Below, piece by piece: positions 1 through 64,000 of a stretch of DNA of 64,000 bases. This stretch comes from Candidatus Nanoarchaeia archaeon. Lineage in GTDB: Archaea > Nanobdellota > Nanobdellia > Woesearchaeales > ARS49. The notes below the pieces were generated by a model. The model searched no databases and was not told the origin of the DNA. It saw nothing but the letters and a program-made list of their open reading frames with translations. The number at the start of each line of letters is the position of its first letter. Positions within the stretch are counted from its first letter, which is position 1. The translations under genes were made by a program, and so were the position numbers. Location of the stretch: NCBI GenBank assembly GCA_041489925.1, contig JBGPSD010000002.1, forward strand, positions 55,449 through 119,448, written 5' to 3'.

Positions 1-636
1 TTCCTTCCCAAAGTCCTTCCAGGCAAAGTCAGAGAAGTGCACAAGCGCTGATGCTGAGTCCCACAGCAAAACACTGCCTGCGGTTCTCGCGGGTGATGGA
101 TAAACTATCAGGCTTGGGGGCAGGAGCATTGACGTGAGCATGACTTCTTTGAGTGACTCTTTTGTTATCTGCTCAGGCGCGAGCTTGCCCAGCTGTACGT
201 GCTTTGCGAGGAGCTTTGTGCCGTCAACAATGTCATCCTGGCCATCATATCTCAGGCAGAAATTCACAAAGCAGCGGTCATACTCGCTTGTTGCGGAGAT
301 GACATGCTTTATCGGCTCCAAAGCCCGCTCAGGAAGCTCATACCACTTGCCGAGAACAGAAATCTTCACCTGGTTGTTGTCAAGGAATGTTTCGTGCATA
401 AGCGCGGTGAACAAAGTCACGATTGTGTCAACCTCGTTTTCTGTGTGGCTTGAAGGAAAATGCAGGGTTATCATTGGAATCCTGAGGTTGACAGCAAGAG
501 TCATCAGCTCCATAATGTTCCGCAGGCTAACCTCTGGCGAAACCTGCTCGTTTGAGAAAAGGCTTATTGCGACGTGCGTTGGCAAGGGCTGCGGACTGAG
601 TGAAATCCCGATGCCTTTATCTACCGTCGAATTCAC
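1..636 (-). CDS. cis-prenyltransferase (UppS)-like protein, C-terminal part runs off the window edge; N-terminal catalytic DGNxRWA motif is absent
   Basis: Minus-strand translation reads ...PLPTHVAISLFSNEQ...VNFCLRYDGQDDIVDGTKLLAKHVQLGKLAPEQITKESLKEV...RTAGSVLLWDSASALVHFSDFAWKDFGKE. This matches the UppS core and the C-terminal RxG/LLWQ/WPDF region, but the Asp-containing P-loop (MDGNGRWA) is replaced by SLFSNEQV. Start is uncertain (ATG at 513 or GTG at 636). Confidence 0.5.
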   Translation of the reverse strand, partial: MNSTVDKGIGISLSPQPLPTHVAISLFSNEQVSPEVSLRNIMELMTLAVNLRIPMITLHFPSSHTENEVDTIVTLFTALMHETFLDNNQVKISVLGKWYELPERALEPIKHVISATSEYDRCFVNFCLRYDGQDDIVDGTKLLAKHVQLGKLAPEQITKESLKEVMLTSMLLPPSLIVYPSPARTAGSVLLWDSASALVHFSDFAWKDFGKE

Positions 637-659
637 AACTGGTTTTCAATGGGCAAGTA

Positions 660-667
660 TTTATATA
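660..667 (+). promoter_or_regulatory. TATA-box-like element (tttatata) about 26 bp upstream of the prepilin peptidase start
   Basis: AT-rich octamer centred about -26 from the ATG at 690, the spacing expected for an archaeal promoter. Confidence 0.4.
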
Positions 668-689
668 TGTTCTGAACGAAAAGGGAATC

Positions 690-1532
690 ATGCTTGAGGT
701 TGTGCTTGCAACATTTGCGCTTTTGCTGTTAATTGCAGGAACATATTCTGACATCCGCACCCGCGAGGTTCCTGACTGGGTTAACCTGTCCGGAATTGTT
801 GCGGGTATTGGAATCAGGGCTTTGTACGGCTTCATTGAGCACGACTGGCGCGCGCTTGGCTGGGGACTGCTGGGTTTTGTTGTGTTTTTCGCGCTATCAA
901 TAATTATGTATTACACCGGCCAATGGGGCGGAGGGGACAGCAAGCTCCTTATGGCAATGGGAGCGCTTTTGGGGCTTGAGTTTTCTCGCAACAGCATTGG
1001 TGTGGCATTCCTCGCATGGGTTGTGCTTGCAGGCGCAGGCTATGGGCTTGTGTGGAGCCTTGCCCTTGCCTTGAAGCACTGGCGGGCATTTATTTCAAGG
1101 TTTGCAGCGATGGAGACGCCATTGAGCTGGGTGCGGCTTCCAATGCTCGGCATTCTTGTTTTGGGATTTGCATTTGCAATCGCTACCAATGATGAGCTTC
1201 TTCGCGTCCTGCTTATGATACTCGGATTGCTTATTCCTGTCCTGTTTTACACTGCAATCGGTGTGAAGGCAGTTGAAAACTGCTGCATGTACAAGCTTTT
1301 GCCTGTTGGCCTGCTTACAGAAGGCGACTGGGTTGCGAAAATAGTGAAAGTCAAAGGAAAATACATTTGCGGGCCCAAAGACCTTGGAATAAAAAAAGAG
1401 CAAATCCAGCAGCTGAAAAAACTTCATGTCAAGGAAATTCTTGTCAGGGAGGGTGTTCCATTTGTCCCCTCATTCCTGATAGCATTCCTTTGCGCATTAA
1501 TCTTCGGCAGCCCGCTCGGGTGGTTTTTTTAA
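690..1532 (+). CDS. type IV prepilin / preflagellin peptidase (A24 family, FlaK/PibD/EppA-like)
   Basis: Polytopic membrane protein with the two catalytic Asp motifs: DIRTREVPDW near the N-terminus and GGGDSKLLMAMGALLG. Start taken at the internal ATG (MLEVV...) that sits behind the TATA box. Confidence 0.75.
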   Translation: MLEVVLATFALLLLIAGTYSDIRTREVPDWVNLSGIVAGIGIRALYGFIEHDWRALGWGLLGFVVFFALSIIMYYTGQWGGGDSKLLMAMGALLGLEFSRNSIGVAFLAWVVLAGAGYGLVWSLALALKHWRAFISRFAAMETPLSWVRLPMLGILVLGFAFAIATNDELLRVLLMILGLLIPVLFYTAIGVKAVENCCMYKLLPVGLLTEGDWVAKIVKVKGKYICGPKDLGIKKEQIQQLKKLHVKEILVREGVPFVPSFLIAFLCALIFGSPLGWFF

Positions 1533-3040
1533 TTCTCTTTTTTCGGCTTGAGGTCAAGCAGGTAATCAACAGTTTGTGAGTCCACTCCCTGCGCAATCCT
1601 TTCAAGCACAATCTTGACTCCTGTCTTATCTTTTTGGTGCGCAAAGTCAAGCAGTGCACTACGAAGCCCACTCTTTGCAATTATTGCTTCTCTCAGCGGG
1701 CTTATCAGGGATTCGTCTTTAAGGCAGACTGCATTGTAGTACGCATATTCAGGATGTTTTTCTTTGGCACACTCAACAAACATCCGCATTCCTTCTGCGT
1801 CATCGTGCTGCGCAAACAAATACCTTGACTCTTCAATGTTGCTGAGCAATTCCTGCCGCAGGCTTCCAATAAGCGAAATGTCTGCAGGGGTTTTATCCTT
1901 AATTTCTATTATCCTGCGGTATGCTGCAATGCCCATCCCACGTTTTGCCAACGCAATTCCAAGCTTTCTTTTGGTATCGTCTTTGCAGTCATCCAAAATA
2001 CTGTCAACTGTTTCTGGCGATTTTTCAATGAATGCCGGCGCTGCTTTTGCCATTATTTGTTTTACATCCTTGTATTTGCCACGGTCATAGCTGCCCTCTT
2101 TCTTATACATTTTCAACAACTCAAGCCCGATATCAAGAAGTTCAGGACCTTCATATTCTGCGTGCGTGAATGCGTCTGCAGCTTCAAAAATTTTGTGTTG
2201 TTCCAATAGCCTTTTTCCTGCAGCAATCATTCCTTCAGTGTCAGTGCACACTCTTGTGCCGGTTCCCTGCCAGCTTTGTTTATACCTTAAGAATTTGCTC
2301 ACTGCGTGTTCAGGCATTTTATTTATCAATTGTTTTCTAATATTCTCAAAGGCAGTCTTGTCCTCTTGTGTTGGGACTTGGATGTTTAATGCAAAATCAT
2401 ATGCCTTTTCAAGATTTGTTTTTGCCAAATGTGCCACTATTGTCCTGTAATCCTGGTCTGTGTCAAGCCTTTTTAGTATTCCAACTGAGTATTCTGTGTC
2501 TTTTTCAATGAATGTTATTGCGTGCTGGCGCAGTCCGTCTGTGTCGTCCAGTTCTCTTAAGCACAGCTGAACAGTTTCTCTGTTAGTCCAGTCTTTTGCA
2601 TATTTGTCTGCAATCTGCCTGAGCAAGTCATTTCTGCCCTCTCCTTTGTACAAATCAAAGGCAACACTAGGGTTTGTTTCCATGGCAAGCTTTGCCACTG
2701 TCTGCATTCCCTGCTCGTCGCCTCTTTCTCTGAGAACATTTATCCCCTTCCCTGTTTTTGCCATGTTTTCAAGAATCTGGTTTCTGACTGTTGAAAAGTC
2801 TCCATTGTACAGCCATCTTGCAAATCCGTGGACCAAAGAATACACAGTTGCAGGGCTGCAGTCTTCTTTGAGCGCTTCATCAACAAATCCTGTGACAAGG
2901 TCTCTTGCATCCTGGTCTTTGATTTTGCCTTGTGCTGTCAGCTGGTTGACTTTATTCTCCAAATCAGAAACACCCACGCGAAATTCAACCATTTGCTTTC
3001 CAAGATTTTCATAGACGCTTGCCATACTGCATCCCCCCAC
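1529..3040 (-). CDS. hypothetical protein, alpha-helical, 503 aa
   Basis: Long uninterrupted ORF with no recognisable motif; overlaps the upstream gene by 4 nt. Confidence 0.5.
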   Translation of the reverse strand: MGGCSMASVYENLGKQMVEFRVGVSDLENKVNQLTAQGKIKDQDARDLVTGFVDEALKEDCSPATVYSLVHGFARWLYNGDFSTVRNQILENMAKTGKGINVLRERGDEQGMQTVAKLAMETNPSVAFDLYKGEGRNDLLRQIADKYAKDWTNRETVQLCLRELDDTDGLRQHAITFIEKDTEYSVGILKRLDTDQDYRTIVAHLAKTNLEKAYDFALNIQVPTQEDKTAFENIRKQLINKMPEHAVSKFLRYKQSWQGTGTRVCTDTEGMIAAGKRLLEQHKIFEAADAFTHAEYEGPELLDIGLELLKMYKKEGSYDRGKYKDVKQIMAKAAPAFIEKSPETVDSILDDCKDDTKRKLGIALAKRGMGIAAYRRIIEIKDKTPADISLIGSLRQELLSNIEESRYLFAQHDDAEGMRMFVECAKEKHPEYAYYNAVCLKDESLISPLREAIIAKSGLRSALLDFAHQKDKTGVKIVLERIAQGVDSQTVDYLLDLKPKKEN

Positions 3041-3087
3041 ATTATTTAGAAAACAGTATTGTCAGCTAATTATAAAGCTTTGGAGAA

Positions 3088-3603
3088 TTACGGCAGCCTT
3101 TCGAGCTGCTTGAGAAGGTAGTTTTCTCCCTCGTCCTTGATTTCTTCTGCCTTCTTGACTTCTTTTGGCTTTTCCTTTTCTTTCTCAAATATTCCGATGC
3201 TCTTTGACTCTTCCCTGAGCTTGAGCTCGATTGTGCTCATTTCCTCCTCTGACAGCTGCTTTGCCTGCCAGGCAAAGTTCAATCCGTCATTTTCGCGCCT
3301 TGGCATCACATTGAGCAAAAAGTGGTTGACGCTCTGCCCTGCTGCCACGCCATTGTTCGCAATTATGTTTGTGCCTTCTGCGCCAAGTGTTTCAAATACT
3401 GCAATCGAGACCTTGTTTGCCTTGTCAAAGAGCTTTCCGATTATGAAGTCAGGAACCTGCTCAAGAATCGCGGCGTGGATTTTTGGCGCGAGGATTATGT
3501 GCCCTGCGACAGCTGGCTTTGGGGCGAGAAGTATTGCAATCTGCTCGTCCTCGTAGAGCAGTCCTTTTTTCGCCTTGATAAGTTCGCAGATTTCGCAGCC
3601 CAT
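3088..3603 (-). CDS. HIT-fold protein with a degenerate histidine triad and a K/E-rich C-terminal tail
   Basis: N-terminal CxxC (CEIC) and the Hint-like fold signature ...GAEGTNIIANNGVAAGQSVNHFLLNVMPR. The triad HxHxH is reduced to H-F-L-L-N. Confidence 0.6.
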   Translation of the reverse strand: MGCEICELIKAKKGLLYEDEQIAILLAPKPAVAGHIILAPKIHAAILEQVPDFIIGKLFDKANKVSIAVFETLGAEGTNIIANNGVAAGQSVNHFLLNVMPRRENDGLNFAWQAKQLSEEEMSTIELKLREESKSIGIFEKEKEKPKEVKKAEEIKDEGENYLLKQLERLP

Positions 3604-3604
3604 T

Positions 3605-4276
3605 TTATCCGCCTGCCAGCAGCTTTGCTATGTCGTCAAGGTTTGCCTTCTTTGGCACTGCTGGTTTGCCTTTTTTGTCAGATGGCTTGTTTGCTTCAGC
3701 CTTTTCAGATTTCTTTTCCGCCTTTGGCTCTGCTTTCTTCTCCGGCTCTTCCTCTTTTGGAGATTGTGATTCCTCTTCTGCCTCAGGCTCGTCAGGAACC
3801 TTCAGCCCGAGAGCTTTTGCAAGCGCCTTCTTGAGAATCTGCTGGGCTTTCTTTGCTTCAGCCTCACTCATTGCCCTTTCAGGAATCGCGAATCCAATCT
3901 GGTCCCCTTCCATCCGCGGGATTACGTGCATCATGAAATGCTGTGCCCTTTGGCCCGCAGTCACCCCATTTGCAACGAAAAGGTTTGTGCCCTGAGCCTT
4001 CAAAGCCCTCAGTTGGGCGTGCGAAACCCCTTTTGCAACCATTCCGATATGCTGAAGCACATCTTCAGGAATCTGGGGCATTATCACGTAATGCTCTTTT
4101 GGGACAATAAGGACGTGGCCTGGGTTTGAGGGGTTGATGTCAAGCACGCAGACAACCTTTTCATCCTCATAGATTTTCTTGGATGCAACCCTTCCGGAGG
4201 CGATGTGGCAGAATATGCACTGCTGCTTGGACATTGCCTCAGCCTGCTCTGGTGAAAGATTCTCCTCGTCTGCCAT
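3605..4276 (-). CDS. HIT-fold protein lacking the middle (nucleophile) histidine, with a long Lys/Glu/Pro-rich tail
   Basis: CIFC zinc motif and ...GQRAQHFMMHVIPR aligning to GQxVxHxHxHVIPR with H-M-H. The C-terminal 90 aa are low-complexity KEEEPEKKAEPK... Confidence 0.65.
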   Translation of the reverse strand: MADEENLSPEQAEAMSKQQCIFCHIASGRVASKKIYEDEKVVCVLDINPSNPGHVLIVPKEHYVIMPQIPEDVLQHIGMVAKGVSHAQLRALKAQGTNLFVANGVTAGQRAQHFMMHVIPRMEGDQIGFAIPERAMSEAEAKKAQQILKKALAKALGLKVPDEPEAEEESQSPKEEEPEKKAEPKAEKKSEKAEANKPSDKKGKPAVPKKANLDDIAKLLAGG

Positions 4277-4329
4277 ATGCCTTCGGAGTTTTGCGTGGTT
4301 TATATTCTTTACCCCATCTTCCGCTATAT

Positions 4330-4337
4330 TTATAAAT
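4330..4337 (+). promoter_or_regulatory. TATA-like box (tttataaa) in a bidirectional intergenic region
   Basis: Centred about -40 from the 4374 start; the reverse complement (tttataaa) lies about 55-60 nt upstream of the divergent gene starting at 4276. Confidence 0.4.
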
Positions 4338-4373
4338 GAGTCTTGCTAAAAACTTGTAAAAAGAGGCAAAGAA

Positions 4374-4865
4374 ATGAGTTTCATGTCTGATAAAAGGGGC
4401 ATATCACCGCTTATTGCGACAGTTCTTCTTATTGTCCTCTCTGTCGGAATGGGTGTTGCAGTGATGAGCTGGGGCGAGGAATACATTGAGGCAAAGGCAG
4501 AGTTCGTCCAGGGCGTCCAGGAAACTGTCACAAGCTGCGACCTTGTCCAGATGTCAATCATAAAGATAAGTGGCGTTGAACAGATGTGCCTTGCAGAAAC
4601 CACAGTCAAGGGGCTTATTGACAACGGCCCTGACGCAGATGTCCAGGACATCCACGCGCGCGTACTCGGTGAAAACGGGGTTTATGTTGATGAGAGCATC
4701 CTTGACAAGCCATTAGCGCGAGGCAGCGCAAGCCCTGTCGCATTCTCCGCAGGGGACATTGGCGCAATCAGCCAGATAAAGTTCACTCCAAAGATAATGA
4801 TCGCGGGCAAGCAGGTTGTCTGCTCCAAGCAGGCAATTGTTGCTGAGAACATAAGGAAGTGCTGA
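4374..4865 (+). CDS. pilin-like protein with a class III signal peptide (archaeal type IV pilin / DUF361-like N-terminus)
   Basis: N-terminus MSFMSDKRG/ISPLIATVLLIVLSVGMGVAV: a charged stretch, then KRG, then a hydrophobic helix. Confidence 0.65.
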   Translation: MSFMSDKRGISPLIATVLLIVLSVGMGVAVMSWGEEYIEAKAEFVQGVQETVTSCDLVQMSIIKISGVEQMCLAETTVKGLIDNGPDADVQDIHARVLGENGVYVDESILDKPLARGSASPVAFSAGDIGAISQIKFTPKIMIAGKQVVCSKQAIVAENIRKC

Positions 4866-4871
4866 TTTTTT

Positions 4872-5531
4872 CTAGGAGAACACAGACTTGCTCGGGTAAA
4901 TCCAGTTTCTTATCGCGTCCCTGAGGCTCCTGCCAAGTGTTTTCTGCGGCGCGCTGGCTTTGGCTGTCGCAAGCTCCTTTGCGGCAAATCCTGTCGGCGT
5001 GTTGCACTGGTTGAGCCTGCAGCCGTCGCCTTTCAGGTTCTTGTTGATGTAATGGAAAGAGTTGCCTTCTGCTTTTACCAGTTGAACTGGGGTTTTTATG
5101 CTGATGTCATAGCTGTTTTCAACCACAACCGCCGTGGAGTTCATGACCTTCAGCCCTATCTGGTTGTGGATGAAGTTTGCATTTATTACTGTAATCTGCT
5201 TTGAGTTCTTGATGAGCATTCCAATGTCATAGTTTGCAATCTGGCAGTTCTTTATCGTGACATTTTTGCGGTCTATTATGACAAGCCCTGAATTCTGGTA
5301 TGCACCGTGCAAAACGCTTGTGCCACAGTCAAACACTATGTTGTCCATTGTGATGTTAAGCCCCTGCGGATAATTGTGGGGGTAATAATTGTCTGCGCAG
5401 AGAAGCATTGACTGGTCAATCCTTGGCGGGTCAATCTCGCGCGTGCAAGTCCTGCTGGCGGCGAAAACAGAGGGCAAAAGCAGGCATAATACGATAAGAA
5501 CTGCAAAAACCCGTGACGACATGCTCACCAC
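4872..5531 (-). CDS. secreted right-handed parallel beta-helix repeat protein
   Basis: Signal peptide followed by repeated ~22-aa units of the type ITVINANFIHNQIGLKV (PbH1-like). Confidence 0.6.
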   Translation of the reverse strand: MVSMSSRVFAVLIVLCLLLPSVFAASRTCTREIDPPRIDQSMLLCADNYYPHNYPQGLNITMDNIVFDCGTSVLHGAYQNSGLVIIDRKNVTIKNCQIANYDIGMLIKNSKQITVINANFIHNQIGLKVMNSTAVVVENSYDISIKTPVQLVKAEGNSFHYINKNLKGDGCRLNQCNTPTGFAAKELATAKASAPQKTLGRSLRDAIRNWIYPSKSVFS

Positions 5532-5581
5532 TACTTTTTGTGTCGCTTTCTCTTGTACCTACTATATAATAGTTTCGAGAA

Positions 5582-6427
5582 CTAGCCGTGCTCGTAGTGG
5601 TGGTGCTGGAAGAGCAAAAAGCCCATTATGTAGCAGATTGTGCACAAAAGCACCATTGTCCAGAATCTTGCCTTGTCAGGGAGCTGGCCCATGAATGACT
5701 TTGAGAATGCCCCTGTTGACATTATCGGCTTGCTGCTGGCAGGCTTTGGCTTGGTTGTGAGGTTTAGCATTGCAGGAGCAGGCTTTTCCGGTACTGCCTC
5801 TGGTGCTTTCTGCTCAACAACGGGCTCTTCAGGCGGTGCAGGGCAGTCATTGTCATTCTTGTAATTGCAGCTTGGCGAGCAGTAAAAGTCATCGTTCTCG
5901 CAGGGATTCATCGGCCCTGCGCTGTTGCACAGGTTTACGTCGCAGAAATCCTTGTCAAGGTCCTTGTTGATAAGCCAGAATGAGTTGAATTTTGATGAGA
6001 GTGCGCTGACCGGCTTCAGAAGGCTCTTGTCTGCATTGTTTTCAAAGCGGTTTTCAAATGAGCTGAGCATCCTGACCCCAATCCTGTTTTTCAGAAGGGC
6101 ATTCTGCACGATTGTGTTGCGGTTTCCGTCCTTTACGTAAACTCCGACATCATAGTTCAGGAGGTTGCAGTTCTTGACAGTGACGCCGTCTGCGTGGTCA
6201 ATGATTATTCCCTGGCCGTCCTGCATAGCTTTGCCGATGATTAGCGCGCCATTGCAGTCAAGCGTGACATTGTCTGTCTTTATTGTTATCCCGCTTGGAA
6301 CATCATATGCCTTGTTGCACAGCATTATGTCCTTGTTTACCTGCATAAGGTCAAATGCAGCCTCGCATTGTGCGAGCGCTGAAGGCACCAGCACAAGAAT
6401 TGCCAGAAGCAAAAGCGCAAATCTCAT
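5582..6427 (-). CDS. secreted parallel beta-helix repeat protein, paralog of 4872..5531, with a C-terminal TM anchor
   Basis: Signal peptide, beta-helix repeats (VTVKNCNLLNYDVGVYV...), a Cys-rich segment and a C-terminal hydrophobic helix. Confidence 0.6.
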   Translation of the reverse strand: MRFALLLLAILVLVPSALAQCEAAFDLMQVNKDIMLCNKAYDVPSGITIKTDNVTLDCNGALIIGKAMQDGQGIIIDHADGVTVKNCNLLNYDVGVYVKDGNRNTIVQNALLKNRIGVRMLSSFENRFENNADKSLLKPVSALSSKFNSFWLINKDLDKDFCDVNLCNSAGPMNPCENDDFYCSPSCNYKNDNDCPAPPEEPVVEQKAPEAVPEKPAPAMLNLTTKPKPASSKPIMSTGAFSKSFMGQLPDKARFWTMVLLCTICYIMGFLLFQHHHYEHG

Positions 6428-6639
6428 GAGTACCTCTTGCTCTCGACAAAAACAACAAGTGTGGGCAGGTAAATCAGCAGCAGCACGAAGATGATGATGA
6501 ATGTGAGGGTGTTGAACTGCCCCTCAAGGACTCTTAGTATTGCATAAGCGAATGGAAGCGCAAGCAGTGGCTCCAAAAACTCGCTGTACTTGTACTTCTT
6601 GTGCCACAAATGGCTGAAAAATCCCCTTTTTTCTTCCAT
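6424..6639 (-). CDS. small membrane protein, 71 aa
   Basis: Its stop overlaps the downstream gene start by 4 nt (ATGA); one TM helix. Confidence 0.35.
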   Translation of the reverse strand: MEEKRGFFSHLWHKKYKYSEFLEPLLALPFAYAILRVLEGQFNTLTFIIIFVLLLIYLPTLVVFVESKRYS

Positions 6640-6677
6640 AGGCGGGAAATATCAATCAGAGGATAAAAATATTGTGG

Positions 6678-7487
6678 TTAGATTTGGAAGAAATCAAGGT
6701 AGTCTGCTTTTTCCATCACTGTCTTGCCCTCAGTTACCTCAACGCGCAATGGCATTCCTGTCTGCTCATCAGCCCACATTTTTGTCTTGCGGTTGGAGTT
6801 CTGCAGGTCAGTAAAGCTGTAAAGTATCGCTGTGCGCTTGGCTATGTGGCTACCGGGCAGTATTTCCGCAGGTGTCCTGTAAAGGAATTCCTCAAGCCAT
6901 TTTATCGGCATCTTGAATCCGAAAGTGTCAAATGAAACATCAAAATCAACCCCGATGATGTCATCGCAGGGTGTGTTTTCCTTTTCTTTAACCAGATTTT
7001 CAGGCGGAATGCATTGCCCAATTGCAGTCTTGTTGGCCATGTCAAGCAGGACTGTGTTGACAAACACTTTCATCTTTCTTCCATTCACTGTCTGGTCGCC
7101 GAGAGGGTAATAGTATGTGAGCCTGCGGGCAATGCTGCCATTTGCAACAACAACCTCATCACCCTTGTAATAGAACCTGTAGTTTTTGACACTGCTCGCA
7201 TTCGCGTAAACCGCGTTCATTATCGTTGGCTTGTACCTTCCTGACTTGTTGGCTGTTGCCTGCGCTTTCAGTGCGGCTTCCTCGTATTCTTTCTGCTCCT
7301 GCGTTTGTATCTCCACTGACAGGTCAATAGTGTCGCAGGCTCCGTTCGCATTCAAATCCCTGCAGCATCCGCCATCAGATGGTATTTCAGGCCATTTGCA
7401 CTGCGAAACAGGCAGGGGCTGGTTTTGCTGGGTTGTCGCGCAGCCCGCAAGAATCAATAATGCAAGCAAAAGAAGTGCCTTTTTCAT
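6678..7487 (-). CDS. hypothetical lipoprotein
   Basis: MKKALLLLALLILAGC lipobox-like signal; start set at the internal Met. Confidence 0.5.
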   Translation of the reverse strand: MKKALLLLALLILAGCATTQQNQPLPVSQCKWPEIPSDGGCCRDLNANGACDTIDLSVEIQTQEQKEYEEAALKAQATANKSGRYKPTIMNAVYANASSVKNYRFYYKGDEVVVANGSIARRLTYYYPLGDQTVNGRKMKVFVNTVLLDMANKTAIGQCIPPENLVKEKENTPCDDIIGVDFDVSFDTFGFKMPIKWLEEFLYRTPAEILPGSHIAKRTAILYSFTDLQNSNRKTKMWADEQTGMPLRVEVTEGKTVMEKADYLDFFQI

Positions 7488-7498
7488 TTTTTGCCTTA

Positions 7499-7891
7499 CT
7501 AGCCAAGGTAATGTTGCGCGCCGGTATATTCCCCGGCATAGCCCCAAGGCGGCTGTCCGAACTGGATTGCACAGTTTTCAAAGCAGGCCTTTGTTTCAGG
7601 CCGCGCGCTTGACAGGTTGAATGCTTTTACCCTTTCATTCGCCAGGCATTCCCACCTGCAGTCCCCGTAATCGCCTTTCTGCGTTACAATGACTGAATTT
7701 GTGAGCCCGTGCCAGTAATCGTTAAGTGTCCCTCTCTGGGTTGTTTCAGGGTCATAGATGTACGGCCTTGGCGCCATTCCTGTGGCTCCGCTGCTTACAG
7801 AAACAAAAATCATTCCGCCAAGCGCTATAAGCGCCACAGCCAGAAAGAGTGCAAACTCAGCGCCTCCTCTTTTTCCTTTTATCATTGTCAT
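7499..7891 (-). CDS. small secreted protein with a class III/pilin-like N-terminus
   Basis: MTMIKGKRGG/AEFALFLAVALIALGGMIFV. Confidence 0.45.
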   Translation of the reverse strand: MTMIKGKRGGAEFALFLAVALIALGGMIFVSVSSGATGMAPRPYIYDPETTQRGTLNDYWHGLTNSVIVTQKGDYGDCRWECLANERVKAFNLSSARPETKACFENCAIQFGQPPWGYAGEYTGAQHYLG

Positions 7892-8089
7892 TGCGGCGGT
7901 TTTTGTGTATTTAAATGCTTCGCAAGAATCACTTCATCCTTCTTCTGAGCTTGGTCAGCTGTTCGTATTCCTGCTTTGTTGCATTGCCTGCCTTGCATTT
8001 CTCTTCCAGCAGAGCAAGCTCATCGCGGTATCCTCTCTTTAACTTGTCCATTGTCCTTCTGTCAGTTGGCATGTTTACCTCCTCTAATA

Positions 8090-8178
8090 AGCCTCCGACG
8101 GGAGTTGCACCCGCGACCTCAGCCTTTTTGCTGCGATTGCATACCAAGGCTGCGCAATAGCTACTATGCTACGGAGGC
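8090..8178 (-). tRNA. tRNA-Thr(GGU)-like gene with a ~16-nt intron in the anticodon loop; T-loop atypical (TGCAACT)
   Basis: Reverse complement folds as acceptor GCCTCCG/CGGAGGC, anticodon stem CAGCC/GGCTG with loop TTGGTA + insert, T-arm GCGGG-TGCAACT-CCCGT, discriminator T. Confidence 0.55.
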
Positions 8179-8220
8179 ATTGAAAGAAAGACGATATGGA
8201 CATTATTTAAAGATTGTTAT

Positions 8221-8757
8221 TTATTTTTGAGGTGCAAGGACATGCCTGTACAGCTCTTTTGCATTTCCTGTTGCAGGGTCTTTGCCGAATATGATGTAGT
8301 GATAAGTTCCGGATGACGGGACCGGGCTTGGAAATGTTGTTTCTGCGCTGCTCGCGTGTTTTTCAACAGGGAACGGCGCAGAATATCTCAGTTCAGGAAT
8401 GGTTATTGTCACAGGCGCGTATTTTGCCCACTCTTCAATCATCATTGTGTCGATCGTGATTTTCATTCCAGTCCACTCATCTTTAGGCGAGCGATAGAGC
8501 TGAAAGTCCATATACGGAATGCGCTTGGCAATTGTTGTTGGTGCTTGAGTACTTGTTTCCCCCTGCTGCCTCCTGTTCTGCGCAGGGGTGCTGTCATATG
8601 TATTTTTGCCTGAGAGAAGAAAGCCGGCAGTGCCTATTGCTATGACTCCGATTGTCCCCCATAAGCCAAGTCGGTGCTCTTTGACTGTCCGCACCAAGCC
8701 GCTTGGCTGTTTCTCTTCAGGTGTAACGCGCGGGTGCGTGTAATCATCAATTGCCAT
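8221..8757 (-). CDS. hypothetical membrane-anchored protein
   Basis: Single TM (WGTIGVIAIGTAGFLL) with no recognisable motifs. Confidence 0.45.
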   Translation of the reverse strand: MAIDDYTHPRVTPEEKQPSGLVRTVKEHRLGLWGTIGVIAIGTAGFLLSGKNTYDSTPAQNRRQQGETSTQAPTTIAKRIPYMDFQLYRSPKDEWTGMKITIDTMMIEEWAKYAPVTITIPELRYSAPFPVEKHASSAETTFPSPVPSSGTYHYIIFGKDPATGNAKELYRHVLAPQK

Positions 8758-8792
8758 AACTGCCCCCTATTGCATGGTCTTTTTAAAATTAG

Positions 8793-8921
8793 TGCCCGGG
8801 GCCGGAGTCGAACCGGCGAACCCCTACGGGACTGGATTTCTCCAGCGAACCGCCCTGTTTTTTGTTGTGAGGGCGGCGGACATCTTAAGTCCAGCGCGTT
8901 TGGCCACTTCGCTACCCGGGC
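8793..8921 (-). tRNA. tRNA-Leu(UAA) with a ~46-nt intron
   Basis: Reverse complement GCCCGGGTAGCGAAGTGGCC...CTGGA-CTTAAGA-[intron]-TCCAG, long variable arm, T-arm GCCGG-TTCGACT-CCGGC, acceptor 7 bp plus discriminator A; no encoded CCA. Confidence 0.8.
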
Positions 8922-8960
8922 AGTCTCAAATAGAATTAGGGGCTTTAAAAATGATTTGTT

Positions 8961-9296
8961 TTAACGCAGTATTTTTCTCAGCTTTGCCAGCTCGCGGTTG
9001 ATTTCCGCAAGGCTCCTGTGCTCTTGGGCAGGCATTTGCTGGGCTTTCTGCGGCGGTACTGGTGTCCTGTTGAAATCGTGTGCAATTACAAAAATCACTG
9101 CAACAAGCAGCCCCATCAGCAGCCCGACTGCTGTGAGGAACGGCTTCAAGTCCCCGACTCCCTGCGCGGTTATGCTCTGGTTGCCTGTCGCAAGCCCTGT
9201 CGGAGTGCTGAACCGCAGGACAGCGAGCGTCACCATGAAAAGCATCAGGAAAAGAACAAGGTGGCTCCACGCGTGAAATCTTTCTGAGTCACTCAT
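8961..9296 (-). CDS. hypothetical membrane protein
   Basis: Two TM helices; TATA-like element (revcomp ttttatata, about 9319..9327) upstream on the minus strand. Confidence 0.4.
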   Translation of the reverse strand: MSDSERFHAWSHLVLFLMLFMVTLAVLRFSTPTGLATGNQSITAQGVGDLKPFLTAVGLLMGLLVAVIFVIAHDFNRTPVPPQKAQQMPAQEHRSLAEINRELAKLRKILR

Positions 9297-9376
9297 ACAC
9301 CCAAAGCAGGGGAACAGGTATATAAAAGTAACTTTTGTGGAAAAGCATTTATACTACCCATCATTCTATGTTCTTC

Positions 9377-9871
9377 ATGAAAAAGGGAGTGGTATTGGCA
9401 ATATTGTTATTGCTGGCAGTGCCTGCTGTTTTTGCAGTTAGCGCAACAGGCTCAACAAGCCAGTGCAAAGTACGCACAGACTGTTACCTGCTTATGCAAA
9501 AAACGCAGGTAACGTGCCCTCAGGGTTATATCCGCAATTACTCGCCTGACTGCGATGCAGGCAAGTGCGAGTTCTGCAAGCCAGCATCAGGAAGAATTAT
9601 CATTGACTGCAGGCTGGACGCGGACTGCACGACAAAGACAAGGTGCACCGCAGGGCTGTTTTCCCGCTGCCTCGGCAGCAAGTGCATCTGCACATCGCAG
9701 GCAAAGCCTGATTGCGTGACTAACAACGACTGCACCAGGAAGTTTTTGGGCAACACGCGCCAGAAGCTCTTCTGCGTGCGCAGCAAGTGCATTACCCCAA
9801 AACCTGCAATTACGATGTTGCCATGGGCTGCAAGGCCGCTGAACTATACAACGGCCATGCCAAGGGCTTAA
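9377..9871 (+). CDS. small secreted cysteine-rich protein with three internal Cys repeats
   Basis: Signal peptide MKKGVVLAILLLLAVPAVFA, then three repeats of DC..(K/T)..C..G....C.G.KC.C; TATA tttatact at 9348..9355. Confidence 0.5.
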   Translation: MKKGVVLAILLLLAVPAVFAVSATGSTSQCKVRTDCYLLMQKTQVTCPQGYIRNYSPDCDAGKCEFCKPASGRIIIDCRLDADCTTKTRCTAGLFSRCLGSKCICTSQAKPDCVTNNDCTRKFLGNTRQKLFCVRSKCITPKPAITMLPWAARPLNYTTAMPRA

Positions 9872-9921
9872 GAAAATCCAATTAAGCCTGACGCTGATTC
9901 TTGGCGATAGTCGCAGCTTTT

Positions 9922-11802
9922 TTACTGCGTTATCAGCACTTCAACATCCCTGCCGAAGATTTTCTTGAGCGACTCAAAGACAGGCTCCCTGATGAAAACC
10001 TTTGGTGGTATTGCTATCTTTGCCAGCGCTTTCTCGTATTCCTCCCAGGAGCTTGGCTCAAGCGGTCCAAGAGAGCCGTCGCGGTTTATCGCAGCCTTCT
10101 CAATGACCTTTTCAGGCGCGTCAAGGTTCCTGACAACAAATGCTATGCTGCCAAGCAGGGTGACTTCTCCGAACTTTTCACCTATCTTGACCCTGACTTT
10201 TGTCTGCTCAAGCTCGCGTCCGCGCTTGCGCTGCAAATACTCAACCATGAACTTGACAAGCTCAGAAGCGCTCTTGCGCGCCTGCTCAATGTCAGTCTTG
10301 GTCAGCTTGCCTGCGTCATACGCCTTCTTTGCGGCTATGAAGTCATTAAACAGCCTGAGGAATTTTGCAGGAACCTTGCCTGTTGAGATGAGCTTGTCCT
10401 CAAAAGTGCTGATAAGCTCTGCCTCCTCCACCTTTTCCTCTCCCTCTGACCTCAGCACGTCGCGGGTTACCGTCGTGAGGGTCTCGTAGATGTTGAGTAT
10501 TGTCTCTTCCTCCTTGTTCTTCTCAATCTGGCCGAAGAGCTTTTTGAGGCGCTTCATGTACTTTTCAGAGTCATCAACCAGCTTGTCAAGCTCTTTTCCT
10601 GTGACTTCCTTCTTTACGCCGTGCTCAATGTCCTTCCTTGTCTGGATGACATTCTCAAGCATCTTGACGTATTCCTCTTCAAGGAGCCTTTCTTTTTTCA
10701 CAAAAATCTCCCTGAGGACTTCGCAGGTTTCCTTTGGCGCAGGCGGCGGGACTCCGTAGAGCATAAGCGCTGCCTGTGTCGGTGTGAGGATGCTCCAGAA
10801 GAAATCCTCTGTCGCGATGTCCTTAAACTTGAACTTGATGCGCTCAAGCCCCTGCTCCCCTGTGCTCATGTACATGTCAATCGCTTCAGGCGACGGCTTG
10901 ATTTTGCCCATCTTCAGAAGCTGCTTCCATGGCATGAAGATTCCGCGGTCAAAGAACGGCACTCCGTCGCGGAGGAAGGTGAACATAACCGGGTTCGCCT
11001 CCCTTATCGCGTCCCAGAAGTCTGTCAAAATGTAGGTTTGGATGTTTATCTTGTTCTTGATTCCGGTTATGTCGCCGGCGTCCATTCCCATGTTTATGAT
11101 TATCGCGCGGAGCTTGTCCTTAAGTTCGGCGCGCGTCATCTTCTTGACGTCTGTGTCATCTATTACTATGAAGACGTCAATGTCGCTTTCCTTTGTTGCC
11201 CTTCCTGTGACAATGCTTCCTGCGAGCACGTATGCAACAATGTATTTCTCAAACTTTTTCAGGACCATTGTCTTGTGGATTTCTGCAATCTTTATCGCGC
11301 CGAGCATTCCTGTGTCATAGACTGGCGCTGACATTGCTATCAATTGCAGCCAGTCATACTTTGCGTCATAGCAGTTCTGCCACAATTCAGTCAGGAGCAG
11401 TGTCTGCGGGACTATTGACGGGTCAATGTCCTTTGCAGTGCTGTCCATTATTGCGGTGAGCTTGTCCTTGAGCTCCTGCTTGGACATTTTTGACGGTTCT
11501 GTGTCATCAATCAGTACGAGAACATGATGCTTGTCCTTGATTTGCGCAAAGCGCTTCTGCTCTTCTGCAAGGATTTCCGGAGGCAGTTCTGCAGGAGGAG
11601 CCTTTGGCGGAGGCATCAGTGCGATTCCGACGATGTATTTGTCAAACTTTTCAACTGTTGATTTTTGGAACTTCTCGAGCTTTGCCTTCAGCTGCGCGAG
11701 TTTTTCGCGGACTTCAGGCGGCAGGCTTGCGTCCTGCGGCTGCTCTTCCTGTTTTGGTGCTTTCTTGTCTTCCTTTTTGTCTTTCTTTGCCATGATAATC
11801 AT
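9922..11802 (-). CDS. pseudo-dimeric nucleotidyltransferase (Pol-beta superfamily), 626 aa: degenerate N-terminal copy plus catalytic copy plus helical C-terminal region
   Basis: Internal duplication KFDKYIVGIAL...VLVLIDDTEPSKMSKQELKDKLTAI versus KFEKYIVAYVLAGSIVTGRATKESDIDVFIVIDDTDVKKMTRAELKDKLRAI. The second copy has the hGS-x10-DhD NTase signature. Start overlaps the upstream gene stop (ATGA). Confidence 0.65.
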   Translation of the reverse strand: MIIMAKKDKKEDKKAPKQEEQPQDASLPPEVREKLAQLKAKLEKFQKSTVEKFDKYIVGIALMPPPKAPPAELPPEILAEEQKRFAQIKDKHHVLVLIDDTEPSKMSKQELKDKLTAIMDSTAKDIDPSIVPQTLLLTELWQNCYDAKYDWLQLIAMSAPVYDTGMLGAIKIAEIHKTMVLKKFEKYIVAYVLAGSIVTGRATKESDIDVFIVIDDTDVKKMTRAELKDKLRAIIINMGMDAGDITGIKNKINIQTYILTDFWDAIREANPVMFTFLRDGVPFFDRGIFMPWKQLLKMGKIKPSPEAIDMYMSTGEQGLERIKFKFKDIATEDFFWSILTPTQAALMLYGVPPPAPKETCEVLREIFVKKERLLEEEYVKMLENVIQTRKDIEHGVKKEVTGKELDKLVDDSEKYMKRLKKLFGQIEKNKEEETILNIYETLTTVTRDVLRSEGEEKVEEAELISTFEDKLISTGKVPAKFLRLFNDFIAAKKAYDAGKLTKTDIEQARKSASELVKFMVEYLQRKRGRELEQTKVRVKIGEKFGEVTLLGSIAFVVRNLDAPEKVIEKAAINRDGSLGPLEPSSWEEYEKALAKIAIPPKVFIREPVFESLKKIFGRDVEVLITQ

Positions 11803-12629
11803 GCCTCCACTAAGATTGGTTGTTCTGTGATTGTAAGCATTCCTTTTGCGAGCTGGACAAACGTTTCAAATGCGCTCGTTCCTGCCATTATTATCCTCTG
11901 CACAAAGTCAAATGCTATGTCGTGCAGCCCGTTGTTCGCGGGCTCAGGAAGGATGTTTTTACCGATTCCTGCGATGTTCCTCTCCCTTATCGTTTCCATC
12001 CACGCGAGTGAGAATGCGAATGCCTTTGCCTCCTCGTCGTGGGCGTTCTTCAGTGTTTTTGTAAGCACGTGGCCTATTTCGTGGCCGATTGTGAGCATCA
12101 GTTTGTCAAGCTGGTCTGCCCTTGCGAAAACCTGGCTTGCGCCCCTGCCGTTTGAGTTCAGGCTGAATCCCTGTATTCCCTCGCTCCATGAGCCGCTTGT
12201 TGACGCGTGCGCCTTCCTGAATTCCCGGTCATTAAGGACTTGCACAATGATGTCCTTTGGCAGCTCCTCGCCTGTTGTCGCCCTGAAAGCATCCTGTATG
12301 TATTCCTGTATTTCTGCAGCGTCGCCGACAAACCTTGCAGTGCTTCCTGCCTTGAGGAAAGTGTCTGCGACAAAGTAATTTCCTGGTGTGTGCAGGCTCA
12401 GGTAAGCCCCTTTTGCAGAGCTTGGAACATACTGCGGCAGTGCCATTGCTGGCTTCCCAACTGATTCGTGGCTCACTATGCTGTCAATTGAGGAGTGCGC
12501 ATACATTTGCTCTTTTGGGAAATATGACTGCTGGGCTCCTGAGTAGCTGCCTCCGTAAGAAGCAGCGCTCTGGCCGTAGCTGCTTGCGCCAGAGCTTCCA
12601 TATCCGCACGAGGAACCGCAGTAGCTCAT
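11799..12629 (-). CDS. HExxH zinc metallopeptidase (ImmA/IrrE-like motif context) with a Gly/Ser/Tyr-rich low-complexity N-terminus
   Basis: N-terminus MSYCGSSCGYGSSGASSYGQSAASYGGSYSG...; core ...KLMLTIGHEIGHVLTK...E. Confidence 0.6.
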   Translation of the reverse strand: MSYCGSSCGYGSSGASSYGQSAASYGGSYSGAQQSYFPKEQMYAHSSIDSIVSHESVGKPAMALPQYVPSSAKGAYLSLHTPGNYFVADTFLKAGSTARFVGDAAEIQEYIQDAFRATTGEELPKDIIVQVLNDREFRKAHASTSGSWSEGIQGFSLNSNGRGASQVFARADQLDKLMLTIGHEIGHVLTKTLKNAHDEEAKAFAFSLAWMETIRERNIAGIGKNILPEPANNGLHDIAFDFVQRIIMAGTSAFETFVQLAKGMLTITEQPILVEA

Positions 12630-12633
12630 TTTA

Positions 12634-12885
12634 CTACTTTACCTTTTCCTCCAATGGTTTCTTTGCTGATGCCTTCTTGGCTTCTGCCTCGAGGTCAACG
12701 CCAAGCTCTTTCAATGCCTTGACGTGCATCTGCATCAACTGCTCAACTATTGCGAGAAGCCTTCCGAGCTCCTGCCTCTCTTTTGCGAGAGTTGTCAGCG
12801 CTCCCTTGTGGAAGCCGACCTGTTCTGGTGAACTTTCAGTTTTCTTTGCCATTTTATTACCTCCTATGTATGACATTAAAGTCAC
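12634..12885 (-). CDS. small coiled-coil protein
   Basis: 83 aa, K/E-rich helical; lies 4 nt upstream of the metallopeptidase gene on the same strand. Confidence 0.4.
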   Translation of the reverse strand: MTLMSYIGGNKMAKKTESSPEQVGFHKGALTTLAKERQELGRLLAIVEQLMQMHVKALKELGVDLEAEAKKASAKKPLEEKVK

Positions 12886-12994
12886 ACTGCAGTGTAATAC
12901 GTGAATACAGAATATAAAGTTAATGGGACAAAAAAGTCATATTTGCTGATGTTACTACTGAATAGAAGCGAAAGTTTTATATTCTGCGGACAGT

Positions 12995-13513
12995 ATGTTT
13001 ATAAGTGTGAGAAACATGACAATTTGCGTGGCAAACACGGTGTGCAGTACATTGGAAAGTTGCGTGTATGAGCGGCTTGCAAAGGAGATGGGTATTGACT
13101 CTTTTGACGAAGCGCCTTCTGCATCTGTGCCAAGGGCGCGTTCAGGCAGCAACGGTCGTGAAAAGCTTGAGTTCCTTGTGGATGCATCAGGTGCTGAGCA
13201 TTTGCGAATTAGCTCGTGTGGCGAGGCGCCGAAGCCATACTTGATTCTTACGGGAATGACGCCTTCTCCATCACAATATCGTTTGACTGTTTATGTGCCA
13301 AGTGATGCGTTCTCCGAATTTGAGGCAAAACACAGCAATCATCGGGAACATTCAAATCCGCTCCACAATCGCATTGCAGGCGGAATAAGCAATGCCTTGT
13401 ATCTCAGGACATTTCTCCTGAATCCTGATGCTCATTTTGATTTCCCTGTTGCACGTGAAGAACTTGGGCTAGTTGATGCAGAACTCGCAAGGAATTATTT
13501 AATTGATTCCTAG
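12995..13513 (+). CDS. hypothetical protein
   Basis: 172-aa ORF convergent with the next gene; no motifs. Confidence 0.35.
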   Translation: MFISVRNMTICVANTVCSTLESCVYERLAKEMGIDSFDEAPSASVPRARSGSNGREKLEFLVDASGAEHLRISSCGEAPKPYLILTGMTPSPSQYRLTVYVPSDAFSEFEAKHSNHREHSNPLHNRIAGGISNALYLRTFLLNPDAHFDFPVAREELGLVDAELARNYLIDS

Positions 13514-14206
13514 TTCCTGGTGTTTGCCAATAATTGCAAAGACCCCTTTCTTGCCGTCCCAGGAAAACACAATCCTGTGGTCGCCAATAGGTGATGGCAA
13601 ATATGCATGAAGATATCCCTTCCATGCTCCCGTGAGAATTCTGTCTGTGACTCCTTTCACAAAAAGGCGGTTCTGCCCGACATAAATTCTGATTTTTTTT
13701 TCGATTCTGTCTATAATTTTGCTGTTTTGGGCATACACAGGCACAGACGCTTTTAATTCGAGGTACTTTTTTGTGTACTCAAATGGCGGCAGGTTGATTT
13801 CTTTTTTCGGATTCTCCAGGTCATGTATCAGGCTCAGCATTGCTGAAAGGATGTCAAGAAGGTCTTTGACCGGCTGCTTGAACTCGCCCTCGAGAAGTCC
13901 GCGCCAGGTTTCCGGGTCCTTGATAAACTCCTCATCACTTAACCCCTCCAAATTCTGTTTTGCAATATGCATCATGTTTGAAAAAATTGAAAGGAAGGAG
14001 TTCCATGAGGCAACAAACGCCTTTGTCTTGTCGGCGTTTACTGCTTCAAATACATCAGTTTTCTCCGAAATCTCCTCCTGCAGCGCATTCACTGTTTTCC
14101 GAACGAATTCAAAGGATTTTTTTGCATCTCTTATTTGCCCGTGGAGGAGGTATTTGTAGAAGTCTTCCAATCCTTTTTTGCAGGCATTCAATTTTTCTTC
14201 AATCAT
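13499..14206 (-). CDS. protein with a C-terminal RelE/ParE-like toxin domain fused to an unknown ~140-aa N-terminal domain
   Basis: C-terminus ...ILTGAWKGYLHAYLPSPIGDHRIVFSWDGKKGVFAIIGKHQELG matches the RelE/ParE core (DYRIIY...VLRIGHR pattern). Confidence 0.55.
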   Translation of the reverse strand: MIEEKLNACKKGLEDFYKYLLHGQIRDAKKSFEFVRKTVNALQEEISEKTDVFEAVNADKTKAFVASWNSFLSIFSNMMHIAKQNLEGLSDEEFIKDPETWRGLLEGEFKQPVKDLLDILSAMLSLIHDLENPKKEINLPPFEYTKKYLELKASVPVYAQNSKIIDRIEKKIRIYVGQNRLFVKGVTDRILTGAWKGYLHAYLPSPIGDHRIVFSWDGKKGVFAIIGKHQELGIN

Positions 14207-14256
14207 TCCTGCAGTAACATATTGTGTGTTAAAAAATGTTGTGGTTATTGTCGTTT

Positions 14257-15027
14257 TCAGAAGTCTATTCCGAGCTGCACAGCGCCCAGTATTACGTCAA
14301 TTTTTCCTTTTTCGCCGCCGAGCTCAACATTGTACTTTTCAACTCCGCCCATTACTCCGACGCGCAGCCCTTCTGTGATGGGGAAATCCACTCCGATTGT
14401 CCCTCTTTTGCCAAATCCCTTCCAGGAATATCTCTGTACTGGGCTCAGTTCAGAATACCTGTCGTGGCCTGATTCAAAGTCAAAGCCTCCGTATGGCATT
14501 CCTGCCTCTGCCCTGATTCTTAGGTCTCCGAGGTTTGCCTCTGCTATGATTGTTGGAATTATTGTGAACCATGTTGGTCTTAAATCAGAATACACAAATG
14601 AGCCGTCCTGCGGGGCTCTTTTGTCAGAGCTTTGCTGTTCACCCTGAAAAATTCCCTCTCTTTCTTTTGACGCGTGCAATGGGTTTATTCTCGCGTCAAG
14701 ACCTGCCCCAACTCTGAGCTCAGGGGTTCCAACTGACATCCCTGCGCCGCCCCTTACTGGAATGTCCCATCCTCTTTTAACTTCTGCTTTTGTTTCGCCT
14801 GAGAGGAACCAGTCATCAGGGTGCACAGGTGTTGTTTGTATTTTGTTGCCGAGCTTTGCGCGGTATTGCATGTATTCCATTCCGCCGCGAAGCTCACTCT
14901 CTACGTAAAATCCCTCCTTGTGCGCTTCCTCGCCCTGCTTGTAGTATCCTGCGCAGCCTGCAAGCGTGGCAGCTCCTGCGATTATTGCCGAATGCAAAAA
15001 GTTCCTGCAGATTTTGTCAAGTTTCAT
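14257..15027 (-). CDS. lipoprotein with an outer-membrane beta-barrel-like composition, ending in Phe
   Basis: Lipobox AGAATLAGC; alternating hydrophobic/polar pattern, Gly/aromatic-rich; C-terminal ...GAVQLGIDF. Confidence 0.5.
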   Translation of the reverse strand: MKLDKICRNFLHSAIIAGAATLAGCAGYYKQGEEAHKEGFYVESELRGGMEYMQYRAKLGNKIQTTPVHPDDWFLSGETKAEVKRGWDIPVRGGAGMSVGTPELRVGAGLDARINPLHASKEREGIFQGEQQSSDKRAPQDGSFVYSDLRPTWFTIIPTIIAEANLGDLRIRAEAGMPYGGFDFESGHDRYSELSPVQRYSWKGFGKRGTIGVDFPITEGLRVGVMGGVEKYNVELGGEKGKIDVILGAVQLGIDF

Positions 15028-15089
15028 GAAAGACAGGGATGTATTCTGGGTTTATACGCGTGTGTTGCAGCAGTCCAGACAACGCCAGC

Positions 15090-15097
15090 TTTATAAG
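15090..15097 (+). promoter_or_regulatory. TATA box (tttataag) about 26 bp upstream of 15119
   Basis: Correct spacing to the ATG of a transcript that would be leaderless or have a short leader. Confidence 0.4.
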
Positions 15098-15118
15098 CAT
15101 AGAACCATATTATCTGAT

Positions 15119-15730
15119 ATGGGGAAAATCCTCAAAAGGCTTGCCTGGAGATGGAACAACCTGACATTTAGGGAATTCTTTGACAGCTATTCTCCTGGGG
15201 ACATCTGGCTTCCTGACATGAACCTGAGCAAGTATGACGAACTTGTCAGGAACAGCATCAAGCCTGACATCTGCCCAAAAGAAGGCAATCCTTTTGTTCT
15301 GATAAAGCCCAGCGGGATGTCTCTTGAGAAGGAGATAAAGAAGGTTATTTCCTTCAATGGAATCAAAATCGCAGAAGAGCAGGACATTTCTGACTATGTC
15401 CGGCTTGCGGCGAGCATTTACAGGTTCAAGCCAAGGCAGGGCAAGGATATCCCGCAGAATTATTTCTGGCTCGCATTTGAGGACATGAAAATGAGCCACA
15501 GGACAAAATGCCTTGTTCTTGACAAGGAGACTGTTAACCTGTCAAATCCGCACGACTTCAAGATTCCTCTCAGGCACGTCCTTGGTCCTATCAAGTTTTA
15601 CAGGATTCATTATTACGGTCAGAGCGATGTTGCTTTTGCCTCATTTGTGCACGTTCCTGACAAGCAGGACCTTGACAGGGAGTATTCTGTGCTGAAGAAT
15701 TACCTTGAGGTGCAGAATGCAAAACATTGA
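15119..15730 (+). CDS. hypothetical protein (partner of the downstream radical SAM enzyme)
   Basis: Start set after the convergent upstream gene and behind the TATA box; overlaps the radical SAM start by 14 nt. Confidence 0.45.
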   Translation: MGKILKRLAWRWNNLTFREFFDSYSPGDIWLPDMNLSKYDELVRNSIKPDICPKEGNPFVLIKPSGMSLEKEIKKVISFNGIKIAEEQDISDYVRLAASIYRFKPRQGKDIPQNYFWLAFEDMKMSHRTKCLVLDKETVNLSNPHDFKIPLRHVLGPIKFYRIHYYGQSDVAFASFVHVPDKQDLDREYSVLKNYLEVQNAKH

Positions 15731-16766
15731 GGCACTGCACGCTTACAGCATAAACAATGCCCGCGCAGAAAAGCTTGCAAAATGCTTTTTGGAAAAAGTG
15801 CCTGCTTATGACGTTACCGGCAGGGGTGTTCTTTTCCTGACCGAGAGGTGCAATTTCAACTGCCTTTACTGCAAAAGGGCGCAGTACACCCAGCGCGATT
15901 TTGGCATTGATGAGGCAAAACAGGTTGTTGGCAGGCTTGCTGATTTCAAGTGCAAATACCTGCACCTGACTGGTGGCGAGGTGACAATATTTGACGGGCT
16001 TGATGAGATTGTCGCGACAGCGCAGGAGAGGGGAATGACCAGTTCGCTGTCAACAAATGGCACAGGAAGCCCTGAATTGTACAAGAAACTGGTTGAGAAC
16101 GGCGCAAAATTCTTTTACGTGACTCTTAACACCGACAATCAGTCAGAATGCGACCAGATGACCGGGAGAAAAAACACTTTTGAGCAGATTGTTGAAACAG
16201 TCGGCGGGCTTGTGGGCATGCGCGATGCAGGAAAGGGCGTTTACCTGACAATCAATGTTGTTGTGTGCGACAATAATATCTCGCGCATTGAGGATATTGC
16301 GAATTTTGTTTCAGGTCTTCGCCCTGATGATTTCAAGCTGATTCCAACAACAAGGTTGATGCACTCAATGACTGATGAGCAAAAGGCAAAAATAACGCAT
16401 CTTGCCGAGAAAAGCGGCGCCTTGAGGGAAAAATACAACTTTTTCAATTACCGCCTTGGGCATTTTGCAACAATGCGCGGCTTGAAGGACAAAAAGTATG
16501 CCGGAACAAGGTGCTATATCTGCATGGATGAGCGCGTTTATGGTCCTGAGCATTATTGGCCCTGTGATATTTATTTCAGGGAAAAAGGAAAACCATTGGG
16601 CAGGAGGTCTGAAAGCCTTGCTGCGCAGGCAGACCAGGCATTTGAATTCGCAATCAGGCGCAATCCCTCAGAAGACCCAATATGCAGGGAGTTCTGCTGT
16701 GACATAACAAGGGACTTTAACCTCGCAGTGCACGAAATGGTTAATGCGGGAATCAGGCAACCTTAA
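15717..16766 (+). CDS. radical SAM protein of unknown specificity with a Cys-rich C-terminal extension
   Basis: CNFNCLYC (CxxxCxxC) at the N-terminus, GGE motif (LTGGEVTIF), C-terminal CYICMDE...PCDIYF...CREFCCD. Confidence 0.75.
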   Translation: MQNIEALHAYSINNARAEKLAKCFLEKVPAYDVTGRGVLFLTERCNFNCLYCKRAQYTQRDFGIDEAKQVVGRLADFKCKYLHLTGGEVTIFDGLDEIVATAQERGMTSSLSTNGTGSPELYKKLVENGAKFFYVTLNTDNQSECDQMTGRKNTFEQIVETVGGLVGMRDAGKGVYLTINVVVCDNNISRIEDIANFVSGLRPDDFKLIPTTRLMHSMTDEQKAKITHLAEKSGALREKYNFFNYRLGHFATMRGLKDKKYAGTRCYICMDERVYGPEHYWPCDIYFREKGKPLGRRSESLAAQADQAFEFAIRRNPSEDPICREFCCDITRDFNLAVHEMVNAGIRQP

Positions 16767-17253
16767 ACTGCCTGCCGATTATGTTGCCTTCGCGCTCCCT
16801 ATCAAACAAAACTTCGCTGTTTTCAATAAGATAGACCTGCCTTATCTTTGCTTCCAGTATCTCGTCCCAGCACCAATTGCAGCACCACCAGTGGCCCCAC
16901 AGGTAAAGGTCTGCATTTTCAGGATTGTGCCCGCTTTCTTTTGCATTTCTTATTCCCCTGAATTCGCTGTGGTTCTTCGGGTGGCATCCCTCGCACAATT
17001 CATAGCCATGACCGGTAGGTATTTTCAGCTTTTTTCTCTCGCACCCGTTTTTCTCGTGATAGTCTGTCCCATTTGCTCCACACCCAATTATTTCACTGCC
17101 TTTCACAATCACGGTTCCTGTGGAATGGACCTTGTCAAGCGACTCAAGCCTTGCGAATTCCATTGCCACCCTGATATAGAAATTGCTTGTAGGGACATAT
17201 TCAATTGTCCTGCCTTCAGGGATGTATGGGTAATCTATTTTTTTGGTATTCAC
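16753..17253 (-). CDS. dCMP / cytidine deaminase family zinc-dependent deaminase
   Basis: H(A/S)E motif (HSEFRGIRNA) and a downstream Cys pair (WCCNWCWDEI). Confidence 0.7.
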   Translation of the reverse strand: MNTKKIDYPYIPEGRTIEYVPTSNFYIRVAMEFARLESLDKVHSTGTVIVKGSEIIGCGANGTDYHEKNGCERKKLKIPTGHGYELCEGCHPKNHSEFRGIRNAKESGHNPENADLYLWGHWWCCNWCWDEILEAKIRQVYLIENSEVLFDREREGNIIGRQFKVA

Positions 17254-17298
17254 TTCACTCCCCCTGGCGGTAGAGAACAGAGCGGTATTTATATTACT

Positions 17299-18588
17299 TC
17301 AGAAGTCGCCTAATCCGCGCTGGATTGGCTTTGCTGGCGTGTCTTGGATTTGCGCTGGCTTTATTTTCGGCTTTGGAACTGGAGCGTTTTCGTCAAATAT
17401 GGGGTGGCCGTATTCGCCGTCATAGCCAGGATGCCATTTTATTTCCTGTTTTCTGTTGCGGATTATGAGCTCAACTATTTTTGCATCAGTTGACTTTTTC
17501 AGCTCTTCTTCTGTTGCGTCAAGCAGGACTGCAAATTCGTTTCCAAACTTTCCAACAATATCATAGTATGCCTTGAATGTGTATTTTGATGCAACAGGGC
17601 TGCCGATTGCAGCTGAAATAAGCTCTGACAGCGGGATTAATCTGTGGAACGGCTTGAGGTTTGGCACTTTTTCATCTTCCTTGCGGTCAGCGAGCTCTTC
17701 AACCCGGTGCGCGACTCCGATTGTCAGTTCCTTTTTGCACACAGGGCATATTTTGTTCACTTTGTTTGCCTCTGCAGGGCTCATCACGATACCGCACAAT
17801 CTGTGGCCGTCATAGTGATACTTGCCTTCCTCTGGGAAAAACTCAATTGTTCCTGCAAGCCCTTCTCCGGTCCTTATTGCCTTGAGAATATTATTGTAAG
17901 TTAGCTCCTTGACATCAAAGACTGTTGCTTCCCTGCCAATCCTCCAGGGCCAGAATGAATGCATGTCTGAAGATGAGATGATGTTGATGTTGTCCAGCTG
18001 TGAAAGCCTGCGGTTCATTGCGGGGTCGCTGCTTATGCCTGTCTCAATTGCGTGCACGTGCTTTGTCTGGTCGTGGAAGCAGTCCTTGAGCGAGTCATAT
18101 CCGCTTTTGTCGCCGAATACGCCAAACCACGGAGTCCACGCGTGCGCAGGAATAACCTCAATGTCTTCTGATATTGAGCGGAGCATTGAAACAAAGTCAG
18201 CAGAGGAAATGTTGAATATTGGCCTTCCGTCATAATCAATCCTGCCTTTTTTTGAAAGCGCTTCAGTTATCTGGTCAACAACTTCCCTTGACGGCGCCAA
18301 AACAACGTGGTGCACGCGCCGTCCTTTGCCTGCATCGGTGTAAACCAAGGAAATTTCTGTCTGGTGGATGAATGGAAATCCTGTTTTTGTCTGGTAAACC
18401 CCTGTTCCTGGGATTTCAGTGAGTTCCTGCTTAAGCTCAGGGCCCCATTTAGGGTGCTGGAAGTCTCCTGTTCCAAGAAGACCAAGCCCTTTCAGCTTTG
18501 CATATTTCTCAAGGTTGGGAATGTCTGTCTGCTTTGAGCAGGCTCTTGAGAATCTGCTGTGAATGTGTAAATCTGCCACCACCTTCAT
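17299..18588 (-). CDS. endonuclease Q-like PHP-domain nuclease
   Basis: MKVVADLHIHSRFSRACS...GTGD...RRVHHVVLAPS...IPAHAWTPWFGVFG...SSDMHSF plus a CPVCKK zinc ribbon: collinear with EndoQ. Start set at the internal Met. Confidence 0.7.
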   Translation of the reverse strand: MKVVADLHIHSRFSRACSKQTDIPNLEKYAKLKGLGLLGTGDFQHPKWGPELKQELTEIPGTGVYQTKTGFPFIHQTEISLVYTDAGKGRRVHHVVLAPSREVVDQITEALSKKGRIDYDGRPIFNISSADFVSMLRSISEDIEVIPAHAWTPWFGVFGDKSGYDSLKDCFHDQTKHVHAIETGISSDPAMNRRLSQLDNINIISSSDMHSFWPWRIGREATVFDVKELTYNNILKAIRTGEGLAGTIEFFPEEGKYHYDGHRLCGIVMSPAEANKVNKICPVCKKELTIGVAHRVEELADRKEDEKVPNLKPFHRLIPLSELISAAIGSPVASKYTFKAYYDIVGKFGNEFAVLLDATEEELKKSTDAKIVELIIRNRKQEIKWHPGYDGEYGHPIFDENAPVPKPKIKPAQIQDTPAKPIQRGLGDF

Positions 18589-18626
18589 AACATCGTCAGC
18601 GAAATCAGTAATATAAAATACTTGCG

Positions 18627-19583
18627 CTAACCAAAATAGTTCTGAAGGCTTAGTTCGACAAGCACAAAAACAACGTAGAACATAATCAATGACATTCCTT
18701 CCCTCCAGGTCAGCCTGTCTCCGCTTGCTGTAAACGTGGCAAATAGGAAGGTTATCGCGATGAGGAATGCCGCGCTTGTTATGAACAGCGTGAATGAGTT
18801 TGTAATCGGGCATATCAGCGCAGCAATTCCAAGCACAACTGTTGAATTGACAACAACGGCTCCGACAAGGTCGCCTATTGCGAGCGTCGAGTGCTTTGAG
18901 AGCACAGCCCTTGCGCTGAATGTGAGGTCAGGAAGTGTTGTTCCAAGCGAGACAAAGAACAGTCCGATAAGCAGGGGCGGCATACCTAGTGCTCCTGCAA
19001 GCTCTGAGCCGTATGCGACTACCCATTTTGCGCTGAAATACAGTGCTGTTGCGCTGGCAAGGAACAGGAGGAATGTGCCGAGCGCAATCCAGTGCGAGTC
19101 CCTTTCCCGCACGTGCTGGTGGAAATTTGCGTGCTTTGAAGTAATCATTTCGTAAAAGTATATTGCGAACGCACCAAGGAGGATAAGCCCGTCAAGCCTT
19201 GAAAGCTCCTTTCCAAGGAACATAAGAAGCATGGGCAATGCCGCGAGCAGCACCATTCCGTACACTTCCTTTCGCATAAACCTGCGCTCCATCCTGATTC
19301 CCCTTGCGAGCACTATTGCTATGCCTGCAACAAGGGTCAGCTCTATTATATTGGAGCCGATAACATTTCCAAGCGAAAGGGCTGGCTTTCCTGCCAGAGC
19401 GGAGTTTATCCCGATGAACAATTCAGGCAGGGAAGTGCAGAAAGCCATCAAAATAAATGCTGCAATGAACTCGTTAATCCTGAGGAATGCTGCAAGCCTT
19501 GAAAGGCTCCTTAGAAGGACAGCACCTGCAATAATGAGGAGTATGCAAGCTCCTAAAAACCAGGCTATTGTTACTATCACCAT
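18627..19583 (-). CDS. Na+/Ca2+ exchanger (CaCA family) membrane protein
   Basis: Two alpha-repeat signatures GNVIGSNIIELTLVAGI and GTTLPDL; about 10 TM helices. Confidence 0.75.
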   Translation of the reverse strand: MVIVTIAWFLGACILLIIAGAVLLRSLSRLAAFLRINEFIAAFILMAFCTSLPELFIGINSALAGKPALSLGNVIGSNIIELTLVAGIAIVLARGIRMERRFMRKEVYGMVLLAALPMLLMFLGKELSRLDGLILLGAFAIYFYEMITSKHANFHQHVRERDSHWIALGTFLLFLASATALYFSAKWVVAYGSELAGALGMPPLLIGLFFVSLGTTLPDLTFSARAVLSKHSTLAIGDLVGAVVVNSTVVLGIAALICPITNSFTLFITSAAFLIAITFLFATFTASGDRLTWREGMSLIMFYVVFVLVELSLQNYFG

Positions 19584-19598
19584 CTTTTTTCACCTCTA

Positions 19599-20165
19599 AT
19601 GCAGAAAGAAGGTTATTTATACCTTTTGGTCTCGGCAGAGGATATGCCTCCATACAGGTTCAGTTTTACCGGATTTATAATTGGATGGATTGCAAAGCTG
19701 CTGTATTTTGCGTCGCTCACAACGCTGATTCCTTTTGGCGCGATGCTTTTGACAGCGCGCCCTGCGGAGATTCCAGCCAGTCTCCAGTACCTGCCCTGGA
19801 CTGCGCTTGGGCTTCTGTTCCTCAGCGCTTTTGTCCTGCTTGTTTACCACAGGAATCTTGCGCACACGCTGGCGTCATTGGGATGGATGACTTTGCTTCC
19901 GGGCATTGGCGCCCTTGTTTTCATGATTGTGGACCCGCAAACAGTGCTTGGCTTTATTGCAAAACTTGTTGTTGGCTTTGGAAAGGTTGAGCCGCTTGTT
20001 GAGTCCTACCTGAATGATGTCCTGCCAAAAGTCTGGCTGTTTATCGCGGTTTACATACTGCTTGGCTTTGTCCTGATATCAATCGCAGGAAAGATGGAGA
20101 GTAAGCACGCGCTGATGTCGCATTTCAGGAAGATTTTTGGGCCGCGCGTAAGGTTTTTCCGATAG
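19599..20165 (+). CDS. hypothetical polytopic membrane protein
   Basis: Four or five hydrophobic helices; no motifs. Confidence 0.4.
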   Translation: MQKEGYLYLLVSAEDMPPYRFSFTGFIIGWIAKLLYFASLTTLIPFGAMLLTARPAEIPASLQYLPWTALGLLFLSAFVLLVYHRNLAHTLASLGWMTLLPGIGALVFMIVDPQTVLGFIAKLVVGFGKVEPLVESYLNDVLPKVWLFIAVYILLGFVLISIAGKMESKHALMSHFRKIFGPRVRFFR

Positions 20166-21132
20166 TTGCAAGGAGCTTTTCAACGCTTTGCCGCTTTGTT
20201 GTGTCCACATCTGCTGTTTCCTGCCCTGCCTCTTTTTGCGCTGCAGAAACCTGTTCTGGCTTTGCGAGGTCAAGCTTGGTCATTACAATGAGCATCGGCA
20301 TCATGAACAATGCCTGAACCTGGTGAAGGAGCTCAATCTGCGAATTGAGCGGGTAGCCGCAGAATTCTGTCGGGTCAATCACAAACACTATCAGGGTTGC
20401 AAGGTGCTTTAGCGCAAGTATTGCCTGCTTTTCAACAGGGTTTCTCTTTGCGAACGGCTTGTCAAGGAGCCCTGGCGTGTCAATGAACTGAATCTTGTCA
20501 GCATAGCCAAACATAAGCTGCTTTGTGGTGAACGGGTATGGCGCGATTTTGGGATTTGCGCCTGTCAAAGCCTTCAGGAGAGTGCTTTTGCCGACATTGG
20601 GGTAGCCTGCGATGACAACTGTGGGCATGTCTGTTTTTATCGACGGGAATTCCCTGATTGTCCTGCGGCATTCCTCAAGGTATGCAAGCTCTTTTTTTAC
20701 CTGCTTAAGCACGGACGCAGCCCTGCCGTAAAATGCCGCGCGTGTGCTGGTGACATTTCCAAGGTCCCGGGATGCCTTTATCTTGTCGCGCGACAATTTC
20801 GCAATTTTCTTTATCTGCCCTGCCGCCCAGTCAACTGCTCCGAGTGATTTTTTGTATGAGTCAGGGTCCATTGTGCAGTTGACCAGCTCCCTGTAGAAAG
20901 GCGCGAGCTGTTCAAGGCTTGGAAAGCCGTCAACTATCGCCTTAAGCTTTGAAATAAGTATGTCAGAGGAAACAACAATTTTTGTCATTTCAAGGGCGCG
21001 CGACTTAATCAGGCGCGTAAGCCCTTTTCCTTTCAAAGTGCCCCTTGAGCGCCCTGCTGACTGCCGCGCCTTGTGGAATGCGGTTTCAAGAAGCTCATCA
21101 GGAGTGTCAACTTTACCTATTGGAATCCGCAT
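20125..21132 (-). CDS. NOG1-family GTPase (archaeal nucleolar GTP-binding protein 1 homolog)
   Basis: G1 GYPNVGKST, G3 DTPG, G4 TKLD, with the N-terminal NOG1 helical domain. Confidence 0.75.
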   Translation of the reverse strand: MRIPIGKVDTPDELLETAFHKARQSAGRSRGTLKGKGLTRLIKSRALEMTKIVVSSDILISKLKAIVDGFPSLEQLAPFYRELVNCTMDPDSYKKSLGAVDWAAGQIKKIAKLSRDKIKASRDLGNVTSTRAAFYGRAASVLKQVKKELAYLEECRRTIREFPSIKTDMPTVVIAGYPNVGKSTLLKALTGANPKIAPYPFTTKQLMFGYADKIQFIDTPGLLDKPFAKRNPVEKQAILALKHLATLIVFVIDPTEFCGYPLNSQIELLHQVQALFMMPMLIVMTKLDLAKPEQVSAAQKEAGQETADVDTTKRQSVEKLLATIGKTLRAAQKSS

Positions 21133-21171
21133 AAGACGGCAACTGGTGGCAGGGCTTTTAAGACTTTTGCA

Positions 21172-22179
21172 TCAGCCGGGCTTTTGGCCCGTGTACCAGG
21201 TCCAGACTTCCCTCAGGCCTGTTTCAAGTGTTTTCTGCGGCGCATAGCCAAGCGCCTTTGCTTTGGTTATGTCTGCCAGCGATTGCCTTATGTCGCCTGC
21301 CCTTGGCGGCTGGTAAGAAATTGAAAGGTTGTGCTTTGAGAGCTTGATGCAGGCATTTGCAACATTGTTTATTGAGTATGGTTTTCCACTGCCGATATTC
21401 AGGGTCAGGCCCGGCTCCACCTGCTTTTGCTCTATTGCCCACATTATCGCCCTAATAACGTCATCCACGTGCACAAAGTCCCTTATCTGCTTTCCGTCGC
21501 CAAAGACAACAGGCGGCTTGCCTTTTTTAACTGACTGCATGAAATTGGTGATGACGCCTGTGTAAGGCGATGACGGGTCCTGCCTGGGGCCGTAAACATT
21601 GAAAAGCCTGAGTATTACTGTTTCCATTTTGTACTCGCGCGCATACATTCTGGCCAGGCATTCTGTAGAGAATTTTTCCCACGCATAAGGGGAAAGCGGA
21701 TTCGGCTTCGCATCCTCGCTTATCGGCAGCTTTTCAGGGTTGCCATACACTGCTGATGTCGAGGCGATGATTACCCTTTTAATGTTCTTTTCGCGGGCTG
21801 CCTCAAGCAGGTGCGTTGTTGCAGTATTGATGCCCTCGCGGTATTTGTGCGGGTTTTCAATTGATTCAGCAACTGAAATCGGCGCGGCAAGGTGGACAAT
21901 TGCGTCAAACCACTCCGTGGGCTTGCCTTTGTCATCATGCGGGAATTTTTTCTCTATGTTCCTGAGAAATGTCTTTGAGTACAGGACGTCAAGCTCTGCA
22001 ACTTCAGTCGCGTCTTTATCATTGCGCCGGTAAGTGTGTTCAATGTACTTCGCGCGCTGTCTTGAAGCTTCTCCTGCAGAAAGGTTGTCAATGACCTGTA
22101 TTTTGTGGCCGCGCTTGAACAGCTCGCCAACAAGATGGCTTCCTATAAAACCAGCTCCCCCTGTCACCAAAACGTGCAT
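21172..22179 (-). CDS. NAD-dependent epimerase/dehydratase (UDP-sugar 4-epimerase family)
   Basis: TGGAGFIGSHL Rossmann motif, catalytic SPYAWEK (YxxxK). Confidence 0.8.
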   Translation of the reverse strand: MHVLVTGGAGFIGSHLVGELFKRGHKIQVIDNLSAGEASRQRAKYIEHTYRRNDKDATEVAELDVLYSKTFLRNIEKKFPHDDKGKPTEWFDAIVHLAAPISVAESIENPHKYREGINTATTHLLEAAREKNIKRVIIASTSAVYGNPEKLPISEDAKPNPLSPYAWEKFSTECLARMYAREYKMETVILRLFNVYGPRQDPSSPYTGVITNFMQSVKKGKPPVVFGDGKQIRDFVHVDDVIRAIMWAIEQKQVEPGLTLNIGSGKPYSINNVANACIKLSKHNLSISYQPPRAGDIRQSLADITKAKALGYAPQKTLETGLREVWTWYTGQKPG

Positions 22180-22239
22180 TATGCTTTTTACTCGGAAATA
22201 TTTTATATAGGTTGCGGTTTCTTTAAATAGACGGACATA

Positions 22240-23046
22240 TTGGTGGCGTGTATGGTGGGGGATCGTTACGGCCAGAGTTTGGACGTAGGAAAGGAGATTG
22301 AAAAGGAAAAGGAAGAGGAAAAACAGCCTTTGCCCTGCGTATGCACCCCAAAAATAAAGCCGAAAGAGGAATTTTCTGAATCACCGTCGGAAAAGCAGGA
22401 AGAAAAACGGCCTGAACAACCGACAGAACCGGAAGAAAAACAGCCTCCGCAGGAAGAAAAGCCTGTTGAACAAGAGCCGGAAAAGATTTCTGAAGCAACT
22501 GTAGAATCTTCCGCGCAAAAACTGATTGAAGAAGCAAAAGAAGAGCCGCCTGAAAAAGTTCCTGATGACGAGCCTGAAGAAGCCCCTGCAGAGCCAAGGG
22601 TTCCTGACCCTGCTGAAGAGGATGTCAACGAGATTATAACAAAGGATTTTCCTGTTTTGCGCCAGAGAACAAGCGTCTGGGAGACTTTTTTCTCGCACAG
22701 CTGGATTTTTTGGGTTGTGCTTTTTGTTGTGGTTGGCGGAATGTTCTGGGCATGGACTTCTGTGACAAGAGAAGAACGCAGCGAGCCTGTTGGCAATGTG
22801 ATTTTGCCTGCTGACAATACATTCTCATTTAACGCGACATATGAAGAGCTTGTTTTTCCGGAACAGAACATCACTTTGCAAGAAAACATAAAGCCAGTGC
22901 CTGAAACTGCAGTTGCTGAGGATGTAGCGCAGGAAAACATAACACCAGTGCCTGAAACTGCGCCTGTTGAGGATACTGTGCAGGAAAAAACTGACAATTC
23001 CACAGACGAGCTTTCCAAATTGCTCGCAGAAGGTCTTAAGGATTAG
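22240..23046 (+). CDS. acidic Glu/Pro/Lys-rich low-complexity protein with one TM helix
   Basis: EKQEEKRPEQPTEPEEKQPPQEEKP... repeats, a TM (WIFWVVLFVVVGGMFWAW), and repeated ENITPVPETA units. Strand choice is less certain, since a Ser-rich ORF lies opposite. Confidence 0.35.
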   Translation: MVACMVGDRYGQSLDVGKEIEKEKEEEKQPLPCVCTPKIKPKEEFSESPSEKQEEKRPEQPTEPEEKQPPQEEKPVEQEPEKISEATVESSAQKLIEEAKEEPPEKVPDDEPEEAPAEPRVPDPAEEDVNEIITKDFPVLRQRTSVWETFFSHSWIFWVVLFVVVGGMFWAWTSVTREERSEPVGNVILPADNTFSFNATYEELVFPEQNITLQENIKPVPETAVAEDVAQENITPVPETAPVEDTVQEKTDNSTDELSKLLAEGLKD

Positions 23047-23882
23047 TTTTTCTTCTTTGAATATGCCTCTTTTGCAGCAGAAAGCGCTTCCTGTGCTTCC
23101 TGCGGCGAGATTATGCCATTGTTGTCCTTGTCAGCAAGCAAATACCTGTCAAGGATTTTTTGGTCAGGCAAAGCGCCTTCCTTTGCCTCGCAGAAAAAAA
23201 CATATTCTTTCATTGCCTGCCCTGTTTCCTTGTCATAATGGAGCCTGAAAACACCGTTCTGGCTGACAAACCTTGTGCCAGTATCCAGCTCAAGCAGGGT
23301 TATTCCCTCGTGCCTTGGCGCTGAAGCGCCTGTCGCGCTGGAGAAATACGAGCAGATGCCGTAAGTCATCGCAATCCCTGCTGCTGCATAGCGTAAAATC
23401 CCCCATTTTCTCCGCAGAACTGGCAAATGGCGCTTTAAGTCGTGCTCCTTCTTTTGCAGGTCCTTCTTTAAGCAAGGCTCCCTGATTGTGAATCTTTGGT
23501 GCCTGACGTCAAACTGCCTGTAAGCAGGGTCAACCTGCAGCTGCTTTGTCTGGAGGTCAACGACAGCGCAGGCATGGTATGTGTCTTTGCCAAAGCAGTC
23601 AACATCCACAAATGCGTAATCTGCCTTCAGCCCCATTTCCCTTGCCAGTTCCACATAAAGCACAGCCATGTCAGAGCATATGCCTTTTCCGCGCTCAAGC
23701 ACTTCCTCAGCAGGATATGTCTCATAATCCTTCGTTTCATCCACTGCTTTTGCCCGTTCGTAGTCGTATTCAATGTTTTTAATCATCCAGTCATAGATTA
23801 TCCTTGCCTTGTCCATCGCAGGAGCCATTGGCAGGACGTGCTCTGACAGCTCTTTAACGATTGTTGTTAGTGTTTTGTTCAT
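23043..23882 (-). CDS. transglutaminase-like cysteine protease superfamily protein with a C-terminal EF-hand-like loop
   Basis: ERGKGICSDMAVLYVELAREMGLKADYAFV...HACAVV (Cys-His core) and DKDNNGIISPQE. Confidence 0.65.
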   Translation of the reverse strand: MNKTLTTIVKELSEHVLPMAPAMDKARIIYDWMIKNIEYDYERAKAVDETKDYETYPAEEVLERGKGICSDMAVLYVELAREMGLKADYAFVDVDCFGKDTYHACAVVDLQTKQLQVDPAYRQFDVRHQRFTIREPCLKKDLQKKEHDLKRHLPVLRRKWGILRYAAAGIAMTYGICSYFSSATGASAPRHEGITLLELDTGTRFVSQNGVFRLHYDKETGQAMKEYVFFCEAKEGALPDQKILDRYLLADKDNNGIISPQEAQEALSAAKEAYSKKKN

Positions 23883-24090
23883 TTTTTTATTGCCCCCATA
23901 GCCCCCGAAGGAGCAAGGGGGCAGTCCTCTTGTATTCCAAGGGATTCAGAGAGTAAAGTGAATGGAATTAAAGGCAGTTTTGCTGAAAAAACAGAAGATT
24001 TTCCGGCGAAGTTGCAAGGATTTCCGGTCTGGCGGGAAGAATTTTCAGAAAAAGCAGTAAAAAAAGAAAAATTTCCGGATTAGCCGGAAT

Positions 24091-24699
24091 TTAGTCCTTG
24101 ACCCATCTTAGGTATGCGACAGGGCTTGCAGCCAGCACCCCATAATCAGGGTTGGCAAGCACAAATACTGCGCCAAAGTCAGTTCCTGATGCCTGCCCTG
24201 CAATGTAATAATCAGGGGCGTAGCCGCGGGCAAAGCTTATTTTGTTGTTGGTGTATGAAAGCGGCACTTGTTCGCAGCTCAGGGGCGCTTCAGGGACTTT
24301 GTACGCATAAGTGCAAAGGTATCCGCCGACATACTTTGTCGGGTCCTGCTCGTAATAGCCGGCTATGCCTGAGAATGTGTGTATCTTTTCCTTTTTCAGC
24401 GATATGAAATTGTAGAAATTCATCTCAGGAATTGCAATGCGGTCCACCTGGAAGCCAATAAGTTCTGGAGCAAGCGCGGCTCTTGGAGGGAGATTTTCAG
24501 GGTAATAATCCATCTGGTTTATTCTGATTGATTCCAGCGAGGGATAATTTATGGACGCTGTCTTGAATGTCAATCCCATGTTGTACGGCTCATATGTGCC
24601 GATATAAGCGCCTGTTATTGAGCGGTAGCCCATAAAGAGCATAAGCACCAATGCAACTATGCTTACAATTCCCAAAATGAATATTTCAATTTTGTCCAT
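24091..24699 (-). CDS. membrane-anchored hypothetical protein (last gene of the surface-system cluster)
   Basis: N-terminal TM anchor; overlaps the upstream gene by 14 nt. Confidence 0.5.
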   Translation of the reverse strand: MDKIEIFILGIVSIVALVLMLFMGYRSITGAYIGTYEPYNMGLTFKTASINYPSLESIRINQMDYYPENLPPRAALAPELIGFQVDRIAIPEMNFYNFISLKKEKIHTFSGIAGYYEQDPTKYVGGYLCTYAYKVPEAPLSCEQVPLSYTNNKISFARGYAPDYYIAGQASGTDFGAVFVLANPDYGVLAASPVAYLRWVKD

Positions 24700-25501
24700 G
24701 GCTCATCACCTTGTGCACAGCGGTTATCCAGAGGGTGCGCGTCCACGCGATTGCAGGGAGCGCAACAAGCAGCGCGAATACAGGAATGAGGTAAACGCTT
24801 ATCCTGATGAGGAAAAATGGGATTGTAATTGATAATGCGAGCACAATTGTCCCAAGCACGTGCGCAGGAAGCATTTCTTTCCATTGCGTTATTCCAAGCG
24901 TGAATGTCTGCCTGAAAACATTGTGGGGAACAAGCGCATAAGAGATGAAAACAAAGTATGAATACACCCAGAAAATTATTGCGACGATTACGTTTGCTGT
25001 TTTTGTGCTGAAAAGCGGCAAAGCGCCCATTAGCGCATAATCAATTATGTTCATCGCGATGATTGTGAGAACTAAAAAGCCTGCAAACCAGAACAGTGTC
25101 ATTCCAATGAACTTGGTCGCGAACAGTTTTGTGTCAACAGGCTTTTCTTTCGCGCTTTTGTGCGCCAAAAACCATACACTGCCCTTGCAGACAATCCACG
25201 AAAGCAGTATTCCTGCAAAGAAAAACCCAATGAACTTCAGCAGCTGGCGGTAAGCAGCTGTAAACTCATCTGACTGCAGTACAGCAGGCGGCTCAAGGGT
25301 GTTTGCATCAGCAAGAGCCTGCGCCTGTTCGCCAAGCATTGTCGTCAGTGTCTGCGAATACTCATTTGCCCTGTTCAACAGCGCATAATTCATCTGGTTT
25401 ACAGAAATAAGGAACACAAGGTCAATAACAACAGCCATCACCATAAGCCATTTGTGTGAAACAAACGCATTCCATGATTTGGTTATTGTTGAAAAGGTCA
25501 T
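24686..25501 (-). CDS. polytopic membrane protein (module 2), distant paralog of 33429..34310
   Basis: Six or seven TM helices; local similarity VCKGSVWFLAHK versus ISRGFIWLTLLNK. Confidence 0.55.
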   Translation of the reverse strand: MTFSTITKSWNAFVSHKWLMVMAVVIDLVFLISVNQMNYALLNRANEYSQTLTTMLGEQAQALADANTLEPPAVLQSDEFTAAYRQLLKFIGFFFAGILLSWIVCKGSVWFLAHKSAKEKPVDTKLFATKFIGMTLFWFAGFLVLTIIAMNIIDYALMGALPLFSTKTANVIVAIIFWVYSYFVFISYALVPHNVFRQTFTLGITQWKEMLPAHVLGTIVLALSITIPFFLIRISVYLIPVFALLVALPAIAWTRTLWITAVHKVMSHGQN

Positions 25502-25505
25502 TTTA

Positions 25506-28500
25506 TTAAGTTGTGGCGGTGCCTGTTGGGCAACATCTCTGGCCGTTCGTGCAGTCTGTTGGACCTAAATCTTCAATTGGGCAAGTATCTTGGCAGGTCC
25601 CGTATCCTTTACACGTTGTCGTTCCTGCTGGTGTCGAGCTCTTCACCTGATTTATCGTTGCAGTGTACATGCTCTGTGCTTCTTTGAGCTTTGCCGTGAC
25701 ATTGAGTATCTTTTCGTTTGCAAGATCAACGTCAAATTGGCTGCTTTTGTTCATGTCAATCATTGTTTGCTTTACTCCGCCGACATAGTTGCTGACTGCC
25801 TGCATTGCTGTTTGCGCGTCTGTAAACATTGCTTTGTTTGCAGGGTCTGAAAGCATCCCTATCTGGCGGCTGAATTCTGTTATTGCAGCATCATTGCCTG
25901 TCTTGAGAGCGTCCATCTGGACAATGTAGCCGCTGACACGCGCTGCAACTTTTGTCCTGTCGCCTGATTCTGACGCGGGTATTTCAACAAGCCGTTCATT
26001 ATAATTGTTAATAGTTTTAACCTGCATTTCAAGGAAGTAAGCCAGCGATGGAAGCAAAGTAGTATCTTTTGCGCTGATAACAACAGGCTTCTTGCAGCAG
26101 GTGCTTGGGCAGTCAGATGAGCCTGTAATGACGCCTTCCTTGCAGTCGCTCTGCTTTTCCTTGCATTCGCCATTCAGGTCTGCGCAGGCTTTCTTTACCT
26201 GCGCCGGAGTTGTGCACTGCACCTTGAAGTTCACAGATGTTTGCTGCTGCGCCCCATTTTCAGGGTCTGTGCTGACCTGGTTTGTGGGATTGCCCTGCCT
26301 GTCTGCGTCATAGATTGTGAATAGCGCGGTCCAGGTAACAGGTGTGTTTGGATTGCATGCCTGCGTTGCTGCTGCAGCGGATTTTGGCGGCGCGTAAGTC
26401 ACAAGCACCTGCAGTGCCTGAACCTGGAACACCATCCTGTCAAACTCAATTACTCCTGCGACATCATTCCTTCCTGACTTGAATGTGAATGGCGCTGTGT
26501 TTTTCAGCTGGCCAGCTGTCTGCTTGCCCGAGTATATCGGGGTGCTGCCGACTTTAAAGCTAAGCCAGCCGTCTCTTGCGTTTGGCTCGGGGTTTGTGGC
26601 TGCAGGGTTTATCTGCCAAATCTCATAGGTTGATTCTGCAGGGTTTGCACCGTAATTGGGGAAGTTGATGAGGAACTTGTATGTGCCTTGCGATAGTGCT
26701 CCGCCTTCCATCAGGGTCATTGTTGTGACATACGGCTTCAAGGTGTCAACTCCCCAGGTCCTTTGCTGGATTCCTGTCCTTGAAGGCCCTGTTGCCGAAT
26801 GCCTCTTTATAGTGTCCTCGTTGACCTCGAATTTGGCAAGCGGAGAGAAGTCAGTCTCTCCATTAGGCACTGTAAACCTGAAAACTCCGTTAGTGCTGAG
26901 TGTGTATTTCTGGCTCGTGTCTTCGTTTGATGTCTGCAATGGCATCTGCCTTTCATCTGTGAGCAGCCCGTCAACAACATTGCCTGCTGCGTCCTTTATC
27001 TGGTATGTGAGGAACTTCTTTCCAATATTCTGCGACCTCCTGTCTTCAGGGTATGCCTGCTGGAGCTCAAGGCTGAATTTGAGCGGGTCTTTGAGTGCGA
27101 AAACATCCTGCTTTTCAGGATAGACTGGATTTGCGGTCCGTATCCTGATTCCGTTTTCCTGCTCGCCGAACATGCACCTGAACTTTCCGCTGAACGCTTC
27201 AAGCGCGCAGAATGCAGGCGCCTGGCCGCTCAGTGTCTCGCGGATTGAGCAGTCCACCTGGCCTGTGCGCGACTGCCTTGTTGTTGAGTCTGTCCAGTCC
27301 CATGAAAGCACAGCAGTGTCATATCTGTAGCCTGCTGAGTCATAAGCTGTCTGCGGGCTTACAACAAATGGTGAGTCAAAGTTGACCATATCATACTTCT
27401 TTGCCATTCCGTTGCCAAGCTCTGGAGTGCTGACAGGCAGTTCCTGTGTCTTTGCCTGGCAGTCGCACTTGCCGTCAGGGTTTGTCCTTGGGTCGCAGCT
27501 GAATCCAGCGCTGCATTTGAGTGTGAGCCTGTATCTTACGTCCGCGCCTGCAATCAGTCCGCCTGCAATCCTGTATGCCCAGGTTGTGAGTCCTGTCGGG
27601 CTTGTTGTCGGGTCATAGCTGATGAATGTGCGCTCGCAGGTTGTCAATGCCCCTTCTGTGTCAAGCGGGATTTCATTTACCTGCTGCTGGAACAATCCCT
27701 GCATGTTAAGGTCCCATGTGCCTGTGAATGCCCAGATGCAGATTGCGTGGACAAGCTTTCTCTCGCTGAATAGTGATTGGAATGGTCCTGCTGAGCCATA
27801 GCGCTCAGTTACGCTCCTGCTTACTGCTGTTCCTGCGCCTGTGAGCGATCCAAGGACGCTTCCAAAGCCGCCTCCTGCATCCACGCGGCCGCCCACTCCT
27901 GGCGAGTTGAACTTCTGTGTTATGCATGAGATTGCCTCAAATAGCAGGTCGCAGATTGTTCCTGAAAGCTTTGCTGCGCAGAAGCCCTCGCTTCCTTCTC
28001 CTGTCAGTAATATTCTTTGGAAGCAGCCGTAAAACGCGCCAAGCACTGAGCGCCACATTTGCAGGTATCCAACGATTGCAGGCAGGCAGACGCATTCAAT
28101 GCTTCTCAAAAGCCCTGAAGTCGGCCTGACAATATACTGTTGTTCAGACACTCCCACGATTTCATTCACTGAGTTGTATGCTGCCCTTATGTTGCCGTCT
28201 TTCTGGCAGGGGTCAATTCCGTAGCCTGATTTTGTTTTTCCGAGGCACAGTGCAGTGTGCAGGCATTCAACACCGGTGTCTTCTGTTGATTTCTCAGTTG
28301 TCTTTGTTTTTGAAGCGCCTGTTGCAGGTGTTTGCCCAAAGCAGTTCGAGACATCTGTTTCCAGAACCGCAGTAAGCCCTTGTGACAGCCTTAACTGCTG
28401 GTCCTTGTTGACTCCTGCCTCTGTCACTGTCATCTTCTCAAATTGAGGAGTCCTTGCGGCATAGCCTGCATACACTTTGTATTGCCTTTCTGCTGCGCCT

Positions 28501-31460
28501 GTTGGCGATGTAGGTGCCAGGCCTGATGGGATTGCGAAAAGGAACACGTCATTGTTGTCAGCGCCAGGTCTTGCAGGCGTGGGACCTTTCCAGTATGCCT
28601 CAAGCCTGACAGTCCGTGGTGTTGGCTCTCCTGCATTGCTTTCACAGAAGCCTGCAACAGAATTCCACAGCACATTGCAGCCCAAGCCGCTTGTATCAGC
28701 GTTTGCCTGCTGTGCTGACAGGCAGGTGCTTTGCTTCAGTTCGTCAAATGTGTCAAGGCTTCCGCCCATTGCTGTTCCAGGACCGCACGCAGAGCTCCAG
28801 TCCTTCTGGTACTGGATGCCGCAGCAGTTCGGGTGCGCAGGGTGGAGCATTTTCTTGCAGTCATCTGGCTTTGGTCCATTGGGGAATGTCTTCGGAGCGT
28901 CTTTTCCTTTTGCAATGTTGTATATTTCAAGTATGCCCACCCTGTTGAACGTCAGCGATGATGTCTTCGGTGAAACAAATTGTCCTTGCTCTTCAGTTAT
29001 GCGCTTTGCAGTCTCAATATCCTGTGCAGTGCTGACCGTTGCAGTGTACTTGCCGCCTCCATACGTCGGCGTTATGAAATTAAAGTCTGAATATGTGAAT
29101 GCGCAGTCATTGCCTGAGTAAATCAGCCCTCCGCCCTGTGTTCCGCCTGCTCCGCCCACCTGCCATTTTGCAAGCTCAGGGTTGCTGGTGATCATACTGG
29201 GTTCAATTTCAAGCGGTTCTGCCTTGCCAGTCTGCTGCTTGATGTAGTATGTGAGTGTTGGCGCGCTTGGACAGCCAATGCGGTCGCAGAGACCGTGCAT
29301 CACATCCATCTCAAACTTCTTCCTTGATTCCATCTTGCTCTGACAGGCATAGCACTTTTTCTGCTTGTCCTGGTCATTGTTGCCGCTGTAAACTTCCTTG
29401 CACAGCCCTGCGTCTGCAACTGCCTTGCTCCAGGTTCCGCCTGTGACAACAGACAGTGCCTGGCTTCCCTCGCAGGCCATCTGCTCTGTGAAGAATTGGA
29501 AATACATCCAGACAGTGCTCGCGAGGCAGCCGTAAAGCACGTATTCGCTGATTGTTGTCAGCGGCTTGAGCACCTTGTCAATGTAGCTGATTACCCTGCC
29601 AATCACTTTCACCGCAGCCTTTAGCAGCCCTTTTGGAATTATGTCTGTGGGAATTGTCATGTCTATCGCGACTTCAACAGGCATGCACACTTTTTGCACG
29701 CGCTTCTCAATCTTTGGCGTGACAATCGGCCTGCTCGGGTCAGTGGGCGCAATAACAATGCTTTGCTGGAATGTGATTTCCATCTGTAGGAATATCTTGG
29801 CGCATCCAACACCTGGCACAAGGCATTCTCCCTTGCGGTGGTCTGACAGCGCCCTTTCTTTCTCATTAGGCCCTGCATTTGGATTTTCAGGCAGGGGGTC
29901 AACGTTTTCAAACTGTATCTGGACATATCCTGTGTAGTTCTTTGTGGTCTTTTTTCCTGCGTAATTGCTTACCTGCACCCAGTTGTGGTCAAACTCTTTC
30001 TCAGCTCCTGGCGCGAGCAGTATTGGGCGCACTGTGACAATTGGAGGCGCGGTTGTGGGCTCTCTGCCGATGTAATTGAGTGTGAACGGTATTCCTATCT
30101 GCTGGACTCCCTGTATCATCAGGCGCGGCAGCAAAATGCTTGGCATTGCCTCTCCCACATTTGCCTCCCAGTATGTTCCTGAGCCGCAAAGCAGGAAGTC
30201 AACGTCAGTCGGTCCAAAGCTTGCCTTGTTGCCTGCGAGGTCAACTGCTTCAAGCCTTATCTTGTTTGCCCAGCCCTCTCCAGCCTCAATACTTGTTCTT
30301 GTCGTCCCTTTCTTTATCCTGATTGTTGCCCTTAGCTTGGTCTTTATTGAGAATGAGCCGTCAGCTTCTGTAACCTCGTACTCTGCAGGCTTTGCCTCGT
30401 CATTGATGTAAACAAACACTGTTGCCTGCTCGTCAAGTTTGCCCTTGATTGTGATGTCAGGGATGTATGACGGGCTGAGCTTGTCAAGGTTTGTCTCGAG
30501 GAACTTTGGCCCTGCATTGTCCATCTTTACTGTCTGCTTGATTATTTCCTGGTTTCCTGCCGCATCCTCAAAGATGAGTTCAACATCATTCAGCCCCTGC
30601 GCGAGAGGCAGGGTAATTGAGAACGGACTTCCTGCAGTTGTTGTCTGATAAGGAGTCTCACAGCTCATGTTGATTTCTGGCGGGGCAGCTGATGAAGCAT
30701 TTGCTCCGCCTTTTGTTGTGGCGACTGCGAGGTCTGCGGAAGTTCCGATATTGCAGCTTGTGTCAACTGGCGCAATGCCGTAGCTGTAAGTGACCCCTGA
30801 CTGAAGGTTGATGTCATTATAGCTGGGCAGTGATGATGTTGCAATGCGCCTTCCATTGCGCTTGACAAGGTATTCTTTCAAGTCAGTTGCCGTGCTCGGG
30901 TCCCACACCAGCTCAATTGAATTCTCTGCAATCTTGTTTGCCTTGAGCCCTGCCAGGATGTCAGGCGGTGTTGTGTCTGTCTTCTGGACAACCCTGTATT
31001 TTATCGTGACTTTTTCATTGACATCCCCTGAGATTGTGATGCTGCTTTCCCTTGTTGCTGCAGGGATTTCAGTCGCGAGCTTCACTGCAGGCGGGATTGA
31101 GTCATACAGGACTTTGAATTCCTTTGCTGTCCCTCCTGTGTTGCCTTCAAATGCCTGCAGCTTGACTGTGTTTTCTCCCTGGCTCAGCCCAATGCTTGCG
31201 AATTTGAACTTTCCATCTGAGCCTGCAGGACCAACCCTTGTCCTTACTTCATTGACGAAAACCTGGACACTTGCTGCTGGCTTTGTCCTTCCCTCTATTG
31301 TTATTGTTCCGCTGCGGGAGAATGCAGGCAGGCTTGCTTCAATGTCAAGCGTGCCCATTGGCGCTGAGCCTTCAACAACCCGGCCTGTGAACATGTTGGC
31401 TGTCGCTACCGGAAGCATCACCATGAGCATTGCCAGGGTGATGGACAGGAGCTTATTCAA
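25506..31460 (-). CDS. giant secreted surface protein (1984 aa) with a fibronectin-III-like domain and Cys-rich modules
   Basis: Sec signal peptide MNKLLSITLAMLMVMLPVATA; FN3-like ENSIELVWDPSTATDLKEYLV; many CxxC/Cys-knot-like stretches; C-terminal region similar to the 1036-aa protein. Confidence 0.7.
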   Translation of the reverse strand: MNKLLSITLAMLMVMLPVATANMFTGRVVEGSAPMGTLDIEASLPAFSRSGTITIEGRTKPAASVQVFVNEVRTRVGPAGSDGKFKFASIGLSQGENTVKLQAFEGNTGGTAKEFKVLYDSIPPAVKLATEIPAATRESSITISGDVNEKVTIKYRVVQKTDTTPPDILAGLKANKIAENSIELVWDPSTATDLKEYLVKRNGRRIATSSLPSYNDINLQSGVTYSYGIAPVDTSCNIGTSADLAVATTKGGANASSAAPPEINMSCETPYQTTTAGSPFSITLPLAQGLNDVELIFEDAAGNQEIIKQTVKMDNAGPKFLETNLDKLSPSYIPDITIKGKLDEQATVFVYINDEAKPAEYEVTEADGSFSIKTKLRATIRIKKGTTRTSIEAGEGWANKIRLEAVDLAGNKASFGPTDVDFLLCGSGTYWEANVGEAMPSILLPRLMIQGVQQIGIPFTLNYIGREPTTAPPIVTVRPILLAPGAEKEFDHNWVQVSNYAGKKTTKNYTGYVQIQFENVDPLPENPNAGPNEKERALSDHRKGECLVPGVGCAKIFLQMEITFQQSIVIAPTDPSRPIVTPKIEKRVQKVCMPVEVAIDMTIPTDIIPKGLLKAAVKVIGRVISYIDKVLKPLTTISEYVLYGCLASTVWMYFQFFTEQMACEGSQALSVVTGGTWSKAVADAGLCKEVYSGNNDQDKQKKCYACQSKMESRKKFEMDVMHGLCDRIGCPSAPTLTYYIKQQTGKAEPLEIEPSMITSNPELAKWQVGGAGGTQGGGLIYSGNDCAFTYSDFNFITPTYGGGKYTATVSTAQDIETAKRITEEQGQFVSPKTSSLTFNRVGILEIYNIAKGKDAPKTFPNGPKPDDCKKMLHPAHPNCCGIQYQKDWSSACGPGTAMGGSLDTFDELKQSTCLSAQQANADTSGLGCNVLWNSVAGFCESNAGEPTPRTVRLEAYWKGPTPARPGADNNDVFLFAIPSGLAPTSPTGAAERQYKVYAGYAARTPQFEKMTVTEAGVNKDQQLRLSQGLTAVLETDVSNCFGQTPATGASKTKTTEKSTEDTGVECLHTALCLGKTKSGYGIDPCQKDGNIRAAYNSVNEIVGVSEQQYIVRPTSGLLRSIECVCLPAIVGYLQMWRSVLGAFYGCFQRILLTGEGSEGFCAAKLSGTICDLLFEAISCITQKFNSPGVGGRVDAGGGFGSVLGSLTGAGTAVSRSVTERYGSAGPFQSLFSERKLVHAICIWAFTGTWDLNMQGLFQQQVNEIPLDTEGALTTCERTFISYDPTTSPTGLTTWAYRIAGGLIAGADVRYRLTLKCSAGFSCDPRTNPDGKCDCQAKTQELPVSTPELGNGMAKKYDMVNFDSPFVVSPQTAYDSAGYRYDTAVLSWDWTDSTTRQSRTGQVDCSIRETLSGQAPAFCALEAFSGKFRCMFGEQENGIRIRTANPVYPEKQDVFALKDPLKFSLELQQAYPEDRRSQNIGKKFLTYQIKDAAGNVVDGLLTDERQMPLQTSNEDTSQKYTLSTNGVFRFTVPNGETDFSPLAKFEVNEDTIKRHSATGPSRTGIQQRTWGVDTLKPYVTTMTLMEGGALSQGTYKFLINFPNYGANPAESTYEIWQINPAATNPEPNARDGWLSFKVGSTPIYSGKQTAGQLKNTAPFTFKSGRNDVAGVIEFDRMVFQVQALQVLVTYAPPKSAAAATQACNPNTPVTWTALFTIYDADRQGNPTNQVSTDPENGAQQQTSVNFKVQCTTPAQVKKACADLNGECKEKQSDCKEGVITGSSDCPSTCCKKPVVISAKDTTLLPSLAYFLEMQVKTINNYNERLVEIPASESGDRTKVAARVSGYIVQMDALKTGNDAAITEFSRQIGMLSDPANKAMFTDAQTAMQAVSNYVGGVKQTMIDMNKSSQFDVDLANEKILNVTAKLKEAQSMYTATINQVKSSTPAGTTTCKGYGTCQDTCPIEDLGPTDCTNGQRCCPTGTATT

Positions 31461-33432
31461 ATTCCGGCTGAAGTGTTTCGCGATATTCTCCCTCCATTAC
31501 ATATGACATCATCTTGAGCTTTTGGTCATCTGTGATTGACAATGGCAGGTATTGCACAAGCGGGATAACTGCTGTTGTCTTTCCTGCGATTGTGTCATAA
31601 GGTATCTTGTATGTCTGGACATTGTATCCGCCAACCTGGTTGTCGCGCAGGAACAGCATTGCGTCAATGTCATAATAAGACGTGTCCTGCACGATCTGGA
31701 ATGACTCATTTGTTGTGGGGAAGCCGACAAACTGGTCAAATGTCCTGTTGACAAGGCTTACCTGCACTGAGACGCGCTCATTCTCTGTCAGCGGCCTTGG
31801 TGTTCCCCATGTGTCTGTCTCGCCGTGGTACGGGTGGACAATGTACTTGAGCTGCATGTCCTGCAGTTTTTTCATCGGTATGTCAATCCTGTCAGTGAGC
31901 ATCTGCATTGTGGTTTCAAGGTATCCTTCCTTTTTCGCTGTTATGAACGGGTTTGTGCATCCCCTTGGCAGGTATGTTGCAAGCGCGTACACTCCCTCTT
32001 CTGCCATTGTGCTTCCGAGCTCGCATTCCTGGTCAAAGCACTTGTATGTTATCTGGACATCAGGCATTTCCATCATTATGCCTGTCCCTTCCACAACACC
32101 GAGCGCCCTGATGTCCGCAGGCTTGTCGCCGAATGTTGTGCAGAAGTCAGGCGCTCCAAAGTCCATTGTCTGGAACCTTCTCAGCCCAAATGCAACTCTT
32201 TCAGGCATGTTATGGTTGATTAGCACAGGGAACGCGAACTGGAAAACATATCCCTGCCCATTGAACGCAGTGTCATCCCTTACTGATGCCTTGACGTAAT
32301 AAATTACGTCATAGGTGAAGTGCCACTGGTTTATGCACAGGAAGCGCAGGAACTTGCCAACTCCCTTTCCTGAGTTTGATTTCAATTGCGGGCCGTCGCT
32401 TGGCTGCGCATTTATCTGCATTCCCCACGCAGGCTGGTATTCAAAGCCCACCTTCAGGTCAGTCGGCTTGGCGCCAACGTCATAGAAGAACTTGAAGTAC
32501 TGGTATGCGTCATCAGGTGCCTCTGTCTTTGGCGGTGTTATTTCCTGTCCTTGCTCAAGCTCTTTTGTCATACGCAAATAATCCTTGTGCAAAGTTTCGT
32601 ATGTGCTTTGGCTTGCTGTGAACGGGAAAAAGTTCGTGTTCTTGATTCTTGTTGTCGGAATGTTATAGTATAACAGCTGTTCAAGCCTGCTCTGCACGTC
32701 TGTGATGCGCCAGTGCTTTGTTCCGCACTCAATTGTCAATCCGTCCAGCGGGATGTTTTCGCTGTCTGCAGCCATGAGGTCAATCGTGGCATTTTCAAAG
32801 TATGTGAACTCGTTTTCCTTTGCCATTGTTGCATTGGCAAGCTCCCACATCTGCTTCAGGCGCACAGGCATCCTGAATACAAAGTCCTTGATTCGCTTTG
32901 TGCCTTCTGTGCCACCAAAGGAGAGCGCCAATGGCCAGGAGATTCTCAAAATCACACTGTCATCTGCTATCATTGTTGTTGTGCTGACATTGCCTTCCTC
33001 GGTTATACTCATCCTGTCCTTGAAAGGCTCAAAGCTTCCTGCGCAGTCCTTTAATCCTGAGTTGATGTGCCTTGAGATTTCCCTTTCCATGAAGCCAAGG
33101 CTTGGAGTCCTGTCCTCGCCTTCGTAATACCACAAAGGCACCTTGAAGTAATTTTCAGAGTCTATCGGGATGTATGCAGTCGGCGTGCGCTCAATTATTC
33201 CAGGCAGCTGTATGAATCCTCCCTGCAGTCCTAACAATCCAATTCCTTCCATCGCAAGGCTATTGACACAGCTCTGGACATAGTCATACACAGGCTTGAC
33301 ATCCTCAGGGACAATCACTTCTTCCTCAATCGGCTTGACAGCCCTTTCAGTGGTCAGGTAAACAACTATTCCAACGCTGACAAGCAGTATCAGCCCTATT
33401 ATTATGAACAGTGTTATCTGCCCTCTTTTCAT
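31453..33432 (-). CDS. large pilin-like protein with a class III signal peptide (659 aa), module 2
   Basis: MKRGQITLFIIIGLILLVSVGIVVY: KRG then Q at +1, the EppA-type pilin signature; paralog of 38768..40927. Confidence 0.65.
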   Translation of the reverse strand: MKRGQITLFIIIGLILLVSVGIVVYLTTERAVKPIEEEVIVPEDVKPVYDYVQSCVNSLAMEGIGLLGLQGGFIQLPGIIERTPTAYIPIDSENYFKVPLWYYEGEDRTPSLGFMEREISRHINSGLKDCAGSFEPFKDRMSITEEGNVSTTTMIADDSVILRISWPLALSFGGTEGTKRIKDFVFRMPVRLKQMWELANATMAKENEFTYFENATIDLMAADSENIPLDGLTIECGTKHWRITDVQSRLEQLLYYNIPTTRIKNTNFFPFTASQSTYETLHKDYLRMTKELEQGQEITPPKTEAPDDAYQYFKFFYDVGAKPTDLKVGFEYQPAWGMQINAQPSDGPQLKSNSGKGVGKFLRFLCINQWHFTYDVIYYVKASVRDDTAFNGQGYVFQFAFPVLINHNMPERVAFGLRRFQTMDFGAPDFCTTFGDKPADIRALGVVEGTGIMMEMPDVQITYKCFDQECELGSTMAEEGVYALATYLPRGCTNPFITAKKEGYLETTMQMLTDRIDIPMKKLQDMQLKYIVHPYHGETDTWGTPRPLTENERVSVQVSLVNRTFDQFVGFPTTNESFQIVQDTSYYDIDAMLFLRDNQVGGYNVQTYKIPYDTIAGKTTAVIPLVQYLPLSITDDQKLKMMSYVMEGEYRETLQPEFE

Positions 33433-34310
33433 GCTATTTTCCTCAATATATTTCTCATATATATTCTATACCATGCCATGAATGCGAAAAAGATTATGAA
33501 TGCAGTTGCAAGCATCAGGTTTCCTGAAACTATAAGCAATACCTGGCTTAACAGCACATAGACAATAAAAATATAGCAGTATGGAATCACAAATGCCTTG
33601 AACTTTCCTATGCCTGTGCTGAATGCCTCTGCCATTGCCTTTCCAAATGCGCGGTTCTTTGTGTAAGAATAATGCAGTGCTGCTGTGAGATGGGTGTAAA
33701 GCAGCATCATCGCGATGAAAACATAAGCAGCGGGTTTTGTGCTCATTGATACCACGAAAAACATTCCGAGCACAATCCACGCAGTGCACCAGGCAAGGTT
33801 GAGCAGGCTGAATCTCGCAAAGAACGGCAAGTGCACAGGCTTGTTAAGCAAAGTGAGCCAGATGAACCCTCTTGAGATGGTGTATGCGACGAGTATCAGC
33901 AGCCAGAATGCAATTAATACGATTATTGCCTTTGTGAAAAACGCGCCAAGTATGTTGTTATACATCTCAAGGTTTTCAGCGCCCAGCTTTGCGCCTGCTG
34001 CGACAGGGATTTGGCTCAGCGGCTGCACAACAGCCATAAGCACGCGGTACAATGCGTATCCTAACAGCGCGATTGCAACGCAGAACACTGCGTCATAGAA
34101 CATCACCCATGCAAATTCTGTTTTCAGCTTGAATGTTTCCAGCAAATTCTTGAATTGCTTTTTCGAATGTTCCTTTGGCGCGAGCAAAAGGATTAATCCA
34201 ATGATTGCGAGCAATGCTATCTGCGCAAATCCTGTTTTTTTGTAAATCAGGATTCCTGCGATTATTAAAATTAGTCCGATTATCCGCGGTATTGTTACCA
34301 GCTGTTTCAT
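33429..34310 (-). CDS. polytopic membrane protein (module 1)
   Basis: Eight or nine TM helices; 4-nt overlaps on both sides. Confidence 0.55.
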   Translation of the reverse strand: MKQLVTIPRIIGLILIIAGILIYKKTGFAQIALLAIIGLILLLAPKEHSKKQFKNLLETFKLKTEFAWVMFYDAVFCVAIALLGYALYRVLMAVVQPLSQIPVAAGAKLGAENLEMYNNILGAFFTKAIIVLIAFWLLILVAYTISRGFIWLTLLNKPVHLPFFARFSLLNLAWCTAWIVLGMFFVVSMSTKPAAYVFIAMMLLYTHLTAALHYSYTKNRAFGKAMAEAFSTGIGKFKAFVIPYCYIFIVYVLLSQVLLIVSGNLMLATAFIIFFAFMAWYRIYMRNILRKIA

Positions 34311-35710
34311 ATGCTTGCCCCTGGTGTTGTTGGTGCTGCAGGCGTTGTTGCTCCTGGCTGTGCGGCAGTTTCAGTTCCTGTTGTGACAGCGTATGGCATT
34401 GTCGCTGCCCCTGCATATTGCGTTATTGAATTGCAGATGCTTCCTGTCCTCCTGCCGCCAAAGGCTTCAAGGCTTGGGCTGAATGAGAGGCAGACTGATG
34501 TGTAATCAGTCGGGGATAGTTTCATCAGCGCAGACGCTCCGACTGCTGCGAAAGTGTTTCCTTCGCCAATCTCCTGGTCTGCTGCCCACCAGGCTGCCTT
34601 TTTTTCTGCTGACTGGAAGTAAACATTGATTTTTAGTGTTTCATCGAGCGGGTTTGTGACAGAGAACGTGACTTTGTAAACCCATGATGTCTGGCTCGGA
34701 GTCACAATCGGCAATGAGCGCTCCCCTTCAATGTGCGCCGCAACCGCTGGCAAACCACCGACAGGCGCAGTGAAAAGCACGCCATCCTGCGGCGGGGTTA
34801 TTTCGGTGTAAATGCCGCAAACTGTTGAAGTCCAGCAATCGCGCGAAAGCGGCAAATATCCAAGAACCTTATTGCAGAAAATATCATTGACCCTGTTCCT
34901 CCAGTTTGCGAGGAATTCCTTGTCAAATATCAGCGAAGAATATCCCTGCAGTCCTGAATAAATACGGTAGGATTGGACGAAGTTGCCAAGCCTGTCGCCC
35001 CAGCTGTATTCTACAGTGCCTGTTGCAGACTCTTCTGCTGCTTGCTGCATGTCACGCCAGGTTTCAGCGTCGCTGTCTTGGAGTTGCTTAATCTGCGCCT
35101 CTGTGAGCTCCACTGGCTCGCCCATTTCATCCGTTGTCAGGTAAGTAAACTGGTTATTTCCGTTATAAATTATGCGCACATTGTTGATATCAAGCTGTGC
35201 TGCTCCTTGACCTCCGGCACCGCCTGCTGCTCCAACGGCTGCTGGAACTTCTCCTGGTGCCGGTGCTCCCTCTCCTGCTTCAGTAACTTGTTGTGACGGT
35301 GTTACTTCTTCTCCTGGTGCCTGTGCTCCTTCTTCCTTTAACAGTGCGGCATTACTGCTTTCGATATTTTCTCTAGTGGCGATTTGTGCAGGTTGAGAAA
35401 CAGTGGGTAAAACTATTTCATCAGGCAACTGCATTCCTGACCTCACTTGCACATATCGCCCAACTATTTCTGGGGGCAATTTCGTAATCTCTTCCTGGGC
35501 AAGTACTCTGCCTTGTTCTCCGGGTGGCGCGTAATATATCGCAGTTGATGCATAATCGCCTTCTGTTTGTGTGATTTTGATATATCTTGTATCAATATTG
35601 TCTGCCGCAACCACCGCGCTCGCGCTAACCAAAATCAGCATGATTGCAATTATTGCGAGTTTACGCATTTGTTTCACTCTCGTAATCGTCAACTGCGTCT
35701 TCGAAGTCAT
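34307..35710 (-). CDS. secreted protein (467 aa) with an Ala/Gly/Pro-rich linker
   Basis: Signal peptide MRKLAIIAIMLILVSASAVVAADN; low-complexity APGEEVTPSQQVTEAGEGAPAPGEVPAAVGAAGGAGGQGAA. Confidence 0.55.
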   Translation of the reverse strand: MTSKTQLTITRVKQMRKLAIIAIMLILVSASAVVAADNIDTRYIKITQTEGDYASTAIYYAPPGEQGRVLAQEEITKLPPEIVGRYVQVRSGMQLPDEIVLPTVSQPAQIATRENIESSNAALLKEEGAQAPGEEVTPSQQVTEAGEGAPAPGEVPAAVGAAGGAGGQGAAQLDINNVRIIYNGNNQFTYLTTDEMGEPVELTEAQIKQLQDSDAETWRDMQQAAEESATGTVEYSWGDRLGNFVQSYRIYSGLQGYSSLIFDKEFLANWRNRVNDIFCNKVLGYLPLSRDCWTSTVCGIYTEITPPQDGVLFTAPVGGLPAVAAHIEGERSLPIVTPSQTSWVYKVTFSVTNPLDETLKINVYFQSAEKKAAWWAADQEIGEGNTFAAVGASALMKLSPTDYTSVCLSFSPSLEAFGGRRTGSICNSITQYAGAATMPYAVTTGTETAAQPGATTPAAPTTPGASI

Positions 35711-38700
35711 TGCACGCGTTTTGGTTTACTGAGCCGAAGTCTGAGGCAGTCTTGAAGTTCTGTATGTCCTGTATTGTCTTGCCGAGCTGGGATGCAATTG
35801 CAAGCCCTGCGCATAGCCAGTAAGGCACGCCAGTCCCTTGTCCGCAGTCTTTCCCGCATATCAGCCCAGCGATTGCTCCGATAATCGCGAGCGGGTTAGA
35901 GAGTATGTTCTGCAGCATGTTAAGATAATAGTTGACAAGCGGCGCGAATGGAATGAGGTTGAAAATCTCGCCAAGGACAAAGCGGCATTCAAGGTAGTGC
36001 TTCTGGTCCCTGCAGTAGCTCGCAGGCAGCCCGTTTTCGCGCACATCTGTCAGCAGGCAGTTTCCATACTGGCACTGTATCTGCCTCCACTTGTCAAGAT
36101 TGTAAATTATTCCAGGAACGCATAATGGCGGGACTACAATACTGAAAATAAGGCTGTCTTTGACATTAAGGTAAGTGCTCGGGTCCTGCGCTCCTGTTCC
36201 TGCGCCCCCAATCAGGCTGCTGCTTCCAAGCCCTGTGGACATCCATTTATTCCATTCTGTGCCAGCCCCTTCTGCGCCTCCCACGCCTGCTATGCTAAGC
36301 ATGTCCATCAGTCCCCTCTGGCATGTTATGAAGTCGCAGAACTTTTGCACATATGAGAGTATTCCGTCATCCTTGTCGACCGCTATGCGTAGCTTATCTC
36401 CTATGTTGCAAACATTGCTGGATGTTTGCTTAAGAGCCTCTCCAGGTGCTTTTGTAAATGGTATGTTCGACAGAACCTCTCCTAGTATTCCTGTGACAAG
36501 TTGAATCATTGTAAGCAATGCGACTATGTTCATCAGTATGTTCAGTATCTGGCAGATTTTCTCAGCATAGCCCATGAATTTCTGCAGCTCGCCGATTACT
36601 TTCCAGACACCTGAGATGCTTTCCTTGACCTCATCAATATTATCATCCATGTTGTTGTACAGTTCGCCAACAGGGAGGTTGTAGAATTGCAGGGTGACAG
36701 TCACATTGTCGTGCTCAAAGTTCTGGGGGATAAAGTTGCCAACGCGCGTGAGGATTGAGACAGGGCAGCTGAAATTAAGCTCGTTGATTGTATAATCAGT
36801 CGGAGCAAGCGTCATCACCATGTACGGCTCGACGCTGCCTGCGTAATTGTTCTCAATGCTCATTGTGCTTATGTAGTCTGTCTGCCCTGAGCACTCGTCA
36901 ATGCCAGGAGCCTGCATTGTCACCAATGAAGCCTTGTCATTTGTTGACGCCAGCTTTATGCGGCAGTAAACAGGGTGCTCATACACAGACAAAGTGCTCC
37001 TGTCAAGCATTGTTGGCGAGCATTCTGTTGAAAGCGTCCAGTAGTTTGGCTCTGTTTCATTGCCTATGCCGAGGATAAAGAGCTCAGATGTGGTTATCGT
37101 GACTGAATTTCCTGCCAAATCGCTGAATGTAAACGTGATGTTTGTCGGCTGGGGCCCTGAGACCTCGTTTGTGTATGAGAATGTGCATCTCTTTGTGGTG
37201 TTGCCAAGGCACCTTTCAGCAGGTGTTTCCTTGTCTCCTCCAATGTCGCGCAGGTCTGCGACAACAGTGTTGAAGCCTGCTCCCTCAACGACAAACTCAA
37301 GTGTTTCGCCAAGCGAGGTGAAATTTGTCTTTACGCGCTGTTCTGCCCTGAATGCTGCGATTTCAACAATTCGAACTCCCTCTGGCGCAGTCTTGTCAAA
37401 TGTCAGGTTCAACTGCATTGTCTTTGTGACCTGGTTGTTGAGATTGTCACGCGTTGTGGGCATGATCTTTACAGAGTAATTTCCGCTGCTGGATGTCGGC
37501 CGAACCGCCCAGAAGCACTTCCAGGTTTCAGTTCCTGCCTTTTCGCACTTTTGCGCCTGCACTGATGCTCCAAGCCCAAGCGAACGAAGGTCAAGGAATG
37601 CCAAACCCTTGCTCATTCCTGCTCCTGCTTCCTTGAACTCTGCGAAAATCGTGCCATTGACTCCAAGCAATGATTTTCCTGTGTCGTCAACAAACTGCGT
37701 CCCCATTGCGGTTGGCTCAGGAGAAGTGTCATCAATGCTGATTGAGCACTGCAGCGTCTTGGAGTCCTTGCTGCCCATCAGGTCGCTTGCATTGACTGTC
37801 ACCTGGCACGTTGCGGGCGTTGTAATCGCGACATTTCTCCAGAAGAACCATTCGCCGTTCTGCCCCTCGCGGACCTTTCTTCCAAGCGTGGGGTTGAGCT
37901 TTGTCAGGTCAGCGTAAACTGTTGCGCCATTCACGTCGCTGTCAGCAATCTTGACGAAAACATCTGCGGTTACCTGCTGGTTTGTGCGCGCGTGAGTAAT
38001 CAGATACCCGTCTGCGTCGCGCAGCTCAAGCGCTTCAGGGGTTGGCTTGCGCGAGTCCATGAAGATATCTTTACACACCGGCGCACTCTTGTGGTTAAGG
38101 TAATCTGTTGCAACAGCGCATATCCTGACTTTTCCATTCCCTCCTGGCGGCGATGGCGGCGTGAATGTGAAAGTGCCGTTCTTTGCGCAGGCGCTTATGT
38201 CTCCTGCTATCAGCCCGACAGTTGTCAGGTTTGCGGTGATATTGATGAACTTTATTCCAGAGCATTCTGTCAGTTTTCCTGTTTCACTCCCATAATCCTC
38301 AGCCCTATACGTGACAGTTGTCGGCTTTGGCGCCATGCTCATGTTCGGGCTGAGGGTGAACACCAGGATTTTTGGCGCGATAAAGTCAACCGTGAGGTTT
38401 TTGTACGCGGTTTCAATTTCCTTGTTCTCTGCGTCAAAGAGCTTTATCGCGTAATGGTCTGTTCCTGCAAAAATCAGGTCTTGTGTCTTGTAAGTGCACT
38501 GCTGCATTGCCTGGGACTGTGCAGTGCAGCTGTCCATGAAGTAATAAGTGTCGCCGTAAAACACGCGCACCCTTTGTTTTGCAACATCAGGGGTGGGATT
38601 GCCAATCATCTGCGCAAGCACCTGCACTGTCAGCTCGTCATTCTCCCTTGCAAACCCGTTTACTCCGTCAGCTCCTGAGAATTTCTGGACTGTCATCTGC

Positions 38701-38771
38701 TGCGCAAAGCAGACAGGCAGCATTACAACAAGCCAAATCATTGACCATGCCGCGAATTCAAGCAGTTTCAT
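35661..38771 (-). CDS. giant secreted surface protein (1036 aa), module 1
   Basis: Sec signal MKLLEFAAWSMIWLVVMLPVCFAQQ; Ig-like beta-rich body; C-terminal hydrophobic and Cys-rich region similar to the 1984-aa protein. Confidence 0.65.
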   Translation of the reverse strand: MKLLEFAAWSMIWLVVMLPVCFAQQMTVQKFSGADGVNGFARENDELTVQVLAQMIGNPTPDVAKQRVRVFYGDTYYFMDSCTAQSQAMQQCTYKTQDLIFAGTDHYAIKLFDAENKEIETAYKNLTVDFIAPKILVFTLSPNMSMAPKPTTVTYRAEDYGSETGKLTECSGIKFINITANLTTVGLIAGDISACAKNGTFTFTPPSPPGGNGKVRICAVATDYLNHKSAPVCKDIFMDSRKPTPEALELRDADGYLITHARTNQQVTADVFVKIADSDVNGATVYADLTKLNPTLGRKVREGQNGEWFFWRNVAITTPATCQVTVNASDLMGSKDSKTLQCSISIDDTSPEPTAMGTQFVDDTGKSLLGVNGTIFAEFKEAGAGMSKGLAFLDLRSLGLGASVQAQKCEKAGTETWKCFWAVRPTSSSGNYSVKIMPTTRDNLNNQVTKTMQLNLTFDKTAPEGVRIVEIAAFRAEQRVKTNFTSLGETLEFVVEGAGFNTVVADLRDIGGDKETPAERCLGNTTKRCTFSYTNEVSGPQPTNITFTFSDLAGNSVTITTSELFILGIGNETEPNYWTLSTECSPTMLDRSTLSVYEHPVYCRIKLASTNDKASLVTMQAPGIDECSGQTDYISTMSIENNYAGSVEPYMVMTLAPTDYTINELNFSCPVSILTRVGNFIPQNFEHDNVTVTLQFYNLPVGELYNNMDDNIDEVKESISGVWKVIGELQKFMGYAEKICQILNILMNIVALLTMIQLVTGILGEVLSNIPFTKAPGEALKQTSSNVCNIGDKLRIAVDKDDGILSYVQKFCDFITCQRGLMDMLSIAGVGGAEGAGTEWNKWMSTGLGSSSLIGGAGTGAQDPSTYLNVKDSLIFSIVVPPLCVPGIIYNLDKWRQIQCQYGNCLLTDVRENGLPASYCRDQKHYLECRFVLGEIFNLIPFAPLVNYYLNMLQNILSNPLAIIGAIAGLICGKDCGQGTGVPYWLCAGLAIASQLGKTIQDIQNFKTASDFGSVNQNACNDFEDAVDDYESETNA

Positions 38772-40927
38772 GTCAGCACCGGCTTCAAAATGTCCTCGTA
38801 TTGCTCTGACACGCTGAACATTGTGCTTATCTGTTCAAGGTCTTCCACCACCCTTTGGGATTCTGGCAGAAGCTTGTCCAGCGCGAAGTTGATGTAGGTA
38901 AACTCAATATTTCGCGTGTTCTTAAGCTGTTCCTCTGTGATAGTCCAGTCATACTGTGCATAGCCCGATATGAGCGGCGTGTCCTTGCCAAACTGAATTG
39001 GTTGTGTCGGTACCCAATAGCACTTTCTATGACCATCAGTTTTGTAGCAGCGCCTTTGCTTGGGTATTGTCAGGTTCTTTGGCTGCGGGTAAAGGAAGCT
39101 GTAAATCGTGACAGTGTAATCGCCTGCAAACAGCGTCACGTTCTTTGATTCGTCAGACGGCGGGTCTCCGCAGGGTATTTTTGCCTTTTGCGAGGGCGCG
39201 CCGCAGACTGTTCCAAGCACGTTTACAGGCTCCTCCCATTCATTTACTTTCTTCTTTTCAAGCATTATTATTGTGTTTTCATACTTGCCCTGGTTCCAGA
39301 CCTGGGTGGTGTCCATCTCCCAGTTTATGCCGTATCTTCTTAGCATCCATTTCTTTACAGAGAAGTCAACAGGATAGCCGACTCCCATCACAAGGCTGGT
39401 TGATTGGTCGCTCTCGTCAGTTATGTCCATCTGCTGTATTGCGTTTGAGTAATCCCTGTGGGTTGCGGTCACAAATCCTCCAAGGCAGCGCGGGAACTTT
39501 GTCAACAGCTGGCCCTGCACTGTAGCGCCCATGTCGCAGACTTCCTTTCCGCACCTGTAGAGTATTTCAGCGCCGTCAACAGGAGCCCCTGCGCTTGTTG
39601 TGACATTTACAGTGATGTTTCCGCTTGTGCGCTGCTGTGGCGTGCACAGCAGTGTGCTCTGCTCCAAAATTGATGGGACAGCCAGCGTTGGCTCAAGCGC
39701 TGCAAGGGGCATGTTGTTCCTCATGTTTGCCTCGAGGAAATACCTGAAAGAATATCCTTCGCCGCCAAATGCCCCTGGCTGCTTTATTTCCACAAGCACA
39801 GGATAGCTGACGTCATATGCAAAGTTATACCTCCTGACTCCGAACAGGAATCCCCACGTGTTTGATATTCCCTCTGCCTGGCATATCTGGCCATTGCAGT
39901 TGAGGTCAGTGTATGGCTTCCACCACGGCAGGTAGACAAACCTTGCCTCAAGTGATTTGTGCTGTTCAAGGACAGGCACTGTGAATCCGCGGTTGTAAAG
40001 GACTTCATAGAACTTCCTGTCCTTGCCATTTGGCGCAGGAAGGTAGCGGTAATTCTTTGTGTAAGTCACCTTGAGCAGGGGGACATAGCTGGTTAGAATC
40101 TCGCTTATCTTCCGTTCGACATCAAACTTGGTCCACATTTTGCCCCTGCCAAAGCCGAATTCCATGTCTGAGACAGGCGGCAGGGCGTTTTCACTAAGCC
40201 TTGAGAATGTGTCAATAAGGGTCCTTGTCATTTGCTCAAGGAAGCTGTACTGCGCCTCGATGTTTGTTATGTTTGTCGCCAGGGAATAGATTTCATAGAA
40301 GCTTACAGGAAGCTCTGTCACATAGTCCTTTAGCTCAAACCTTTCCTCTCCGCGGGTAATCTCAAGAGGGTATGTCAGCATTACAATCACTGTTGCTGAA
40401 GTCATCTGGGTGTCAGGCTCAATCTCCCCTGTGGGCACAATGTTGTATTGCTGTTCCTTGAAATTTGCAAATTCGCCAAGGCAGTTTGGAAGCTTGTCTT
40501 TTATGTAGCGGTCCATCTGCGTTTTAATATTTTCAAGCGAAGGCCGCTCGCTGCTGAACTCGCAGTCGCCGACGCAGTTGTTCTTTGAGCTGAGGTGCCA
40601 CCAGTACGGGATTTTCAGTTCTGAATCAGGGGCAAACTGCACAGCGCGCCCTTCTGTCGGCTCTATCGGGTTGTAGCCCTGCCTTGGCTCAATGTATCCT
40701 CCGCGCTCGCCAAGCCTCTTGAGAGCTTCTTTCGCTGTTATTTTGAGGCAGTCCTGCACATAGTTGCGCAATGGCTGCATCTCTTCGGGAATTTTTGAAA
40801 CAACTGCCTCCTGCGCCTCAAGCGGTGCTATTGCCGCCTGCGAAGTTACGTAAAGGTATATGCCTATGCCGACCAGGAGAAGTAGCCCAATGATTATGAA
40901 AATAGTTATCTGCCCCTTTTTTGTCAT
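38768..40927 (-). CDS. large pilin-like protein with a class III signal peptide (719 aa), module 1
   Basis: MTKKGQITIFIIIGLLLLVGIGIYLYV; first gene of the cluster, preceded by a 147-bp AT-rich intergenic region with TATA-like elements. Confidence 0.65.
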   Translation of the reverse strand: MTKKGQITIFIIIGLLLLVGIGIYLYVTSQAAIAPLEAQEAVVSKIPEEMQPLRNYVQDCLKITAKEALKRLGERGGYIEPRQGYNPIEPTEGRAVQFAPDSELKIPYWWHLSSKNNCVGDCEFSSERPSLENIKTQMDRYIKDKLPNCLGEFANFKEQQYNIVPTGEIEPDTQMTSATVIVMLTYPLEITRGEERFELKDYVTELPVSFYEIYSLATNITNIEAQYSFLEQMTRTLIDTFSRLSENALPPVSDMEFGFGRGKMWTKFDVERKISEILTSYVPLLKVTYTKNYRYLPAPNGKDRKFYEVLYNRGFTVPVLEQHKSLEARFVYLPWWKPYTDLNCNGQICQAEGISNTWGFLFGVRRYNFAYDVSYPVLVEIKQPGAFGGEGYSFRYFLEANMRNNMPLAALEPTLAVPSILEQSTLLCTPQQRTSGNITVNVTTSAGAPVDGAEILYRCGKEVCDMGATVQGQLLTKFPRCLGGFVTATHRDYSNAIQQMDITDESDQSTSLVMGVGYPVDFSVKKWMLRRYGINWEMDTTQVWNQGKYENTIIMLEKKKVNEWEEPVNVLGTVCGAPSQKAKIPCGDPPSDESKNVTLFAGDYTVTIYSFLYPQPKNLTIPKQRRCYKTDGHRKCYWVPTQPIQFGKDTPLISGYAQYDWTITEEQLKNTRNIEFTYINFALDKLLPESQRVVEDLEQISTMFSVSEQYEDILKPVLT

Positions 40928-41074
40928 AGCAAACCCTTTTTTAATGCACTACTATTCTATGCACGAAAAAACCGCAGTTGGGTATATAAATTTAACTATA
41001 TTATATAGACGATAAATGTTACCTTCCAAGAATGACGATAAATATTTATATATGCCTGTCTGGAGTGTTGTTTT

Positions 41075-41359
41075 ATGGTTGTCGGGGATTTGGTTGAATA
41101 CCTTCGCGAGCACCTTGAGCTTGGCTATGACATCCACGAACTTAAGCTCCAGCTTGTCCGCTATGGCCACTCTGCGAAGAATGTTGAGGAGGCGCTTGAC
41201 GTCCTTAGAAAAGAGGCATTGAACGGGCTTCCATCACCCTCGCTGCCAGAACACATCGCGACAGCAGCCCACATCTGGCTGTTAATGCCTGCGATGCTTT
41301 TTGTCCTGATGTTTTCTATCGGGCTTATTATGTTCTTTCTGAGAAATCCTGCATTGTAA
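41075..41359 (+). CDS. small membrane protein
   Basis: 94 aa with a C-terminal TM helix; divergent from the cluster promoter region. Confidence 0.35.
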   Translation: MVVGDLVEYLREHLELGYDIHELKLQLVRYGHSAKNVEEALDVLRKEALNGLPSPSLPEHIATAAHIWLLMPAMLFVLMFSIGLIMFFLRNPAL

Positions 41360-41382
41360 GACTTTATCTATTAAGAATGAAC

Positions 41383-42069
41383 TTACTTCTCGTATTCAAG
41401 AGAGTAAATCGTGAGTGCCGCATTGCTGAGCTCGACGTCAATTGTTATGTCCTTTGTGCCAAGAGCCTTGCTGCAGCTGTGGACACATGCCGCTGTGAAT
41501 GTTCCGTCGCTGTTTATCTTCACAAGGTCATTGTCAAAGAGAAGGAACCTGCTGCCTTGCGTGGCTGCATAAACCCTTGCAAACCCGTTTCCGTCGACTT
41601 TTCCTGAAATTGTCAGTGACTTTGGCAAATCATCAAGGTGGATTATCCTTGAGCCTGACTCGACAAAAGCAAGGTTCAAATCCTGCACCACAGTTTGCTG
41701 ATTGACATCTGCTGTCACAGCGCCGAAAACCGCGGGCTTGAAAAACACCATGAAGCTGAAAAGCACGAGCAGGACAGCGGCTGCGATGATGTGCGTTGTC
41801 GCGTGCATGCTGCTGCTCTGCACAGGGTTTTGTATTCCATTGTAAACCTTGACGAGCTGGTCATACGCGAGCTCCTTGTGCATCGGGTCTATGTTCGAGG
41901 AAGCCATCTGCTTGTAAACTTCAAGAAGGTCCTTGTACTTTGCTGTCGCACCCTCAACATCGCTGCTGTCAATGCAGTCCTGCGTGGCGTGGTACGCGTC
42001 AACAAACTTCTGGACAAGCTCTATCTTTTCCTCGGGAATTGTAATCACCTTTGCATACTTTCTTGGCAA
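41383..42069 (-). CDS. hypothetical membrane-anchored protein
   Basis: Central TM (HIIAAAVLLVLFSFMVFF); no motifs. Confidence 0.45.
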   Translation of the reverse strand: MPRKYAKVITIPEEKIELVQKFVDAYHATQDCIDSSDVEGATAKYKDLLEVYKQMASSNIDPMHKELAYDQLVKVYNGIQNPVQSSSMHATTHIIAAAVLLVLFSFMVFFKPAVFGAVTADVNQQTVVQDLNLAFVESGSRIIHLDDLPKSLTISGKVDGNGFARVYAATQGSRFLLFDNDLVKINSDGTFTAACVHSCSKALGTKDITIDVELSNAALTIYSLEYEK

Positions 42070-42100
42070 CCTTCTATATAAACCTTTTGTGAAGTAAAGT

Positions 42101-42108
42101 TTTTATAC
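42101..42108 (+). promoter_or_regulatory. TATA box (ttttatac) about 26 bp upstream of the zinc-ribbon gene
   Basis: A second TATA (ttctatataaa, 42072..42082) could serve the divergent gene. Confidence 0.4.
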
Positions 42109-42129
42109 TCATCGTCAAGAGTTGAAGTT

Positions 42130-42273
42130 ATGAACGGCAAACTGCCGGAGAGGCAGCCTGCGGGCGCGATGATTTGCCCCAGATGCAGGAAGCCGGCTCT
42201 GCAATTCGTTGAGGCGTCATCTGAGCTCGTCTGCACGAATTGCGGCTTTAAACAACCAATAAAAAAGGTGTAA
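42130..42273 (+). CDS. small zinc-ribbon protein (47 aa)
   Basis: CPRC...17 aa...CTNC; translated by hand (MNGKLPERQPAGAMICPRCRKPALQFVEASSELVCTNCGFKQPIKKV); immediately upstream of the NYN gene. Confidence 0.45.
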   Translation: MNGKLPERQPAGAMICPRCRKPALQFVEASSELVCTNCGFKQPIKKV

Positions 42274-42275
42274 TC

Positions 42276-42866
42276 GTGGCAAAAAACACTCCAAAGGCGC
42301 AAAGGATCGGCGTTTTCGTCGACGTGCAGAACATGTATTATTCAGGAAGGTACATGTACAATTCAAAGGTCAACTTCAAGGCATTGCTCAATGAGGCAGT
42401 GCAGGGAAGGACGCTTATCAGGGCAATCGCGTATGTTATCCGCACAGAGGACGTTGGAAGGGAGGAATTCTTCAAGGTGCTTGAGAACATGGGCTATGAA
42501 ATAAAGGCAAAGGACATCCAGATTTTTGTTGACGGCTCAAAGAAAGGCGACTGGGACATTGGAATCGCGATGGATATGATTGAAATGGCTCCAAGGCTTG
42601 ACACGCTCGTGCTTATTTCAGGCGACGGGGATTTCATCCCGCTTGTCGAGCACCTTCAGCGCGCAATGGGCTGCCGTGTTGAAGTCATTGCGTTCGGCAA
42701 GAGCGCTTCAGGAAAATTAAAGGAAGCCGCGAACTCATTCGTTGACCTTGACGAGAACCCGAAGAAATTCCTTATCGCAAGGTCAGCAAGGCCAAGGGCG
42801 CCTGAAGGACAGATAGAGACGCACCATCAGGGGGTTGAAAGAAGTGCTAGAGGCCAACAGCGATAA
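42276..42866 (+). CDS. NYN-domain (LabA-like) putative ribonuclease
   Basis: RIGVFVDVQN...AYV...VLISGDGDF; GTG start. Confidence 0.7.
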   Translation: MAKNTPKAQRIGVFVDVQNMYYSGRYMYNSKVNFKALLNEAVQGRTLIRAIAYVIRTEDVGREEFFKVLENMGYEIKAKDIQIFVDGSKKGDWDIGIAMDMIEMAPRLDTLVLISGDGDFIPLVEHLQRAMGCRVEVIAFGKSASGKLKEAANSFVDLDENPKKFLIARSARPRAPEGQIETHHQGVERSARGQQR

Positions 42867-43158
42867 CTTCGCAAAGGAAGTTCTGGAAAGCAAGATTCCT
42901 GTAGTTGTGGATTATTGGGCCCCGTGGTGTCAGCCATGTAAGATGCTTGCCCCCATTTTTGAAAGCGTGTCAAAGCAGTTCACAGACAAAATAAAATTTG
43001 TCAAGTGCAACATTGAAGAAAACCAGGAAATCGCAACTGAGAACGGCATAATGAGCATTCCCTGCCTTGTCATCTACAAGGACGGCAAGGAAGAAGGGCG
43101 CTTGGTCGGCAACCAGTCAGAAGATATTCTTGTCCAGCAGCTTAGGACTTTTTTGTAA
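42835..43158 (+). CDS. thioredoxin
   Basis: WAPWCQPCK active site in a thioredoxin-fold length protein; start codon uncertain (TTG or GTG). Confidence 0.7.
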   Translation: MKEVLEANSDNFAKEVLESKIPVVVDYWAPWCQPCKMLAPIFESVSKQFTDKIKFVKCNIEENQEIATENGIMSIPCLVIYKDGKEEGRLVGNQSEDILVQQLRTFL

Positions 43159-43161
43159 TTC

Positions 43162-43947
43162 TTACTCAACAAACTTTGTCACAGCCCAGATTACTCCGAT
43201 GCCGAGGAAGAAGAAAAGCATCTGGAGCGAGGCTGAAGAAAGTTTTTTTGTCTTGTGCAGTTCAGGCAGGAGGTCAACTGTGGACATGTAAATAAATCCG
43301 CCTGCTGCTATCGGGATAAATGTCTGGGTTATGTTGCTGAGCCCTGACGCGAAAAAGAATGCGAACAATGCTCCTGCAACTGCGACAAGTGCTGAAATCA
43401 GGTTGTATGTGAGGGCTTCTGCGCGCGTGAATCCGCCGTAAATAAGCACTCCGAAATCACCTATTTCCTGCGGGATTTCGTGGGCTATGACTGCGAGTGT
43501 GGTTATCAAGCCAAGCGGAATGCTGACAAGGTAGCTTGTCGCGATTATTGCGCCGTCCATGAAGTTGTGCGCGCCGTCGCCGATAAGGTTGAGGTAGACA
43601 ACGGGCATCTTGTGATGGTGGTGCCCGATTGTTTTTCCTGCTTTAATGTGGGTGTGCCTTTCGCACTCCATGTTGTGGCAGTGGTACCAGCAGAGGAATT
43701 CCTCAATGACAAAAAATATCACTATTCCCAAAAGCACATACCAGAACACTCCGTCAACGCCATTCTCCAAAGCCTCTGGAAGCAAATCAAGGAATGCAGC
43801 GCCAAGCATTGCTCCTGCTGCAAAGCTGACCATCATCAAAAGCAACCTGTGCAGGCGCTTTGGGTCAAGCGCGATTGTGAAGATTCCGATGAGTGAGATC
43901 AGGCTGACAACAACTACTGATAACAGGATATACGCAAGCACGTGCAT
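43162..43947 (-). CDS. ZIP-family zinc transporter (ZupT-like)
   Basis: HNFMDG and HEIPQEIGDF signature helices, His-rich loop (GHHHHK). Confidence 0.8.
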   Translation of the reverse strand: MHVLAYILLSVVVVSLISLIGIFTIALDPKRLHRLLLMMVSFAAGAMLGAAFLDLLPEALENGVDGVFWYVLLGIVIFFVIEEFLCWYHCHNMECERHTHIKAGKTIGHHHHKMPVVYLNLIGDGAHNFMDGAIIATSYLVSIPLGLITTLAVIAHEIPQEIGDFGVLIYGGFTRAEALTYNLISALVAVAGALFAFFFASGLSNITQTFIPIAAGGFIYMSTVDLLPELHKTKKLSSASLQMLFFFLGIGVIWAVTKFVE

Positions 43948-44025
43948 ATCCAGGACGTCGCCAAACCACTATAAAAAGCTTTTGCAAGGGAAAAGATTAA
44001 AAACACATACAGCGCGAGGCAGGGC

Positions 44026-44688
44026 ATGCTAAAGCTTCCGGTTATTGTTGTCAACTGCAAGGCGTATGAGAAATGCGTCGGTGAGGGTGCGGTCCGCATG
44101 GCAGGCATTTGCGAGCGTGTCGCAAAGCTGATGAAGACAACAATCGCTGTCGCTGTTGAGACCGCTGACATTTATCACGTGAAAATGGCTGTCGGCATTC
44201 CTGTTTTTGCCCAGCATGTTGATGCAGATGAGCCTGGAGCGCACACAGGCGATGTGCTTCCTGAGTCTGTGAAGGACGCAGGCGCAGTCGGAACACTGCT
44301 GAACCATTCTGAAAAGAAACTCACCTTCCCGGTTTTGAAAAAATCAGTTGAGCGCGCAAAAAAAGCAGGACTGCTCACTTTGGTCTGCGCTGCAACGCCT
44401 GAAGAAGCCAAAAAAATAGCAGAGTTAAAGCCGGACTTTATCGCGATTGAGCCTCCTGAATTAATCGGCGGCAACATCTCAGTCAGCAAGGCAAAGCCAG
44501 AAGTTGTCACAGCGACAACAAAGGCAATAAAAAACATCCCCATACTTTGCGGTGCAGGAGTAAAGACAAAGGAAGATGTCCGTAAAGCAGTCCAGCTTGG
44601 TGTAAAGGGAATTCTTGTCGCGTCAGGAGTGACTTTGGCGAAAAATCCAGAGCAGGTCCTTAAGGATTTTGCAGCAGCACTGCAGTGA
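44026..44688 (+). CDS. tpiA: triosephosphate isomerase, archaeal short type
   Basis: VVNCKAY...GAHTG...GTLLNHSE...IAIEPPELIGG...CGAG, collinear with archaeal ~220-aa TIM. Confidence 0.85.
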   Translation: MLKLPVIVVNCKAYEKCVGEGAVRMAGICERVAKLMKTTIAVAVETADIYHVKMAVGIPVFAQHVDADEPGAHTGDVLPESVKDAGAVGTLLNHSEKKLTFPVLKKSVERAKKAGLLTLVCAATPEEAKKIAELKPDFIAIEPPELIGGNISVSKAKPEVVTATTKAIKNIPILCGAGVKTKEDVRKAVQLGVKGILVASGVTLAKNPEQVLKDFAAALQ

Positions 44689-44691
44689 TAA

Positions 44692-45297
44692 TCACCTGAC
44701 TTCAAGCATTATCTGGTATATCTTGTCATACACTGGCGCCTGAAGCACGCATTCTGACGGCTCTGCGTCAAACACGCAGACATTGAACACTGCAGTCGCC
44801 CCGCGTGGTGTCGATACCCCGTCATCCACCTGTGTTCCTGCGCGGACGCGAAGCTGGATGGTCTCGTATTTTTTCGGCTTTATGTAAATCTGCTCCTGTG
44901 TTTTGAACGAACCAAGCCACTTTGACTCTATATAGTCCTTTGACCCGATGTCAATCTGCTTGCCTGCGCGGTCATAAATGCCAGAGAACCCTATCACGAC
45001 GCTAAATCCGCGCTCATCAGTGTTGATGTTTCTTATTCCAAGCCCGAATGTTGAGTCCTTGCCCAGGTCTGCGGTCTTTTTGTTTATCGGTATTGCGACA
45101 ATCTCATTGCTGTCCCTCAGCATTGCCTCTATCTGGGATTTTGTCTGCAGGTCAATCCCTGACTGTATTTCGCCTGCTCCGCCGAACATTTTCCAGACCA
45201 GCGCTATGCCGCCGATGAAAATTATTATGCTGATTATGAGAAGGACAATCATGTTTATCGGCAGCTCAAGCCCCTTCTTGTTCATCATTTTACACAT
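44692..45297 (-). CDS. pilin-like protein with a class III signal peptide
   Basis: MNKKG/LELPINMIVLLIISIIIFIGGIALV; paralog of 47155..47784. Confidence 0.55.
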   Translation of the reverse strand: MCKMMNKKGLELPINMIVLLIISIIIFIGGIALVWKMFGGAGEIQSGIDLQTKSQIEAMLRDSNEIVAIPINKKTADLGKDSTFGLGIRNINTDERGFSVVIGFSGIYDRAGKQIDIGSKDYIESKWLGSFKTQEQIYIKPKKYETIQLRVRAGTQVDDGVSTPRGATAVFNVCVFDAEPSECVLQAPVYDKIYQIMLEVR

Positions 45298-46669
45298 CCG
45301 GGTTCAAAATAACAACCTTGCCGAGTGGTTTTGAGAAGTCGCCGCTCTTTGCTTCATCGTTCTGCGTGTACTCATACCACACCTGCAAGTTAAGGCTGCG
45401 CTCCTGCTCTTCTGCCCCGCCTGCGGGTATTGTGAATTCAACACTCTGCACATCGCCCTTGTTTGCGAGCTCCTTGCCAATTACTGCAGACGCGACTTCC
45501 TGCGAGCCGTCAAGCAGCTTCAGGTCTGTTAGCTTCACTGAGCCGATTGTGTCCTGCTTCTGCTGGAGCTTGAAGTCAATTGTGAACTTGTCTGTTTTTA
45601 CATTGAATGGCGAATTGTACTTGTAAGTGTTCTGAAGCTCAAACACGCCCATTGACCTGGGGTCAAACAATGCCTGTGGCTGGACTGTAATTCCTTGCTT
45701 AAGCTGGGCGACACAGCTGTTTGCAACGCAGCTTCTTGCAAGGTATGTGCCCCCTCCTGTGCACGGACCGCAGTCAGCAGGGCACGTGCATTTTGTTTCA
45801 GAGCCATCGCATATGCCGTTTCCGCAGGCTCCGGGGATTGGCTTGTAGTTGCAGAAGAAACTTGTCTGGAGCCCGCATTCCTCTTTCATTCCCGCAATCT
45901 TTTCGCATACAGGGCAGCCTGATGACGCGTTCGGCCTTGCCCACGCGAATTTCAGGGACTGGTATGAGTTTGCAAGTGTTGCGCTCTTTGGCGTGGATGA
46001 CGAGCCTGATTTCTGGACATAGTCAAGGTACACCTTGAGGTTGAGGTTGGTAAGCTCGCCGTCGCGGTCTGCTGTTGGGAAATCAATTATCAGCCTTTCT
46101 TTTGCAGTGCTTCCCTCGAAAAGGTTCCTGTTCACTGCCTTGTCTGCGAGCTGTATTGTGCGCTTGTCTGGCGTCATTGCTGTAAGCTCAAGGCGGGAAA
46201 TCTTGATGTCGCTCATTCCTGATGCAAGGGAATTGATTCCGAACTCGAGCATGAACTGGTCTTTCTTTGTGTTGAACGGCTGGTTGAATGTTGTTGTTGC
46301 CTCAATCTTGCTGCCGCCTGTAGAAAGCTCTTTGGTCTGCGTTATCGGCTTCTGCGCTGTCGCTGGAATGTCCTGCACGCATGCAGTGTTGTCTTTGTTG
46401 CAGGTCTGCTCAAGGTATTTGCCAAGCTTTCCAGAGCAGTCTCCGCAGTCATCAGTGCAGGAGCACGTGTTTTCCCCTACTTTTGCCTCGCAAAGTCCAT
46501 TGCCGCATTCTCCTGGGATTGGAGTGTACTGGCACTTCTTGTCAACGCATTTTGCAGTGTAGTATGCCTTTACGCACTGTTCGTCTTTTTTGCATTCTGC
46601 CTTTCCACAGCCTGCAAGTATCAGAAGCAAAGCGATAACTGCTATTATTACTAGGTGTCTGCACCTCAT
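45290..46669 (-). CDS. Cys-rich lipoprotein with an internal two-fold duplication
   Basis: Lipobox LAGC; two copies of a (Cys-rich module C..C..G.CE...C.C.DCG.C plus beta domain) unit. Confidence 0.55.
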   Translation of the reverse strand: MRCRHLVIIAVIALLLILAGCGKAECKKDEQCVKAYYTAKCVDKKCQYTPIPGECGNGLCEAKVGENTCSCTDDCGDCSGKLGKYLEQTCNKDNTACVQDIPATAQKPITQTKELSTGGSKIEATTTFNQPFNTKKDQFMLEFGINSLASGMSDIKISRLELTAMTPDKRTIQLADKAVNRNLFEGSTAKERLIIDFPTADRDGELTNLNLKVYLDYVQKSGSSSTPKSATLANSYQSLKFAWARPNASSGCPVCEKIAGMKEECGLQTSFFCNYKPIPGACGNGICDGSETKCTCPADCGPCTGGGTYLARSCVANSCVAQLKQGITVQPQALFDPRSMGVFELQNTYKYNSPFNVKTDKFTIDFKLQQKQDTIGSVKLTDLKLLDGSQEVASAVIGKELANKGDVQSVEFTIPAGGAEEQERSLNLQVWYEYTQNDEAKSGDFSKPLGKVVILNPDV

Positions 46670-46731
46670 TTTGTGTTAATCTGGCAGGTATTTGTATATA
46701 AATATTACTTAATTACAGAACTTCTCTTTGT

Positions 46732-46935
46732 TTAATCCTTACTGTGTATGCCGAGCCAGTTCACCATAGGGCAATAGCCGATGAAGCTTTCAACCAGTGC
46801 GATTATGCCCAGAAGCACAATCAGCATGTTTGCCCATCCGCAGTGCCAGAATCTTGGTGCAAGAGGCCCAAGCAGCCAGAATGCAAGGATAAACCTGAGT
46901 GCCCTGTCCAGTGTTCCAAGGTTTTGCTTAATCAT
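46732..46935 (-). CDS. DUF2892 (YgaP-like) small membrane protein
   Basis: LGTLDRALRFILAF...YCPMVNWLGI pattern typical of this family. Confidence 0.45.
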   Translation of the reverse strand: MIKQNLGTLDRALRFILAFWLLGPLAPRFWHCGWANMLIVLLGIIALVESFIGYCPMVNWLGIHSKD

Positions 46936-47153
46936 CGTAATTGCTCAAACTCCGAGATTATTATCCACGCAAATATTAGCATTATCACGGCGCCTGCGCC
47001 TATGAACCATGCTCCATTCTGGAACGTGTCAGTAATGCTTGTGTACAAGCCCCAGCCGATGAATGCTGTGCCCAGCCAGAGGAACTTGTCAAGTACCATC
47101 CTCATTATGTCAAATTCCTCTGAATGTGTCAGCCTTCGTTTTATCTTTGCCAT
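46932..47153 (-). CDS. small membrane protein
   Basis: 73 aa, two TM helices, 4-nt overlap with the neighbouring gene. Confidence 0.35.
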   Translation of the reverse strand: MAKIKRRLTHSEEFDIMRMVLDKFLWLGTAFIGWGLYTSITDTFQNGAWFIGAGAVIMLIFAWIIISEFEQLR

Positions 47154-47154
47154 T

Positions 47155-47784
47155 TTAGCTCAGTATGATGTGGAATGGTTTTGTCTGGGTGCTCCAGGTG
47201 CTTGTTGCGCCGCAGCAGTCTGCGCCTTCCTCGCAGTCAGTTTCGCCCTGGTAAACATACAGCTTCATCAGGTATGTGTCAGGGTTTGCGTTTGCAATCT
47301 GCATTGTGGCTGGCGAGACAGAAATGTCTCCACCTGGAACCTCAAATTCGCTTAACAGGCTCGGGAACCAATTCTCGCCTGATGCGGGCCTGTTGTTGTC
47401 CGCGTCCCTTCCGCCCACCTGGACGTTGGGCTGTCCCCCACTAATGCATTCTTCTGTATTGAATGCCTTTACGCACCCAATTGAAATCCTGAAACATCTT
47501 GTTTGTGGTGCATTATTGCGCACTCCTATGTGGAATGGGAATGGCGAGCCGCGCTTGACCTCAAGTTCTGTGCCCTTGTCCATGACAACGAGCTCTCCTG
47601 AATCCTCCATGTTCTTCCTGAGCTGGTCCTTGATTTTGGCGAACTCACCGCCGATAAGCTCTGTTCCGCCCTTGAACATGTTCTTGATGAAGAATATTGC
47701 AAGCCCGAGAAGCGTGATTGCGATGATAAGAACGACAATTGCAGTGATTGAAAGCTCCAATGCACCCTTTTTGTTCCTGCGCAT
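47155..47784 (-). CDS. pilin-like protein with a class III signal peptide
   Basis: MRRNKKG/ALELSITAIVVLIIAITLLGLAIFF. Confidence 0.55.
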   Translation of the reverse strand: MRRNKKGALELSITAIVVLIIAITLLGLAIFFIKNMFKGGTELIGGEFAKIKDQLRKNMEDSGELVVMDKGTELEVKRGSPFPFHIGVRNNAPQTRCFRISIGCVKAFNTEECISGGQPNVQVGGRDADNNRPASGENWFPSLLSEFEVPGGDISVSPATMQIANANPDTYLMKLYVYQGETDCEEGADCCGATSTWSTQTKPFHIILS

Positions 47785-47949
47785 ACTGCACCTCTTTTTG
47801 ACTGTAAGGCAAAAAGAGACCAGCCAACCTCAGTTGGTGCTGCCTCTCTTTTGTATGAAGACGGTGATAACTTAATTCGTTTATAAACTTTTCCCTATGT
47901 TCTGCGGTGTCTGTCAGCACTGCACAATTTTATAAATCACACTGCGGTT

Positions 47950-48336
47950 ATGCCTGTTATGGCAGACGAGAGTGAAGCAAAACAGCTTTATTTCCAATCC
48001 CCTGCAGGCACAACAGGAATTAACTGCGGTATTTCATACTGGGTCTTGAAGACAGCTGCAGGGCTGAGAGTCAGCGAAATACGCGCACCAGGCACAGTCG
48101 GGCTGCTTTATGCGTGCCATCCTCACGAATACAGCCCCACCAAGGAAAGGCTGTCGTTCAAGGCATTTACAGGCAGCGAAATAATAACTTATCTTCCCAC
48201 ATTCCCTTCACACTGGCGTGAAGAAAGGCCCACTCTTGTTAGCGAGCTTTATTTTGACACAAACCGGAAAGTATTCCTTTACAATAAACATAATCTTGCC
48301 GACACTCTTGATTTCATCGTCATTGAGGGTGAGTAG
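47950..48336 (+). CDS. hypothetical protein
   Basis: 128-aa ORF, no motifs. Confidence 0.35.
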   Translation: MPVMADESEAKQLYFQSPAGTTGINCGISYWVLKTAAGLRVSEIRAPGTVGLLYACHPHEYSPTKERLSFKAFTGSEIITYLPTFPSHWREERPTLVSELYFDTNRKVFLYNKHNLADTLDFIVIEGE

Positions 48337-48388
48337 TCCCTGGCGCTACAACATAGCGTTATATCTGTTTCTTGCTTGATGTGTTACC

Positions 48389-48814
48389 ATGGACAAGACA
48401 AGAGTGCTTTATTTGTCAAGGGAAATGTTTCATAACCCCGCAGTATCGTACGGGCTTGGGGATAATTATGAAGTTATGTCTTTCATCGGCGAAAACATCG
48501 AAGACCTGCCAGATATGCTTGCAACCCCTCCTGAGTACAAGCGGATTGATGCGCTAATCACCTGCGTTCCCCACAATCTACTTACAAACACATATGACCG
48601 CAGCCTTGAAATACTCAGGCAGGTCAGGCAAACGCATCCGAAAATGCCGATTATAGCTTACACTGCAGCCTGCGCTGATGAAAAGGTCAGGTTTGCAACC
48701 CAGCGCAGCATTGACGCTATTGTGGAAAACAACGGCCAGTCTCAGCGCCAGTTTGACGCTGACCGCCTGAGAAAAGTCCTTGATGGCTTTTTCGGCAGGG
48801 GAAGCGCAGAATGA
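48389..48814 (+). CDS. hypothetical protein with a receiver-like (CheY-fold-like) pattern lacking canonical phospho-acceptor residues
   Basis: Alternating beta/alpha pattern RVLYLS...IDALITCV...MPIIAYTA but no conserved DD/D/K. Confidence 0.35.
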   Translation: MDKTRVLYLSREMFHNPAVSYGLGDNYEVMSFIGENIEDLPDMLATPPEYKRIDALITCVPHNLLTNTYDRSLEILRQVRQTHPKMPIIAYTAACADEKVRFATQRSIDAIVENNGQSQRQFDADRLRKVLDGFFGRGSAE

Positions 48815-49158
48815 GTGACGTTCCTGAACTGCAGAAAAAGGAAGGAAGCACTTACGTTTCTGCAGATGTCTGCTGGCAGACTCCTTTGCGCTGCGTTTGT
48901 ATGTTTGTTAATGCCTGCCAAAAGCTTTATGCGCAATATAACCGGAAAATGACCTTGAAGTCAGCCAAGGAGGATTGGAATTTTGATGAATCTGATTGCA
49001 CATGCTCGCTTGAGACGCTGTGTATTGCTGCTTCGCTGAAAGTCAATATTATTGTCCAGGGCGAGGACAAGATTGCTGAAGATATTGCAAGGCAGCTTTA
49101 TTCAGGGCTTGCTTCTCCCAGCTGCTTTGAGTTTGACATGCACAAGTATGACTCGTAG
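48811..49158 (+). CDS. hypothetical protein
   Basis: 115-aa ORF overlapping the upstream gene by 4 nt. Confidence 0.35.
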   Translation: MSDVPELQKKEGSTYVSADVCWQTPLRCVCMFVNACQKLYAQYNRKMTLKSAKEDWNFDESDCTCSLETLCIAASLKVNIIVQGEDKIAEDIARQLYSGLASPSCFEFDMHKYDS

Positions 49159-49188
49159 AAACATTTTTATTCAACAGCCATTGTTTGT

Positions 49189-49890
49189 TTGGTTATGGCA
49201 AAGGTTGTTCTCGTTACAGGCGGAAACACAGGCATAGGTGCGGCAATAGTCCAGGCATTTTCTGAAAAGGGCTATTCTGTAATAATTCACTATTATGAAC
49301 TGCAGAGCGAGGCTGAAAAAATGGTCTGCTCCTCAAAGGGAAAGTGCGTAATGGTTGAGGGTGACATAACCAAGAAAGCAACGCTTCAGGCATTGCTTGA
49401 TATGGTGAAGAAAATGGGCGGGATTGACGTGCTTGTGAACAACGCAGGCATCAATATCCAGAAGGATATTTTCACAGCAGAGGAAAAAGACTGGATTGAC
49501 ACTTTCAAAGTCAATGTTTTTGCGCCGTTTAATCTTATTCAGATGCTCGCGCCCCATTTGAAAAAGTCAAAAGGCAGTATTGTGAACATCGGCTCAATCA
49601 GAGCTCAAATTCCAAGGGAAGGAAACATTGTTTATGGTGCGTCAAAGGCTGCGCTTGTCAATCTCACAAAGGCAGCTGCAAAGTCCCTTGCTCCTGGTGT
49701 GCGGGTTAACTGCATCAGCCCTGGTCCAACGCTAACAAGGATGCAGAAGGGAAAGCCAGAGACAGAGGCTGAAACAATCATTGGCAGGCGCGGAAAGCCA
49801 GAGGAAGTCGCGCAAATGGTTGTTGCAGTCGCTGAAAACACGTTCATGACAGGCTCAAATGTGATAATAGACGGCGGGGCTTTGCTTTAA
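49189..49890 (+). CDS. short-chain dehydrogenase/reductase (SDR)
   Basis: TGGNTGIGAAI, NNAG, YGASK catalytic Tyr/Lys. Confidence 0.8.
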   Translation: MVMAKVVLVTGGNTGIGAAIVQAFSEKGYSVIIHYYELQSEAEKMVCSSKGKCVMVEGDITKKATLQALLDMVKKMGGIDVLVNNAGINIQKDIFTAEEKDWIDTFKVNVFAPFNLIQMLAPHLKKSKGSIVNIGSIRAQIPREGNIVYGASKAALVNLTKAAAKSLAPGVRVNCISPGPTLTRMQKGKPETEAETIIGRRGKPEEVAQMVVAVAENTFMTGSNVIIDGGALL

Positions 49891-50703
49891 TCACGCAAGC
49901 ATTGCGTGGAATATTGGCGCTGTTGCGAATGTTTCTATGAATGCCGCGAGTATTATGAACAATATGCCTGCTATCAGCAGGAAGAAGCAGTTCTGGGCGA
50001 CATTGTGAAGCTCATTTCCCTTTAGCTTTTCGTGGATTATCCCGCGCGAGAGCGCTGCGCCAGCAATTGCCGCAAGTATGTAGCCTGCGCTTTCAGGAAG
50101 CAGGTGCAGAAGTGATACTGCAGTGAGCTGCCATGCCCCTGCCCAGCGGTGGAAAATCTGGACGACAAAAGCTGCGAAAACAGAGGCATTGTATGCGATT
50201 ATGAACGTGGCTCCTGCGCCGTAAAACAGGGAAAGTATGAATCCTATGATAAGATAAGAGAGGTTGTGAGATGCAAGCGCAAATGCATTGGCTATTGATG
50301 GCGTGTACGGGTTTAAGCTGAAATTCTGGATTACTTCAGGTCTCAAATGGCTTTGCAAAAGCTGGTTTGTCTGGTATTCAAGCGTAGCCTGGTTGACCAT
50401 TCCAATAATTATAAATCCTGCGAGCAATCCGAGAAACGCGCCGGTATAGCACTTAAACAGCGTGTGGTGCCTTCTCCAGAAATGGCTGCTTCCTGTCCTT
50501 TCAATCTTTTCCTCCATGACAATCAAATGATGCAGGCTGGGAACAAGCAGTATTGTCAGCAAAAGCACTGTCGCAAGGCTCTGGTTTGGAAAGAATAACT
50601 GCATTGATGCATACGCGATAAAGACATATGCTGCGCTCAGGAAAAAGACAAAAGAGAAATGCCTGATGACAATCTTCCTGTCAAGAAGCTGTTCAAGCAC
50701 CAT
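49891..50703 (-). CDS. polytopic membrane protein (SpoIIM/DUF95-like topology)
   Basis: Six or seven TM helices; family call is weak. Confidence 0.45.
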   Translation of the reverse strand: MVLEQLLDRKIVIRHFSFVFFLSAAYVFIAYASMQLFFPNQSLATVLLLTILLVPSLHHLIVMEEKIERTGSSHFWRRHHTLFKCYTGAFLGLLAGFIIIGMVNQATLEYQTNQLLQSHLRPEVIQNFSLNPYTPSIANAFALASHNLSYLIIGFILSLFYGAGATFIIAYNASVFAAFVVQIFHRWAGAWQLTAVSLLHLLPESAGYILAAIAGAALSRGIIHEKLKGNELHNVAQNCFFLLIAGILFIILAAFIETFATAPIFHAMLA

Positions 50704-50704
50704 T

Positions 50705-53089
50705 TTATGGGTAGAACTGCGGCTTGGAATTTTTTCTCATCCTGCGGAAAGCATAAGTTCCAAGCGCTATTAACAATAAGAGCAGGACTCCAATTCCAAA
50801 CCACTTCATTCTTGTGTTAAGGTTGAATATGCCTGTTGCCTGCGGCTGTATTATTGGCAGCTCCCCTGTTTCTGCGGGAGCTGTTTCCCCTGAAGGCTGG
50901 ATGTTTACAGTTTCAGGCGCAGGGGTTGGCTGCGGCGGATGGCTGCCTGTCACAAGTGGCAATTGTGGCAATATTATCGGCTCCTGTCCTCCTGTTGGTG
51001 CTGGTGGCGGTGTGTTTTGCGTTGTTGTTCTGTGTCCTCCGCCTCCTCCACCGCCGCCCCCGCCTCCTGTTGTGACTATCGGGTTAACGACATTGACTGT
51101 TCTTGTTACATTGGCAGCTTCATTGCCTGAATTGTCAGTCATCAGGTATGTTATGTAGTATGTTCCTGCAACGCTTGAGTTAACCTCTCCTGTTGTTGTT
51201 ATTGTGCCATTCTCATTTGCACTTACTCCTGGGTCTGTGAATACGCTTCCTGTCTGGATTGTCATCGGGTTGTCGCCGATAATCGTGATTACTGGCGGCG
51301 TTGTGTCTTCAACAATCACAGTCCTTGTCGCCTGCGCTGTATTTTTTGCTGCATCGCTGACATTGTATATTACTGTGTAAGTGCCGACTGTGTTCGGGTC
51401 AATAGGATTTATTGTTACTATTGCGCTTGTCAGGTCGCCATCAATATCATCCATTGCTGTTGCGCCAGAATCATTGTATGGTGTTGTCCTTTCAATTGTT
51501 ACTGTGCTGTTTCCAAGCACTGTGATTACTGGCGGTGTAACATCAACTACGTTTACAATCCTTGTGACTGTCATTGCAGCATTTCCTGAAGAGTCAGACA
51601 CATCATATGTTACAGAGTAAGCGCCGATTGCATTTGTATTAACATTGCTTGTTGTCACAATATTTGCAGTTATGTCTCCGTCTGCATTGTCAAGGGCTGT
51701 TGCGCCTGCGTCAACATAAGACGTGTTTATTGGCACATTAACAGGGGTTGTGCCAAGCAAGGTTATTATTGGAACCTCCTTATCTGTTACATTTACTATG
51801 CGCTCTGCGTGTGCTGTGTTGCCTGAGGAGTCATTGACATCATATGTCACGGTCTGCACTCCGAGCACGCTTGTATTCACCATGTTGACGGTTATTATTG
51901 AGCCTGTGATGTCTCCGTCGTAATTATCATCTGCTGTAGCGCCTTCGTCAGTGTAAACGTCTCCATAGCTGACAGGGGCAGGGTTTGCGCCAATCACAGT
52001 TATTACTGGCGCTGTTGTGTCAACAACGTTTACTATGCGGACTGCGACTCCTATGTTTCCTGCCGAGTCATTGACACTGTATGTCACGGTGTATGTTCCT
52101 AACAAGAGCTGGTTTAATGTGCTGACTGTGACTATTGCCCCAGTTATGTCGCCATCAGTGTCATCAATCGCTGTGGCATTCTCTTCAATATACGGGGGGG
52201 TGAGCACTTCAATAGTCATGTTGCTTGAGCCGAGAGTTGTAATTACTGGCGGGGTTATGTCAAGCACAGTGAGTGTTGCGGTGTCATTAACTGAGCCGTG
52301 GGTTCCTGTGACTGTCCAGACTCCTGCCTTTTCCGCTGTGTAAACGTTTGCTGAGAAGCTTCCATTTGCAAGCGGGTCTATTGAGAATGTTGTTGATGAT
52401 GTCAAAATTCCTGTTGGATTGTTAAATTGGTCGCGCCCTGTTGCAGAATAACTGCGGCTGCTGCTTTGGTTAATTGTTGCATGGCTTGGCGAGATAACTA
52501 GTGTTGCGACTGCACCAGGCACTTCCTTGAGTGTGCCAAGCGTGTATCCGTATTCAATGCCTGTGATTTCTGAGTCTGAGTCTTCGCTCAATATTATATT
52601 CCCATATATCAGGGGGGTTCCTGCTGCCGGCATCACGCTGATGTTAACAAACAGCAGACTGTTCGGTACAGATGACTGGGTAGTCACCATAAACGTGACG
52701 TGCGTGCTGTCAATTGCCAGAACAGGAATCGCAGTGCCGTTTGCAACCCCGTTTATGTTTTGTGAGGGGTCATCAGGGTCATTGCTGTTTGTGACTATTG
52801 CCGCAACAGCCGCGCCTATGTCAATTTCAAAGCCGTTTGGAATTTCAATAATGATATTTCCAGCGCCGATCTGCCCTGGTGCTGTTTCAACGATTTCAGG
52901 ACCTGTAAGCAGGGTGTATGTTTCGTTTGCTGCGCCTGCGGAAGTGTCTGCGGAAATTGTATCGCCGCCCGAGGCAGTATTGACGTAAGCGACATAAGTG
53001 CCAATCATTGCGCTTGTAGAACAGATTGCGATTAGGAGTAGAACGAGTGCGAAAATTATCCTTGCCTGTTTCACTGCCGAAGGTATCAT
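50705..53089 (-). CDS. cell-surface protein with tandem Ig-like (DUF5011-like) repeats, a poly-Gly/Pro linker and a C-terminal TM anchor
   Basis: At least five repeats of the form A(T/L)D..DGDIT..I.T....N....G.Y.VTY.V.D..GN.A...R.VNVVD.T.PVIT; linker GGGGGGGGGGGHRTTTQNTPPPAP; C-terminal MKWFGIGVLLLLLIALGTYAFRRMRK. Confidence 0.65.
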   Translation of the reverse strand: MIPSAVKQARIIFALVLLLIAICSTSAMIGTYVAYVNTASGGDTISADTSAGAANETYTLLTGPEIVETAPGQIGAGNIIIEIPNGFEIDIGAAVAAIVTNSNDPDDPSQNINGVANGTAIPVLAIDSTHVTFMVTTQSSVPNSLLFVNISVMPAAGTPLIYGNIILSEDSDSEITGIEYGYTLGTLKEVPGAVATLVISPSHATINQSSSRSYSATGRDQFNNPTGILTSSTTFSIDPLANGSFSANVYTAEKAGVWTVTGTHGSVNDTATLTVLDITPPVITTLGSSNMTIEVLTPPYIEENATAIDDTDGDITGAIVTVSTLNQLLLGTYTVTYSVNDSAGNIGVAVRIVNVVDTTAPVITVIGANPAPVSYGDVYTDEGATADDNYDGDITGSIITVNMVNTSVLGVQTVTYDVNDSSGNTAHAERIVNVTDKEVPIITLLGTTPVNVPINTSYVDAGATALDNADGDITANIVTTSNVNTNAIGAYSVTYDVSDSSGNAAMTVTRIVNVVDVTPPVITVLGNSTVTIERTTPYNDSGATAMDDIDGDLTSAIVTINPIDPNTVGTYTVIYNVSDAAKNTAQATRTVIVEDTTPPVITIIGDNPMTIQTGSVFTDPGVSANENGTITTTGEVNSSVAGTYYITYLMTDNSGNEAANVTRTVNVVNPIVTTGGGGGGGGGGGHRTTTQNTPPPAPTGGQEPIILPQLPLVTGSHPPQPTPAPETVNIQPSGETAPAETGELPIIQPQATGIFNLNTRMKWFGIGVLLLLLIALGTYAFRRMRKNSKPQFYP

Positions 53090-53196
53090 ACTAAAAAAGC
53101 CAGTATACTATTTGTGTATATAAAGATATTGGAAAAATGCGGTCTCTCATAGTGGGACAGCAAGCTTTAAATAGGACGGGCGGACTTTTTTGGGTT

Positions 53197-53721
53197 ATGA
53201 CGCGGCTTCGCAAGTTCGTGGCGTATAGGGCGCTTGAAAGGCCTTACACAAGGTTCTCGAAGTACAAGAGTCTCTCTTATGTCCGTTCAAGGCCGGTTTG
53301 CAAGGTTGTCCGCTTTGATGTGGGCGAAGTTGCAAAGAAGTTCCCTTACACTCTTGACCTTGTCTCAAAGTCTGATTTGCAGATACGCGACAATGCGATT
53401 GAGAGCGCAAGGCAGACCTGCAACAGGCTCCTCGAGAAGACTCTTGGAAAAACAGGCTTCCGCTTTATGACGAGGATTTACCCGCACCATATTTTGAGGG
53501 AGAACCCGCTCGCTTCAGGCGCAGGAGCAGACCGTTTAAGCACAGGAATGGCGCACTCATTCGGAAAAACCATCGGCATTGCCGCACAGGTTCACACAGG
53601 CAAGGCATTGTTCACAATCCACACTAGCAAGGAAAACCTCGCTGTCGCGCGAAAGGCATTGAAGCGCGCGAGCTACAAGGTTCCGTGCAAATGCTCGATA
53701 ATCACTGTTGAAAACAAATGA
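53197..53721 (+). CDS. rpl10e: 50S ribosomal protein L10e (uL16)
   Basis: ERPYTRFSKYK...RIYPHHILRENPLASGAGADRLSTGM...KVPCKC, collinear with archaeal L10e; start chosen at MTRLRKF. Confidence 0.8.
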   Translation: MTRLRKFVAYRALERPYTRFSKYKSLSYVRSRPVCKVVRFDVGEVAKKFPYTLDLVSKSDLQIRDNAIESARQTCNRLLEKTLGKTGFRFMTRIYPHHILRENPLASGAGADRLSTGMAHSFGKTIGIAAQVHTGKALFTIHTSKENLAVARKALKRASYKVPCKCSIITVENK

Positions 53722-53728
53722 GGTGGTC

Positions 53729-53899
53729 ATGATGGCAGACAAGCCAAATGTCCGAGACGCTGAAAATGCGGTCCGTGATTTGAAGAACTGGATTGCGGTT
53801 TTTGCGCAGGAATACAAACTTCCTGAAGAGGCAATCAAGACTTTGCACCAGAAGATAGACGAGCTGGCGGCAAAGATTGGCAATATCAAGTGCGCTTAA
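53729..53899 (+). CDS. small hypothetical protein
   Basis: 56-aa helical ORF following L10e. Confidence 0.3.
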   Translation: MMADKPNVRDAENAVRDLKNWIAVFAQEYKLPEEAIKTLHQKIDELAAKIGNIKCA

Positions 53900-53900
53900 G

Positions 53901-54065
53901 ATGGCAAAGTTCAAGTGTCATAAGTGCGGCAGGACAAGCGAGAAGACAGGAACCTGCCCTGCGTGCAATGTTGCTTTTGAGAGGGAATGCCCTGTCTGCG
54001 GCCATGGCTTTGACCAGTGCATCTGCACAGGCGGCTCAACAAAGGAGCCAAGGGCAAAGCACTGA
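53901..54065 (+). CDS. small zinc-ribbon protein
   Basis: CHKCG...CPAC...CPVCG...C: four Cys pairs in 54 aa. Confidence 0.45.
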   Translation: MAKFKCHKCGRTSEKTGTCPACNVAFERECPVCGHGFDQCICTGGSTKEPRAKH

Positions 54066-54102
54066 ACCGCAGGTTTAAAAGCAGCGATTTTTTATTACAG
54101 CC

Positions 54103-55128
54103 ATGCAACTAATGACAGTGATTACTCATCCGGCAGTTATGGCTGCTTTCTGGATTATTGGAGGGATAATACTTGCTGTTGCCTCTATTATTATCATCAA
54201 CATTCTTGAGACTCTTGCCGAAAGGAAAAAGCTTGAAACAACAGCCGCTATTATTGCAGAGCTGAGAATCCTGCTTGCAGCAGCATTTCTTCTTGCAGGC
54301 ATTTATGTCGGAATTATATGGGCAGGGGTCCAGCAAAAATGGGTTTACGGTTTTTTAAAGACGCTTATTATTGCGGTTTCTGCGTATTGTGTTATCAGCA
54401 TTTCAACAACACTGATACAGAAGTGGCTTGTGCGCATTGTCCGCAAGACTCCAACTCGCTCAGATGACAATTTCCTGTCCTTGTTCCAGGGCTTTTTCAA
54501 GCTCGCCATACTCATACTTGCTTTTGCGCTCATACTTACAAACTGGGGAATTCACGTCACAGCATTAATCGCAGGACTCGGCATTGCAGGTTTGGCAGTC
54601 GGCCTTGCCTTGCAGGGCACAATGGCAAACATTCTTGGCGGGCTTGCATTGATTATTGACGACACTTTCAATGTTGGCGACACAATCCACCTTGACACAG
54701 GAGAGACAGGCGAAATCATCCACGTCGGCCTGCGCAGCACGAAAATACTCACTGATGACGCCCAGCTGATTGTAATGCCAAACAGCGCGCTTGCCAATGC
54801 AAAGATAACAAATTTCTCGCTTCCAACGCCCCATTTGCGAATCGTGATAGATGTTAATGTCGCTTACGGCAGCAATGCGAACAAGGTGAGAAAGATTTTG
54901 CTTGGCTCATTGAAAGGAGTCAAGGACGTTATGAAGCACCCAGAGCCGATTGTCCACTTCAAGGACATGGCTGAGTCCGCTCTCCAGTTTCAGCTGAAGT
55001 TTTTCATTGACGACTACCGCAACCGGCACAATTTAAGAAGCGAAGTTGTCCAGCGCGTTTACGAAAACCTGCAGCTCGCAGGCATAGACATTCCATTCCC
55101 GACAAGGACGCTGTATATGAAGAAGTAA
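54103..55128 (+). CDS. mechanosensitive ion channel, MscS family
   Basis: Three or four N-terminal TM helices, then ...GLALQGTMANILGGLALIIDDTFNVGDTIHL. Confidence 0.8.
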   Translation: MQLMTVITHPAVMAAFWIIGGIILAVASIIIINILETLAERKKLETTAAIIAELRILLAAAFLLAGIYVGIIWAGVQQKWVYGFLKTLIIAVSAYCVISISTTLIQKWLVRIVRKTPTRSDDNFLSLFQGFFKLAILILAFALILTNWGIHVTALIAGLGIAGLAVGLALQGTMANILGGLALIIDDTFNVGDTIHLDTGETGEIIHVGLRSTKILTDDAQLIVMPNSALANAKITNFSLPTPHLRIVIDVNVAYGSNANKVRKILLGSLKGVKDVMKHPEPIVHFKDMAESALQFQLKFFIDDYRNRHNLRSEVVQRVYENLQLAGIDIPFPTRTLYMKK

Positions 55129-56100
55129 TCAGAGTTTTTTCTTCAAATCTTCGATTATGTGCGTGTCAATCGGGTCAACACCGTATTTCTCTGCTAAATA
55201 ATAAGACGTTAAATCACCCATGTAGAGCGCTGTGAAAATCTTGACAAGCGGAAGCATTCCCTTCAGCATTATTTCTGTTATCGGTATTTTCCTGTCCTTG
55301 ACCAGCTGCTTCAGGTGGTCCATGCGCTTCCTGTTCTGTGCGTGCTCGCGCTCGTCGCGCAGCAGAATGACGTGGAATGTGTCTTTTGCGTTCTGGTACG
55401 CGGTGATTTCATTGTGGTCAAGCTCTGAAAACACATTGTAGAACGCGTGCGACTTGCTGTTCTCGTTGAACTCCTGCTTCCAGCGCAAAGCAACTGCCTC
55501 GTGCTGTGGTCCTGAGTAAATGATTGGAATCTTTCCCTGCAAATGTCCTGCGAGCTCCTTTGCTTTTGAGTCAAATTCAGGGTTCTTGAGCGCTTCAATC
55601 GTTGCCTTGATTTCAGCGACATCAAGCTTGGTGATTCCTGCATTGTGCAGTACTAAGAGCATCGGGAACAAGAGGTAGGCAACAGCGCTTCTTGGCGGCA
55701 ATCCAGATGGAATGACTATTATTGGAATATTGCTCTGCCTTGCCAAATCCCTGAGCTTTCCGCCTGCTGTAAGCACGACTATTGTCGCCCTTTTTTTCTG
55801 GCATTCCTTGAAAGCAGACAGTGTCTCCTCTGTGTTTCCTGAGTATGATATTACAAATACGAGCGTGTTCTTGCTGACAAATCCCGGAACTGAGTAGTCC
55901 TTGTTGACGATTATTGGCAGCTTGCAGTTGTGCAGGACTGCCTTGAGCAAATCTCCTGGAATCCCAGAGCCGCCCATCCCTGTGACAACAATGTTTGAGA
56001 ACTCTCCTGTAACCTTGACCTCTTTTCCAAGCTGCACTCCCTCGCGAATCTGCTGGGGCAGCGCGTGTATTATACCAAGCAAATCCATGTTTCCTGCCAC
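55129..56100 (-). CDS. bifunctional phosphoglucose / phosphomannose isomerase (SIS domain)
   Basis: VTGMGGSGIPGD and VISYSGNTEET SIS motifs; length and layout of archaeal PGI/PMI. Confidence 0.75.
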   Translation of the reverse strand: MAGNMDLLGIIHALPQQIREGVQLGKEVKVTGEFSNIVVTGMGGSGIPGDLLKAVLHNCKLPIIVNKDYSVPGFVSKNTLVFVISYSGNTEETLSAFKECQKKRATIVVLTAGGKLRDLARQSNIPIIVIPSGLPPRSAVAYLLFPMLLVLHNAGITKLDVAEIKATIEALKNPEFDSKAKELAGHLQGKIPIIYSGPQHEAVALRWKQEFNENSKSHAFYNVFSELDHNEITAYQNAKDTFHVILLRDEREHAQNRKRMDHLKQLVKDRKIPITEIMLKGMLPLVKIFTALYMGDLTSYYLAEKYGVDPIDTHIIEDLKKKL

Positions 56101-56167
56101 TGCTTTTTGAGTATATTAATTTATTGTTATGGTTAGGTTTTAATACTCAAACAGCAATCTTTGGCGT

Positions 56168-57097
56168 ATGGATAAAAAGCTGGTGAAGTATATTCAGGAC
56201 AACCTCCACAAGGGGTATTCACACGCAGATGTTGCAGAGCGTTTGAGGCAGGAGGGATGGGATGATGAGGATATCCAAACCGCGCTTGCAGACGCGGCAA
56301 AGAGCCACATCGAAAGGTCCAGACTGACGCTTGCATTCGTAGGGCTTGCGGCTTTCATTGTTCTTGGACTTATTGTTTATTTTTTCGTGATTTCACCTTC
56401 ATTTGTTCAAACGCCTGAAATAGAAAAGCCAGTACTTCTCACAGAGCAGGTTACACAGCAGGCAGGCGGAATGCAGTCAGGAACTCCAGAGCTTGCCAGC
56501 CAGACAGAAGCTTTTGTTTATCCTCAGCAAGAGGTCATTACTTCTGAAACAAGCCCTGCCGCCGAACCTGCTGTTTCAGCACCATCTGTACAGATTGACC
56601 CAACGCACATCGCATATGTCCTGACGGCGCTCGGTGCGTACAAGCTTCACGCAAACCCCTTTTCAGGAGCCCTGCCTGAGCTTGAAATCATAATAACAGA
56701 CATTGGAAAGACATTTGACGCAGTTGTGCAGGACAACAAAGTGGTTGTTAAGGAGGGAAGCTCAAAAAGCCCTGATGTGACAATAAGCGTTGACCAGGAC
56801 GCGATTGTCCAGCTGCTGGCTGCAGAAACACCTGACCAGCTGAGCGCGACCGCAACAAAACTGTTCAATGAGCGCAATCAGCGCGGATACAAGGGAGAAC
56901 TGCTCGCAGCCCAGACAGACCTTTTGCTCAAGGGCTATCTCGGGCTCTACAATGATGCAAAAAAACTTGCATCACCGACAGGAAGCGTTGTTTCTGATGT
57001 TGAGCTTGTGGGCTCGCAGCTCACTGGAATGTTCCTGATGATTGTCATTTTGTGGGCAGCCCTGATTTTGCGCATGGCTCTTTCAAGGGGGAAGTGA
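56168..57097 (+). CDS. hypothetical membrane protein
   Basis: N-terminal soluble domain, one central TM and a C-terminal TM; no motifs. Confidence 0.45.
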   Translation: MDKKLVKYIQDNLHKGYSHADVAERLRQEGWDDEDIQTALADAAKSHIERSRLTLAFVGLAAFIVLGLIVYFFVISPSFVQTPEIEKPVLLTEQVTQQAGGMQSGTPELASQTEAFVYPQQEVITSETSPAAEPAVSAPSVQIDPTHIAYVLTALGAYKLHANPFSGALPELEIIITDIGKTFDAVVQDNKVVVKEGSSKSPDVTISVDQDAIVQLLAAETPDQLSATATKLFNERNQRGYKGELLAAQTDLLLKGYLGLYNDAKKLASPTGSVVSDVELVGSQLTGMFLMIVILWAALILRMALSRGK

Positions 57098-57098
57098 A

Positions 57099-57566
57099 AT
57101 GATGCTTGATTCTTCAATGCATTGGCTCTCCAACTGGGGGGTTATTGTGCCAATAGCCTGCATTTTGCTCACCCGCGACAAAAAAATAATCCTGCGCGGC
57201 TTGATTGCTGTCATTCTAACATTTTTTATCACAGATGTGCTGAAGTTGGTTATTGCCCGCCCAAGGCCGAATGCAATTGGTTCCTCCTGGTTCCTAAGCA
57301 CTCCTGCTGATGCTTACAGCTTCCCAAGCAAGCACGCATCAACAGCGTTCTCGCTGGCAACATCAGTGATTTTGCACAGGAAAGTTCTTGGCTGGATTGC
57401 AGCAATATTCGCAGTGCTGATAGCAGTTTCGCGCATTTACCTCGGCGCGCATTACTGGGGCGACATAATTGCAGGCGCTGTTCTTGGCATTCTGATTTCT
57501 TTTGCAACAGACAAAGCCGCAAGGTATTTTGAGAAAGGCAAAAAGAGCAAGCAAAGGAAATCTTGA
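57099..57566 (+). CDS. PAP2-family phosphatase (undecaprenyl-diphosphatase-like)
   Basis: KLVIARPRP, PSKHAS, SRIYLGAHYWGDI: the three PAP2 motifs. Confidence 0.7.
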   Translation: MMLDSSMHWLSNWGVIVPIACILLTRDKKIILRGLIAVILTFFITDVLKLVIARPRPNAIGSSWFLSTPADAYSFPSKHASTAFSLATSVILHRKVLGWIAAIFAVLIAVSRIYLGAHYWGDIIAGAVLGILISFATDKAARYFEKGKKSKQRKS

Positions 57567-57612
57567 GGAATCGTTTTGTTTCTGGCGCGGTACGCGCCCG
57601 TTTTTGGATAGT

Positions 57613-57620
57613 TTTTTAAA
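57613..57620 (+). promoter_or_regulatory. AT-rich TATA-like element upstream of tRNA-Leu(CAG)
   Basis: tttttaaa about 33-40 bp upstream of the tRNA 5' end. Confidence 0.3.
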
Positions 57621-57652
57621 GACTGAATAAGAGAATTCTACTGTAGTTATTT

Positions 57653-57736
57653 GCGCCGGTGCCGGAGTGGCCAAACGGGCAAGCTTCAGGAGCTTGTGGC
57701 TTAGTGCCTACGCAGGTTCGAATCCTGTCCGGCGCA
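57653..57736 (+). tRNA. tRNA-Leu(CAG), no intron
   Basis: Acceptor GCGCCGG/CCGGCGC, anticodon arm CAAGC-TTCAGGA-GCTTG, 16-nt variable arm, T-arm GCAGG-TTCGAAT-CCTGT, discriminator A. Confidence 0.8.
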
Positions 57737-57930
57737 TTGTGAGTGTAGCGAACAAGCGAGGACAGGCTCGCTGACCGCTGGTCAGCCGCTGTCTGTCCGG
57801 CGCATCACGAAGTGAGCGACGGCAGGCTCGTCAATCGCATTGACCGCTGTCTGTCTGCCGCATCGTGAGCGTAGCGAACGAGCAAAGACAGGCTCGCTGA
57901 CCGCAGTCAGCCGCTGTCTGTCCGGCGCAT
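57737..57930. repeat. three tandem ~58-68 bp units, each ending in a copy of the tRNA-Leu 3' terminal 13 nt (ctgtccggcgcat) and each containing an internal palindrome
   Basis: Copies of ctgtccggcgcat at 57793..57805 and 57918..57930, and a degenerate copy ctgtctgccgcat at 57851..57863. Units 1 and 3 are nearly identical (..gtagcgaac.agc.aggacaggctcgctgaccgc.ggtcagccgctgtctgtccggcgcat). Confidence 0.65.
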
Positions 57931-57931
57931 C

Positions 57932-58816
57932 TTATTTCTTCACCAGCTTGTTATGCAAATGCAGAAGGTAATTTGCAATCTCTGTGTTCGCGCGCTTCAT
58001 GTCGCTGAGGACAAAGTCCATGCTTGGGCAGCTGTTGACTTCGATGAGCTGCCACCTGCCTGAGGAGTCTTTCATAAGGTCTATGCCGCACCATTCAAGC
58101 CCAAAGCATTTTGCGGTCTTTGTGCATATCGCTGCAAGCTTTTTGTCAGGCCTGAAGGTCCTGTACTTCTCGTTTTTCCAGAAGAGCTTTCCTTCTTTCC
58201 AGTTTTTGCCGTATTTGGTGATTGACTGGATTATTTTTCCGCCTGCAAGAGTCACCCTGTAGCTTACCTTGCCGTGGGGCACATACCTCTGGGCGACAAG
58301 GGGCATTATCCCTGTTTTCTTGTGCAGTGTTGAAATGACATGGAGTGCCTCTTCGTAGCTCATCGCCCTCTTGACTGCCTTTCCCGTGTCAGAGAACACG
58401 CCCTTGAAAACAACAGGCCCTTCCTCAAGTATCTGCCTGAGCTTTTTCCGCGATGCATTTATGTCCCTTGGAATGTAATAAGTGATTGGCGTTGGCAGCT
58501 TGTGCTTTACGCAGGTCTGGTAGAACAGCCATTTGTCTTCGCGGTAATAGAATGATTTTGACGAGTCAATCACGCGCTTGCCCAGCCCTTCAAATGTCTT
58601 GGCCATCTCAAGCGAGTCGTATGTGTTCGGCATGTCGCCCGCAGTGTTCAGCACAATTTGCAAGCCCCTTGACCGCTCCTTGAGTGTTGAGTATTCAATG
58701 TCTGCCTGAAGCGGAAACATCACAAGGTTGAACTTTTTCTTCAAAACAGGCAAGAGATGCTTTTCAGTCGGGCTTCCGCGCGGTGTTGCTATTATGCCCA
58801 GTGCAGGTTTTTCCAA
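57932..58816 (-). CDS. ATP-grasp family ligase (RimK-like)
   Basis: ATP-grasp C-terminal signature ...WQLIEVNSCPS... and Lys/Arg-containing nucleotide-loop regions. Confidence 0.65.
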   Translation of the reverse strand: MEKPALGIIATPRGSPTEKHLLPVLKKKFNLVMFPLQADIEYSTLKERSRGLQIVLNTAGDMPNTYDSLEMAKTFEGLGKRVIDSSKSFYYREDKWLFYQTCVKHKLPTPITYYIPRDINASRKKLRQILEEGPVVFKGVFSDTGKAVKRAMSYEEALHVISTLHKKTGIMPLVAQRYVPHGKVSYRVTLAGGKIIQSITKYGKNWKEGKLFWKNEKYRTFRPDKKLAAICTKTAKCFGLEWCGIDLMKDSSGRWQLIEVNSCPSMDFVLSDMKRANTEIANYLLHLHNKLVKK

Positions 58817-58821
58817 TCAAA

Positions 58822-60501
58822 TCACTTCGTTTTCAGCCCTGTTACGCTGTACACACTTAAAGGTTTTTCCTTTCCTTTGACTTTCAATGGGGGAAGCTTC
58901 GTGGCAATAATCCTATCCTTGCAGTGCTCAAATGTTTTTGCGCCGATTATTATCTGCCCACCTTCTGCCTCGCCGCAAAGCCTTGACGCGGTATTTACCG
59001 TGTCGCCCAATGCTGTGAATTCCTGGCGCTGTGTTGAGCCCATGTTGCCGACAACCGCCCTGCCTGTGTTTACCCCGATTCCTATCTTGATAGGCGGCAT
59101 TCCCTTGCTCTTATTTCTGCACGCTTCCTGCATTTCAATTGCGGTTTTCACTGCGTGATAAGCGTGGTCAGGGTCATTTTCAGGCGAATTAAAAACTGCC
59201 ATTATGCAGTCGCCGATGAACTTGTCAAGTGTTCCGCTGTTCTTGAATACAATGTCTGTCATTTTGCTGAAATAATGGTTCAGCAGGCCAATAACCTGTT
59301 GTGGTGTAAGCTTTTCAGACAGCGCTGTAAACCCGCGGATGTCCACAAAGAGCACGCTGATTTCCTTTTCATGCCCGCCAAGCTCAAGAGATTTCTCGTT
59401 CTTAAGCAAATGGTCAACAACTTCTTTTGAGACATACCTGCCGAAGACAGACAAAATGTGCTTTTTGTGCTTTGCCTCGTTTTTCGCAATATAACTGACG
59501 CTCGCAACACCTGTGATGATTATTGCCAGCGGCAGGTGAATAAGGTTGATAATTATTCCGCGGTTATACAGCACAAGCGCAGAGGCAAACACTCCGACAA
59601 ACAGGATGACTGCGCCTGTCAGAGCCTTTGTTCCTGAAAGCCCCCAGAAAAGCAGGGCTGTCAGCAATGACAGCGCAAAAAGCGCAATCCAGATGCTTTT
59701 TATTGACTGGTAATCTATGAATTTGTGCGTGAGTATTGTCTGGAGCGCATTTGCGTGGATTTCAACCCCGGGCATCCTTTTCCCTTCTGATGTCGGAACA
59801 AGGTAATCATCGTGCAAATCCTGCGCTGTTGCTCCGATAAGGATTATTTTGTCCTTGAGCGCGTCAGGGGGGATGCGGTCATTGATTACATCTGTGAAAG
59901 AAAGCATTTTGAAGCTGTATGGCTTTGCAGCAAAGTTGACAAGCATCCTTTGCCCTGCAAACTCTGGCTTTTTTCCAATGAATTTTTCAGCAATTACAAA
60001 AGAAAGGCTTGGATTTCCATCAATGCCTGATGGGACAGCGCGGGAAATTCCGTCTGAATCTGTGAAAATATTGATTGCGCCTGTGGGAATTCCTTCAAGC
60101 GCGGGAATCGGCAGCAGCCACTCTGTTGTCTTTCCGAATTTTGTAGCTTCACGGGGGATTATTACATTGCCTGCATCCCGCATTGCCCTTCCCAATGCAG
60201 TGTCGTCAATTGAATTGCTTTCTTCAAAGAATGAAACGTCAAAGCCAACAAGCCTTGTGCCATTCAGCTTTTTGAGCAGTTCAACATAATTCTGCCTGCT
60301 CCACGGCCACCTTCCAATTTCCTGCAGGCTTTTGTCATCAACAGCAACAATCACGATGTTGTCAAGGGGCCTTGCTCCGCCGTAAAGCGCGTCAGAAAAC
60401 CTGTTCTGCCAGCCTGAAAGGATTCCCTTGTCTGCCATCAGCCCTATTGTTGCGGAAACAATTATTGCTATCAGAAGAAACGGCAGGATTGGTCTTTTCA
60501 T
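58822..60501 (-). CDS. CHASE2 sensor-domain adenylate/guanylate cyclase (class III)
   Basis: N-terminal TM plus extracytoplasmic CHASE2-like domain, three TM helices, then the cyclase core FVDIRGFT...GDCIMAVF...GDTVNTASRL. Confidence 0.75.
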   Translation of the reverse strand: MKRPILPFLLIAIIVSATIGLMADKGILSGWQNRFSDALYGGARPLDNIVIVAVDDKSLQEIGRWPWSRQNYVELLKKLNGTRLVGFDVSFFEESNSIDDTALGRAMRDAGNVIIPREATKFGKTTEWLLPIPALEGIPTGAINIFTDSDGISRAVPSGIDGNPSLSFVIAEKFIGKKPEFAGQRMLVNFAAKPYSFKMLSFTDVINDRIPPDALKDKIILIGATAQDLHDDYLVPTSEGKRMPGVEIHANALQTILTHKFIDYQSIKSIWIALFALSLLTALLFWGLSGTKALTGAVILFVGVFASALVLYNRGIIINLIHLPLAIIITGVASVSYIAKNEAKHKKHILSVFGRYVSKEVVDHLLKNEKSLELGGHEKEISVLFVDIRGFTALSEKLTPQQVIGLLNHYFSKMTDIVFKNSGTLDKFIGDCIMAVFNSPENDPDHAYHAVKTAIEMQEACRNKSKGMPPIKIGIGVNTGRAVVGNMGSTQRQEFTALGDTVNTASRLCGEAEGGQIIIGAKTFEHCKDRIIATKLPPLKVKGKEKPLSVYSVTGLKTK

Positions 60502-61337
60502 GGCTGTGCTTTTGCCTTCCTGATTGCCTTTGTTATCTGGTATGCCCTTTCAATTTTGCCCTTGAAAATGCCAGGCACCTGTTTGTAGTCAGCATCTATG
60601 TCTGCCTTTCCAGAATCTGCGTCTTCAAGGTATTGTTGCATCTGCGCGTCTGTAACCCCGTATTTTTTCTTCGCAGCACCGAGCAATGCCTTGTTCTTGC
60701 GGATTTCTCGCATCCTGATTTGCTCCAGGTGCTTGATGTATTTTTCCTTGAACTTTGCCGCCCTTGGGTCAATGTCAAAGTTTTCCTCAGTCATCTTGTC
60801 CCCTTTTGCGCGGATTCTCTGCTTTGCCTTTGCAACGAGCTTCTTTGTCGGAGTTTTTATGAAGCCAAACTCGACACTGCCGTCTTCAACATCAACCTCA
60901 TCCTCATCGCCTGATTTCAGGAAGAATTCTGTCCCCCTTACTGTTGCGACAGTGTTCGGCGTTTCAACCTCATAAGAGCTTACTCCGCTTATTCGCGTGA
61001 TTTTGTTCCAGGTCTCTCCTGCGATTTGCTTTATGCTGATTTTGTTCTTGCTTAATTCTGAGAGTTCAACTTCTGTGTTTGGCTCAAGGCTCATCACTTC
61101 CCCTTCCCTTAGGACAACTGATGCGCTTCCTTCTTTTGTGCGGACTTTTGCGCCCTCGCCAAGCTCCATTTCATCAGCTCCTGCAGTCCAGCCATTGCCG
61201 ATATCAACCTCAACCACGCCGTTGTCAATGTACAGTATTGCCGCGGTTATTGGTGATGCTGAAAGTGTCCAGAATGCTGCTGCAAGAACAACAACAACTG
61301 CAAGTGCTCCTCCGCCCCAAACATACTTCTTGTTCAT
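60498..61337 (-). CDS. FecR-domain membrane-anchored protein
   Basis: N-terminal TM, then FecR-like beta domain (...VETPNTVATVRGTEFFL...), Lys-rich tail; 4-nt overlap with the cyclase gene. Confidence 0.6.
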   Translation of the reverse strand: MNKKYVWGGGALAVVVVLAAAFWTLSASPITAAILYIDNGVVEVDIGNGWTAGADEMELGEGAKVRTKEGSASVVLREGEVMSLEPNTEVELSELSKNKISIKQIAGETWNKITRISGVSSYEVETPNTVATVRGTEFFLKSGDEDEVDVEDGSVEFGFIKTPTKKLVAKAKQRIRAKGDKMTEENFDIDPRAAKFKEKYIKHLEQIRMREIRKNKALLGAAKKKYGVTDAQMQQYLEDADSGKADIDADYKQVPGIFKGKIERAYQITKAIRKAKAQP

Positions 61338-61373
61338 TGGCTTCGAAAAACTGTTTTTGGTATAAAAATGCTT

Positions 61374-63092
61374 CTATCTTTTCGCCATCTTCAGAATTTC
61401 CTTTACAGTTGTGGCCTGCTCTGCTGATTTTTCTGGCCTGTAGCGCAGGAATCTTGGGAATCTCAATGCAAGCCCCCTGCCTTTTTCAAGCCCGCAGGTG
61501 TGGTTTGGCGACCTTGTTATTTCAGCGCCAGTGACCTCGATGACAACAGCAGGCTCAAACCATGCATCAGGAGTCATCGATTTGCGTATTTCAAGAAGCG
61601 CAGGCTTGTGGAAAATTTCGTGCTTGCGTAACTTCTTTGGCATTTCTGCAAGGTCTTTGTCAGAAAATCCTGTGCCGAGCTTGCAGAATGTTTCAAAGCG
61701 GTCAGCTGATTCATTGTAAGCTGCGCAAAGCAAGGCTCCATAAGCGCCTGCTCTGCGCCCGCGCCCCCTGTATGCTCCGACGACAACCAAATCAAAAGTG
61801 TCCCGTAATCCCTTGACATATTCCGGCTTCCATTTTACCCAGTGCCATCCGCGCACTCCTGCCTGATAGCTCGAATCCTGCTTCAGGCTCTTGACAACAA
61901 TTCCCTCGCCGCCATTTTCCACTGTTTTGTTGAACAATTCCTCTGCGCAGTCAGGATTGTCGCAAATGATTCGCAAAGCAAGCCTGATTTTGTCAGACTG
62001 CCTGATTGTTTTCTTCAGAATCGCATACCGCTTTGGGTAAGATTCGTGAATCAGGGTTTTTCCATTGCAGTAAAGAATTTCAAATGCGAACAAACACACA
62101 GGAATTTTCTTGATATATTCCTCCACATCATACTTTCTCCTTCTTTGCATTAATAACTGGAACGCTAGAAGGTTTCCTTTCTTGTCAACAGGCATGCATT
62201 CGCCTTCAATCACGCATTCTTTTGCCTTGACGTTTCTTCGCACTGCTTCAACAATGTCAGGGAATTGTGATGTTATGTTCTCCAGTCTTCTTGAATAAAG
62301 CACTATCTTGTTGCCTTTCTTGTGGACTTGTATTCTTTCTCCGTCATATTTCTGCTCAACAGCAAAAGGAACACCCATTTTTCCAGGAATCGCATTCAGG
62401 CTCTTTACGCGCTGGCAGAGCATCATCTGGATTGGAACTCCAAGAGCCACGCCAATCTTCCTGATTCCAGCAAGCCCTTTATTTGCAATTGTGCGGGCAA
62501 TGATTGCGACATCAGGGGAAATCATGAATGCGTGCTCAACCTCTTTCTTTGCCTCTTTTGAGCCTGTAAAAGTGATGCACAATGCGTCAAGCACTGTCTT
62601 GTCTCCGACTCCAAGGCGGAGACTGCCCTGAACAATGCGGGCAAGATAGCGTGCCTCTTTCGCAGAGGCATTTTTCAAAAGCCCTGCAAGAAGCAAAACC
62701 TTGTCCTCCTGGCTTCCTGTGCCAGATGCTTCTGCAATCCTGTGCAGTGTGTCAAAGACTTCTGTGACACTGAGCTCTTTTCTCTTCCTGCCGACAAGCT
62801 CCTCTGCGACAAGCCCTATATCGCCGAGCTTTTTGTAAAGATGGAGCGCTTCTGGCTGTGATGTCCCAGCAGCTTCTGCAACCGCCCGCAAAACCATTTT
62901 CTCAGCCATGCCGAGGTTGATGTCTGCGTAGTCGCTTGCAATCCTTCCAAGAGTAAGGTATGCGACCTTGTCTATCTCGCTTTTTGAGACCTTTTTGAAC
63001 AATCCGGCGAGAATCCTGCGAAGCTCATTTCCAGAACTCGTATTTTCGAGCTGTTCATAAACTTCAGCAAGGTCCTTGAAAAATAGCGCCAT
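61374..63092 (-). CDS. lig: ATP-dependent DNA ligase (archaeal/eukaryotic type)
   Basis: Adenylation motif EQKYDGERIQVH (KxDGxR), OB domain; start set at the Met behind a TATA-like element. Confidence 0.8.
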   Translation of the reverse strand: MALFFKDLAEVYEQLENTSSGNELRRILAGLFKKVSKSEIDKVAYLTLGRIASDYADINLGMAEKMVLRAVAEAAGTSQPEALHLYKKLGDIGLVAEELVGRKRKELSVTEVFDTLHRIAEASGTGSQEDKVLLLAGLLKNASAKEARYLARIVQGSLRLGVGDKTVLDALCITFTGSKEAKKEVEHAFMISPDVAIIARTIANKGLAGIRKIGVALGVPIQMMLCQRVKSLNAIPGKMGVPFAVEQKYDGERIQVHKKGNKIVLYSRRLENITSQFPDIVEAVRRNVKAKECVIEGECMPVDKKGNLLAFQLLMQRRRKYDVEEYIKKIPVCLFAFEILYCNGKTLIHESYPKRYAILKKTIRQSDKIRLALRIICDNPDCAEELFNKTVENGGEGIVVKSLKQDSSYQAGVRGWHWVKWKPEYVKGLRDTFDLVVVGAYRGRGRRAGAYGALLCAAYNESADRFETFCKLGTGFSDKDLAEMPKKLRKHEIFHKPALLEIRKSMTPDAWFEPAVVIEVTGAEITRSPNHTCGLEKGRGLALRFPRFLRYRPEKSAEQATTVKEILKMAKR

Positions 63093-63114
63093 ACCGCATT
63101 GCAGGATAACTGGT

Positions 63115-63122
63115 TTAAAAAT
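63115..63122 (-). promoter_or_regulatory. TATA-like element (tttttaaa on the minus strand) about 26 bp upstream of the DNA ligase start
   Basis: Spacing fits the start at 63092. Confidence 0.35.
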
Positions 63123-63172
63123 CTTTATGGTGTTTTGCAGGCAAATGTTTTTATAACAATCTGCCTGCAGCC

Positions 63173-63940
63173 ATGCTGATGCCAAAGGATGATTCATTTT
63201 ACCTGCTTGAGGATACGATTGAGCTGATCAGGGGGATTGAGGAAAATCTTGAGCTTGACAAGCTTGACCTGAAAAAAGAGCTGGACTTGAATGACGCTGA
63301 CACGCGCAAACGGGTCAATGACCTGATAAAAAATCTTGACATTCTGCTTTTAAGGGAAGGGCGTGACCCGCGGATGCTGAAGCTGGTGGTGCAGGTAAAG
63401 GGATTAAAGGAATTTCTTCAGCTGCTGCAAAAAGCGCTTTCAGGAAGCGCCTCATATGCAAAATGGCTTCAGAAGCAGAAAGGCGTTAACACGAAAAAAG
63501 AGGTCAATAACGCAATTGACAGGGTTGTTGCAGGGCTTGGCGAATGGGTTGCTATTGCTGAAGAAAAGGTCCACGCCCACCGGAGTGGTGCTGCGAAAAA
63601 CAAGTATCTCAAGGACCTTCCTTTGCCTGCACAGTCTGATTATTTTTACGTCATGGTCAAGGAGCTGAATCCTTTGCAGACAAAGTACCTGCATCCTTTT
63701 GACCCAAGGCAGCTGGAGAACCAGAAATCAAGGCCTACTAAAGAATTGCTCAAGCCCGACCCCACAGACCCCATATCTGGTTTCAGGATTTTTGAGCAGG
63801 GTGACAACGCGCTTTATCCTGGTTCAGGGGTGAGGATTATCGGCGGGCATCACCGCACTTTTGAGCTTTACCGCAGGTTCTTGCAGGGAAAACTTGACGG
63901 AAACACCCTTGTTCTGATAAAAAAGCGTTATGCTGTCTGA
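63173..63940 (+). CDS. hypothetical protein
   Basis: 255-aa helical ORF; no motifs. Confidence 0.4.
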   Translation: MLMPKDDSFYLLEDTIELIRGIEENLELDKLDLKKELDLNDADTRKRVNDLIKNLDILLLREGRDPRMLKLVVQVKGLKEFLQLLQKALSGSASYAKWLQKQKGVNTKKEVNNAIDRVVAGLGEWVAIAEEKVHAHRSGAAKNKYLKDLPLPAQSDYFYVMVKELNPLQTKYLHPFDPRQLENQKSRPTKELLKPDPTDPISGFRIFEQGDNALYPGSGVRIIGGHHRTFELYRRFLQGKLDGNTLVLIKKRYAV

Positions 63941-64000
63941 ATTATTTTTTGTAAAGGGGCTGCTGGCTCAAGAATGCGTCGGTGAAATATCCGCCGTCAG

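What the first reader, a model, noticed from the sequence alone, without database searches (positions are those of the whole stretch)
9922..12885. Three-gene operon: coiled-coil protein, HExxH metallopeptidase with prion-like G/S/Y N-terminus, and pseudo-dimeric nucleotidyltransferase
The genes are tightly coupled (4-nt spacer, then an ATGA overlap). The 626-aa protein is an internal tandem duplication of a minimal Pol-beta-type NTase unit. Copy 1 has lost the GS...DxD catalytic residues; copy 2 retains hG-S-x10-D-I-D and is followed by a long helical domain. The partner has an HEIGH...E zinc-protease core in a context resembling ImmA/IrrE (COG2856) peptidases, preceded by a ~45-aa Gly/Ser/Tyr low-complexity segment. 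NTase plus regulatory-protease pairings recur in conflict systems (signal-generating NTases, ImmA/IrrE-controlled modules, MNT-type toxin-antitoxin systems). This particular architecture is not one I recognise as described.
Basis: partly seen in the sequence, partly recalled or inferred. Interest (0 to 1): 0.7.

Follow-up and report, generated by a model that had tools for sequence, protein, structure and literature searches.

The report
Archaeal tandem nucleotidyltransferase-HEPN gene with protease neighbour
Three tightly packed genes of a tiny-celled archaeon (Woesearchaeota) encode lineage-specific proteins kept in hundreds of species, one of which looks like a toxin-antitoxin pair fused, doubled and domesticated into a core enzyme, so this is not the mobile defence system first suspected, and its target is still unknown.

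Summary
Three minus-strand genes are tightly coupled: p1 (72 aa), p2 (276 aa) and p3 (623-626 aa). p3 holds a true internal duplication. Copy 1 of the nucleotidyltransferase (NTase) is dead. Copy 2 keeps G195-S196-x10-D207-I-D209, invariant in 81 orthologs.

New here: the "long helical domain" is also duplicated. It is a HEPN domain with a near-invariant RKDIEH motif, then a degenerate HEPN copy, then a small alpha/beta domain. p3 is therefore NT'-NT-HEPN-HEPN'-C, a single chain with the parts of an (MNT)2(HEPN)2 assembly.

p2 is a zincin-fold HEIGH...EE protein with a disordered Gly/Ser/Tyr tail. It does not meet any test for ImmA/IrrE. p1 is an orphan helical protein.

The conflict-system reading is not supported. 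p3 is in at least 565 species genomes of Woesearchaeota/Nanoarchaeia. It is absent from viral, phage and plasmid collections. It lies in a syntenic core region and is the most conserved protein there.

The three-gene order is clade-specific. Elsewhere the genes are apart, and a CBS protein is p3's commonest neighbour.

Best reading: a domesticated MNT/HEPN-derived nucleotidyltransferase, substrate unknown, possibly functionally linked to p2. New variant of a known kind; moderate interest.

The parts
12911..12918 (-). TATA-box-like TTTATATT, 59-66 nt upstream of the p1 ATG; candidate archaeal promoter of the cluster
   Evidence: Read directly from the sequence. Function is inferred and was not tested. 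The sigma-70 scanner does not apply to archaea.
12634..12852 (-). p1: 72-aa helical protein (MAKK...). The ORF as reported extends to a GTG at 12885.
   Evidence: GGAGG at 12864-12860 lies 7 nt before the ATG. Of 72 positions, 29 are invariant across 39 sequences. There are 2868 homologs, named only from Woesearchaeota-type archaea. No hit in Pfam, NCBIfam, PADLOC or PDB is significant.
12378..12629 (-). p2 N-terminal tail (aa 1-84): Gly/Ser/Tyr-rich and disordered
   Evidence: The first 45 aa are 60% G+S+Y, and the first 37 aa have no charged residue. pLDDT is below 50. Length varies from 36 to 171 aa among 91 homologs, while the compositional bias is kept. Tyrosines persist in the high-GC homolog of L148, where Gly/Ser are replaced by Ala/Pro.
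11802..12377 (-). p2 folded domain (aa 85-276): zincin-fold metalloprotein. HEIGH is at 12069-12083; E199-E200 are at 12030-12035.
11293..11718 (-). p3 NT' (aa 29-170): degenerate first nucleotidyltransferase unit (leading helix plus NTase fold)
   Evidence: hhalign against the second unit gives 99.4% probability, E=5e-21. P64-P65 replace G-S and there is no DxD.
10909..11292 (-). p3 NT (aa 171-298): active-looking MNT-type nucleotidyltransferase. GS-x10-DID is at 11176-11220.
   Evidence: Pfam NTP_transf_2 E=3e-07 and Polbeta E=9e-07. NCBIfam MntA 1.4e-05 and ANT(9) 1.3e-05, both below the curated cut-offs. G195, S196, D207, D209, D215, D216, T217 and D218 are invariant in 81 orthologs. This is the most conserved stretch of the protein.
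10558..10905 (-). p3 HEPN (aa 300-415) with the R389-K-D-I-E-H394 motif at 10621-10638
10201..10557 (-). p3 HEPN' (aa 416-534): degenerate second HEPN-like helical bundle
   Evidence: hhalign against the HEPN unit gives 96.6% probability, E=5.6e-10. A reversed-sequence control gives 2.7%. The position equivalent to RKDIEH reads A-K-K-(D)-Y. K492 is kept in 77/81 and Y495 in 67/81 orthologs.
9925..10200 (-). p3 C-terminal alpha/beta domain (aa 535-626), unassigned

Best explanation
The three genes are lineage-specific and vertically inherited in Woesearchaeota (DPANN; Nanoarchaeia in GTDB). In one clade they are co-transcribed in the order p1-p2-p3. They are not a mobile defence or toxin-antitoxin module.

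Shown:
- p3 is a single chain built as NT'(dead)-NT(live)-HEPN(RKDIEH)-HEPN'(degenerate)-C-terminal domain.
- It therefore holds the parts of an (MNT)2(HEPN)2 assembly fused into one polypeptide.
- One catalytic NTase site and one Rx4H site are under strong purifying selection.

Inferred mechanism:
- Like its nearest characterised relatives (MntA, GlnE, DrrA, ANT enzymes), the live NTase transfers an NMP, probably AMP, onto a hydroxyl group of a substrate.
- The HEPN/HEPN' pseudo-dimer holds that substrate.
- The substrate is probably macromolecular, either a protein tyrosine or an RNA end.
- The frequent CBS-protein neighbour may couple the activity to adenine-nucleotide levels.

p2 is an orphan gluzincin-type metalloprotein (HEIGH...EE) with a disordered, tyrosine-rich tail. 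p1 is a highly conserved helical protein. In this clade both are made from the same transcript as p3 and probably act in the same process, as target, regulator or partner. The nature of that link is not shown.
For: Architecture:
- NT'/NT duplication.
- HEPN/HEPN' duplication, with a reversed-sequence control.
- AlphaFold model of p3: mean pLDDT 89.8.

Selection:
- G195, S196, D207, D209 and D215-D218 are invariant in 81 orthologs. R389 is kept in 78/81 and H394 in 80/81.
- Between the window and its closest relative L006, p3 is about 90% identical. p2 is 74%, and the flanking proteins are 60-80%.

Core rather than mobile:
- More than 4756 full-length homologs.
- At least 565 species genomes, the top 80 nearly all titled Woesearchaeota or Nanoarchaeota/Nanoarchaeia, or generic/placeholder names (one is titled Aminicenantes bacterium).
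- Distant relatives are also named Woesearchaeota or Nanoarchaeia.
- No relatives in IMG/VR, phages or plasmids.
- The flanks are collinear with L006 and L067.
- No PADLOC hit in 9 of 10 neighbours. The tenth is a generic radical-SAM match.

Link of p2 to p3:
- p1-p2-p3 order in essentially every member of two p3 sub-clades that make up one part of the tree.
- The p2-to-p3 gap is between -25 and +87 nt in all but one of 25 loci (L067 was scored only as overlapping).
- One-unit relatives of p3 (274-285 aa) lie next to p2: divergently in L144 and upstream on the same strand in L148. A third relative lies about 2 kb away in L139.

CBS link:
- A CBS-pair protein lies downstream on the same strand in 36 of 80 loci.
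- A CBS protein is also found divergently beside a distant 550-aa relative.

Protein-directed hint:
- Some relatives carry N-terminal TPR arrays of about 750 aa.
Against: - No experiment, and no homolog of known function closer than generic MNT/HEPN domains.
- The substrate is unknown.
- The tyrosine that MntA AMPylates, next to the Rx4-6H motif, is absent. The residues after H394 are G395 and then a variable position.
- A single Rx4H in a pseudo-dimer may be inactive as an RNase.
- Retention of Rx4H is unusual for fused, domesticated MNT-HEPN proteins according to PMC3710099. That leaves an RNase or toxin-like activity possible.
- The link to p1-p2 is clade-specific. In 46 of 70 genome loci neither gene is within 5 kb of p3. 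In L086, p2 has no p3 nearby and no detectable p1 either.
- One distant relative sits among RNA-modification genes instead.
Confidence: 0.5

Rival explanations
1. RNA-directed enzyme. The conserved Rx4H HEPN site binds or cuts an RNA (tRNA, rRNA or mRNA), and the adjacent NTase adds nucleotides to the RNA end. On this reading p3 is a housekeeping RNA processing, tailing or repair factor of Woesearchaeota. p1 and p2 are unrelated, or are accessory factors.
For: - R389 and H394 are near-invariant. K390 and E393 are invariant.
- Most HEPN domains that keep Rx4-6H are RNases, according to PMC3710099.
- p3 has a Lys-rich disordered N-terminus (MAKKDKKEDKKAPK).
- A distant 539-aa relative lies 3 nt upstream of an RsmB/F RNA methyltransferase and a Nip7-like PUA protein. 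Pelota and GatCAB are nearby.
Against: - Only one of the two HEPN units keeps R and H. Known HEPN RNases use two such motifs across a dimer interface (established knowledge of the family).
- The MNT clade that matches p3 by sequence (MntA, ANT, DrrA) modifies protein or small-molecule hydroxyls, not RNA.
- No RNA-binding domain was detected.
- The RNA-gene neighbourhood was seen in a single locus.
- p2 has the peptidase-type HExxH...E motif, not the His triad of YbeY.
Confidence: 0.2
2. Conflict system. p3 is a fused type VII-like toxin-antitoxin or defence effector: a HEPN RNase held in check by its own NTase. Its expression or activity is controlled by an ImmA/IrrE-like protease (p2) and a small repressor-like protein (p1).
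For: - A fused MNT-HEPN protein that keeps the RNase motif is a working toxin-antitoxin module in Shewanella (FhepTA, PMC13000451).
- The NTase matches PADLOC candidate PDC-S09 at E about 1e-05.
- The HEIGH...DEEAKAFAF motif of p2 recalls the M78 motif (from memory). M78 is among the sub-threshold Pfam matches, 8 of 91 members.
- A 3.9-kb strain-specific insertion lies directly upstream of the cluster in this window.
Against: - Near-universal, full-length orthologs at 57-94% identity in at least 565 species genomes of one lineage.
- None in viral, phage or plasmid collections.
- Collinear core flanks, with p3 the most conserved protein of the region.
- The tyrosine next to the RNase motif is absent.
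- p2 fails every M78 membership test that was run.
- p1 has no significant HTH match.
- The three genes are separate in most lineages.
- No defence genes were found among 10 neighbours.
Confidence: 0.1
3. No functional link. p1, p2 and p3 are three independent conserved genes. Their adjacency in this clade is inherited gene order and has no mechanistic meaning.
For: - Adjacency is confined to part of the p3 tree.
- In 46 of 70 genome loci, p1 and p2 are not within 5 kb of p3.
- p3 follows p2 in only 16 of 59 p2-anchored loci, and p1 precedes p2 in only 16 of 65.
- Elsewhere p2 pairs with other genes: a roughly 200-aa Cys-rich protein in 16 loci and a PAC2-type proteasome assembly chaperone in 10 loci.
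Against: - The order is kept in every member of the clade across p3 divergence down to about 60% identity, while the flanking genes differ.
- The intergenic gaps are operon-like.
- p2 is independently juxtaposed with one-unit relatives of p3 in two further arrangements, L144 and L148.
Confidence: 0.2

Closest known systems
Type VII toxin-antitoxin HepT/MntA and its fused form FhepTA (PMC7641770, PMC13000451)
   Same: - An MNT-type NTase with GS-x10-DxD and a HEPN domain with an R-x4-H motif lie side by side.
- Sequence: MntA matches at 1.4e-05 in NCBIfam and 3.6e-04 in the PDB.
- One-unit relatives of p3 (268-285 aa) have the size and layout of FhepTA, which is 276 aa.
   Different: - Both units are duplicated in one chain, and one copy of each is degenerate.
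- p3 has an extra C-terminal domain and a Lys-rich N-terminal tail.
- The tyrosine next to the RNase motif, which MntA AMPylates, is absent.
- The second motif residue is Lys, not hydrophobic as in the R-phi-xxx-H motif.
- p3 is not on mobile elements. It is a vertically inherited gene of a whole archaeal order.
Domesticated NTase plus HEPN-like helical-domain enzymes: kanamycin/ANT nucleotidyltransferases and glutamine synthetase adenylyltransferase GlnE
   Same: - The NTase is followed by a helical, HEPN-related substrate-binding domain.
- GlnE also has two tandem NTase units.
- PMC3710099 describes these enzymes as domesticated MNT-HEPN modules.
   Different: - p3 scores far below the family cut-offs: ANT(9) gives 24.6 bits against a cut-off of 340.
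- The domain order is NT-NT-HEPN-HEPN, not (NT-helical)x2.
- p3 keeps the Rx4H motif, which such fused proteins usually lack.
ImmA/IrrE (Peptidase_M78, COG2856) proteases with their repressor substrates (ImmR, DdrO, CapH)
   Same: - HExxH with a downstream acidic motif (HEIGH...DEEAKAFAF).
- A small gene lies immediately upstream.
- It is adjacent to an NTase gene, as CapP/CapH are in CBASS.
   Different: - No p2 homolog reaches the M78 threshold.
- No sequence hit to any solved IrrE, PprI or CapP structure.
- p1 shows no significant HTH match.
- p2 carries a disordered Gly/Ser/Tyr tail not known from that family.
Generic zincin/gluzincin metallopeptidase fold (thermolysin-like HExxH+E; minimal zincins such as SprT/Wss1; YbeY-like fold)
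   Same: - Invariant H183, E184, H187, and E199/E200 located 12-13 residues after the second His.
- The mixed alpha/beta zincin core is modelled with high confidence.
   Different: - No Pfam, NCBIfam or PDB sequence match.
- The family is found only in Woesearchaeota-type archaea.
- Its N-terminal low-complexity tail is unusual.

Membership tests
Type VII TA HepT/MntA (including fused FhepTA) | MNT nucleotidyltransferase motif hG[GS]-x9-13-Dh[DE] | tested here: met
   G195-S196-x10-D207-I-D209 is invariant in 81 orthologs. Pfam NTP_transf_2 scores 31.2 bits against a cut-off of 21.
Type VII TA HepT/MntA (including fused FhepTA) | HEPN domain with an Rx4-6H motif | tested here: met
Type VII TA HepT/MntA (including fused FhepTA) | Tyrosine adjacent to the RNase motif that is (oligo)AMPylated by MNT (PMC13000451, PMC7641770) | tested here: not met
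   H394 is followed by G395 and then a variable position (K/T/E/V); there is no Tyr.
Type VII TA HepT/MntA (including fused FhepTA) | Patchy, mobile-element-associated distribution typical of TA modules | tested here: not met
   At least 565 species genomes of one lineage carry p3. No hits in IMG/VR, phages or plasmids. The flanks are collinear with relatives.
Type VII TA HepT/MntA (including fused FhepTA) | HEPN part is toxic and is neutralised by the NTase | not testable with these tools
   Needs expression experiments.
ImmA/IrrE, Peptidase_M78 (COG2856) | Match to the family model at or above its threshold | tested here: not met
   The window protein has no M78 hit at E<=1. Among 91 homologs, 8 match only sub-threshold, best E=0.019.
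ImmA/IrrE, Peptidase_M78 (COG2856) | HExxH plus a downstream Glu ligand in an E-x-EA-x-FA-like motif | tested here: inconclusive
   HEIGH and DEEAKAFAF are invariant. However, the spacing to the Glu is 12-13 residues. The comparison with the M78 motif rests on memory, not on an alignment made here.
ImmA/IrrE, Peptidase_M78 (COG2856) | Closest structural neighbours are IrrE/PprI/CapP | tested here: not met
ImmA/IrrE, Peptidase_M78 (COG2856) | Partner is an HTH repressor that the protease cleaves | tested here: not met
   p1 gives only HTH_11 at E=0.11 and the BirA N-terminus at E=0.03, far below cut-offs. A profile search of the PDB finds no HTH protein. Cleavage itself is not testable here.
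Aminoglycoside/lincosamide nucleotidyltransferases (KNTase, ANT(9), ANT(3''), Lnu) | Match to family models at the curated cut-off | tested here: not met
CD-NTase / CBASS-type signal-generating nucleotidyltransferases | cGAS/DncV-like NTase model match and an adjacent effector | tested here: not met
   PADLOC gives only MNT-type candidates PDC-S09/M05A/M63A at E>=1e-05 and no CD-NTase model. No effector-like or PADLOC-positive neighbour was found.
Housekeeping tRNA/CCA or poly(A) nucleotidyltransferases | Match to CCA-adding or poly(A) polymerase family models | tested here: not met
   Only MTPAP-like_central at E=0.0021, 18.6 bits against a cut-off of 27. No CCA-adding model appears in Pfam or NCBIfam.
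Zincin (HExxH) metalloprotein superfamily (p2) | Invariant HExxH with a third acidic ligand, and the zincin alpha/beta core | tested here: met

The most novel reading that the evidence does not exclude
p3 is a former type VII toxin-antitoxin module (MntA plus HepT) that was fused, doubled and domesticated into an indispensable, vertically inherited regulator of Woesearchaeota. Its natural substrate is the tyrosine-rich, disordered Gly/Ser/Tyr tail of the neighbouring zincin p2 (or the small protein p1). Reversible tyrosine nucleotidylation of a low-complexity tail would then switch a protease on or off, with a CBS protein coupling the switch to cellular adenylate levels. This would be a kind of post-translational circuit not described in archaea.
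Probability: 0.12. Interest if true: 0.75.

Novelty: new variant of a known kind. Interest (0 to 1): 0.45.

Why it matters
DPANN archaea have very small genomes, and many of their conserved genes have no known function. This work shows that one of the best-conserved Woesearchaeal proteins is built from the parts of the most abundant prokaryotic toxin-antitoxin module. Those parts (MNT and HEPN) have been fused and duplicated into one chain, with exactly one live copy of each active site.

If this is confirmed, it would be a clear case of a selfish module turned into a core cellular enzyme. It would also provide a natural single-chain model of the MNT-HEPN assembly.

The neighbouring zincin has a FUS-like Gly/Ser/Tyr tail, an unusual feature for an archaeal enzyme. 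It offers a concrete, testable candidate substrate.

In practical terms, the result warns against calling NTase-HEPN or HExxH neighbours in DPANN genomes defence systems on domain content alone.

Tried and rejected
1. Defence or toxin-antitoxin island. PADLOC on the three proteins and on 10 neighbours gave only generic MNT candidates. One radical-SAM protein hit pVip, but NCBIfam shows this hit to be generic: MoaA matches as well as viperin, and all matches are far below cut-off.

2. Mobile-element origin. No p3 relative was found in IMG/VR, plasmids or phages.

4. p1 as an HTH repressor. There was no significant match in Pfam, NCBIfam or a PDB profile search. The weak CCT-theta hits (E about 0.02) are noise.

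5. "p1-p2 is an obligate pair." I held this view. The p2-anchored metagenome loci refuted it: p1 is upstream in only 16 of 65, and some loci have the order p2-x-p1.

6. The gene upstream of a TPR-fused p3 relative as a p2 homolog. It is not (E=82).

7. The M50 peptidase beside a distant p3 relative as a p2 relative. They share only the HExxH residues (14.7% probability).

8. Structure search against afdb50. The library was not available.

9. The C-terminal domain of p3 and the whole of p1 remain unassigned.

Full report
**1. What is in the sequence**

Three ORFs lie head to tail on the minus strand:
- 12885..12634 (83 aa, GTG start)
- 12629..11799 (276 aa)
- 11802..9922 (626 aa)

The junctions read ...GTAAAGTAG-TAAA-ATGAGC... 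and ...GGAGGCATGATTATCATGGCAAAG.... The 4-nt spacer and the formal ATGA overlap are therefore real.

- p1 starts at the ATG at 12852 (MAKK..., 72 aa). GGAGG lies 7 nt upstream. Most of the 38 aligned homologs begin at that position; a few carry longer called N-termini.
- p3 probably starts at its second ATG, 11793. M4 is at least 90% conserved. GGAGG at 11808-11804 is 10 nt from it but only 1 nt from the first ATG. The p2-p3 junction is then a 5-nt spacer.

A TATA-like TTTATATT lies 59-66 nt upstream of the p1 ATG.

The window is archaeal. It has intron-containing tRNA genes. All named homologs come from Candidatus Woesearchaeota, Nanoarchaeota or Nanoarchaeia.

**2. The 626-aa protein (p3)**

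Pfam recognises only one NTase domain, at aa 183-246 (NTP_transf_2 E=3e-07, Polbeta E=9e-07).

- BLASTP of aa 47-185 against aa 182-324 gives E=3e-13.
- Profile-profile comparison of aa 50-170 against aa 178-298 gives 99.4% probability, E=5e-21.

Copy 2 keeps G195-S196-x10-D207-I-D209 and a D215-D216-T217-D218 cluster. All are invariant in 81 orthologs. Copy 1 has P64-P65 where G-S should be and has no DxD.

The "long helical domain" resolves into two related units.
- aa 416-534 aligns to that unit with 96.6% probability, E=5.6e-10. A reversed-sequence control gives 2.7%.

HEPN1 carries R389-K-D-I-E-H394. In 81 orthologs R389 is kept in 78, K390 in 81, E393 in 81 and H394 in 80. At the equivalent place HEPN' reads A-K-K-D-Y.

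A 92-aa alpha/beta domain follows. It has no detectable relatives.

p3 is thus NT'-NT-HEPN-HEPN'-C. This is the content of an (MNT)2(HEPN)2 assembly in one chain, with one live copy of each motif.

Simpler relatives exist.
- One-unit NT-HEPN proteins of 268-285 aa.
- Forms of about 540-550 aa that lack NT'.
- Forms of 1100-1340 aa with N-terminal TPR arrays.

**3. The 276-aa protein (p2)**

G182, H183, E184, G186, H187, E199, E200, K202, A203, A205 and F206 are invariant in 91 homologs.

Residues 1-84 are low-complexity.
- The first 45 aa are 60% Gly+Ser+Tyr.
- The first 37 aa have no charged residue.
- The bias is shared by all homologs, although the length ranges from 36 to 171 aa.
- The region is predicted disordered.

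In a high-GC homolog (L148) Gly/Ser are replaced by Ala/Pro, but the tyrosines stay.

Nothing places p2 in a defined family.
- No Pfam or NCBIfam hit.
- No PDB sequence hit, even with a profile.
- No significant Foldseek hit.
- Only sub-threshold M78, M48, SprT and reprolysin matches in a minority of homologs.

It is an orphan HExxH...E (gluzincin-type) family. Membership of ImmA/IrrE is not established.

**4. The small protein (p1)**

p1 is 72 aa. Across 39 sequences, 29 positions are invariant. It is more conserved than p3 in the same genomes: 72-81% identity against about 66%.

The conserved core (GFHKGALTTLAKERQEL..L.IVEQLMQMH.KALKDLGVDLEAEAKKA) has a 3-4 hydrophobic spacing compatible with a coiled coil. 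This is read from the sequence and was not modelled.

No family or structure match is significant.

**5. Distribution and context**

p3 abundance:
- More than 4756 homologs at E<=0.001, and the best 120 listed are near full-length.
- 737 clusters at the 50% identity level.
- None in IMG/VR viral contigs, phage records or plasmids.

The window is collinear with its closest relative L006 on both sides of the cluster. p3 is about 90% identical there, making it the most conserved protein of the region. p2 is 74% and the neighbours 60-80%.

The three-gene order is not universal.
- p1 and p2 precede p3 in 24 of 70 genome loci that have enough upstream sequence, always both together.
- On a p3 tree these loci fill one part of the tree, while the remainder lack the pair, with one exception.
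- In p2-anchored metagenome loci, p3 follows p2 in 16 of 59 and p1 precedes p2 in 16 of 65.
- Other orders occur. p2-x-p1 is seen in 4 loci, p2 with a roughly 200-aa Cys-rich protein in 16, and p2 convergent with a PAC2-type proteasome assembly chaperone in 10.
- In one genome p2 and p3 appear to lie more than 5 kb apart on the same 484-kb contig.

The commonest neighbour of p3 overall is a CBS-pair protein. It lies downstream on the same strand in 36 of 80 loci. It is absent from this window.

Two facts still argue for a link between p2 and this NTase-HEPN family.
- The p2-to-p3 gaps are operon-like, from -25 to +87 nt in all but one of 25 loci, with L067 scored only as overlapping.
- One-unit p3 relatives lie next to p2 in two further arrangements: divergent in L144 and upstream on the same strand in L148.

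**6. How it most likely works**

Shown:
- The architecture of p3.
- Strict conservation of one NTase site and one Rx4H site.
- Lineage-wide vertical-looking distribution.
- Operon-like packing with p1-p2 in one clade.

Inferred: the live NTase transfers an NMP, probably AMP, to a hydroxyl group. The relatives that match by sequence all do this.
- MntA acts on a HepT tyrosine.
- ANT enzymes act on sugar hydroxyls.
- DrrA acts on a Rab tyrosine.
These matches are, and PMC7641770 appears.

PMC3710099 describes fused MNT-HEPN proteins as domesticated modules in which HEPN has become a substrate-binding domain. I take the HEPN/HEPN' pseudo-dimer to be that platform.

The substrate is open.
- TPR-fused relatives and the tyrosine-rich tail of the co-transcribed p2 favour a protein target.
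- The retained Rx4H motif and one RNA-modification neighbourhood favour an RNA target.

The canonical type VII mechanism does not apply as such, because the tyrosine next to the RNase motif is missing.

**7. Comparison with known systems and novelty**

p3 belongs to the MNT and HEPN superfamilies. It fails defining features of type VII toxin-antitoxin modules (target tyrosine, mobility). It also fails those of ANT enzymes (family cut-offs) and of CD-NTases. p2 belongs to the zincin superfamily but fails the ImmA/IrrE tests.

Fused MNT-HEPN proteins are known, for example FhepTA (PMC13000451). So are tandem NTase enzymes such as GlnE. I found no description of the NT'-NT-HEPN-HEPN' layout as a core gene of a whole archaeal order.

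I rate it a new variant of a known kind.

**8. Verdict**

- The conflict-system interpretation is not supported.
- The domain reading and the suspicion of an undescribed architecture are supported.
- Interest is moderate (0.45). The case is a well-defined, strongly conserved domesticated toxin-antitoxin-like enzyme in DPANN archaea, with a concrete testable partner. Its function remains inferred.

Noticed in passing
window 12,900-16,770: A 3.9-kb stretch directly upstream of the cluster is absent from the two closest relatives (L006, L067), whose flanks are otherwise collinear. It carries four ORFs with no family assignment except a radical-SAM protein (15705-16766). The C-terminus of the 235-aa ORF 13499-14206(-) (...GDHRIVFSWDGKKGVFAIIGKHQEL) looks RelE/ParE-like to the eye; this was not tested.
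   Followed up: partly
window 15705-16766 (+): A radical-SAM protein hits PADLOC prokaryotic-viperin models at E=7.8e-20. NCBIfam gives equally good matches to MoaA (1.2e-19), and all matches are far below cut-off. The viperin label is therefore not justified.
   Followed up: yes
window 8090-8178, 8793-8921, 57652-57737: These are three tRNA genes. Two are unusually long (89 and 129 nt), as expected for archaeal introns. ARAGORN missed the 129-nt one, and only Rfam found it.
   Followed up: no
window 25506-40927 (-): A run of very large ORFs (1984, 659, 293, 467, 1036 and 719 aa) has almost no Pfam matches; the only one is a Glucodextran_B fragment in the 1984-aa protein. They may be surface proteins of this DPANN archaeon.
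   Followed up: no
P0299, P0301, P0313, P0318, P0322, P0331, P0342 (relatives of p3); L170 5001-8252: Relatives of p3 of 1100-1340 aa carry an N-terminal TPR array of about 750 aa in front of the NT-HEPN part. The gene upstream of one of them is not a p2 homolog.
   Followed up: partly
L111, L113, L114 (downstream of p2): Tandem arrays of two to six paralogous proteins of about 200 aa follow p2 in L111 and L113, and one copy follows it in L114. They carry their own HExxH motif (AIAHELGHYTHH).
   Followed up: no
L130, L136, L145, L146, L149, L151, L152, L156, L157, L160: In ten metagenome loci p2 is convergent with a PAC2-type proteasome assembly chaperone (TIGR00161 E=1.3e-36, below the curated cut-off). 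This is a possible hint of a protein-turnover context for p2.
   Followed up: partly
L172 4001-7025; L173 3500-6752: Two distant p3 relatives lack the dead first NTase copy. One (539 aa) lies 3 nt upstream of an RsmB/F RNA methyltransferase and a Nip7-like PUA protein. The other (550 aa) lies between a divergent CBS protein and a codirectional M50 peptidase followed by a PRC-barrel protein.
   Followed up: partly
L115, L116, L126, L138, L140: In some lineages the order is p2, then a low-complexity protein of about 123 aa (rich in Tyr, Ser, Ala, Met), then p1 where the contig extends far enough (L116, L126, L138, L140; in L115 and L140 p1 is seen only by tblastn at the contig end). It is as if the low-complexity segment were encoded separately there.
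   Followed up: no
L008, L009, L012 and about 25 other loci: Many contigs with clear Woesearchaeota-type p1-p2-p3 genes carry the record title "uncultured Methanosarcinales archaeon" (binchicken assemblies), and one is titled "Aminicenantes bacterium" (L081). These look like placeholder or wrong taxonomic labels.
   Followed up: no
window 9335-9871 (+): A Cys-rich 178-aa protein with an N-terminal hydrophobic segment lies immediately downstream of p3 on the opposite strand. Its only match is a weak late-nodulin hit at E=0.0018.
   Followed up: no

Follow-up and report, generated by a model that had tools for sequence, protein, structure and literature searches.

An eight-gene operon was found on the minus strand of a 64-kb stretch of DNA (hereafter, the window) from an uncultured Woesearchaeota (DPANN) archaeon. 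It contains two copies of one surface module. The module consists of P (~700 aa, class III N-terminus), G (giant, Sec-exported), and M (six transmembrane segments, 6-TM), with g3 as an extra gene in module 1 and g8 in module 2. The genes and elements considered here are listed below.

38768..40927, minus strand: g1 (P1), 719 aa, class III-type N-terminus MTKKG|QITIFIIIG
35661..38771, minus strand: g2 (G1), 1036 aa, Sec signal, Ig-like array, Cys-rich helical C-terminal region
34307..35710, minus strand: g3, 467 aa, secreted accessory protein of module 1
33429..34310, minus strand: g4 (M1), 293 aa, polytopic membrane protein
31453..33432, minus strand: g5 (P2), 659 aa, class III-type N-terminus MKRG|QITLFIIIG
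25506..31460, minus strand: g6 (G2), 1984 aa, TTG start, Sec signal, Ig-like and FN3 domains, Cys-rich core
24686..25501, minus strand: g7 (M2), 271 aa, 6-TM membrane protein
24091..24699, minus strand: g8, 202 aa, N-terminally anchored accessory protein of module 2
24059..24089, minus strand: hairpin (ttccgg...ccggaa) plus T-run directly after the g8 stop codon, read from the sequence
40928..41074, no strand: AT-rich divergent intergenic region with TATA-like runs, GC 30.6% versus 49.4% in the cluster
600..1532, plus strand: A24 prepilin peptidase (Pfam Peptidase_A24, E = 2.6e-16, 60.4 bits versus a cut-off of 26.5)

The eight genes are genuine, closely packed, and under purifying selection. 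Their coordinates and lengths agreed with the original prediction, and the predicted co-directional operon holding the module in duplicate was borne out by paralogy and conserved gene order. The overlaps are 4 nt for g1/g2, g3/g4, and g4/g5, 8 nt for g5/g6, and 14 nt for g7/g8. The g2/g3 overlap is 50 nt from the first ATG of g3 and 8 nt if g3 starts at Met15 (35668). The latter is probably the translation start, and it gives g3 a normal Sec signal peptide. The claim that all genes were joined by 4–14 nt overlaps held for six junctions (for g2/g3 only with the Met15 start) but not for g6/g7, which are separated by a 4-nt gap. The AT-rich region upstream of the cluster was confirmed, and a small plus-strand ORF begins beyond it at 41075. 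This region is likely the operon promoter, and the hairpin with its T-run is likely the terminator at the operon end. Compared with a relative at 94% nucleotide identity, dN/dS was 0.05–0.28 for P, M, G, and g8, and g3 alone was higher (0.56).

The two P proteins, g1 and g5, are paralogs (BLASTP, E = 2e-36). Their N-terminal motif, [KR][KR][GA]-Q-x-T-x-F-I-I-x-G, is nearly invariant in the P family. In 81 distinct homologs, position −2 was K or R without exception, position −1 was G in 62 and A in 19, and position +1 was Q in 80. Further downstream, T at +3, F at +5, and G at +9 were present in 74, 71, and 77 homologs, respectively, and ~20 hydrophobic residues come after the class III site. 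The original prediction had stated that ordinary Sec signal anchors would be indicated by a lack of conserved G at −1 and Q at +1; G or A at −1 and Q at +1 were kept in these homologs, which supported class III-type N-termini. Within ~1.3 Mb of related loci, the motif was confined to the P family. Neither g1 nor g5 had a Pfam match at E ≤ 1, and so none to PF04021 (Class_IIIsignal/DUF361) or PF07790 (Pilin_N). The same was true for 28 diverse P members at E ≤ 0.05.

The structure of P1 was modeled using AlphaFold 2 (mean pLDDT 92). A helix (aa 3–37) and a low-confidence linker (33–47) precede the globular domains. After its N-terminus, g1 contains an alpha/beta domain (~aa 48–420), a transthyretin-like beta-sandwich (~437–515), a beta domain (~518–690), and C-terminal helices. 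The sequence of the linker is not conserved, and no pilin-fold match was found for the predicted P structure. The helix–linker–globule layout and the non-conserved linker suggested that P is an anchor, not a filament subunit. An alternative cause of the conserved N-terminal helix could be co-assembly with true pilins.

For P, dN/dS was 0.076 in g1 and 0.047 in g5. The most conserved gene in the cluster is g5 (72–75% identity, versus 61% for the NOG1 GTPase), and P proteins are 36–45% identical across the order. Conservation this strong is unusual for a host-specific adhesin; it would also fit a housekeeping envelope structure.

In g2, Ig-like beta domains (aa ~25–700) are followed by a Cys-rich helical region (700–1036), inside which lies a hydrophobic segment at ~738–768. 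In g6, a Cys-rich helical core occupies the center (~aa 590–1260); the protein also has beta-rich regions and, at its C-terminus, a variable helical tail with small Cys knots flanking it. G proteins contain 21–68 Cys residues. Pfam matches of g2 and g6 were Glucodextran_B, Big_3_3, and FN3 only, with no hydrolase or known adhesin domain among them, and the expected FN3-like modules were located in g6 at aa 156–254. DUF2341, vWA, and the PilY1 beta-propeller were absent from g2, g6, and 21 scanned G homologs.

Direct comparison of g2 with g6 gave a match in the N-terminal ~190 aa only (probability 90.6%). Through intermediate sequences only, the Cys-rich helical region at the C-terminus of g2 could be matched to the center of g6. 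The two cores were aligned with distant G proteins (probability 72% and 70%, E about 4e-5), collinearly and with four Cys in register; the basis of this homology among g2, g6, and distant G is hhalign probabilities of ~70% together with synteny. The giants are thus not related C-terminus to C-terminus, which corrects the 'related C-terminal regions' of the original prediction. Strain differences clustered at aa 751–870 and 951–1000 of g2, aa 801–850 and 1801–1984 of g6, and aa 1–250 of g3, and these variable parts are probably exposed.

The M proteins g4 and g7 are paralogs (hhalign probability 98.7%, E = 4e-16), and M proteins of loci with a single module are homologous to both g4 (98.0%) and g7 (98.9%). 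No Pfam match was obtained for g4, g7, and one distant M, which are 225–293 aa long with ~6 TM segments and do not have the T2SSF architecture. M proteins carry no catalytic signatures. The accessory protein g3 has a hypervariable N-terminal half and a conserved C-terminal part of ~200 aa. It was unrelated to P, G, or g8, in agreement with the prediction that g3 and g8 are not paralogs. g8 follows g7 in about 27 loci. We propose that g3 and g8 are additions made in this clade.

The same gene order was searched for in other archaeal genomes, as had been suggested with the prediction, and was found across many species; it recurs in dozens of Woesearchaeota species. The 63 species-representative loci were all from Woesearchaeota or Nanoarchaeia, and the P family comprised 1,604 clusters (at 50% identity) with E ≤ 1e-30. 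The full g1–g8 order was present in about 18 of the retrieved loci, including L005, L007, L010, L018, L022, L023, L028, L043, L047, and L053. In more distant relatives (L061–L069), a single P-G-M triad is located amid SRP54 and ribosomal-protein genes. The ancestral unit is a single P-G-M triad, as in other Woesearchaeota, and the module occurs throughout the lineage, with conservation equal to that of housekeeping genes. Gene order kept in many species and dN/dS of 0.05–0.56 indicated that the cluster is not a chance arrangement. Apart from generic Ig/FN3/transthyretin-like domains, the core families matched nothing in Pfam, NCBIfam, or the PDB. An apparent fusion of P with G in L014 was rejected, as the sequence there proved to be a stretch of masked bases.

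Peptidoglycan hydrolase domains (SLT, amidase, RlpA-like) were found on G in four of the eight single-triad loci. The G of L065 contains both SLT (E = 1.4e-9) and Amidase_3 (E = 2e-41). Among the 21 scanned G proteins, SLT was found in three, DPBB_1 in one, and Amidase_3 in one, and their other domains were Ig/FN3/TPR. An intact ES...GL(I/M)Q motif was present in the SLT domains of L061, L064, L065, and L069. An SLT domain with the catalytic Glu was absent from g2 and g6 of the window. The claim of no known enzymatic motif was therefore correct for the window's G proteins but does not extend to G homologs elsewhere. As homologs carry SLT and the window's G proteins do not, g2 and g6 are hydrolase-free paralogs or orthologs of that scaffold. 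The single-triad ancestral unit, the lineage-wide conservation, and the enzymatic domains on G homologs (SLT, Amidase_3, DPBB_1) had been missed in the original prediction.

A 'large lytic murein transglycosylase' of Woesearchaeota has been read as a weapon against bacteria (PMC9723730, PMC12352652). The giants of L061, L064, L065, and L069 share the SLT/GH23 domain with this enzyme (AR20, Lake A MAGs; PMC9723730, PMC12352652) and are homologs of g2 and g6 by synteny and core motif. The published transglycosylase was treated as an isolated gene, whereas the P and M partners, the common core, and the duplicated hydrolase-free version are not described there. It is the sole part of the module already noticed in the literature.

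From these results, we infer that P is cleaved, that P, G, and M form a complex at the cell surface, and that this complex functions in cell contact. With about even credence, we propose that P-G-M is a lineage-wide surface complex, specific to Woesearchaeota and related Nanoarchaeia, that holds a giant protein for cell contact. The A24 peptidase, a candidate processing enzyme for P1 and P2 in trans, would cut P after [KR][KR][G/A], judging from the motif. The processed helix (Q-x-T-x-F-I-I-x-G...) would serve as the anchor, retained in the membrane or as part of a small pilin-like helix bundle, and the flexible linker would tie it to the large, highly conserved ectodomain. Sec-exported G would present its N-terminal Ig/FN3 array and conserved Cys-rich helical core, with hypervariable short loops and tails. 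M (g4 and g7) probably provides the complex with its membrane scaffold. As their stop and start codons overlap, P, G, and M may be made in fixed proportions. The complex would hold the giant G at the archaeal surface, from which it would reach the envelope of another cell. In several single-module lineages, G with murein-cutting domains may also breach bacterial walls. The window's G proteins, which have no such domains, would serve in binding only, and their envelope-contact role is an extrapolation from distant relatives.

Two traits of type IV filaments are present at this locus. The class III signal (basic residue at −2, G/A/S at −1, hydrophobic helix) is found in P at the motif level, and the predicted prepilin peptidase is encoded in the window, above the curated cut-off. 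A true type IV pilus tip or priming complex was weighed, in which P1 and P2 would be minor 'modular' pilins, pili of small pilins would be built by an ATPase and a platform encoded elsewhere, and G would be a PilY1-like tip adhesin. Precedents exist: modular pilins, such as PilB and PilC of Streptococcus sanguinis, carry a class III signal before a large functional module (PMC8179133), and Methanococcus pilus loci encode large proteins compared with PilY1 (PMC4858521). Minor-pilin/PilY1 tip complexes likewise share the signal before a large module, and in them, as with P and G, a pilin-like protein has a large Sec-exported partner. The motif of P is kept well past the cleavage site, like pilin alpha1 helices, and three small proteins with class III-like N-termini are encoded in the window (4374-4865, 44692-45297, and 47155-47784). 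However, the motifs of these small proteins (G|ISPLIATV, G|LELPINMIV) differ from the GQITxFIIIG of P, which argues against co-assembly. A flexible, non-conserved linker splits the P helix from the globular domain, whose predicted structure gave no match to a pilin fold. G does not contain vWA, beta-propeller, or DUF2341, the proteins are archaeal, and a 6-TM M stands in place of a PilC-type platform.

The genomic context also argues against a pilus tip. No T2SSE or T2SSF gene was found in the 64-kb window, in line with the predicted lack of an ATPase or platform gene in the cluster. Of 69 loci, a single one had a T2SSE Walker motif within ±10 kb. In that locus (L059), the opposite strand from P encodes a PilT-like T2SSE ATPase ~0.7 kb upstream of it, which favors a pilus. 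Housekeeping genes, not pilus genes, surround the single triads. The pilus tip is thus rather unlikely, and the 'pilus-tip adhesin' version of the original prediction found no contextual support. Its other version, a 'surface tether or attachment apparatus', stays the best reading, in which the module is not a classical pilus.

A second alternative is a housekeeping envelope without any contact role, in which G would form the canopy on the outside of an S-layer-like coat, P its membrane stalk (as in SlaA/SlaB), and M an assembly factor. The module is lineage-wide, probably single-copy, located beside housekeeping genes, and under strong purifying selection, and G is large and rich in Ig-like domains, with 15 N-x-S/T sequons in g2. 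The SlaA/SlaB S-layer of Sulfolobales (PDB 8qox) also has a membrane-anchored beta-sandwich stalk co-transcribed with a very large outer protein. However, the structure match of P to SlaB consisted of generic beta-sandwiches (TM-score ≤ 0.17), and the anchor topology is opposite, with an N-terminal class III helix here and a C-terminal TM in SlaB. Class III processing is not known for S-layer stalks. S-layer proteins are usually Cys-poor and unrecognizable at such depth, whereas P and G are far more conserved and G is Cys-rich, and they have an M partner. Murein hydrolase domains on G homologs make little sense on a coat protein, and one operon holds two paralogous sets. We consider this explanation improbable.

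Least probable is an anchored extracellular enzyme or nutrient-scavenging scaffold, or remodeling of the cell's own wall, with catalytic or binding modules on G that would act on environmental polymers, P and M retaining G, and the P N-terminus as an uncleaved signal anchor: hydrolase modules are grafted on G at variable positions, cleavage of P is deduced from its motif, and DPANN archaea rely on scavenging, but most G proteins, including both in the window, have no recognizable catalytic domain, the conserved part of G is a non-enzymatic Cys-rich core, and retention of [KR][GA]Q-x-T-x-F-I-I-x-G by 81 homologs would not be expected of a simple signal anchor.

As originally predicted, the module matched no described system. 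In the Sulfolobus bindosome, BasEF assembles sugar-binding proteins that carry class III signals. It is similar in that large, non-filament class III proteins are thought to be held at the surface via a processed hydrophobic N-terminus. However, P is not a substrate-binding protein (no SBP domain was found in it), no BasE/BasF-like ATPase and membrane protein pair is adjacent, and the partner here is a giant protein. For the hami of Altiarchaeum, homolog searches, run without a hamus sequence, gave no named match.

The attachment organelle of Nanobdellota comprises a cone, a portal, and a filament (PMC11420986, PMC11104419, bioRxiv 10.64898/2026.06.04.730037), and the component proteins of the Nanobdellales organelle are unknown (PMC11420986). 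By description, it resembles the P-G-M complex in belonging to the same phylum-level group and in being an envelope-embedded host-contact device with an extracellular filament or tube. Only Nanobdellales that live with crenarchaeal hosts are known to have it, and its cone opens to the symbiont cytosol (bioRxiv 10.64898/2026.06.04.730037), whereas the greater part of every protein encoded here lies outside the cytoplasm or within the membrane. A broader version of the cell-contact proposal is more tentative. P-G-M might form the membrane-bound and external portion of a dedicated machine that contacts and breaches host envelopes across Woesearchaeota, possibly the wider Nanobdellota. The P anchor and M scaffold would deploy G, its Cys-rich hydrophobic core would engage the partner membrane, and grafted SLT, amidase, RlpA-like, and Ig modules would match the partner wall.

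Woesearchaeota, the most diverse lineage of DPANN, rank among the most widespread and diverse archaea without cultured members. A life attached to other cells is assumed for them, but we know of no attachment genes in this group. The P-G-M module is a concrete candidate gene set for DPANN–host contact. It extends the use of the prepilin peptidase route to ~700-aa proteins that probably form no filaments. In some lineages, the module contains the giant murein hydrolase that earlier authors took as a sign of predation on bacteria. If the host-contact and breach machine is real, these would be the first gene candidates for attaching to and tapping bacterial or archaeal hosts, and they may offer a molecular handle on the 'attachment organelle'.

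The cluster comprises eight minus-strand genes (24091-40927), whose coordinates in the original prediction were exact. They are named g1 (38768..40927) to g8 (24091..24699) in transcription order. g1 and g5 (P1 and P2) form family P, g2 and g6 (G1 and G2) family G, and g4 and g7 (M1 and M2) family M. Module 1 contains g1, g2 and g4 with the accessory gene g3, and module 2 contains g5, g6 and g7 with the accessory gene g8. The junctions are as follows.

g1/g2: 4-nt overlap
g2/g3: 50-nt overlap from the first ATG of g3, or 8 nt from Met15 (35668)
g3/g4: 4-nt overlap
g4/g5: 4-nt overlap
g5/g6: 8-nt overlap
g6/g7: 4-nt gap, no overlap
g7/g8: 14-nt overlap

Starting g3 at Met15 (35668) gives a normal Sec signal. 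The 147-bp stretch 5' of g1 (30.6% GC, with TATA-like runs) is common to a small divergent ORF, and a hairpin with a T-run is located directly 3' of g8. Syntenic housekeeping genes on the flanks and the absence of PHROG hits led us to reject a mobile-element or viral origin of the cluster. The next gene 3' of the operon is transglutaminase-like (cysteine protease fold; 23043-23882, minus strand) and has an upstream region of its own; it is syntenic in the close relatives L006, L008, L010, L018 and L020, not in distant ones.

The two modules were compared gene by gene. BLASTP aligned g1 with g5 over 550 aa (E 2e-36), making them clear paralogs at the sequence level. For g4 and g7, paralogy emerged from profile comparison (hhalign probability 98.7%, E 4e-16, 229 columns); BLAST did not detect it. 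g2 and g6 have in common the signal peptide and the first Ig-like domains (probability 90.6%, E 1e-6). They had been predicted to have related C-terminal regions. When the g2 C-terminus was aligned directly with the g6 centre by hhalign, no significant match resulted (probability 7%). Giant proteins of distant relatives matched g6 aa 1110-1218 and g2 aa 812-951 with probabilities of 72 and 70%, respectively (E ~4e-5). These alignments were collinear, with four Cys, Pro/Gly, Trp-Arg and Gly in register. Therefore, the relation holds not between the two C-termini; with moderate confidence, the g2 C-terminus corresponds to the g6 centre, a match seen via the distant G proteins only. As predicted, g3 and g8 are not paralogs: beyond hydrophobic N-termini, neither was related to the other or to P or G.

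Homologous loci were collected from related MAGs (69 loci). The complete g1-g8 order was found again in many Woesearchaeota species, down to ~30-40% protein identity, and in some genomes module 2 is not immediately preceded by module 1. The most distant loci (L061-L069) contain one triad only, next to SRP54, ribosomal-protein and other housekeeping genes.

P of the single triads: class III-type protein, 640-680 aa, ~10 Cys
G of the single triads: giant Sec-exported protein, 1,800-2,500 aa, 21-43 Cys
M of the single triads: 6-TM protein, 225-266 aa

g4 and g7 are each homologs of the single-triad M proteins (probability 98.0 and 98.9%, respectively). Together, the single triads and this homology indicated that the operon in the window is a tandem duplication of a P-G-M triad, and that g3 and g8 are later additions.

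Profile searches recovered 8,790 P representatives (clusters at 50% identity) at E<=1e-3 and 1,604 at E<=1e-30; all named members are "hypothetical". P and M had no match in Pfam, NCBIfam or PHROGs, and 28 diverse P members scanned with Pfam had none either. The window G proteins matched only Ig-like, FN3 and Glucodextran_B in these databases. PDB sequence-profile searches with the P, G1 and G2 families gave nothing but FN3 in g6. P, G and M are three undescribed protein families. Elsewhere in the window (49891-53089, minus strand), a large surface protein is also paired with a membrane protein, which comes after it. The surface protein (794 aa) contains five Bact_surface_Ig-like domains and one HYR domain; the membrane protein (270 aa) is polytopic and belongs to the SpoIIM family. 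The SpoIIM-family protein was ruled out as a relative of M (hhalign probability < 1%).

The host archaeon belongs to the Woesearchaeota (DPANN). Homologs carry the names Woesearchaeota, Nanoarchaeia or Nanobdellota. Archaeal markers in the window are a NOG1 GTPase, an A24 peptidase of archaeal type and tRNAs with probable introns. L007 and many other public MAG records with the cluster bear the title "uncultured Methanosarcinales archaeon" or "Binatia bacterium"; this taxonomy is probably wrong, because they belong to Woesearchaeota/Nanoarchaeia by gene content and homologs. The tRNAs are tRNA-Lys(CTT) (8090-8178, minus strand, 89 nt) and a second one found by Rfam only, not ARAGORN (8793-8921, minus strand, 129 nt). 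Both probably contain introns, which are typical of archaea. The window also holds a sensory pair of bacterial type, here within a DPANN genome (58822-61337, minus strand), a CHASE2-adenylate/guanylate cyclase gene (559 aa) preceded by a gene for a FecR-domain protein (279 aa).

Selection and variability were analyzed by comparing the window with L007 (nucleotide identity 93-95%). All eight genes are under purifying selection. The dN/dS values of g1, g5, g4 and g7 were 0.076, 0.047, 0.14 and 0.17, respectively, and those of g2, g6, g8 and g3 were 0.23, 0.26, 0.28 and 0.56. P, M and the Ig arrays were nearly invariant. Differences accumulated in aa 751-870 and 951-1000 of g2, which are Gly-rich loops of the helical region, in aa 801-850 and 1801-1984 of g6, and in aa 1-250 of g3. 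Such segments could be exposed surfaces that diversify; alternatively, their low-complexity sequence may turn over neutrally. Across relatives, g5 identity was 72-75% where NOG1 identity was 61%, and 36-45% where NOG1 was ~50%. By these identities, the module evolves like a housekeeping machine, unlike a typical adhesin.

The N-termini of 81 distinct P homologs share the motif [KR][KR][G/A]-Q-[IVL]-T-[IV]-F-I-I-[IL]-G. Position -2 is K/R in 81/81. The original prediction tied a class III signal, as opposed to an ordinary Sec anchor, to conserved G at -1 and Q at +1; G or A is present at -1 in all 81 (G in 62, A in 19) and Q at +1 in 80, and the class III reading withstands this check. T at +3, F at +5 and G at +9 occur in 74, 71 and 77 homologs, respectively. 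Across ~1.3 Mb of related loci, the motif is limited to the P family. The window itself contains an A24 prepilin peptidase gene (600-1532, plus strand). We infer from the motif that P is cleaved.

3D models were obtained for g1 and g2. The AF2 model of g1 (mean pLDDT 92) has a helix (aa 3-37), a low-confidence linker whose sequence is not conserved, an alpha/beta domain (~48-420), a transthyretin-like sandwich (~437-515) and further beta domains. With this helix, linker and set of globular domains, the modeled P resembles an anchored ectodomain more than a subunit of a filament. In the g2 model, Ig-like domains form an array, and the C-terminal region after it is all-helical and of low confidence (pLDDT 28-80). 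A hydrophobic segment at ~aa 740-775 is consistent in g2-type proteins and occasional in g6-type and distant G proteins.

A pilus-tip role had been proposed, and neither the window nor the 69 loci gave it positive contextual support. No T2SSE ATPase or T2SSF platform gene was found in the 64-kb window. A Walker-motif scan of the 69 loci identified one T2SSE gene, a PilT-like ATPase of 369 aa in L059 (8109-9218, minus strand; Pfam E 3.7e-46). It is located ~0.7 kb upstream of P, divergently oriented and with one intervening gene, the sole case in the set. Three small class III-like proteins are encoded elsewhere in the window.

4374-4865, plus strand: 163 aa, N-terminus KRG|ISPLIATVLLIV
44692-45297, minus strand: 201 aa, N-terminus KKG|LELPINMIVLLII
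47155-47784, minus strand: 209 aa, N-terminus KKG|ALELSITAIVVLII

The N-termini of these three carry motifs unlike the P motif, and none of the proteins had a Pfam hit. They are candidates for the true pilins of the host archaeon. The 201-aa gene is paired with a gene for a 459-aa protein (45290-46669), and L003 shows synteny for this pair. Two adjacent NosD/beta-helix proteins (219 and 281 aa; 4872-6427, minus strand) adjoin the 163-aa pilin-like gene, near A24. The class III motif of P and the L059 ATPase fit a genuine pilus tip complex; with the anchor-like P model and the lack of T2SSE and T2SSF genes in the window, we consider it unlikely.

Some G relatives bear hydrolase domains. In the L065 protein, an SLT lytic transglycosylase domain covers aa 391-462 (E 1.4e-9) and an Amidase_3 domain lies at the C-terminus (E 2e-41). 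A scan of 21 G proteins found SLT in three (best E 2.6e-21), DPBB_1 (RlpA-like) in one (E 2.3e-22) and Amidase_3 in one. Local searches located SLT at the same position (~aa 390-460) in L061, L064, L065 and L069, with the ES...GL(I/M)Q motif intact; L061 also has a C-terminal RlpA-like DPBB domain. Window g2 and g6 have no SLT, Amidase_3 or DPBB domain. Therefore, G is a conserved scaffold onto which wall-cutting modules were grafted in some lineages, which argues for action on another cell's envelope. An apparent P-G fusion of 2,618 aa in L014 (9810-17666) was an artefact of a masked-base run (translated as X) across the junction.

The four SLT-bearing giant proteins match the "large lytic murein transglycosylase" of Woesearchaeota, which was described as a lone gene and taken to indicate attack on bacteria (PMC9723730; cited in PMC12352652). 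This giant gene is the sole module element already in the literature, in which no described Woesearchaeota pilin/giant-protein cluster was found. Anchored scavenging enzymes with an uncleaved P would accommodate these hydrolases; given the P motif and the hydrolase-free g2 and g6, this is very improbable.

We rate P-G-M as belonging with class III signal-dependent surface structures. One of its nearest functional analogues is the Sulfolobus bindosome, from which it differs in having no SBP domain. Others are modular pilins and minor-pilin/PilY1 complexes (PMC8179133; PMC4858521), from which the locus differs in having no ATPase or platform gene. SlaA/SlaB are also among them and would suit an S-layer-like coat with its stalk; such a coat is defined by a lattice, and we hold it to be improbable for P-G-M.

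We give about even chances to a lineage-wide P-G-M surface complex, duplicated here, in which P would be the class III-processed anchor, G the giant exported protein and M the 6-TM scaffold. Such a complex would contact the envelopes of other cells and may breach them where G bears hydrolases. No protein components have been described for the attachment organelle of cultured Nanobdellota (PMC11420986, PMC11104419, bioRxiv 10.64898/2026.06.04.730037). More tentatively, and with the balance leaning against it, P-G-M might be a dedicated, hitherto unrecognised host-contact machine.

Follow-up and report, generated by a model that had tools for sequence, protein, structure and literature searches.

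A set of short repeats, each ending in a copy of the end of the tRNA, lies directly 3' of a leucine tRNA gene in the 64-kb stretch of DNA analysed here (the window), which belongs to a small (DPANN-type) archaeon. This raises the question of whether the locus is a scar of integrated DNA or a structure in its own right. Fragments of tRNA left behind by integration are common in archaea (PMC9897764), and an earlier reading made from the sequence alone (the sequence-only reading) had listed, as options, an integrase footprint in the form of a decayed att site, a hotspot used repeatedly, and a structured tandem repeat that took the tRNA end as its template. A comparison with related loci indicates that the last two apply together: the locus is a conserved mimic of the tRNA tail and a recombination hotspot, rather than the mere trace of a single insertion.

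On its 5' side the locus is anchored by a gene for a PAP2-family phosphatase (57099..57566, plus strand; an ORF with the Pfam PAP2 domain and with homologues), which served to fetch the related loci. This gene is followed by the archaeal TATA-like box TTTTTTAAAG (57612..57621, plus strand, recognized by its sequence ~32 nt 5' of the tRNA), and the block GGATAGTTTTTTAAAGAC in the region of this box is kept in loci L035, L092, L053 and L098. The tRNA-Leu(CAG) (57653..57736, plus strand) was identified by ARAGORN and with 53.9 bits by Rfam RF00005, and has the acceptor stem GCGCCGG/CCGGCGC, here called type A, and the discriminator A. Beyond the repeats a convergent RimK-type ATP-grasp gene (57932..58816, minus strand) ends with its stop codon (57932-57934) 1 nt from the array. 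A/T-rich motifs are missing inside the repeat units, the first T-rich stretch being found only past the last of them, and TTTTTTAAAG, the sole A/T-rich promoter-like motif available, probably drives plus-strand transcription of both tRNA and units. In most relatives an Amidohydro_2 gene, with or without an AIRS gene, stands between RimK and the tRNA; both are missing in the window, and a move of either to another place inside it was ruled out by tblastn, which gave no match.

The repeated 13-mer CTGTCCGGCGCAT (57725..57737, plus strand, copy 0) begins with the final 4 nt of the T stem, runs through the 3' acceptor strand to the discriminator A and includes the T that follows. It recurs exactly at 57793-57805 and 57918-57930 and is absent elsewhere in the 64 kb, and a form with two mismatches, CTGTCTGCCGCAT (type B), occupies 57851-57863, again with no further copy. 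The sequence-only reading had placed these copies, and the three tandem units that they close, correctly. The units are arranged head-to-tail on the plus strand and measure 68, 58 and 67 nt, within a range of 51-68 nt for the whole family: U1 with a long leader (type L1, 57738..57805; 76.9 bits with the covariance model CM R1; minimum free energy (MFE) -31 kcal/mol, z -1.97), U2 with a short leader (type S, 57806..57863; CM R1 75 bits) and U3, again with a long leader (type L3, 57864..57930; CM R1 79.2 bits). U1 combines its leader with the pairs GCG/CGC and with a stem of 8 bp (GGACAGGC/GTCTGTCC), and has an apical palindrome (GCTGACC-GCT-GGTCAGC, 57770-57786) and its type-A 13-mer, and U3 likewise ends in a type-A 13-mer and carries the palindrome GCTGAC-CGCA-GTCAGC (57896-57911). 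The near-identity of these two units and their palindromes, both noted before, were borne out (their last 26 nt are 100% identical), except that the palindrome of U3 is one base shorter than had been quoted. The palindrome of U2 differs (GTCAAT-CGC-ATTGAC, i.e., GTCAATCGCATTGAC, 57830-57844), and its type-B 13-mer pairs with the unit's own CGGCAG. The sequence-only reading had regarded this 13-mer as degenerate; judged by the alleles of sister strains, it is not a product of decay, since it matches exactly the 3' end of the alternative tRNA-Leu allele found there.

The count of 13-mers alone is weakly significant, as 7 of 100 shuffles give at least four matches with up to two mismatches. The repeats that extend beyond the 13-mer, including a 54-nt repeat with 87% identity shared by U1 and U3 at a spacing of 126 bp, are not due to chance. 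The window shares its intergenic sequence without any difference with GCA_041480225.1 and JGI 3300052988, and the array is therefore no assembly artefact. The divergence of the units and their small number, with fewer than two copies of the 126-bp super-period, explain why Tandem Repeats Finder reported no repeat in the window. Two other kinds of array were ruled out: a CRISPR array, whose "spacers" would here be mutually homologous at 69-87%, and an integron attC array, for which no integrase was found and the conserved flanks CAGGCTCG and CCGCTGTCTGTC lack the GTTRRRY core.

When the RNA of each unit was folded, every unit formed a hairpin with a helix closing at GC...GC and a free terminal AU. 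The folds of 14 unit instances from related DPANN contigs were compared, and all show one layout, in which the first bases of the 13-mer take part in the stem, the apical palindrome varies and the terminal A is left unpaired. Standard pairs make up 91.8% of the pair cells in these 14 units, against 25-56% when the partners are slid, and four of the six apical pairs show double changes (GCTGAC/GTCAGC, GTCAAT/ATTGAC, GTCAAC/GTTGAC, GGCGAC/GTCGRCC and GCCAAC/GTCGGC), a pattern to be read with the fact that short-loop palindromes can gain "compensatory" changes through template switching at the DNA level, without selection on the RNA. The pairing that resembles a tRNA acceptor stem is perfect in the S' unit of L098 (7 bp, GCGGCAG/CTGCCGC, followed by an unpaired A; z -2.69), is often imperfect (3 bp and an internal loop), and reaches only five of seven pairs where an S' leader is combined with an A-type end.

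In this layout the unit would be an extended imperfect hairpin whose 3' strand is a 12-nt copy of the tRNA end, from the 3' half of the T stem through the 3' acceptor strand to the discriminator A, whose 5' strand would pair with this copy, and in which the variable palindrome would take the place of the T loop while the final A (and U) stays unpaired; the unit would therefore mimic the acceptor/T-arm "top half" of a tRNA. The resemblance has bounds. The T-loop motif GGTTCRANYCC is replaced in the units by GGCTCG and the hairpin, the Rfam tRNA model leaves the units unscored even at E <= 10, and ARAGORN makes no call on them; over all Rfam families the tRNA alone scores, the other matches having E > 2 and lying far below the gathering scores. 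Local alignments between the unit bodies outside the 13-mer and the rest of the tRNA are no better than those of shuffles, and what remains is a collinear GCAGGCTCG / GCAGGTTCG resemblance, which is suggestive. The MFE fold of the whole region pairs the 5' acceptor strand of the tRNA with the 3' end of the last unit, a pairing that follows from the repeated sequence and is not counted as evidence.

With the covariance model, 163 kb were searched, and units were found only directly 3' of tRNA-Leu and always in tRNA orientation; the unit is thus no generic dispersed repeat, which was one of two outcomes that the sequence-only reading had named as speaking against it. The anticodon of the unit-bearing tRNA is CAG everywhere save in L051, where it is CAA. 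A scan of metagenome contigs with the unit pattern gave 44 matches, of which only those in L051, L053 and L068 are real. The same scan of genome contigs, in which the source genome was not included, gave 32 single matches in unrelated bacteria; there was also one match in a Micrarchaeota contig, inside a coding region. All of these genome-contig matches are consistent with chance. This restriction to tRNA-Leu, together with the common fold and its covariation, makes a structured tandem repeat derived from the tRNA end the best-fitting of the options that the sequence-only reading had proposed. Our preferred explanation, a tentative one, is that the units in the tRNA trailer imitate the "top half" of the tRNA and that recombination between their cores has enlarged and reshuffled the array.

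The related loci differ strongly at this site from strain to strain, and the other outcome named as adverse, a site without variation, is thereby eliminated as well. No unit is present in L041, L042, L045 and L101; one in L035, L038, L039/L053, L040, L051, L068 and L092, and one truncated unit in L094; two in L036 and in L098/L100, and at least two in L093, where the contig ends inside the second unit; three in the window. Since they are missing from several relatives, the units are dispensable. Four unit types persist across lineages without strict linkage between leader type and end type, and the units are mosaics of modules even among contigs that encode 100% identical RimK proteins. Gain, loss and reshuffling of units are thereby established by the comparison of strains, and would proceed module by module through recombination between the cores CAGGCTCG, CCGCTGTCTGTC and the 13-mer. 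The unit probably goes back to a duplicated piece of the tRNA 3' end; that partial duplicates of the tRNA arise and decay at this locus follows from L053/L039, in which a decayed tRNA-Leu pseudo-copy of ~75 nt lies immediately 5' of the functional tRNA.

Such duplicates could also be all there is to the array, as a functionless by-product in which decaying tRNA pieces grew, like a minisatellite, by slippage or unequal crossing-over. The variable number and dispensability of the units, the 126-bp super-repeat of U1 and U3, the pseudo-copy and the truncated unit of L094 all fit this account, which we nevertheless consider unlikely on the strength of conservation. The L3 leader is identical over 33 of 33 nt among U3 of the window, L093 and L098, the S' units are 91.5% identical, and units overall reach 85-92% across lineages with ~72-83% identity in the adjacent coding DNA; the DNA of the PAP2 and RimK genes is 71-83% identical and the promoter spacer 77-81%, i.e., the units are better conserved than the flanking genes. 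Neutral decay would also leave unexplained a fold that is kept while the palindrome sequences differ and the persistence of the four types across lineages, and genomes so compact that stop codons touch the tRNA are expected to purge useless DNA. The high conservation of the units could instead reflect a recent horizontal spread.

The loci also differ in their gene content. Occupied and empty sites both exist, with 0-3 units and with AIRS, TPR and LAGLIDADG segments present or absent, and the RimK, Amidohydro_2, AIRS and TPR genes and the LAGLIDADG ORF vary by lineage with endpoints at tRNA or unit ends. L035 contains a 1.3-kb segment (one unit and an AIRS-family gene with its promoter) that is bounded by perfect 13-bp direct repeats of CTGTCTGCCGCAT, the distal copy of which lies at the ancestral tRNA/Amidohydro_2 junction; a circle or excision junction of this segment would read ...TTTGCCTTTTTG-CTGTCTGCCGCAT-AACGCAGTTAGC. 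In L096 the promoter and tRNA are inverted between 13-mers at the PAP2 stop and at an AIRS-like stop, and in L093 inverted units abut the PAP2 stop. Together with the variation in unit number, these insertions, inversions and deletions that end on 13-mers uphold the earlier notion of a repeatedly used hotspot. Under the preferred tRNA-mimic explanation, the cores that exchange units would also be the points at which the adjoining DNA is deleted, inserted or inverted, and the state of the window (L1-S-L3, with Amidohydro_2 lost and RimK abutting the array) would be one outcome of such recombination.

The same events would be expected if the units were att sites acting at the DNA level, with the tRNA-end copies as core sites of a recombinase that targets tRNA-Leu and the units as att arms that were left behind or duplicated over successive rounds of integration, excision and inversion, the integrase being possibly supplied in trans or lost. 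We rank this model second to the tRNA-mimic reading and regard it as rather improbable. Chromosome rearrangement at tRNA-Leu genes by an archaeal integrase has been documented (PMC5495485); the direct repeats that bound the AIRS insertion of L035 resemble the att repeats of such elements (pTN3/Int-pTN3 at tRNA-Leu; PMC5495485), and the inversions end at tRNA-derived sequences, as in archaeal tRNA-integrating elements. The combination of A-type and B-type ends inside one array also agrees with this model.

Several results nonetheless speak against att sites, and the footprint of an integrase proposed by the sequence-only reading was not borne out. No Pfam domain of an integrase, recombinase or transposase was found in the 61 ORFs of the window, many of which are without any Pfam match, or in the Pfam annotation of the flanks of the related loci. 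A search for attP in IMG/VR with the unit and with patterns of the tRNA-Leu T arm and 3' end returned only phage tRNAs of other specificities or chance matches. A kilobase-sized element between tRNA-end repeats exists only in L035; in the window, repeats of only 12-13 nt bound homologous segments of 55, 45 and 54 nt, which are structured and conserved above the level of coding DNA, unlike random remnants. The palindrome spacers are only 3-4 nt long, too short for the overlap region of a tyrosine recombinase. The types of the ends, too, break the logic of attL and attR: A-type unit ends stand behind tRNAs of type B or C in L035, L036, L040, L092 and L068, and they cannot be displaced native 3' ends, because the 5' acceptor strands of those tRNAs cannot pair with them. 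An intron, a split tRNA and an alternative 3' exon were ruled out by the same mismatch.

Seen from another side, the units recall integron attC sites: they are short and imperfectly palindromic, vary in the centre between conserved flanks and adjoin the 3' ends of single genes, in arrays with "empty" units included and with a gene content that varies by strain. They might then be the folded attC-like sites of a cassette-exchange system not recognised so far, which in DPANN archaea would be tied to the tRNA-Leu 3' end and would move AIRS, Amidohydro_2, RimK, TPR and the "empty" units by means of a recombinase or homing-type nuclease invisible to current profiles. In one lineage, a LAGLIDADG-like ORF lies directly against the tRNA. 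This idea is the most remote of those considered here; in contrast to integrons, there is neither an IntI nor an R/L core (GTTRRRY), the units are anchored to a tRNA end, and the AIRS segment does not have a unit at both of its ends.

For the tRNA-mimic reading, known systems offer parallels. The E. coli tyrT/tyrV locus has three 178-bp repeats of 95% identity that overlap the tyrV 3' end, and the annotation there includes rttR, for the processed sRNA RttR, and tpr. These repeats, on which Egan & Landy 1978, Rossi et al. 1981 and Bosl & Kersten 1991 worked, are reportedly transcribed together with the tRNA and yield a stable RNA after processing. Both loci carry tandem units directly 3' of a tRNA, each with the tRNA's 3'-terminal nucleotides; the archaeal unit differs in its length (~60 nt against 178), its host, the absence of a small ORF and of any sequence relationship, its form as one extended hairpin in which the copy of the tRNA end is paired, and the strong shuffling of modules between strains with linked changes in gene content. 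The t-elements are partial tRNA mimics within longer transcripts, which in plant mitochondria have their ends formed by RNase P and tRNase Z (PMC1920247) and in Haloferax volcanii are cut by the same two enzymes (PMC4326828). The units recall them in an acceptor/T-stem-like helix that ends in an unpaired, discriminator-like A and is a perfect acceptor mimic in the S' unit of L098 but imperfect in many others; described t-elements keep GGTTCRANYCC and a cloverleaf-like fold, whereas here a long variable hairpin replaces the T loop, the tRNA covariance model misses the units, and these are tandem and attached to their parent tRNA.

In the mechanism that we propose, the segment in the window would consist of three tandem copies from a small element family that belongs to the 3' flank of tRNA-Leu in this DPANN lineage. 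The units, having no promoter of their own, would be read through from the tRNA-Leu promoter as a 3' trailer, and each could offer a processing site of the tRNase Z or RNase P type, like t-elements, as well as a stable structure between convergent transcription units whose ends would otherwise touch. If the units are indeed processed as top-half mimics, they would be an archaeal, tandem and strain-variable counterpart of t-elements and of the tyrT repeats, and tRNA-processing enzymes would also shape the ends of non-tRNA RNAs in ultra-compact DPANN genomes with touching convergent genes. Whatever the function, a 12-13-nt copy of a tRNA end suffices to mark the endpoints of whole-gene insertions, deletions and inversions between near-identical strains. 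The locus thus provides a handy natural marker with which to follow recombination and micro-diversity among uncultured archaea, and a caution for tools that call integrated elements by repeats of tRNA fragments.

The structure might, on the other hand, act on the opposite strand. At almost every locus the stop codon of a convergent gene (Amidohydro_2, AIRS, RimK, PAP2 or a CHASE2-cyclase) lies 0-4 nt from the end of the tRNA or of the last unit, and the reverse complement of the unit, or of the tRNA at loci that lack units, could form a 3' UTR hairpin that stabilises or terminates the convergent mRNA right behind its stop codon. The minus strand folds nearly as well, with 87.7% of the pair cells against 91.8% on the plus strand, a weak preference that favors the latter; no oligo-U tract follows the hairpins on the minus strand, and the copying of the tRNA end in the 3' strand and the restriction to tRNA-Leu would be left unexplained, which makes such a role quite improbable.

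The tRNA-Leu(CAG) gene of the window (57653-57736, + strand; called by ARAGORN, Rfam 53.9 bits) is followed by three tandem units, each ending in a 13-nt copy of the tRNA 3′ end. This 13-mer, CTGTCCGGCGCAT, runs from the final four bases of the T stem through the 3′ acceptor strand, CCGGCGC, and the discriminator A to a following T. Two further perfect copies lie at 57793-57805 and 57918-57930 and a variant, CTGTCTGCCGCAT, at 57851-57863, with none elsewhere in the 64 kb window. The copies delimit U1 (57738-57805), U2 (57806-57863) and U3 (57864-57930). A 54-nt repeat of 87% identity is common to U1 and U3, which are identical over their final 26 nt, and all three units carry an apical palindrome, that of U2 differing in sequence. 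The entire intergenic region has the same sequence in three assemblies, and the sequence-only reading of a tRNA-Leu 3′ end reiterated three times in tandem hairpin units is confirmed by these copies, repeats and palindromes. The G+C content of the array is ~61%, versus ~47% in its surroundings. The contig JBGOZN010000003.1 of GCA_041480225.1 is the same as that of the window, whose genes include those for L10e, an ATP-dependent DNA ligase and a NOG1-type GTPase; the genes that flank the array have homologues in DPANN, Aenigmarchaeota and Nanoarchaeota MAGs, and the source is a DPANN-type archaeon.

Related loci (designated L plus a number) were gathered through homologues of both flanking proteins, the upstream PAP2 and the convergent RimK-type ATP-grasp protein, with their contigs fetched and one metagenome pattern scan added, for a total of ~25. 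The usual gene order is PAP2 and tRNA-Leu on one strand, facing Amidohydro_2, RimK and a CHASE2-cyclase gene on the other. Among contigs whose RimK proteins are mutually identical, and 99% identical to that of the window, the region between is hypervariable: there is one unit in L038, L039/L053, L040 and L092, two in L036, one plus an AIRS-family gene in L035, and three in the window, which is without Amidohydro_2 (neither Amidohydro_2 nor AIRS gave a tblastn match anywhere in it). Units are absent from L041, L042, L045 and L101, where the convergent gene has its stop codon 0-1 nt past the tRNA discriminator. In L098, with RimK DNA 73% identical, RimK adjoins an array of two units as in the window; in L068 a TPR gene comes after a single short unit, and in L051 a unit lies 3′ of a different isoacceptor, tRNA-Leu(CAA), at a separate locus. 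No true unit copies were found in GTDB representative genomes. At nearly all loci only 0-4 nt separate a convergent stop codon from the discriminator A, whether that of the tRNA or that of the last unit, such tight junctions occurring in the window (57931-57934) and in L035, L041, L042, L045, L053, L092, L094, L096, L098 and L101, and the T after GCA is often the first base of that reverse-strand stop codon. The gene that converges on the tRNA varies, being Amidohydro_2, AIRS, RimK, PAP2 or CHASE2-cyclase.

An alignment of 14 unit instances (68 columns) gave a common order, 5′ to 3′, of a leader of one of four types (L1, L3, S and S′), G(R)CAGGCT(C/G)G, a variable 6-7-bp palindrome with a 3-4-nt loop, CCGCTG(T/C) and the 13-mer. 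In the structure derived for it, GCG/CGC is followed by GGACAGGC/GTCTGTCC and then by the apical stem; 91.8% of the cells are paired, versus 25-56% with slid partners, both sides have changed in four of the six apical pairs, and the two inner helices were also predicted independently by RNAalifold. In single-sequence folds the terminal A-U is always unpaired and the tRNA-derived strand closes the helix, which in the S′ unit of L098 is a perfect 7-bp stem, GCGGCAG/CTGCCGC. The unit segment GCAGGCTCG is collinear with GCAGGTTCG of the tRNA T arm, which suggests that the unit derives from T arm plus acceptor strand; beyond the 13-mer, the similarity of unit to tRNA is statistically not significant. 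Pairing is nearly as good on the minus strand (87.7%) as on the plus strand (91.8%), and a role of the units in a minus-strand 3′-UTR is possible.

The tRNA-Leu genes themselves fall into three acceptor-stem types, A (GCGCCGG/CCGGCGC), B (GCGGCAG/CTGCCGC) and C (GCGGCGG/CCGCCGC), and the tRNA-Leu(CAG) alleles of the window, L035, L041 and others also differ in the anticodon stem, their D, variable and T arms being identical. Since the acceptor alleles segregate among contigs with identical RimK protein, the comparison implies that tRNA-Leu alleles are probably replaced by recombination. Unit ends are of type A or B, and in some loci do not match the resident tRNA: A-type units stand behind B-type tRNAs in L035, L036, L040 and L092 and behind a C-type tRNA in L068, and every end in L098 is of type B. 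The 13-mer of U2, previously regarded as degenerate, is instead an exact type-B tRNA-Leu 3′ end, kept in an A-type genome because the CGGCAG/CTGCCG pairing is retained. In L053 (2214-2283), and with the same sequence in L039, a decayed ~75-nt tRNA-Leu pseudo-copy that begins GCGCCGGTGCCGG and keeps GCCAAAC and TCGAAT lies directly upstream of the functional tRNA-Leu, occupying the tRNA position of the sister strains.

Larger rearrangements also end at the tRNA-end copies. The 1.3-kb insertion of L035 (GCA_964353335.1, 4682-6005) is flanked by direct repeats, 13 bp long, of the tRNA end; it comprises an S′ unit, next to the type-B tRNA-Leu, and then the AIRS-family gene with its upstream region, beyond which a second perfect CTGTCTGCCGCAT lies precisely where the Amidohydro_2 stop codon ancestrally joined. 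In L096 (883-1060) the promoter and tRNA-Leu are inverted relative to PAP2, whose stop codon touches the tRNA end, and a lone CTGTCTGTCCGGTGCA is left at the AIRS-like stop; in L093 (1477-1583) the units are inverted relative to PAP2 and adjoin its stop. L094 is without RimK and Amidohydro_2 and has a truncated unit ahead of AIRS. The main rival explanation, that the 13-mers are att cores of a tRNA-Leu-specific recombinase, accounts well for the L035 insertion and the inversions and has an archaeal precedent in Int-pTN3 (PMC5495485). However, integrase, recombinase and transposase domains were not found in the 61 window ORFs or in the annotated flanks of the related loci, many of the ORFs being without a Pfam match, and none of the viral contigs scanned carried a matching attP; moreover, that explanation accounts neither for the unit bodies, which are conserved, structured and homologous to one another, nor for the A-type ends behind B- and C-type tRNAs. 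Among the options raised by the sequence-only reading, a structured repeat and a hotspot are upheld, the second by the rearrangements at the 13-mers; the classic footprint of an integrase is not shown. A cassette-exchange platform of attC-like type, anchored at tRNA-Leu, has a low probability. In L094 (GCA_040961595.1, 4090-4878), and also in L095, a 262-aa ORF is inserted between PAP2 and tRNA-Leu; it lies against the tRNA 5′ end, overlaps the tRNA by 10 nt and has a LAGLIDADG_3 domain that scores 26.3 bits against a cut-off of 22.5, and such a homing-endonuclease-like gene at the hotspot could drive gene conversion of tRNA alleles.

Between lineages, PAP2 and RimK DNA are 71-83% identical and the promoter spacer 77-81%, versus 100% for the 33-nt L3 leader, 91.5% for S′ units and 85-87% for L3 units, whose differences lie mostly in the palindrome and the end type. 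Because these values exceed those of the flanking DNA, the units are, on sequence comparison, evidently not decaying neutrally, and such conservation is at odds with reading them as a minisatellite or pseudogene that is purely neutral. No Rfam family was found for the units. When R1, a covariance model of the unit, was scanned over 163 kb (the window and 24 loci), it matched the known units, all directly 3′ of tRNA-Leu and in the same orientation, and one weak extra site. The latter (window 47805-47856, + strand) scores 21 bits, is located between divergent genes away from any tRNA and reads AAAAGAGA-CCAG-CCAACCTCAGTTGG-TGCTGCC-TCTCTTTT; its inner palindrome GCCAACCTCAGTTGG, with one Y position, is exactly that of the L068 unit and is followed by GCTGCCT as in the L068 and L035 units. 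It has no tRNA-end mimic; it may be distantly related to the hairpin module or have matched by chance.

The best-supported account is a composite one, in which the unit would be a conserved “top half” mimic of tRNA-Leu within the tRNA 3′ trailer, most likely originating by partial duplication of the tRNA 3′ end, and the units would have been multiplied, lost and shuffled by recombination between conserved cores that may double as endpoints of the larger rearrangements. The units would be co-transcribed with the tRNA, since they are without a promoter motif and the first T-rich stretch lies 3′ of the last unit. We infer that they act at the RNA level, by analogy behaving like the t-elements of Haloferax (PMC4326828) and plant mitochondria (PMC1920247), and that tRNase Z and RNase P would recognise them; they might also supply structure between two convergent transcription units. 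They are akin to known tRNA-trailer repeats that contain a tRNA 3′ end and tRNA-like processing elements; in the E. coli tyrT/tyrV trailer, it was verified here that three repeats of 178 bp similarly overlap the 3′ end of the tRNA and that the RttR sRNA is annotated there.

Elsewhere in the window, tRNA-Lys(CTT) (8090-8178, − strand), after which no tRNA-end repeats or units were found, was called by ARAGORN at 89 nt and presumably carries an intron, since this exceeds a standard tRNA-Lys. Directly 3′ of the PAP2 stop codon, at 57584-57605 (+ strand), GGCGCG-GTA-CGCGCC followed by CGTTTTT forms a terminator-like hairpin with a T-run, which is kept in L035, L092 and L098.
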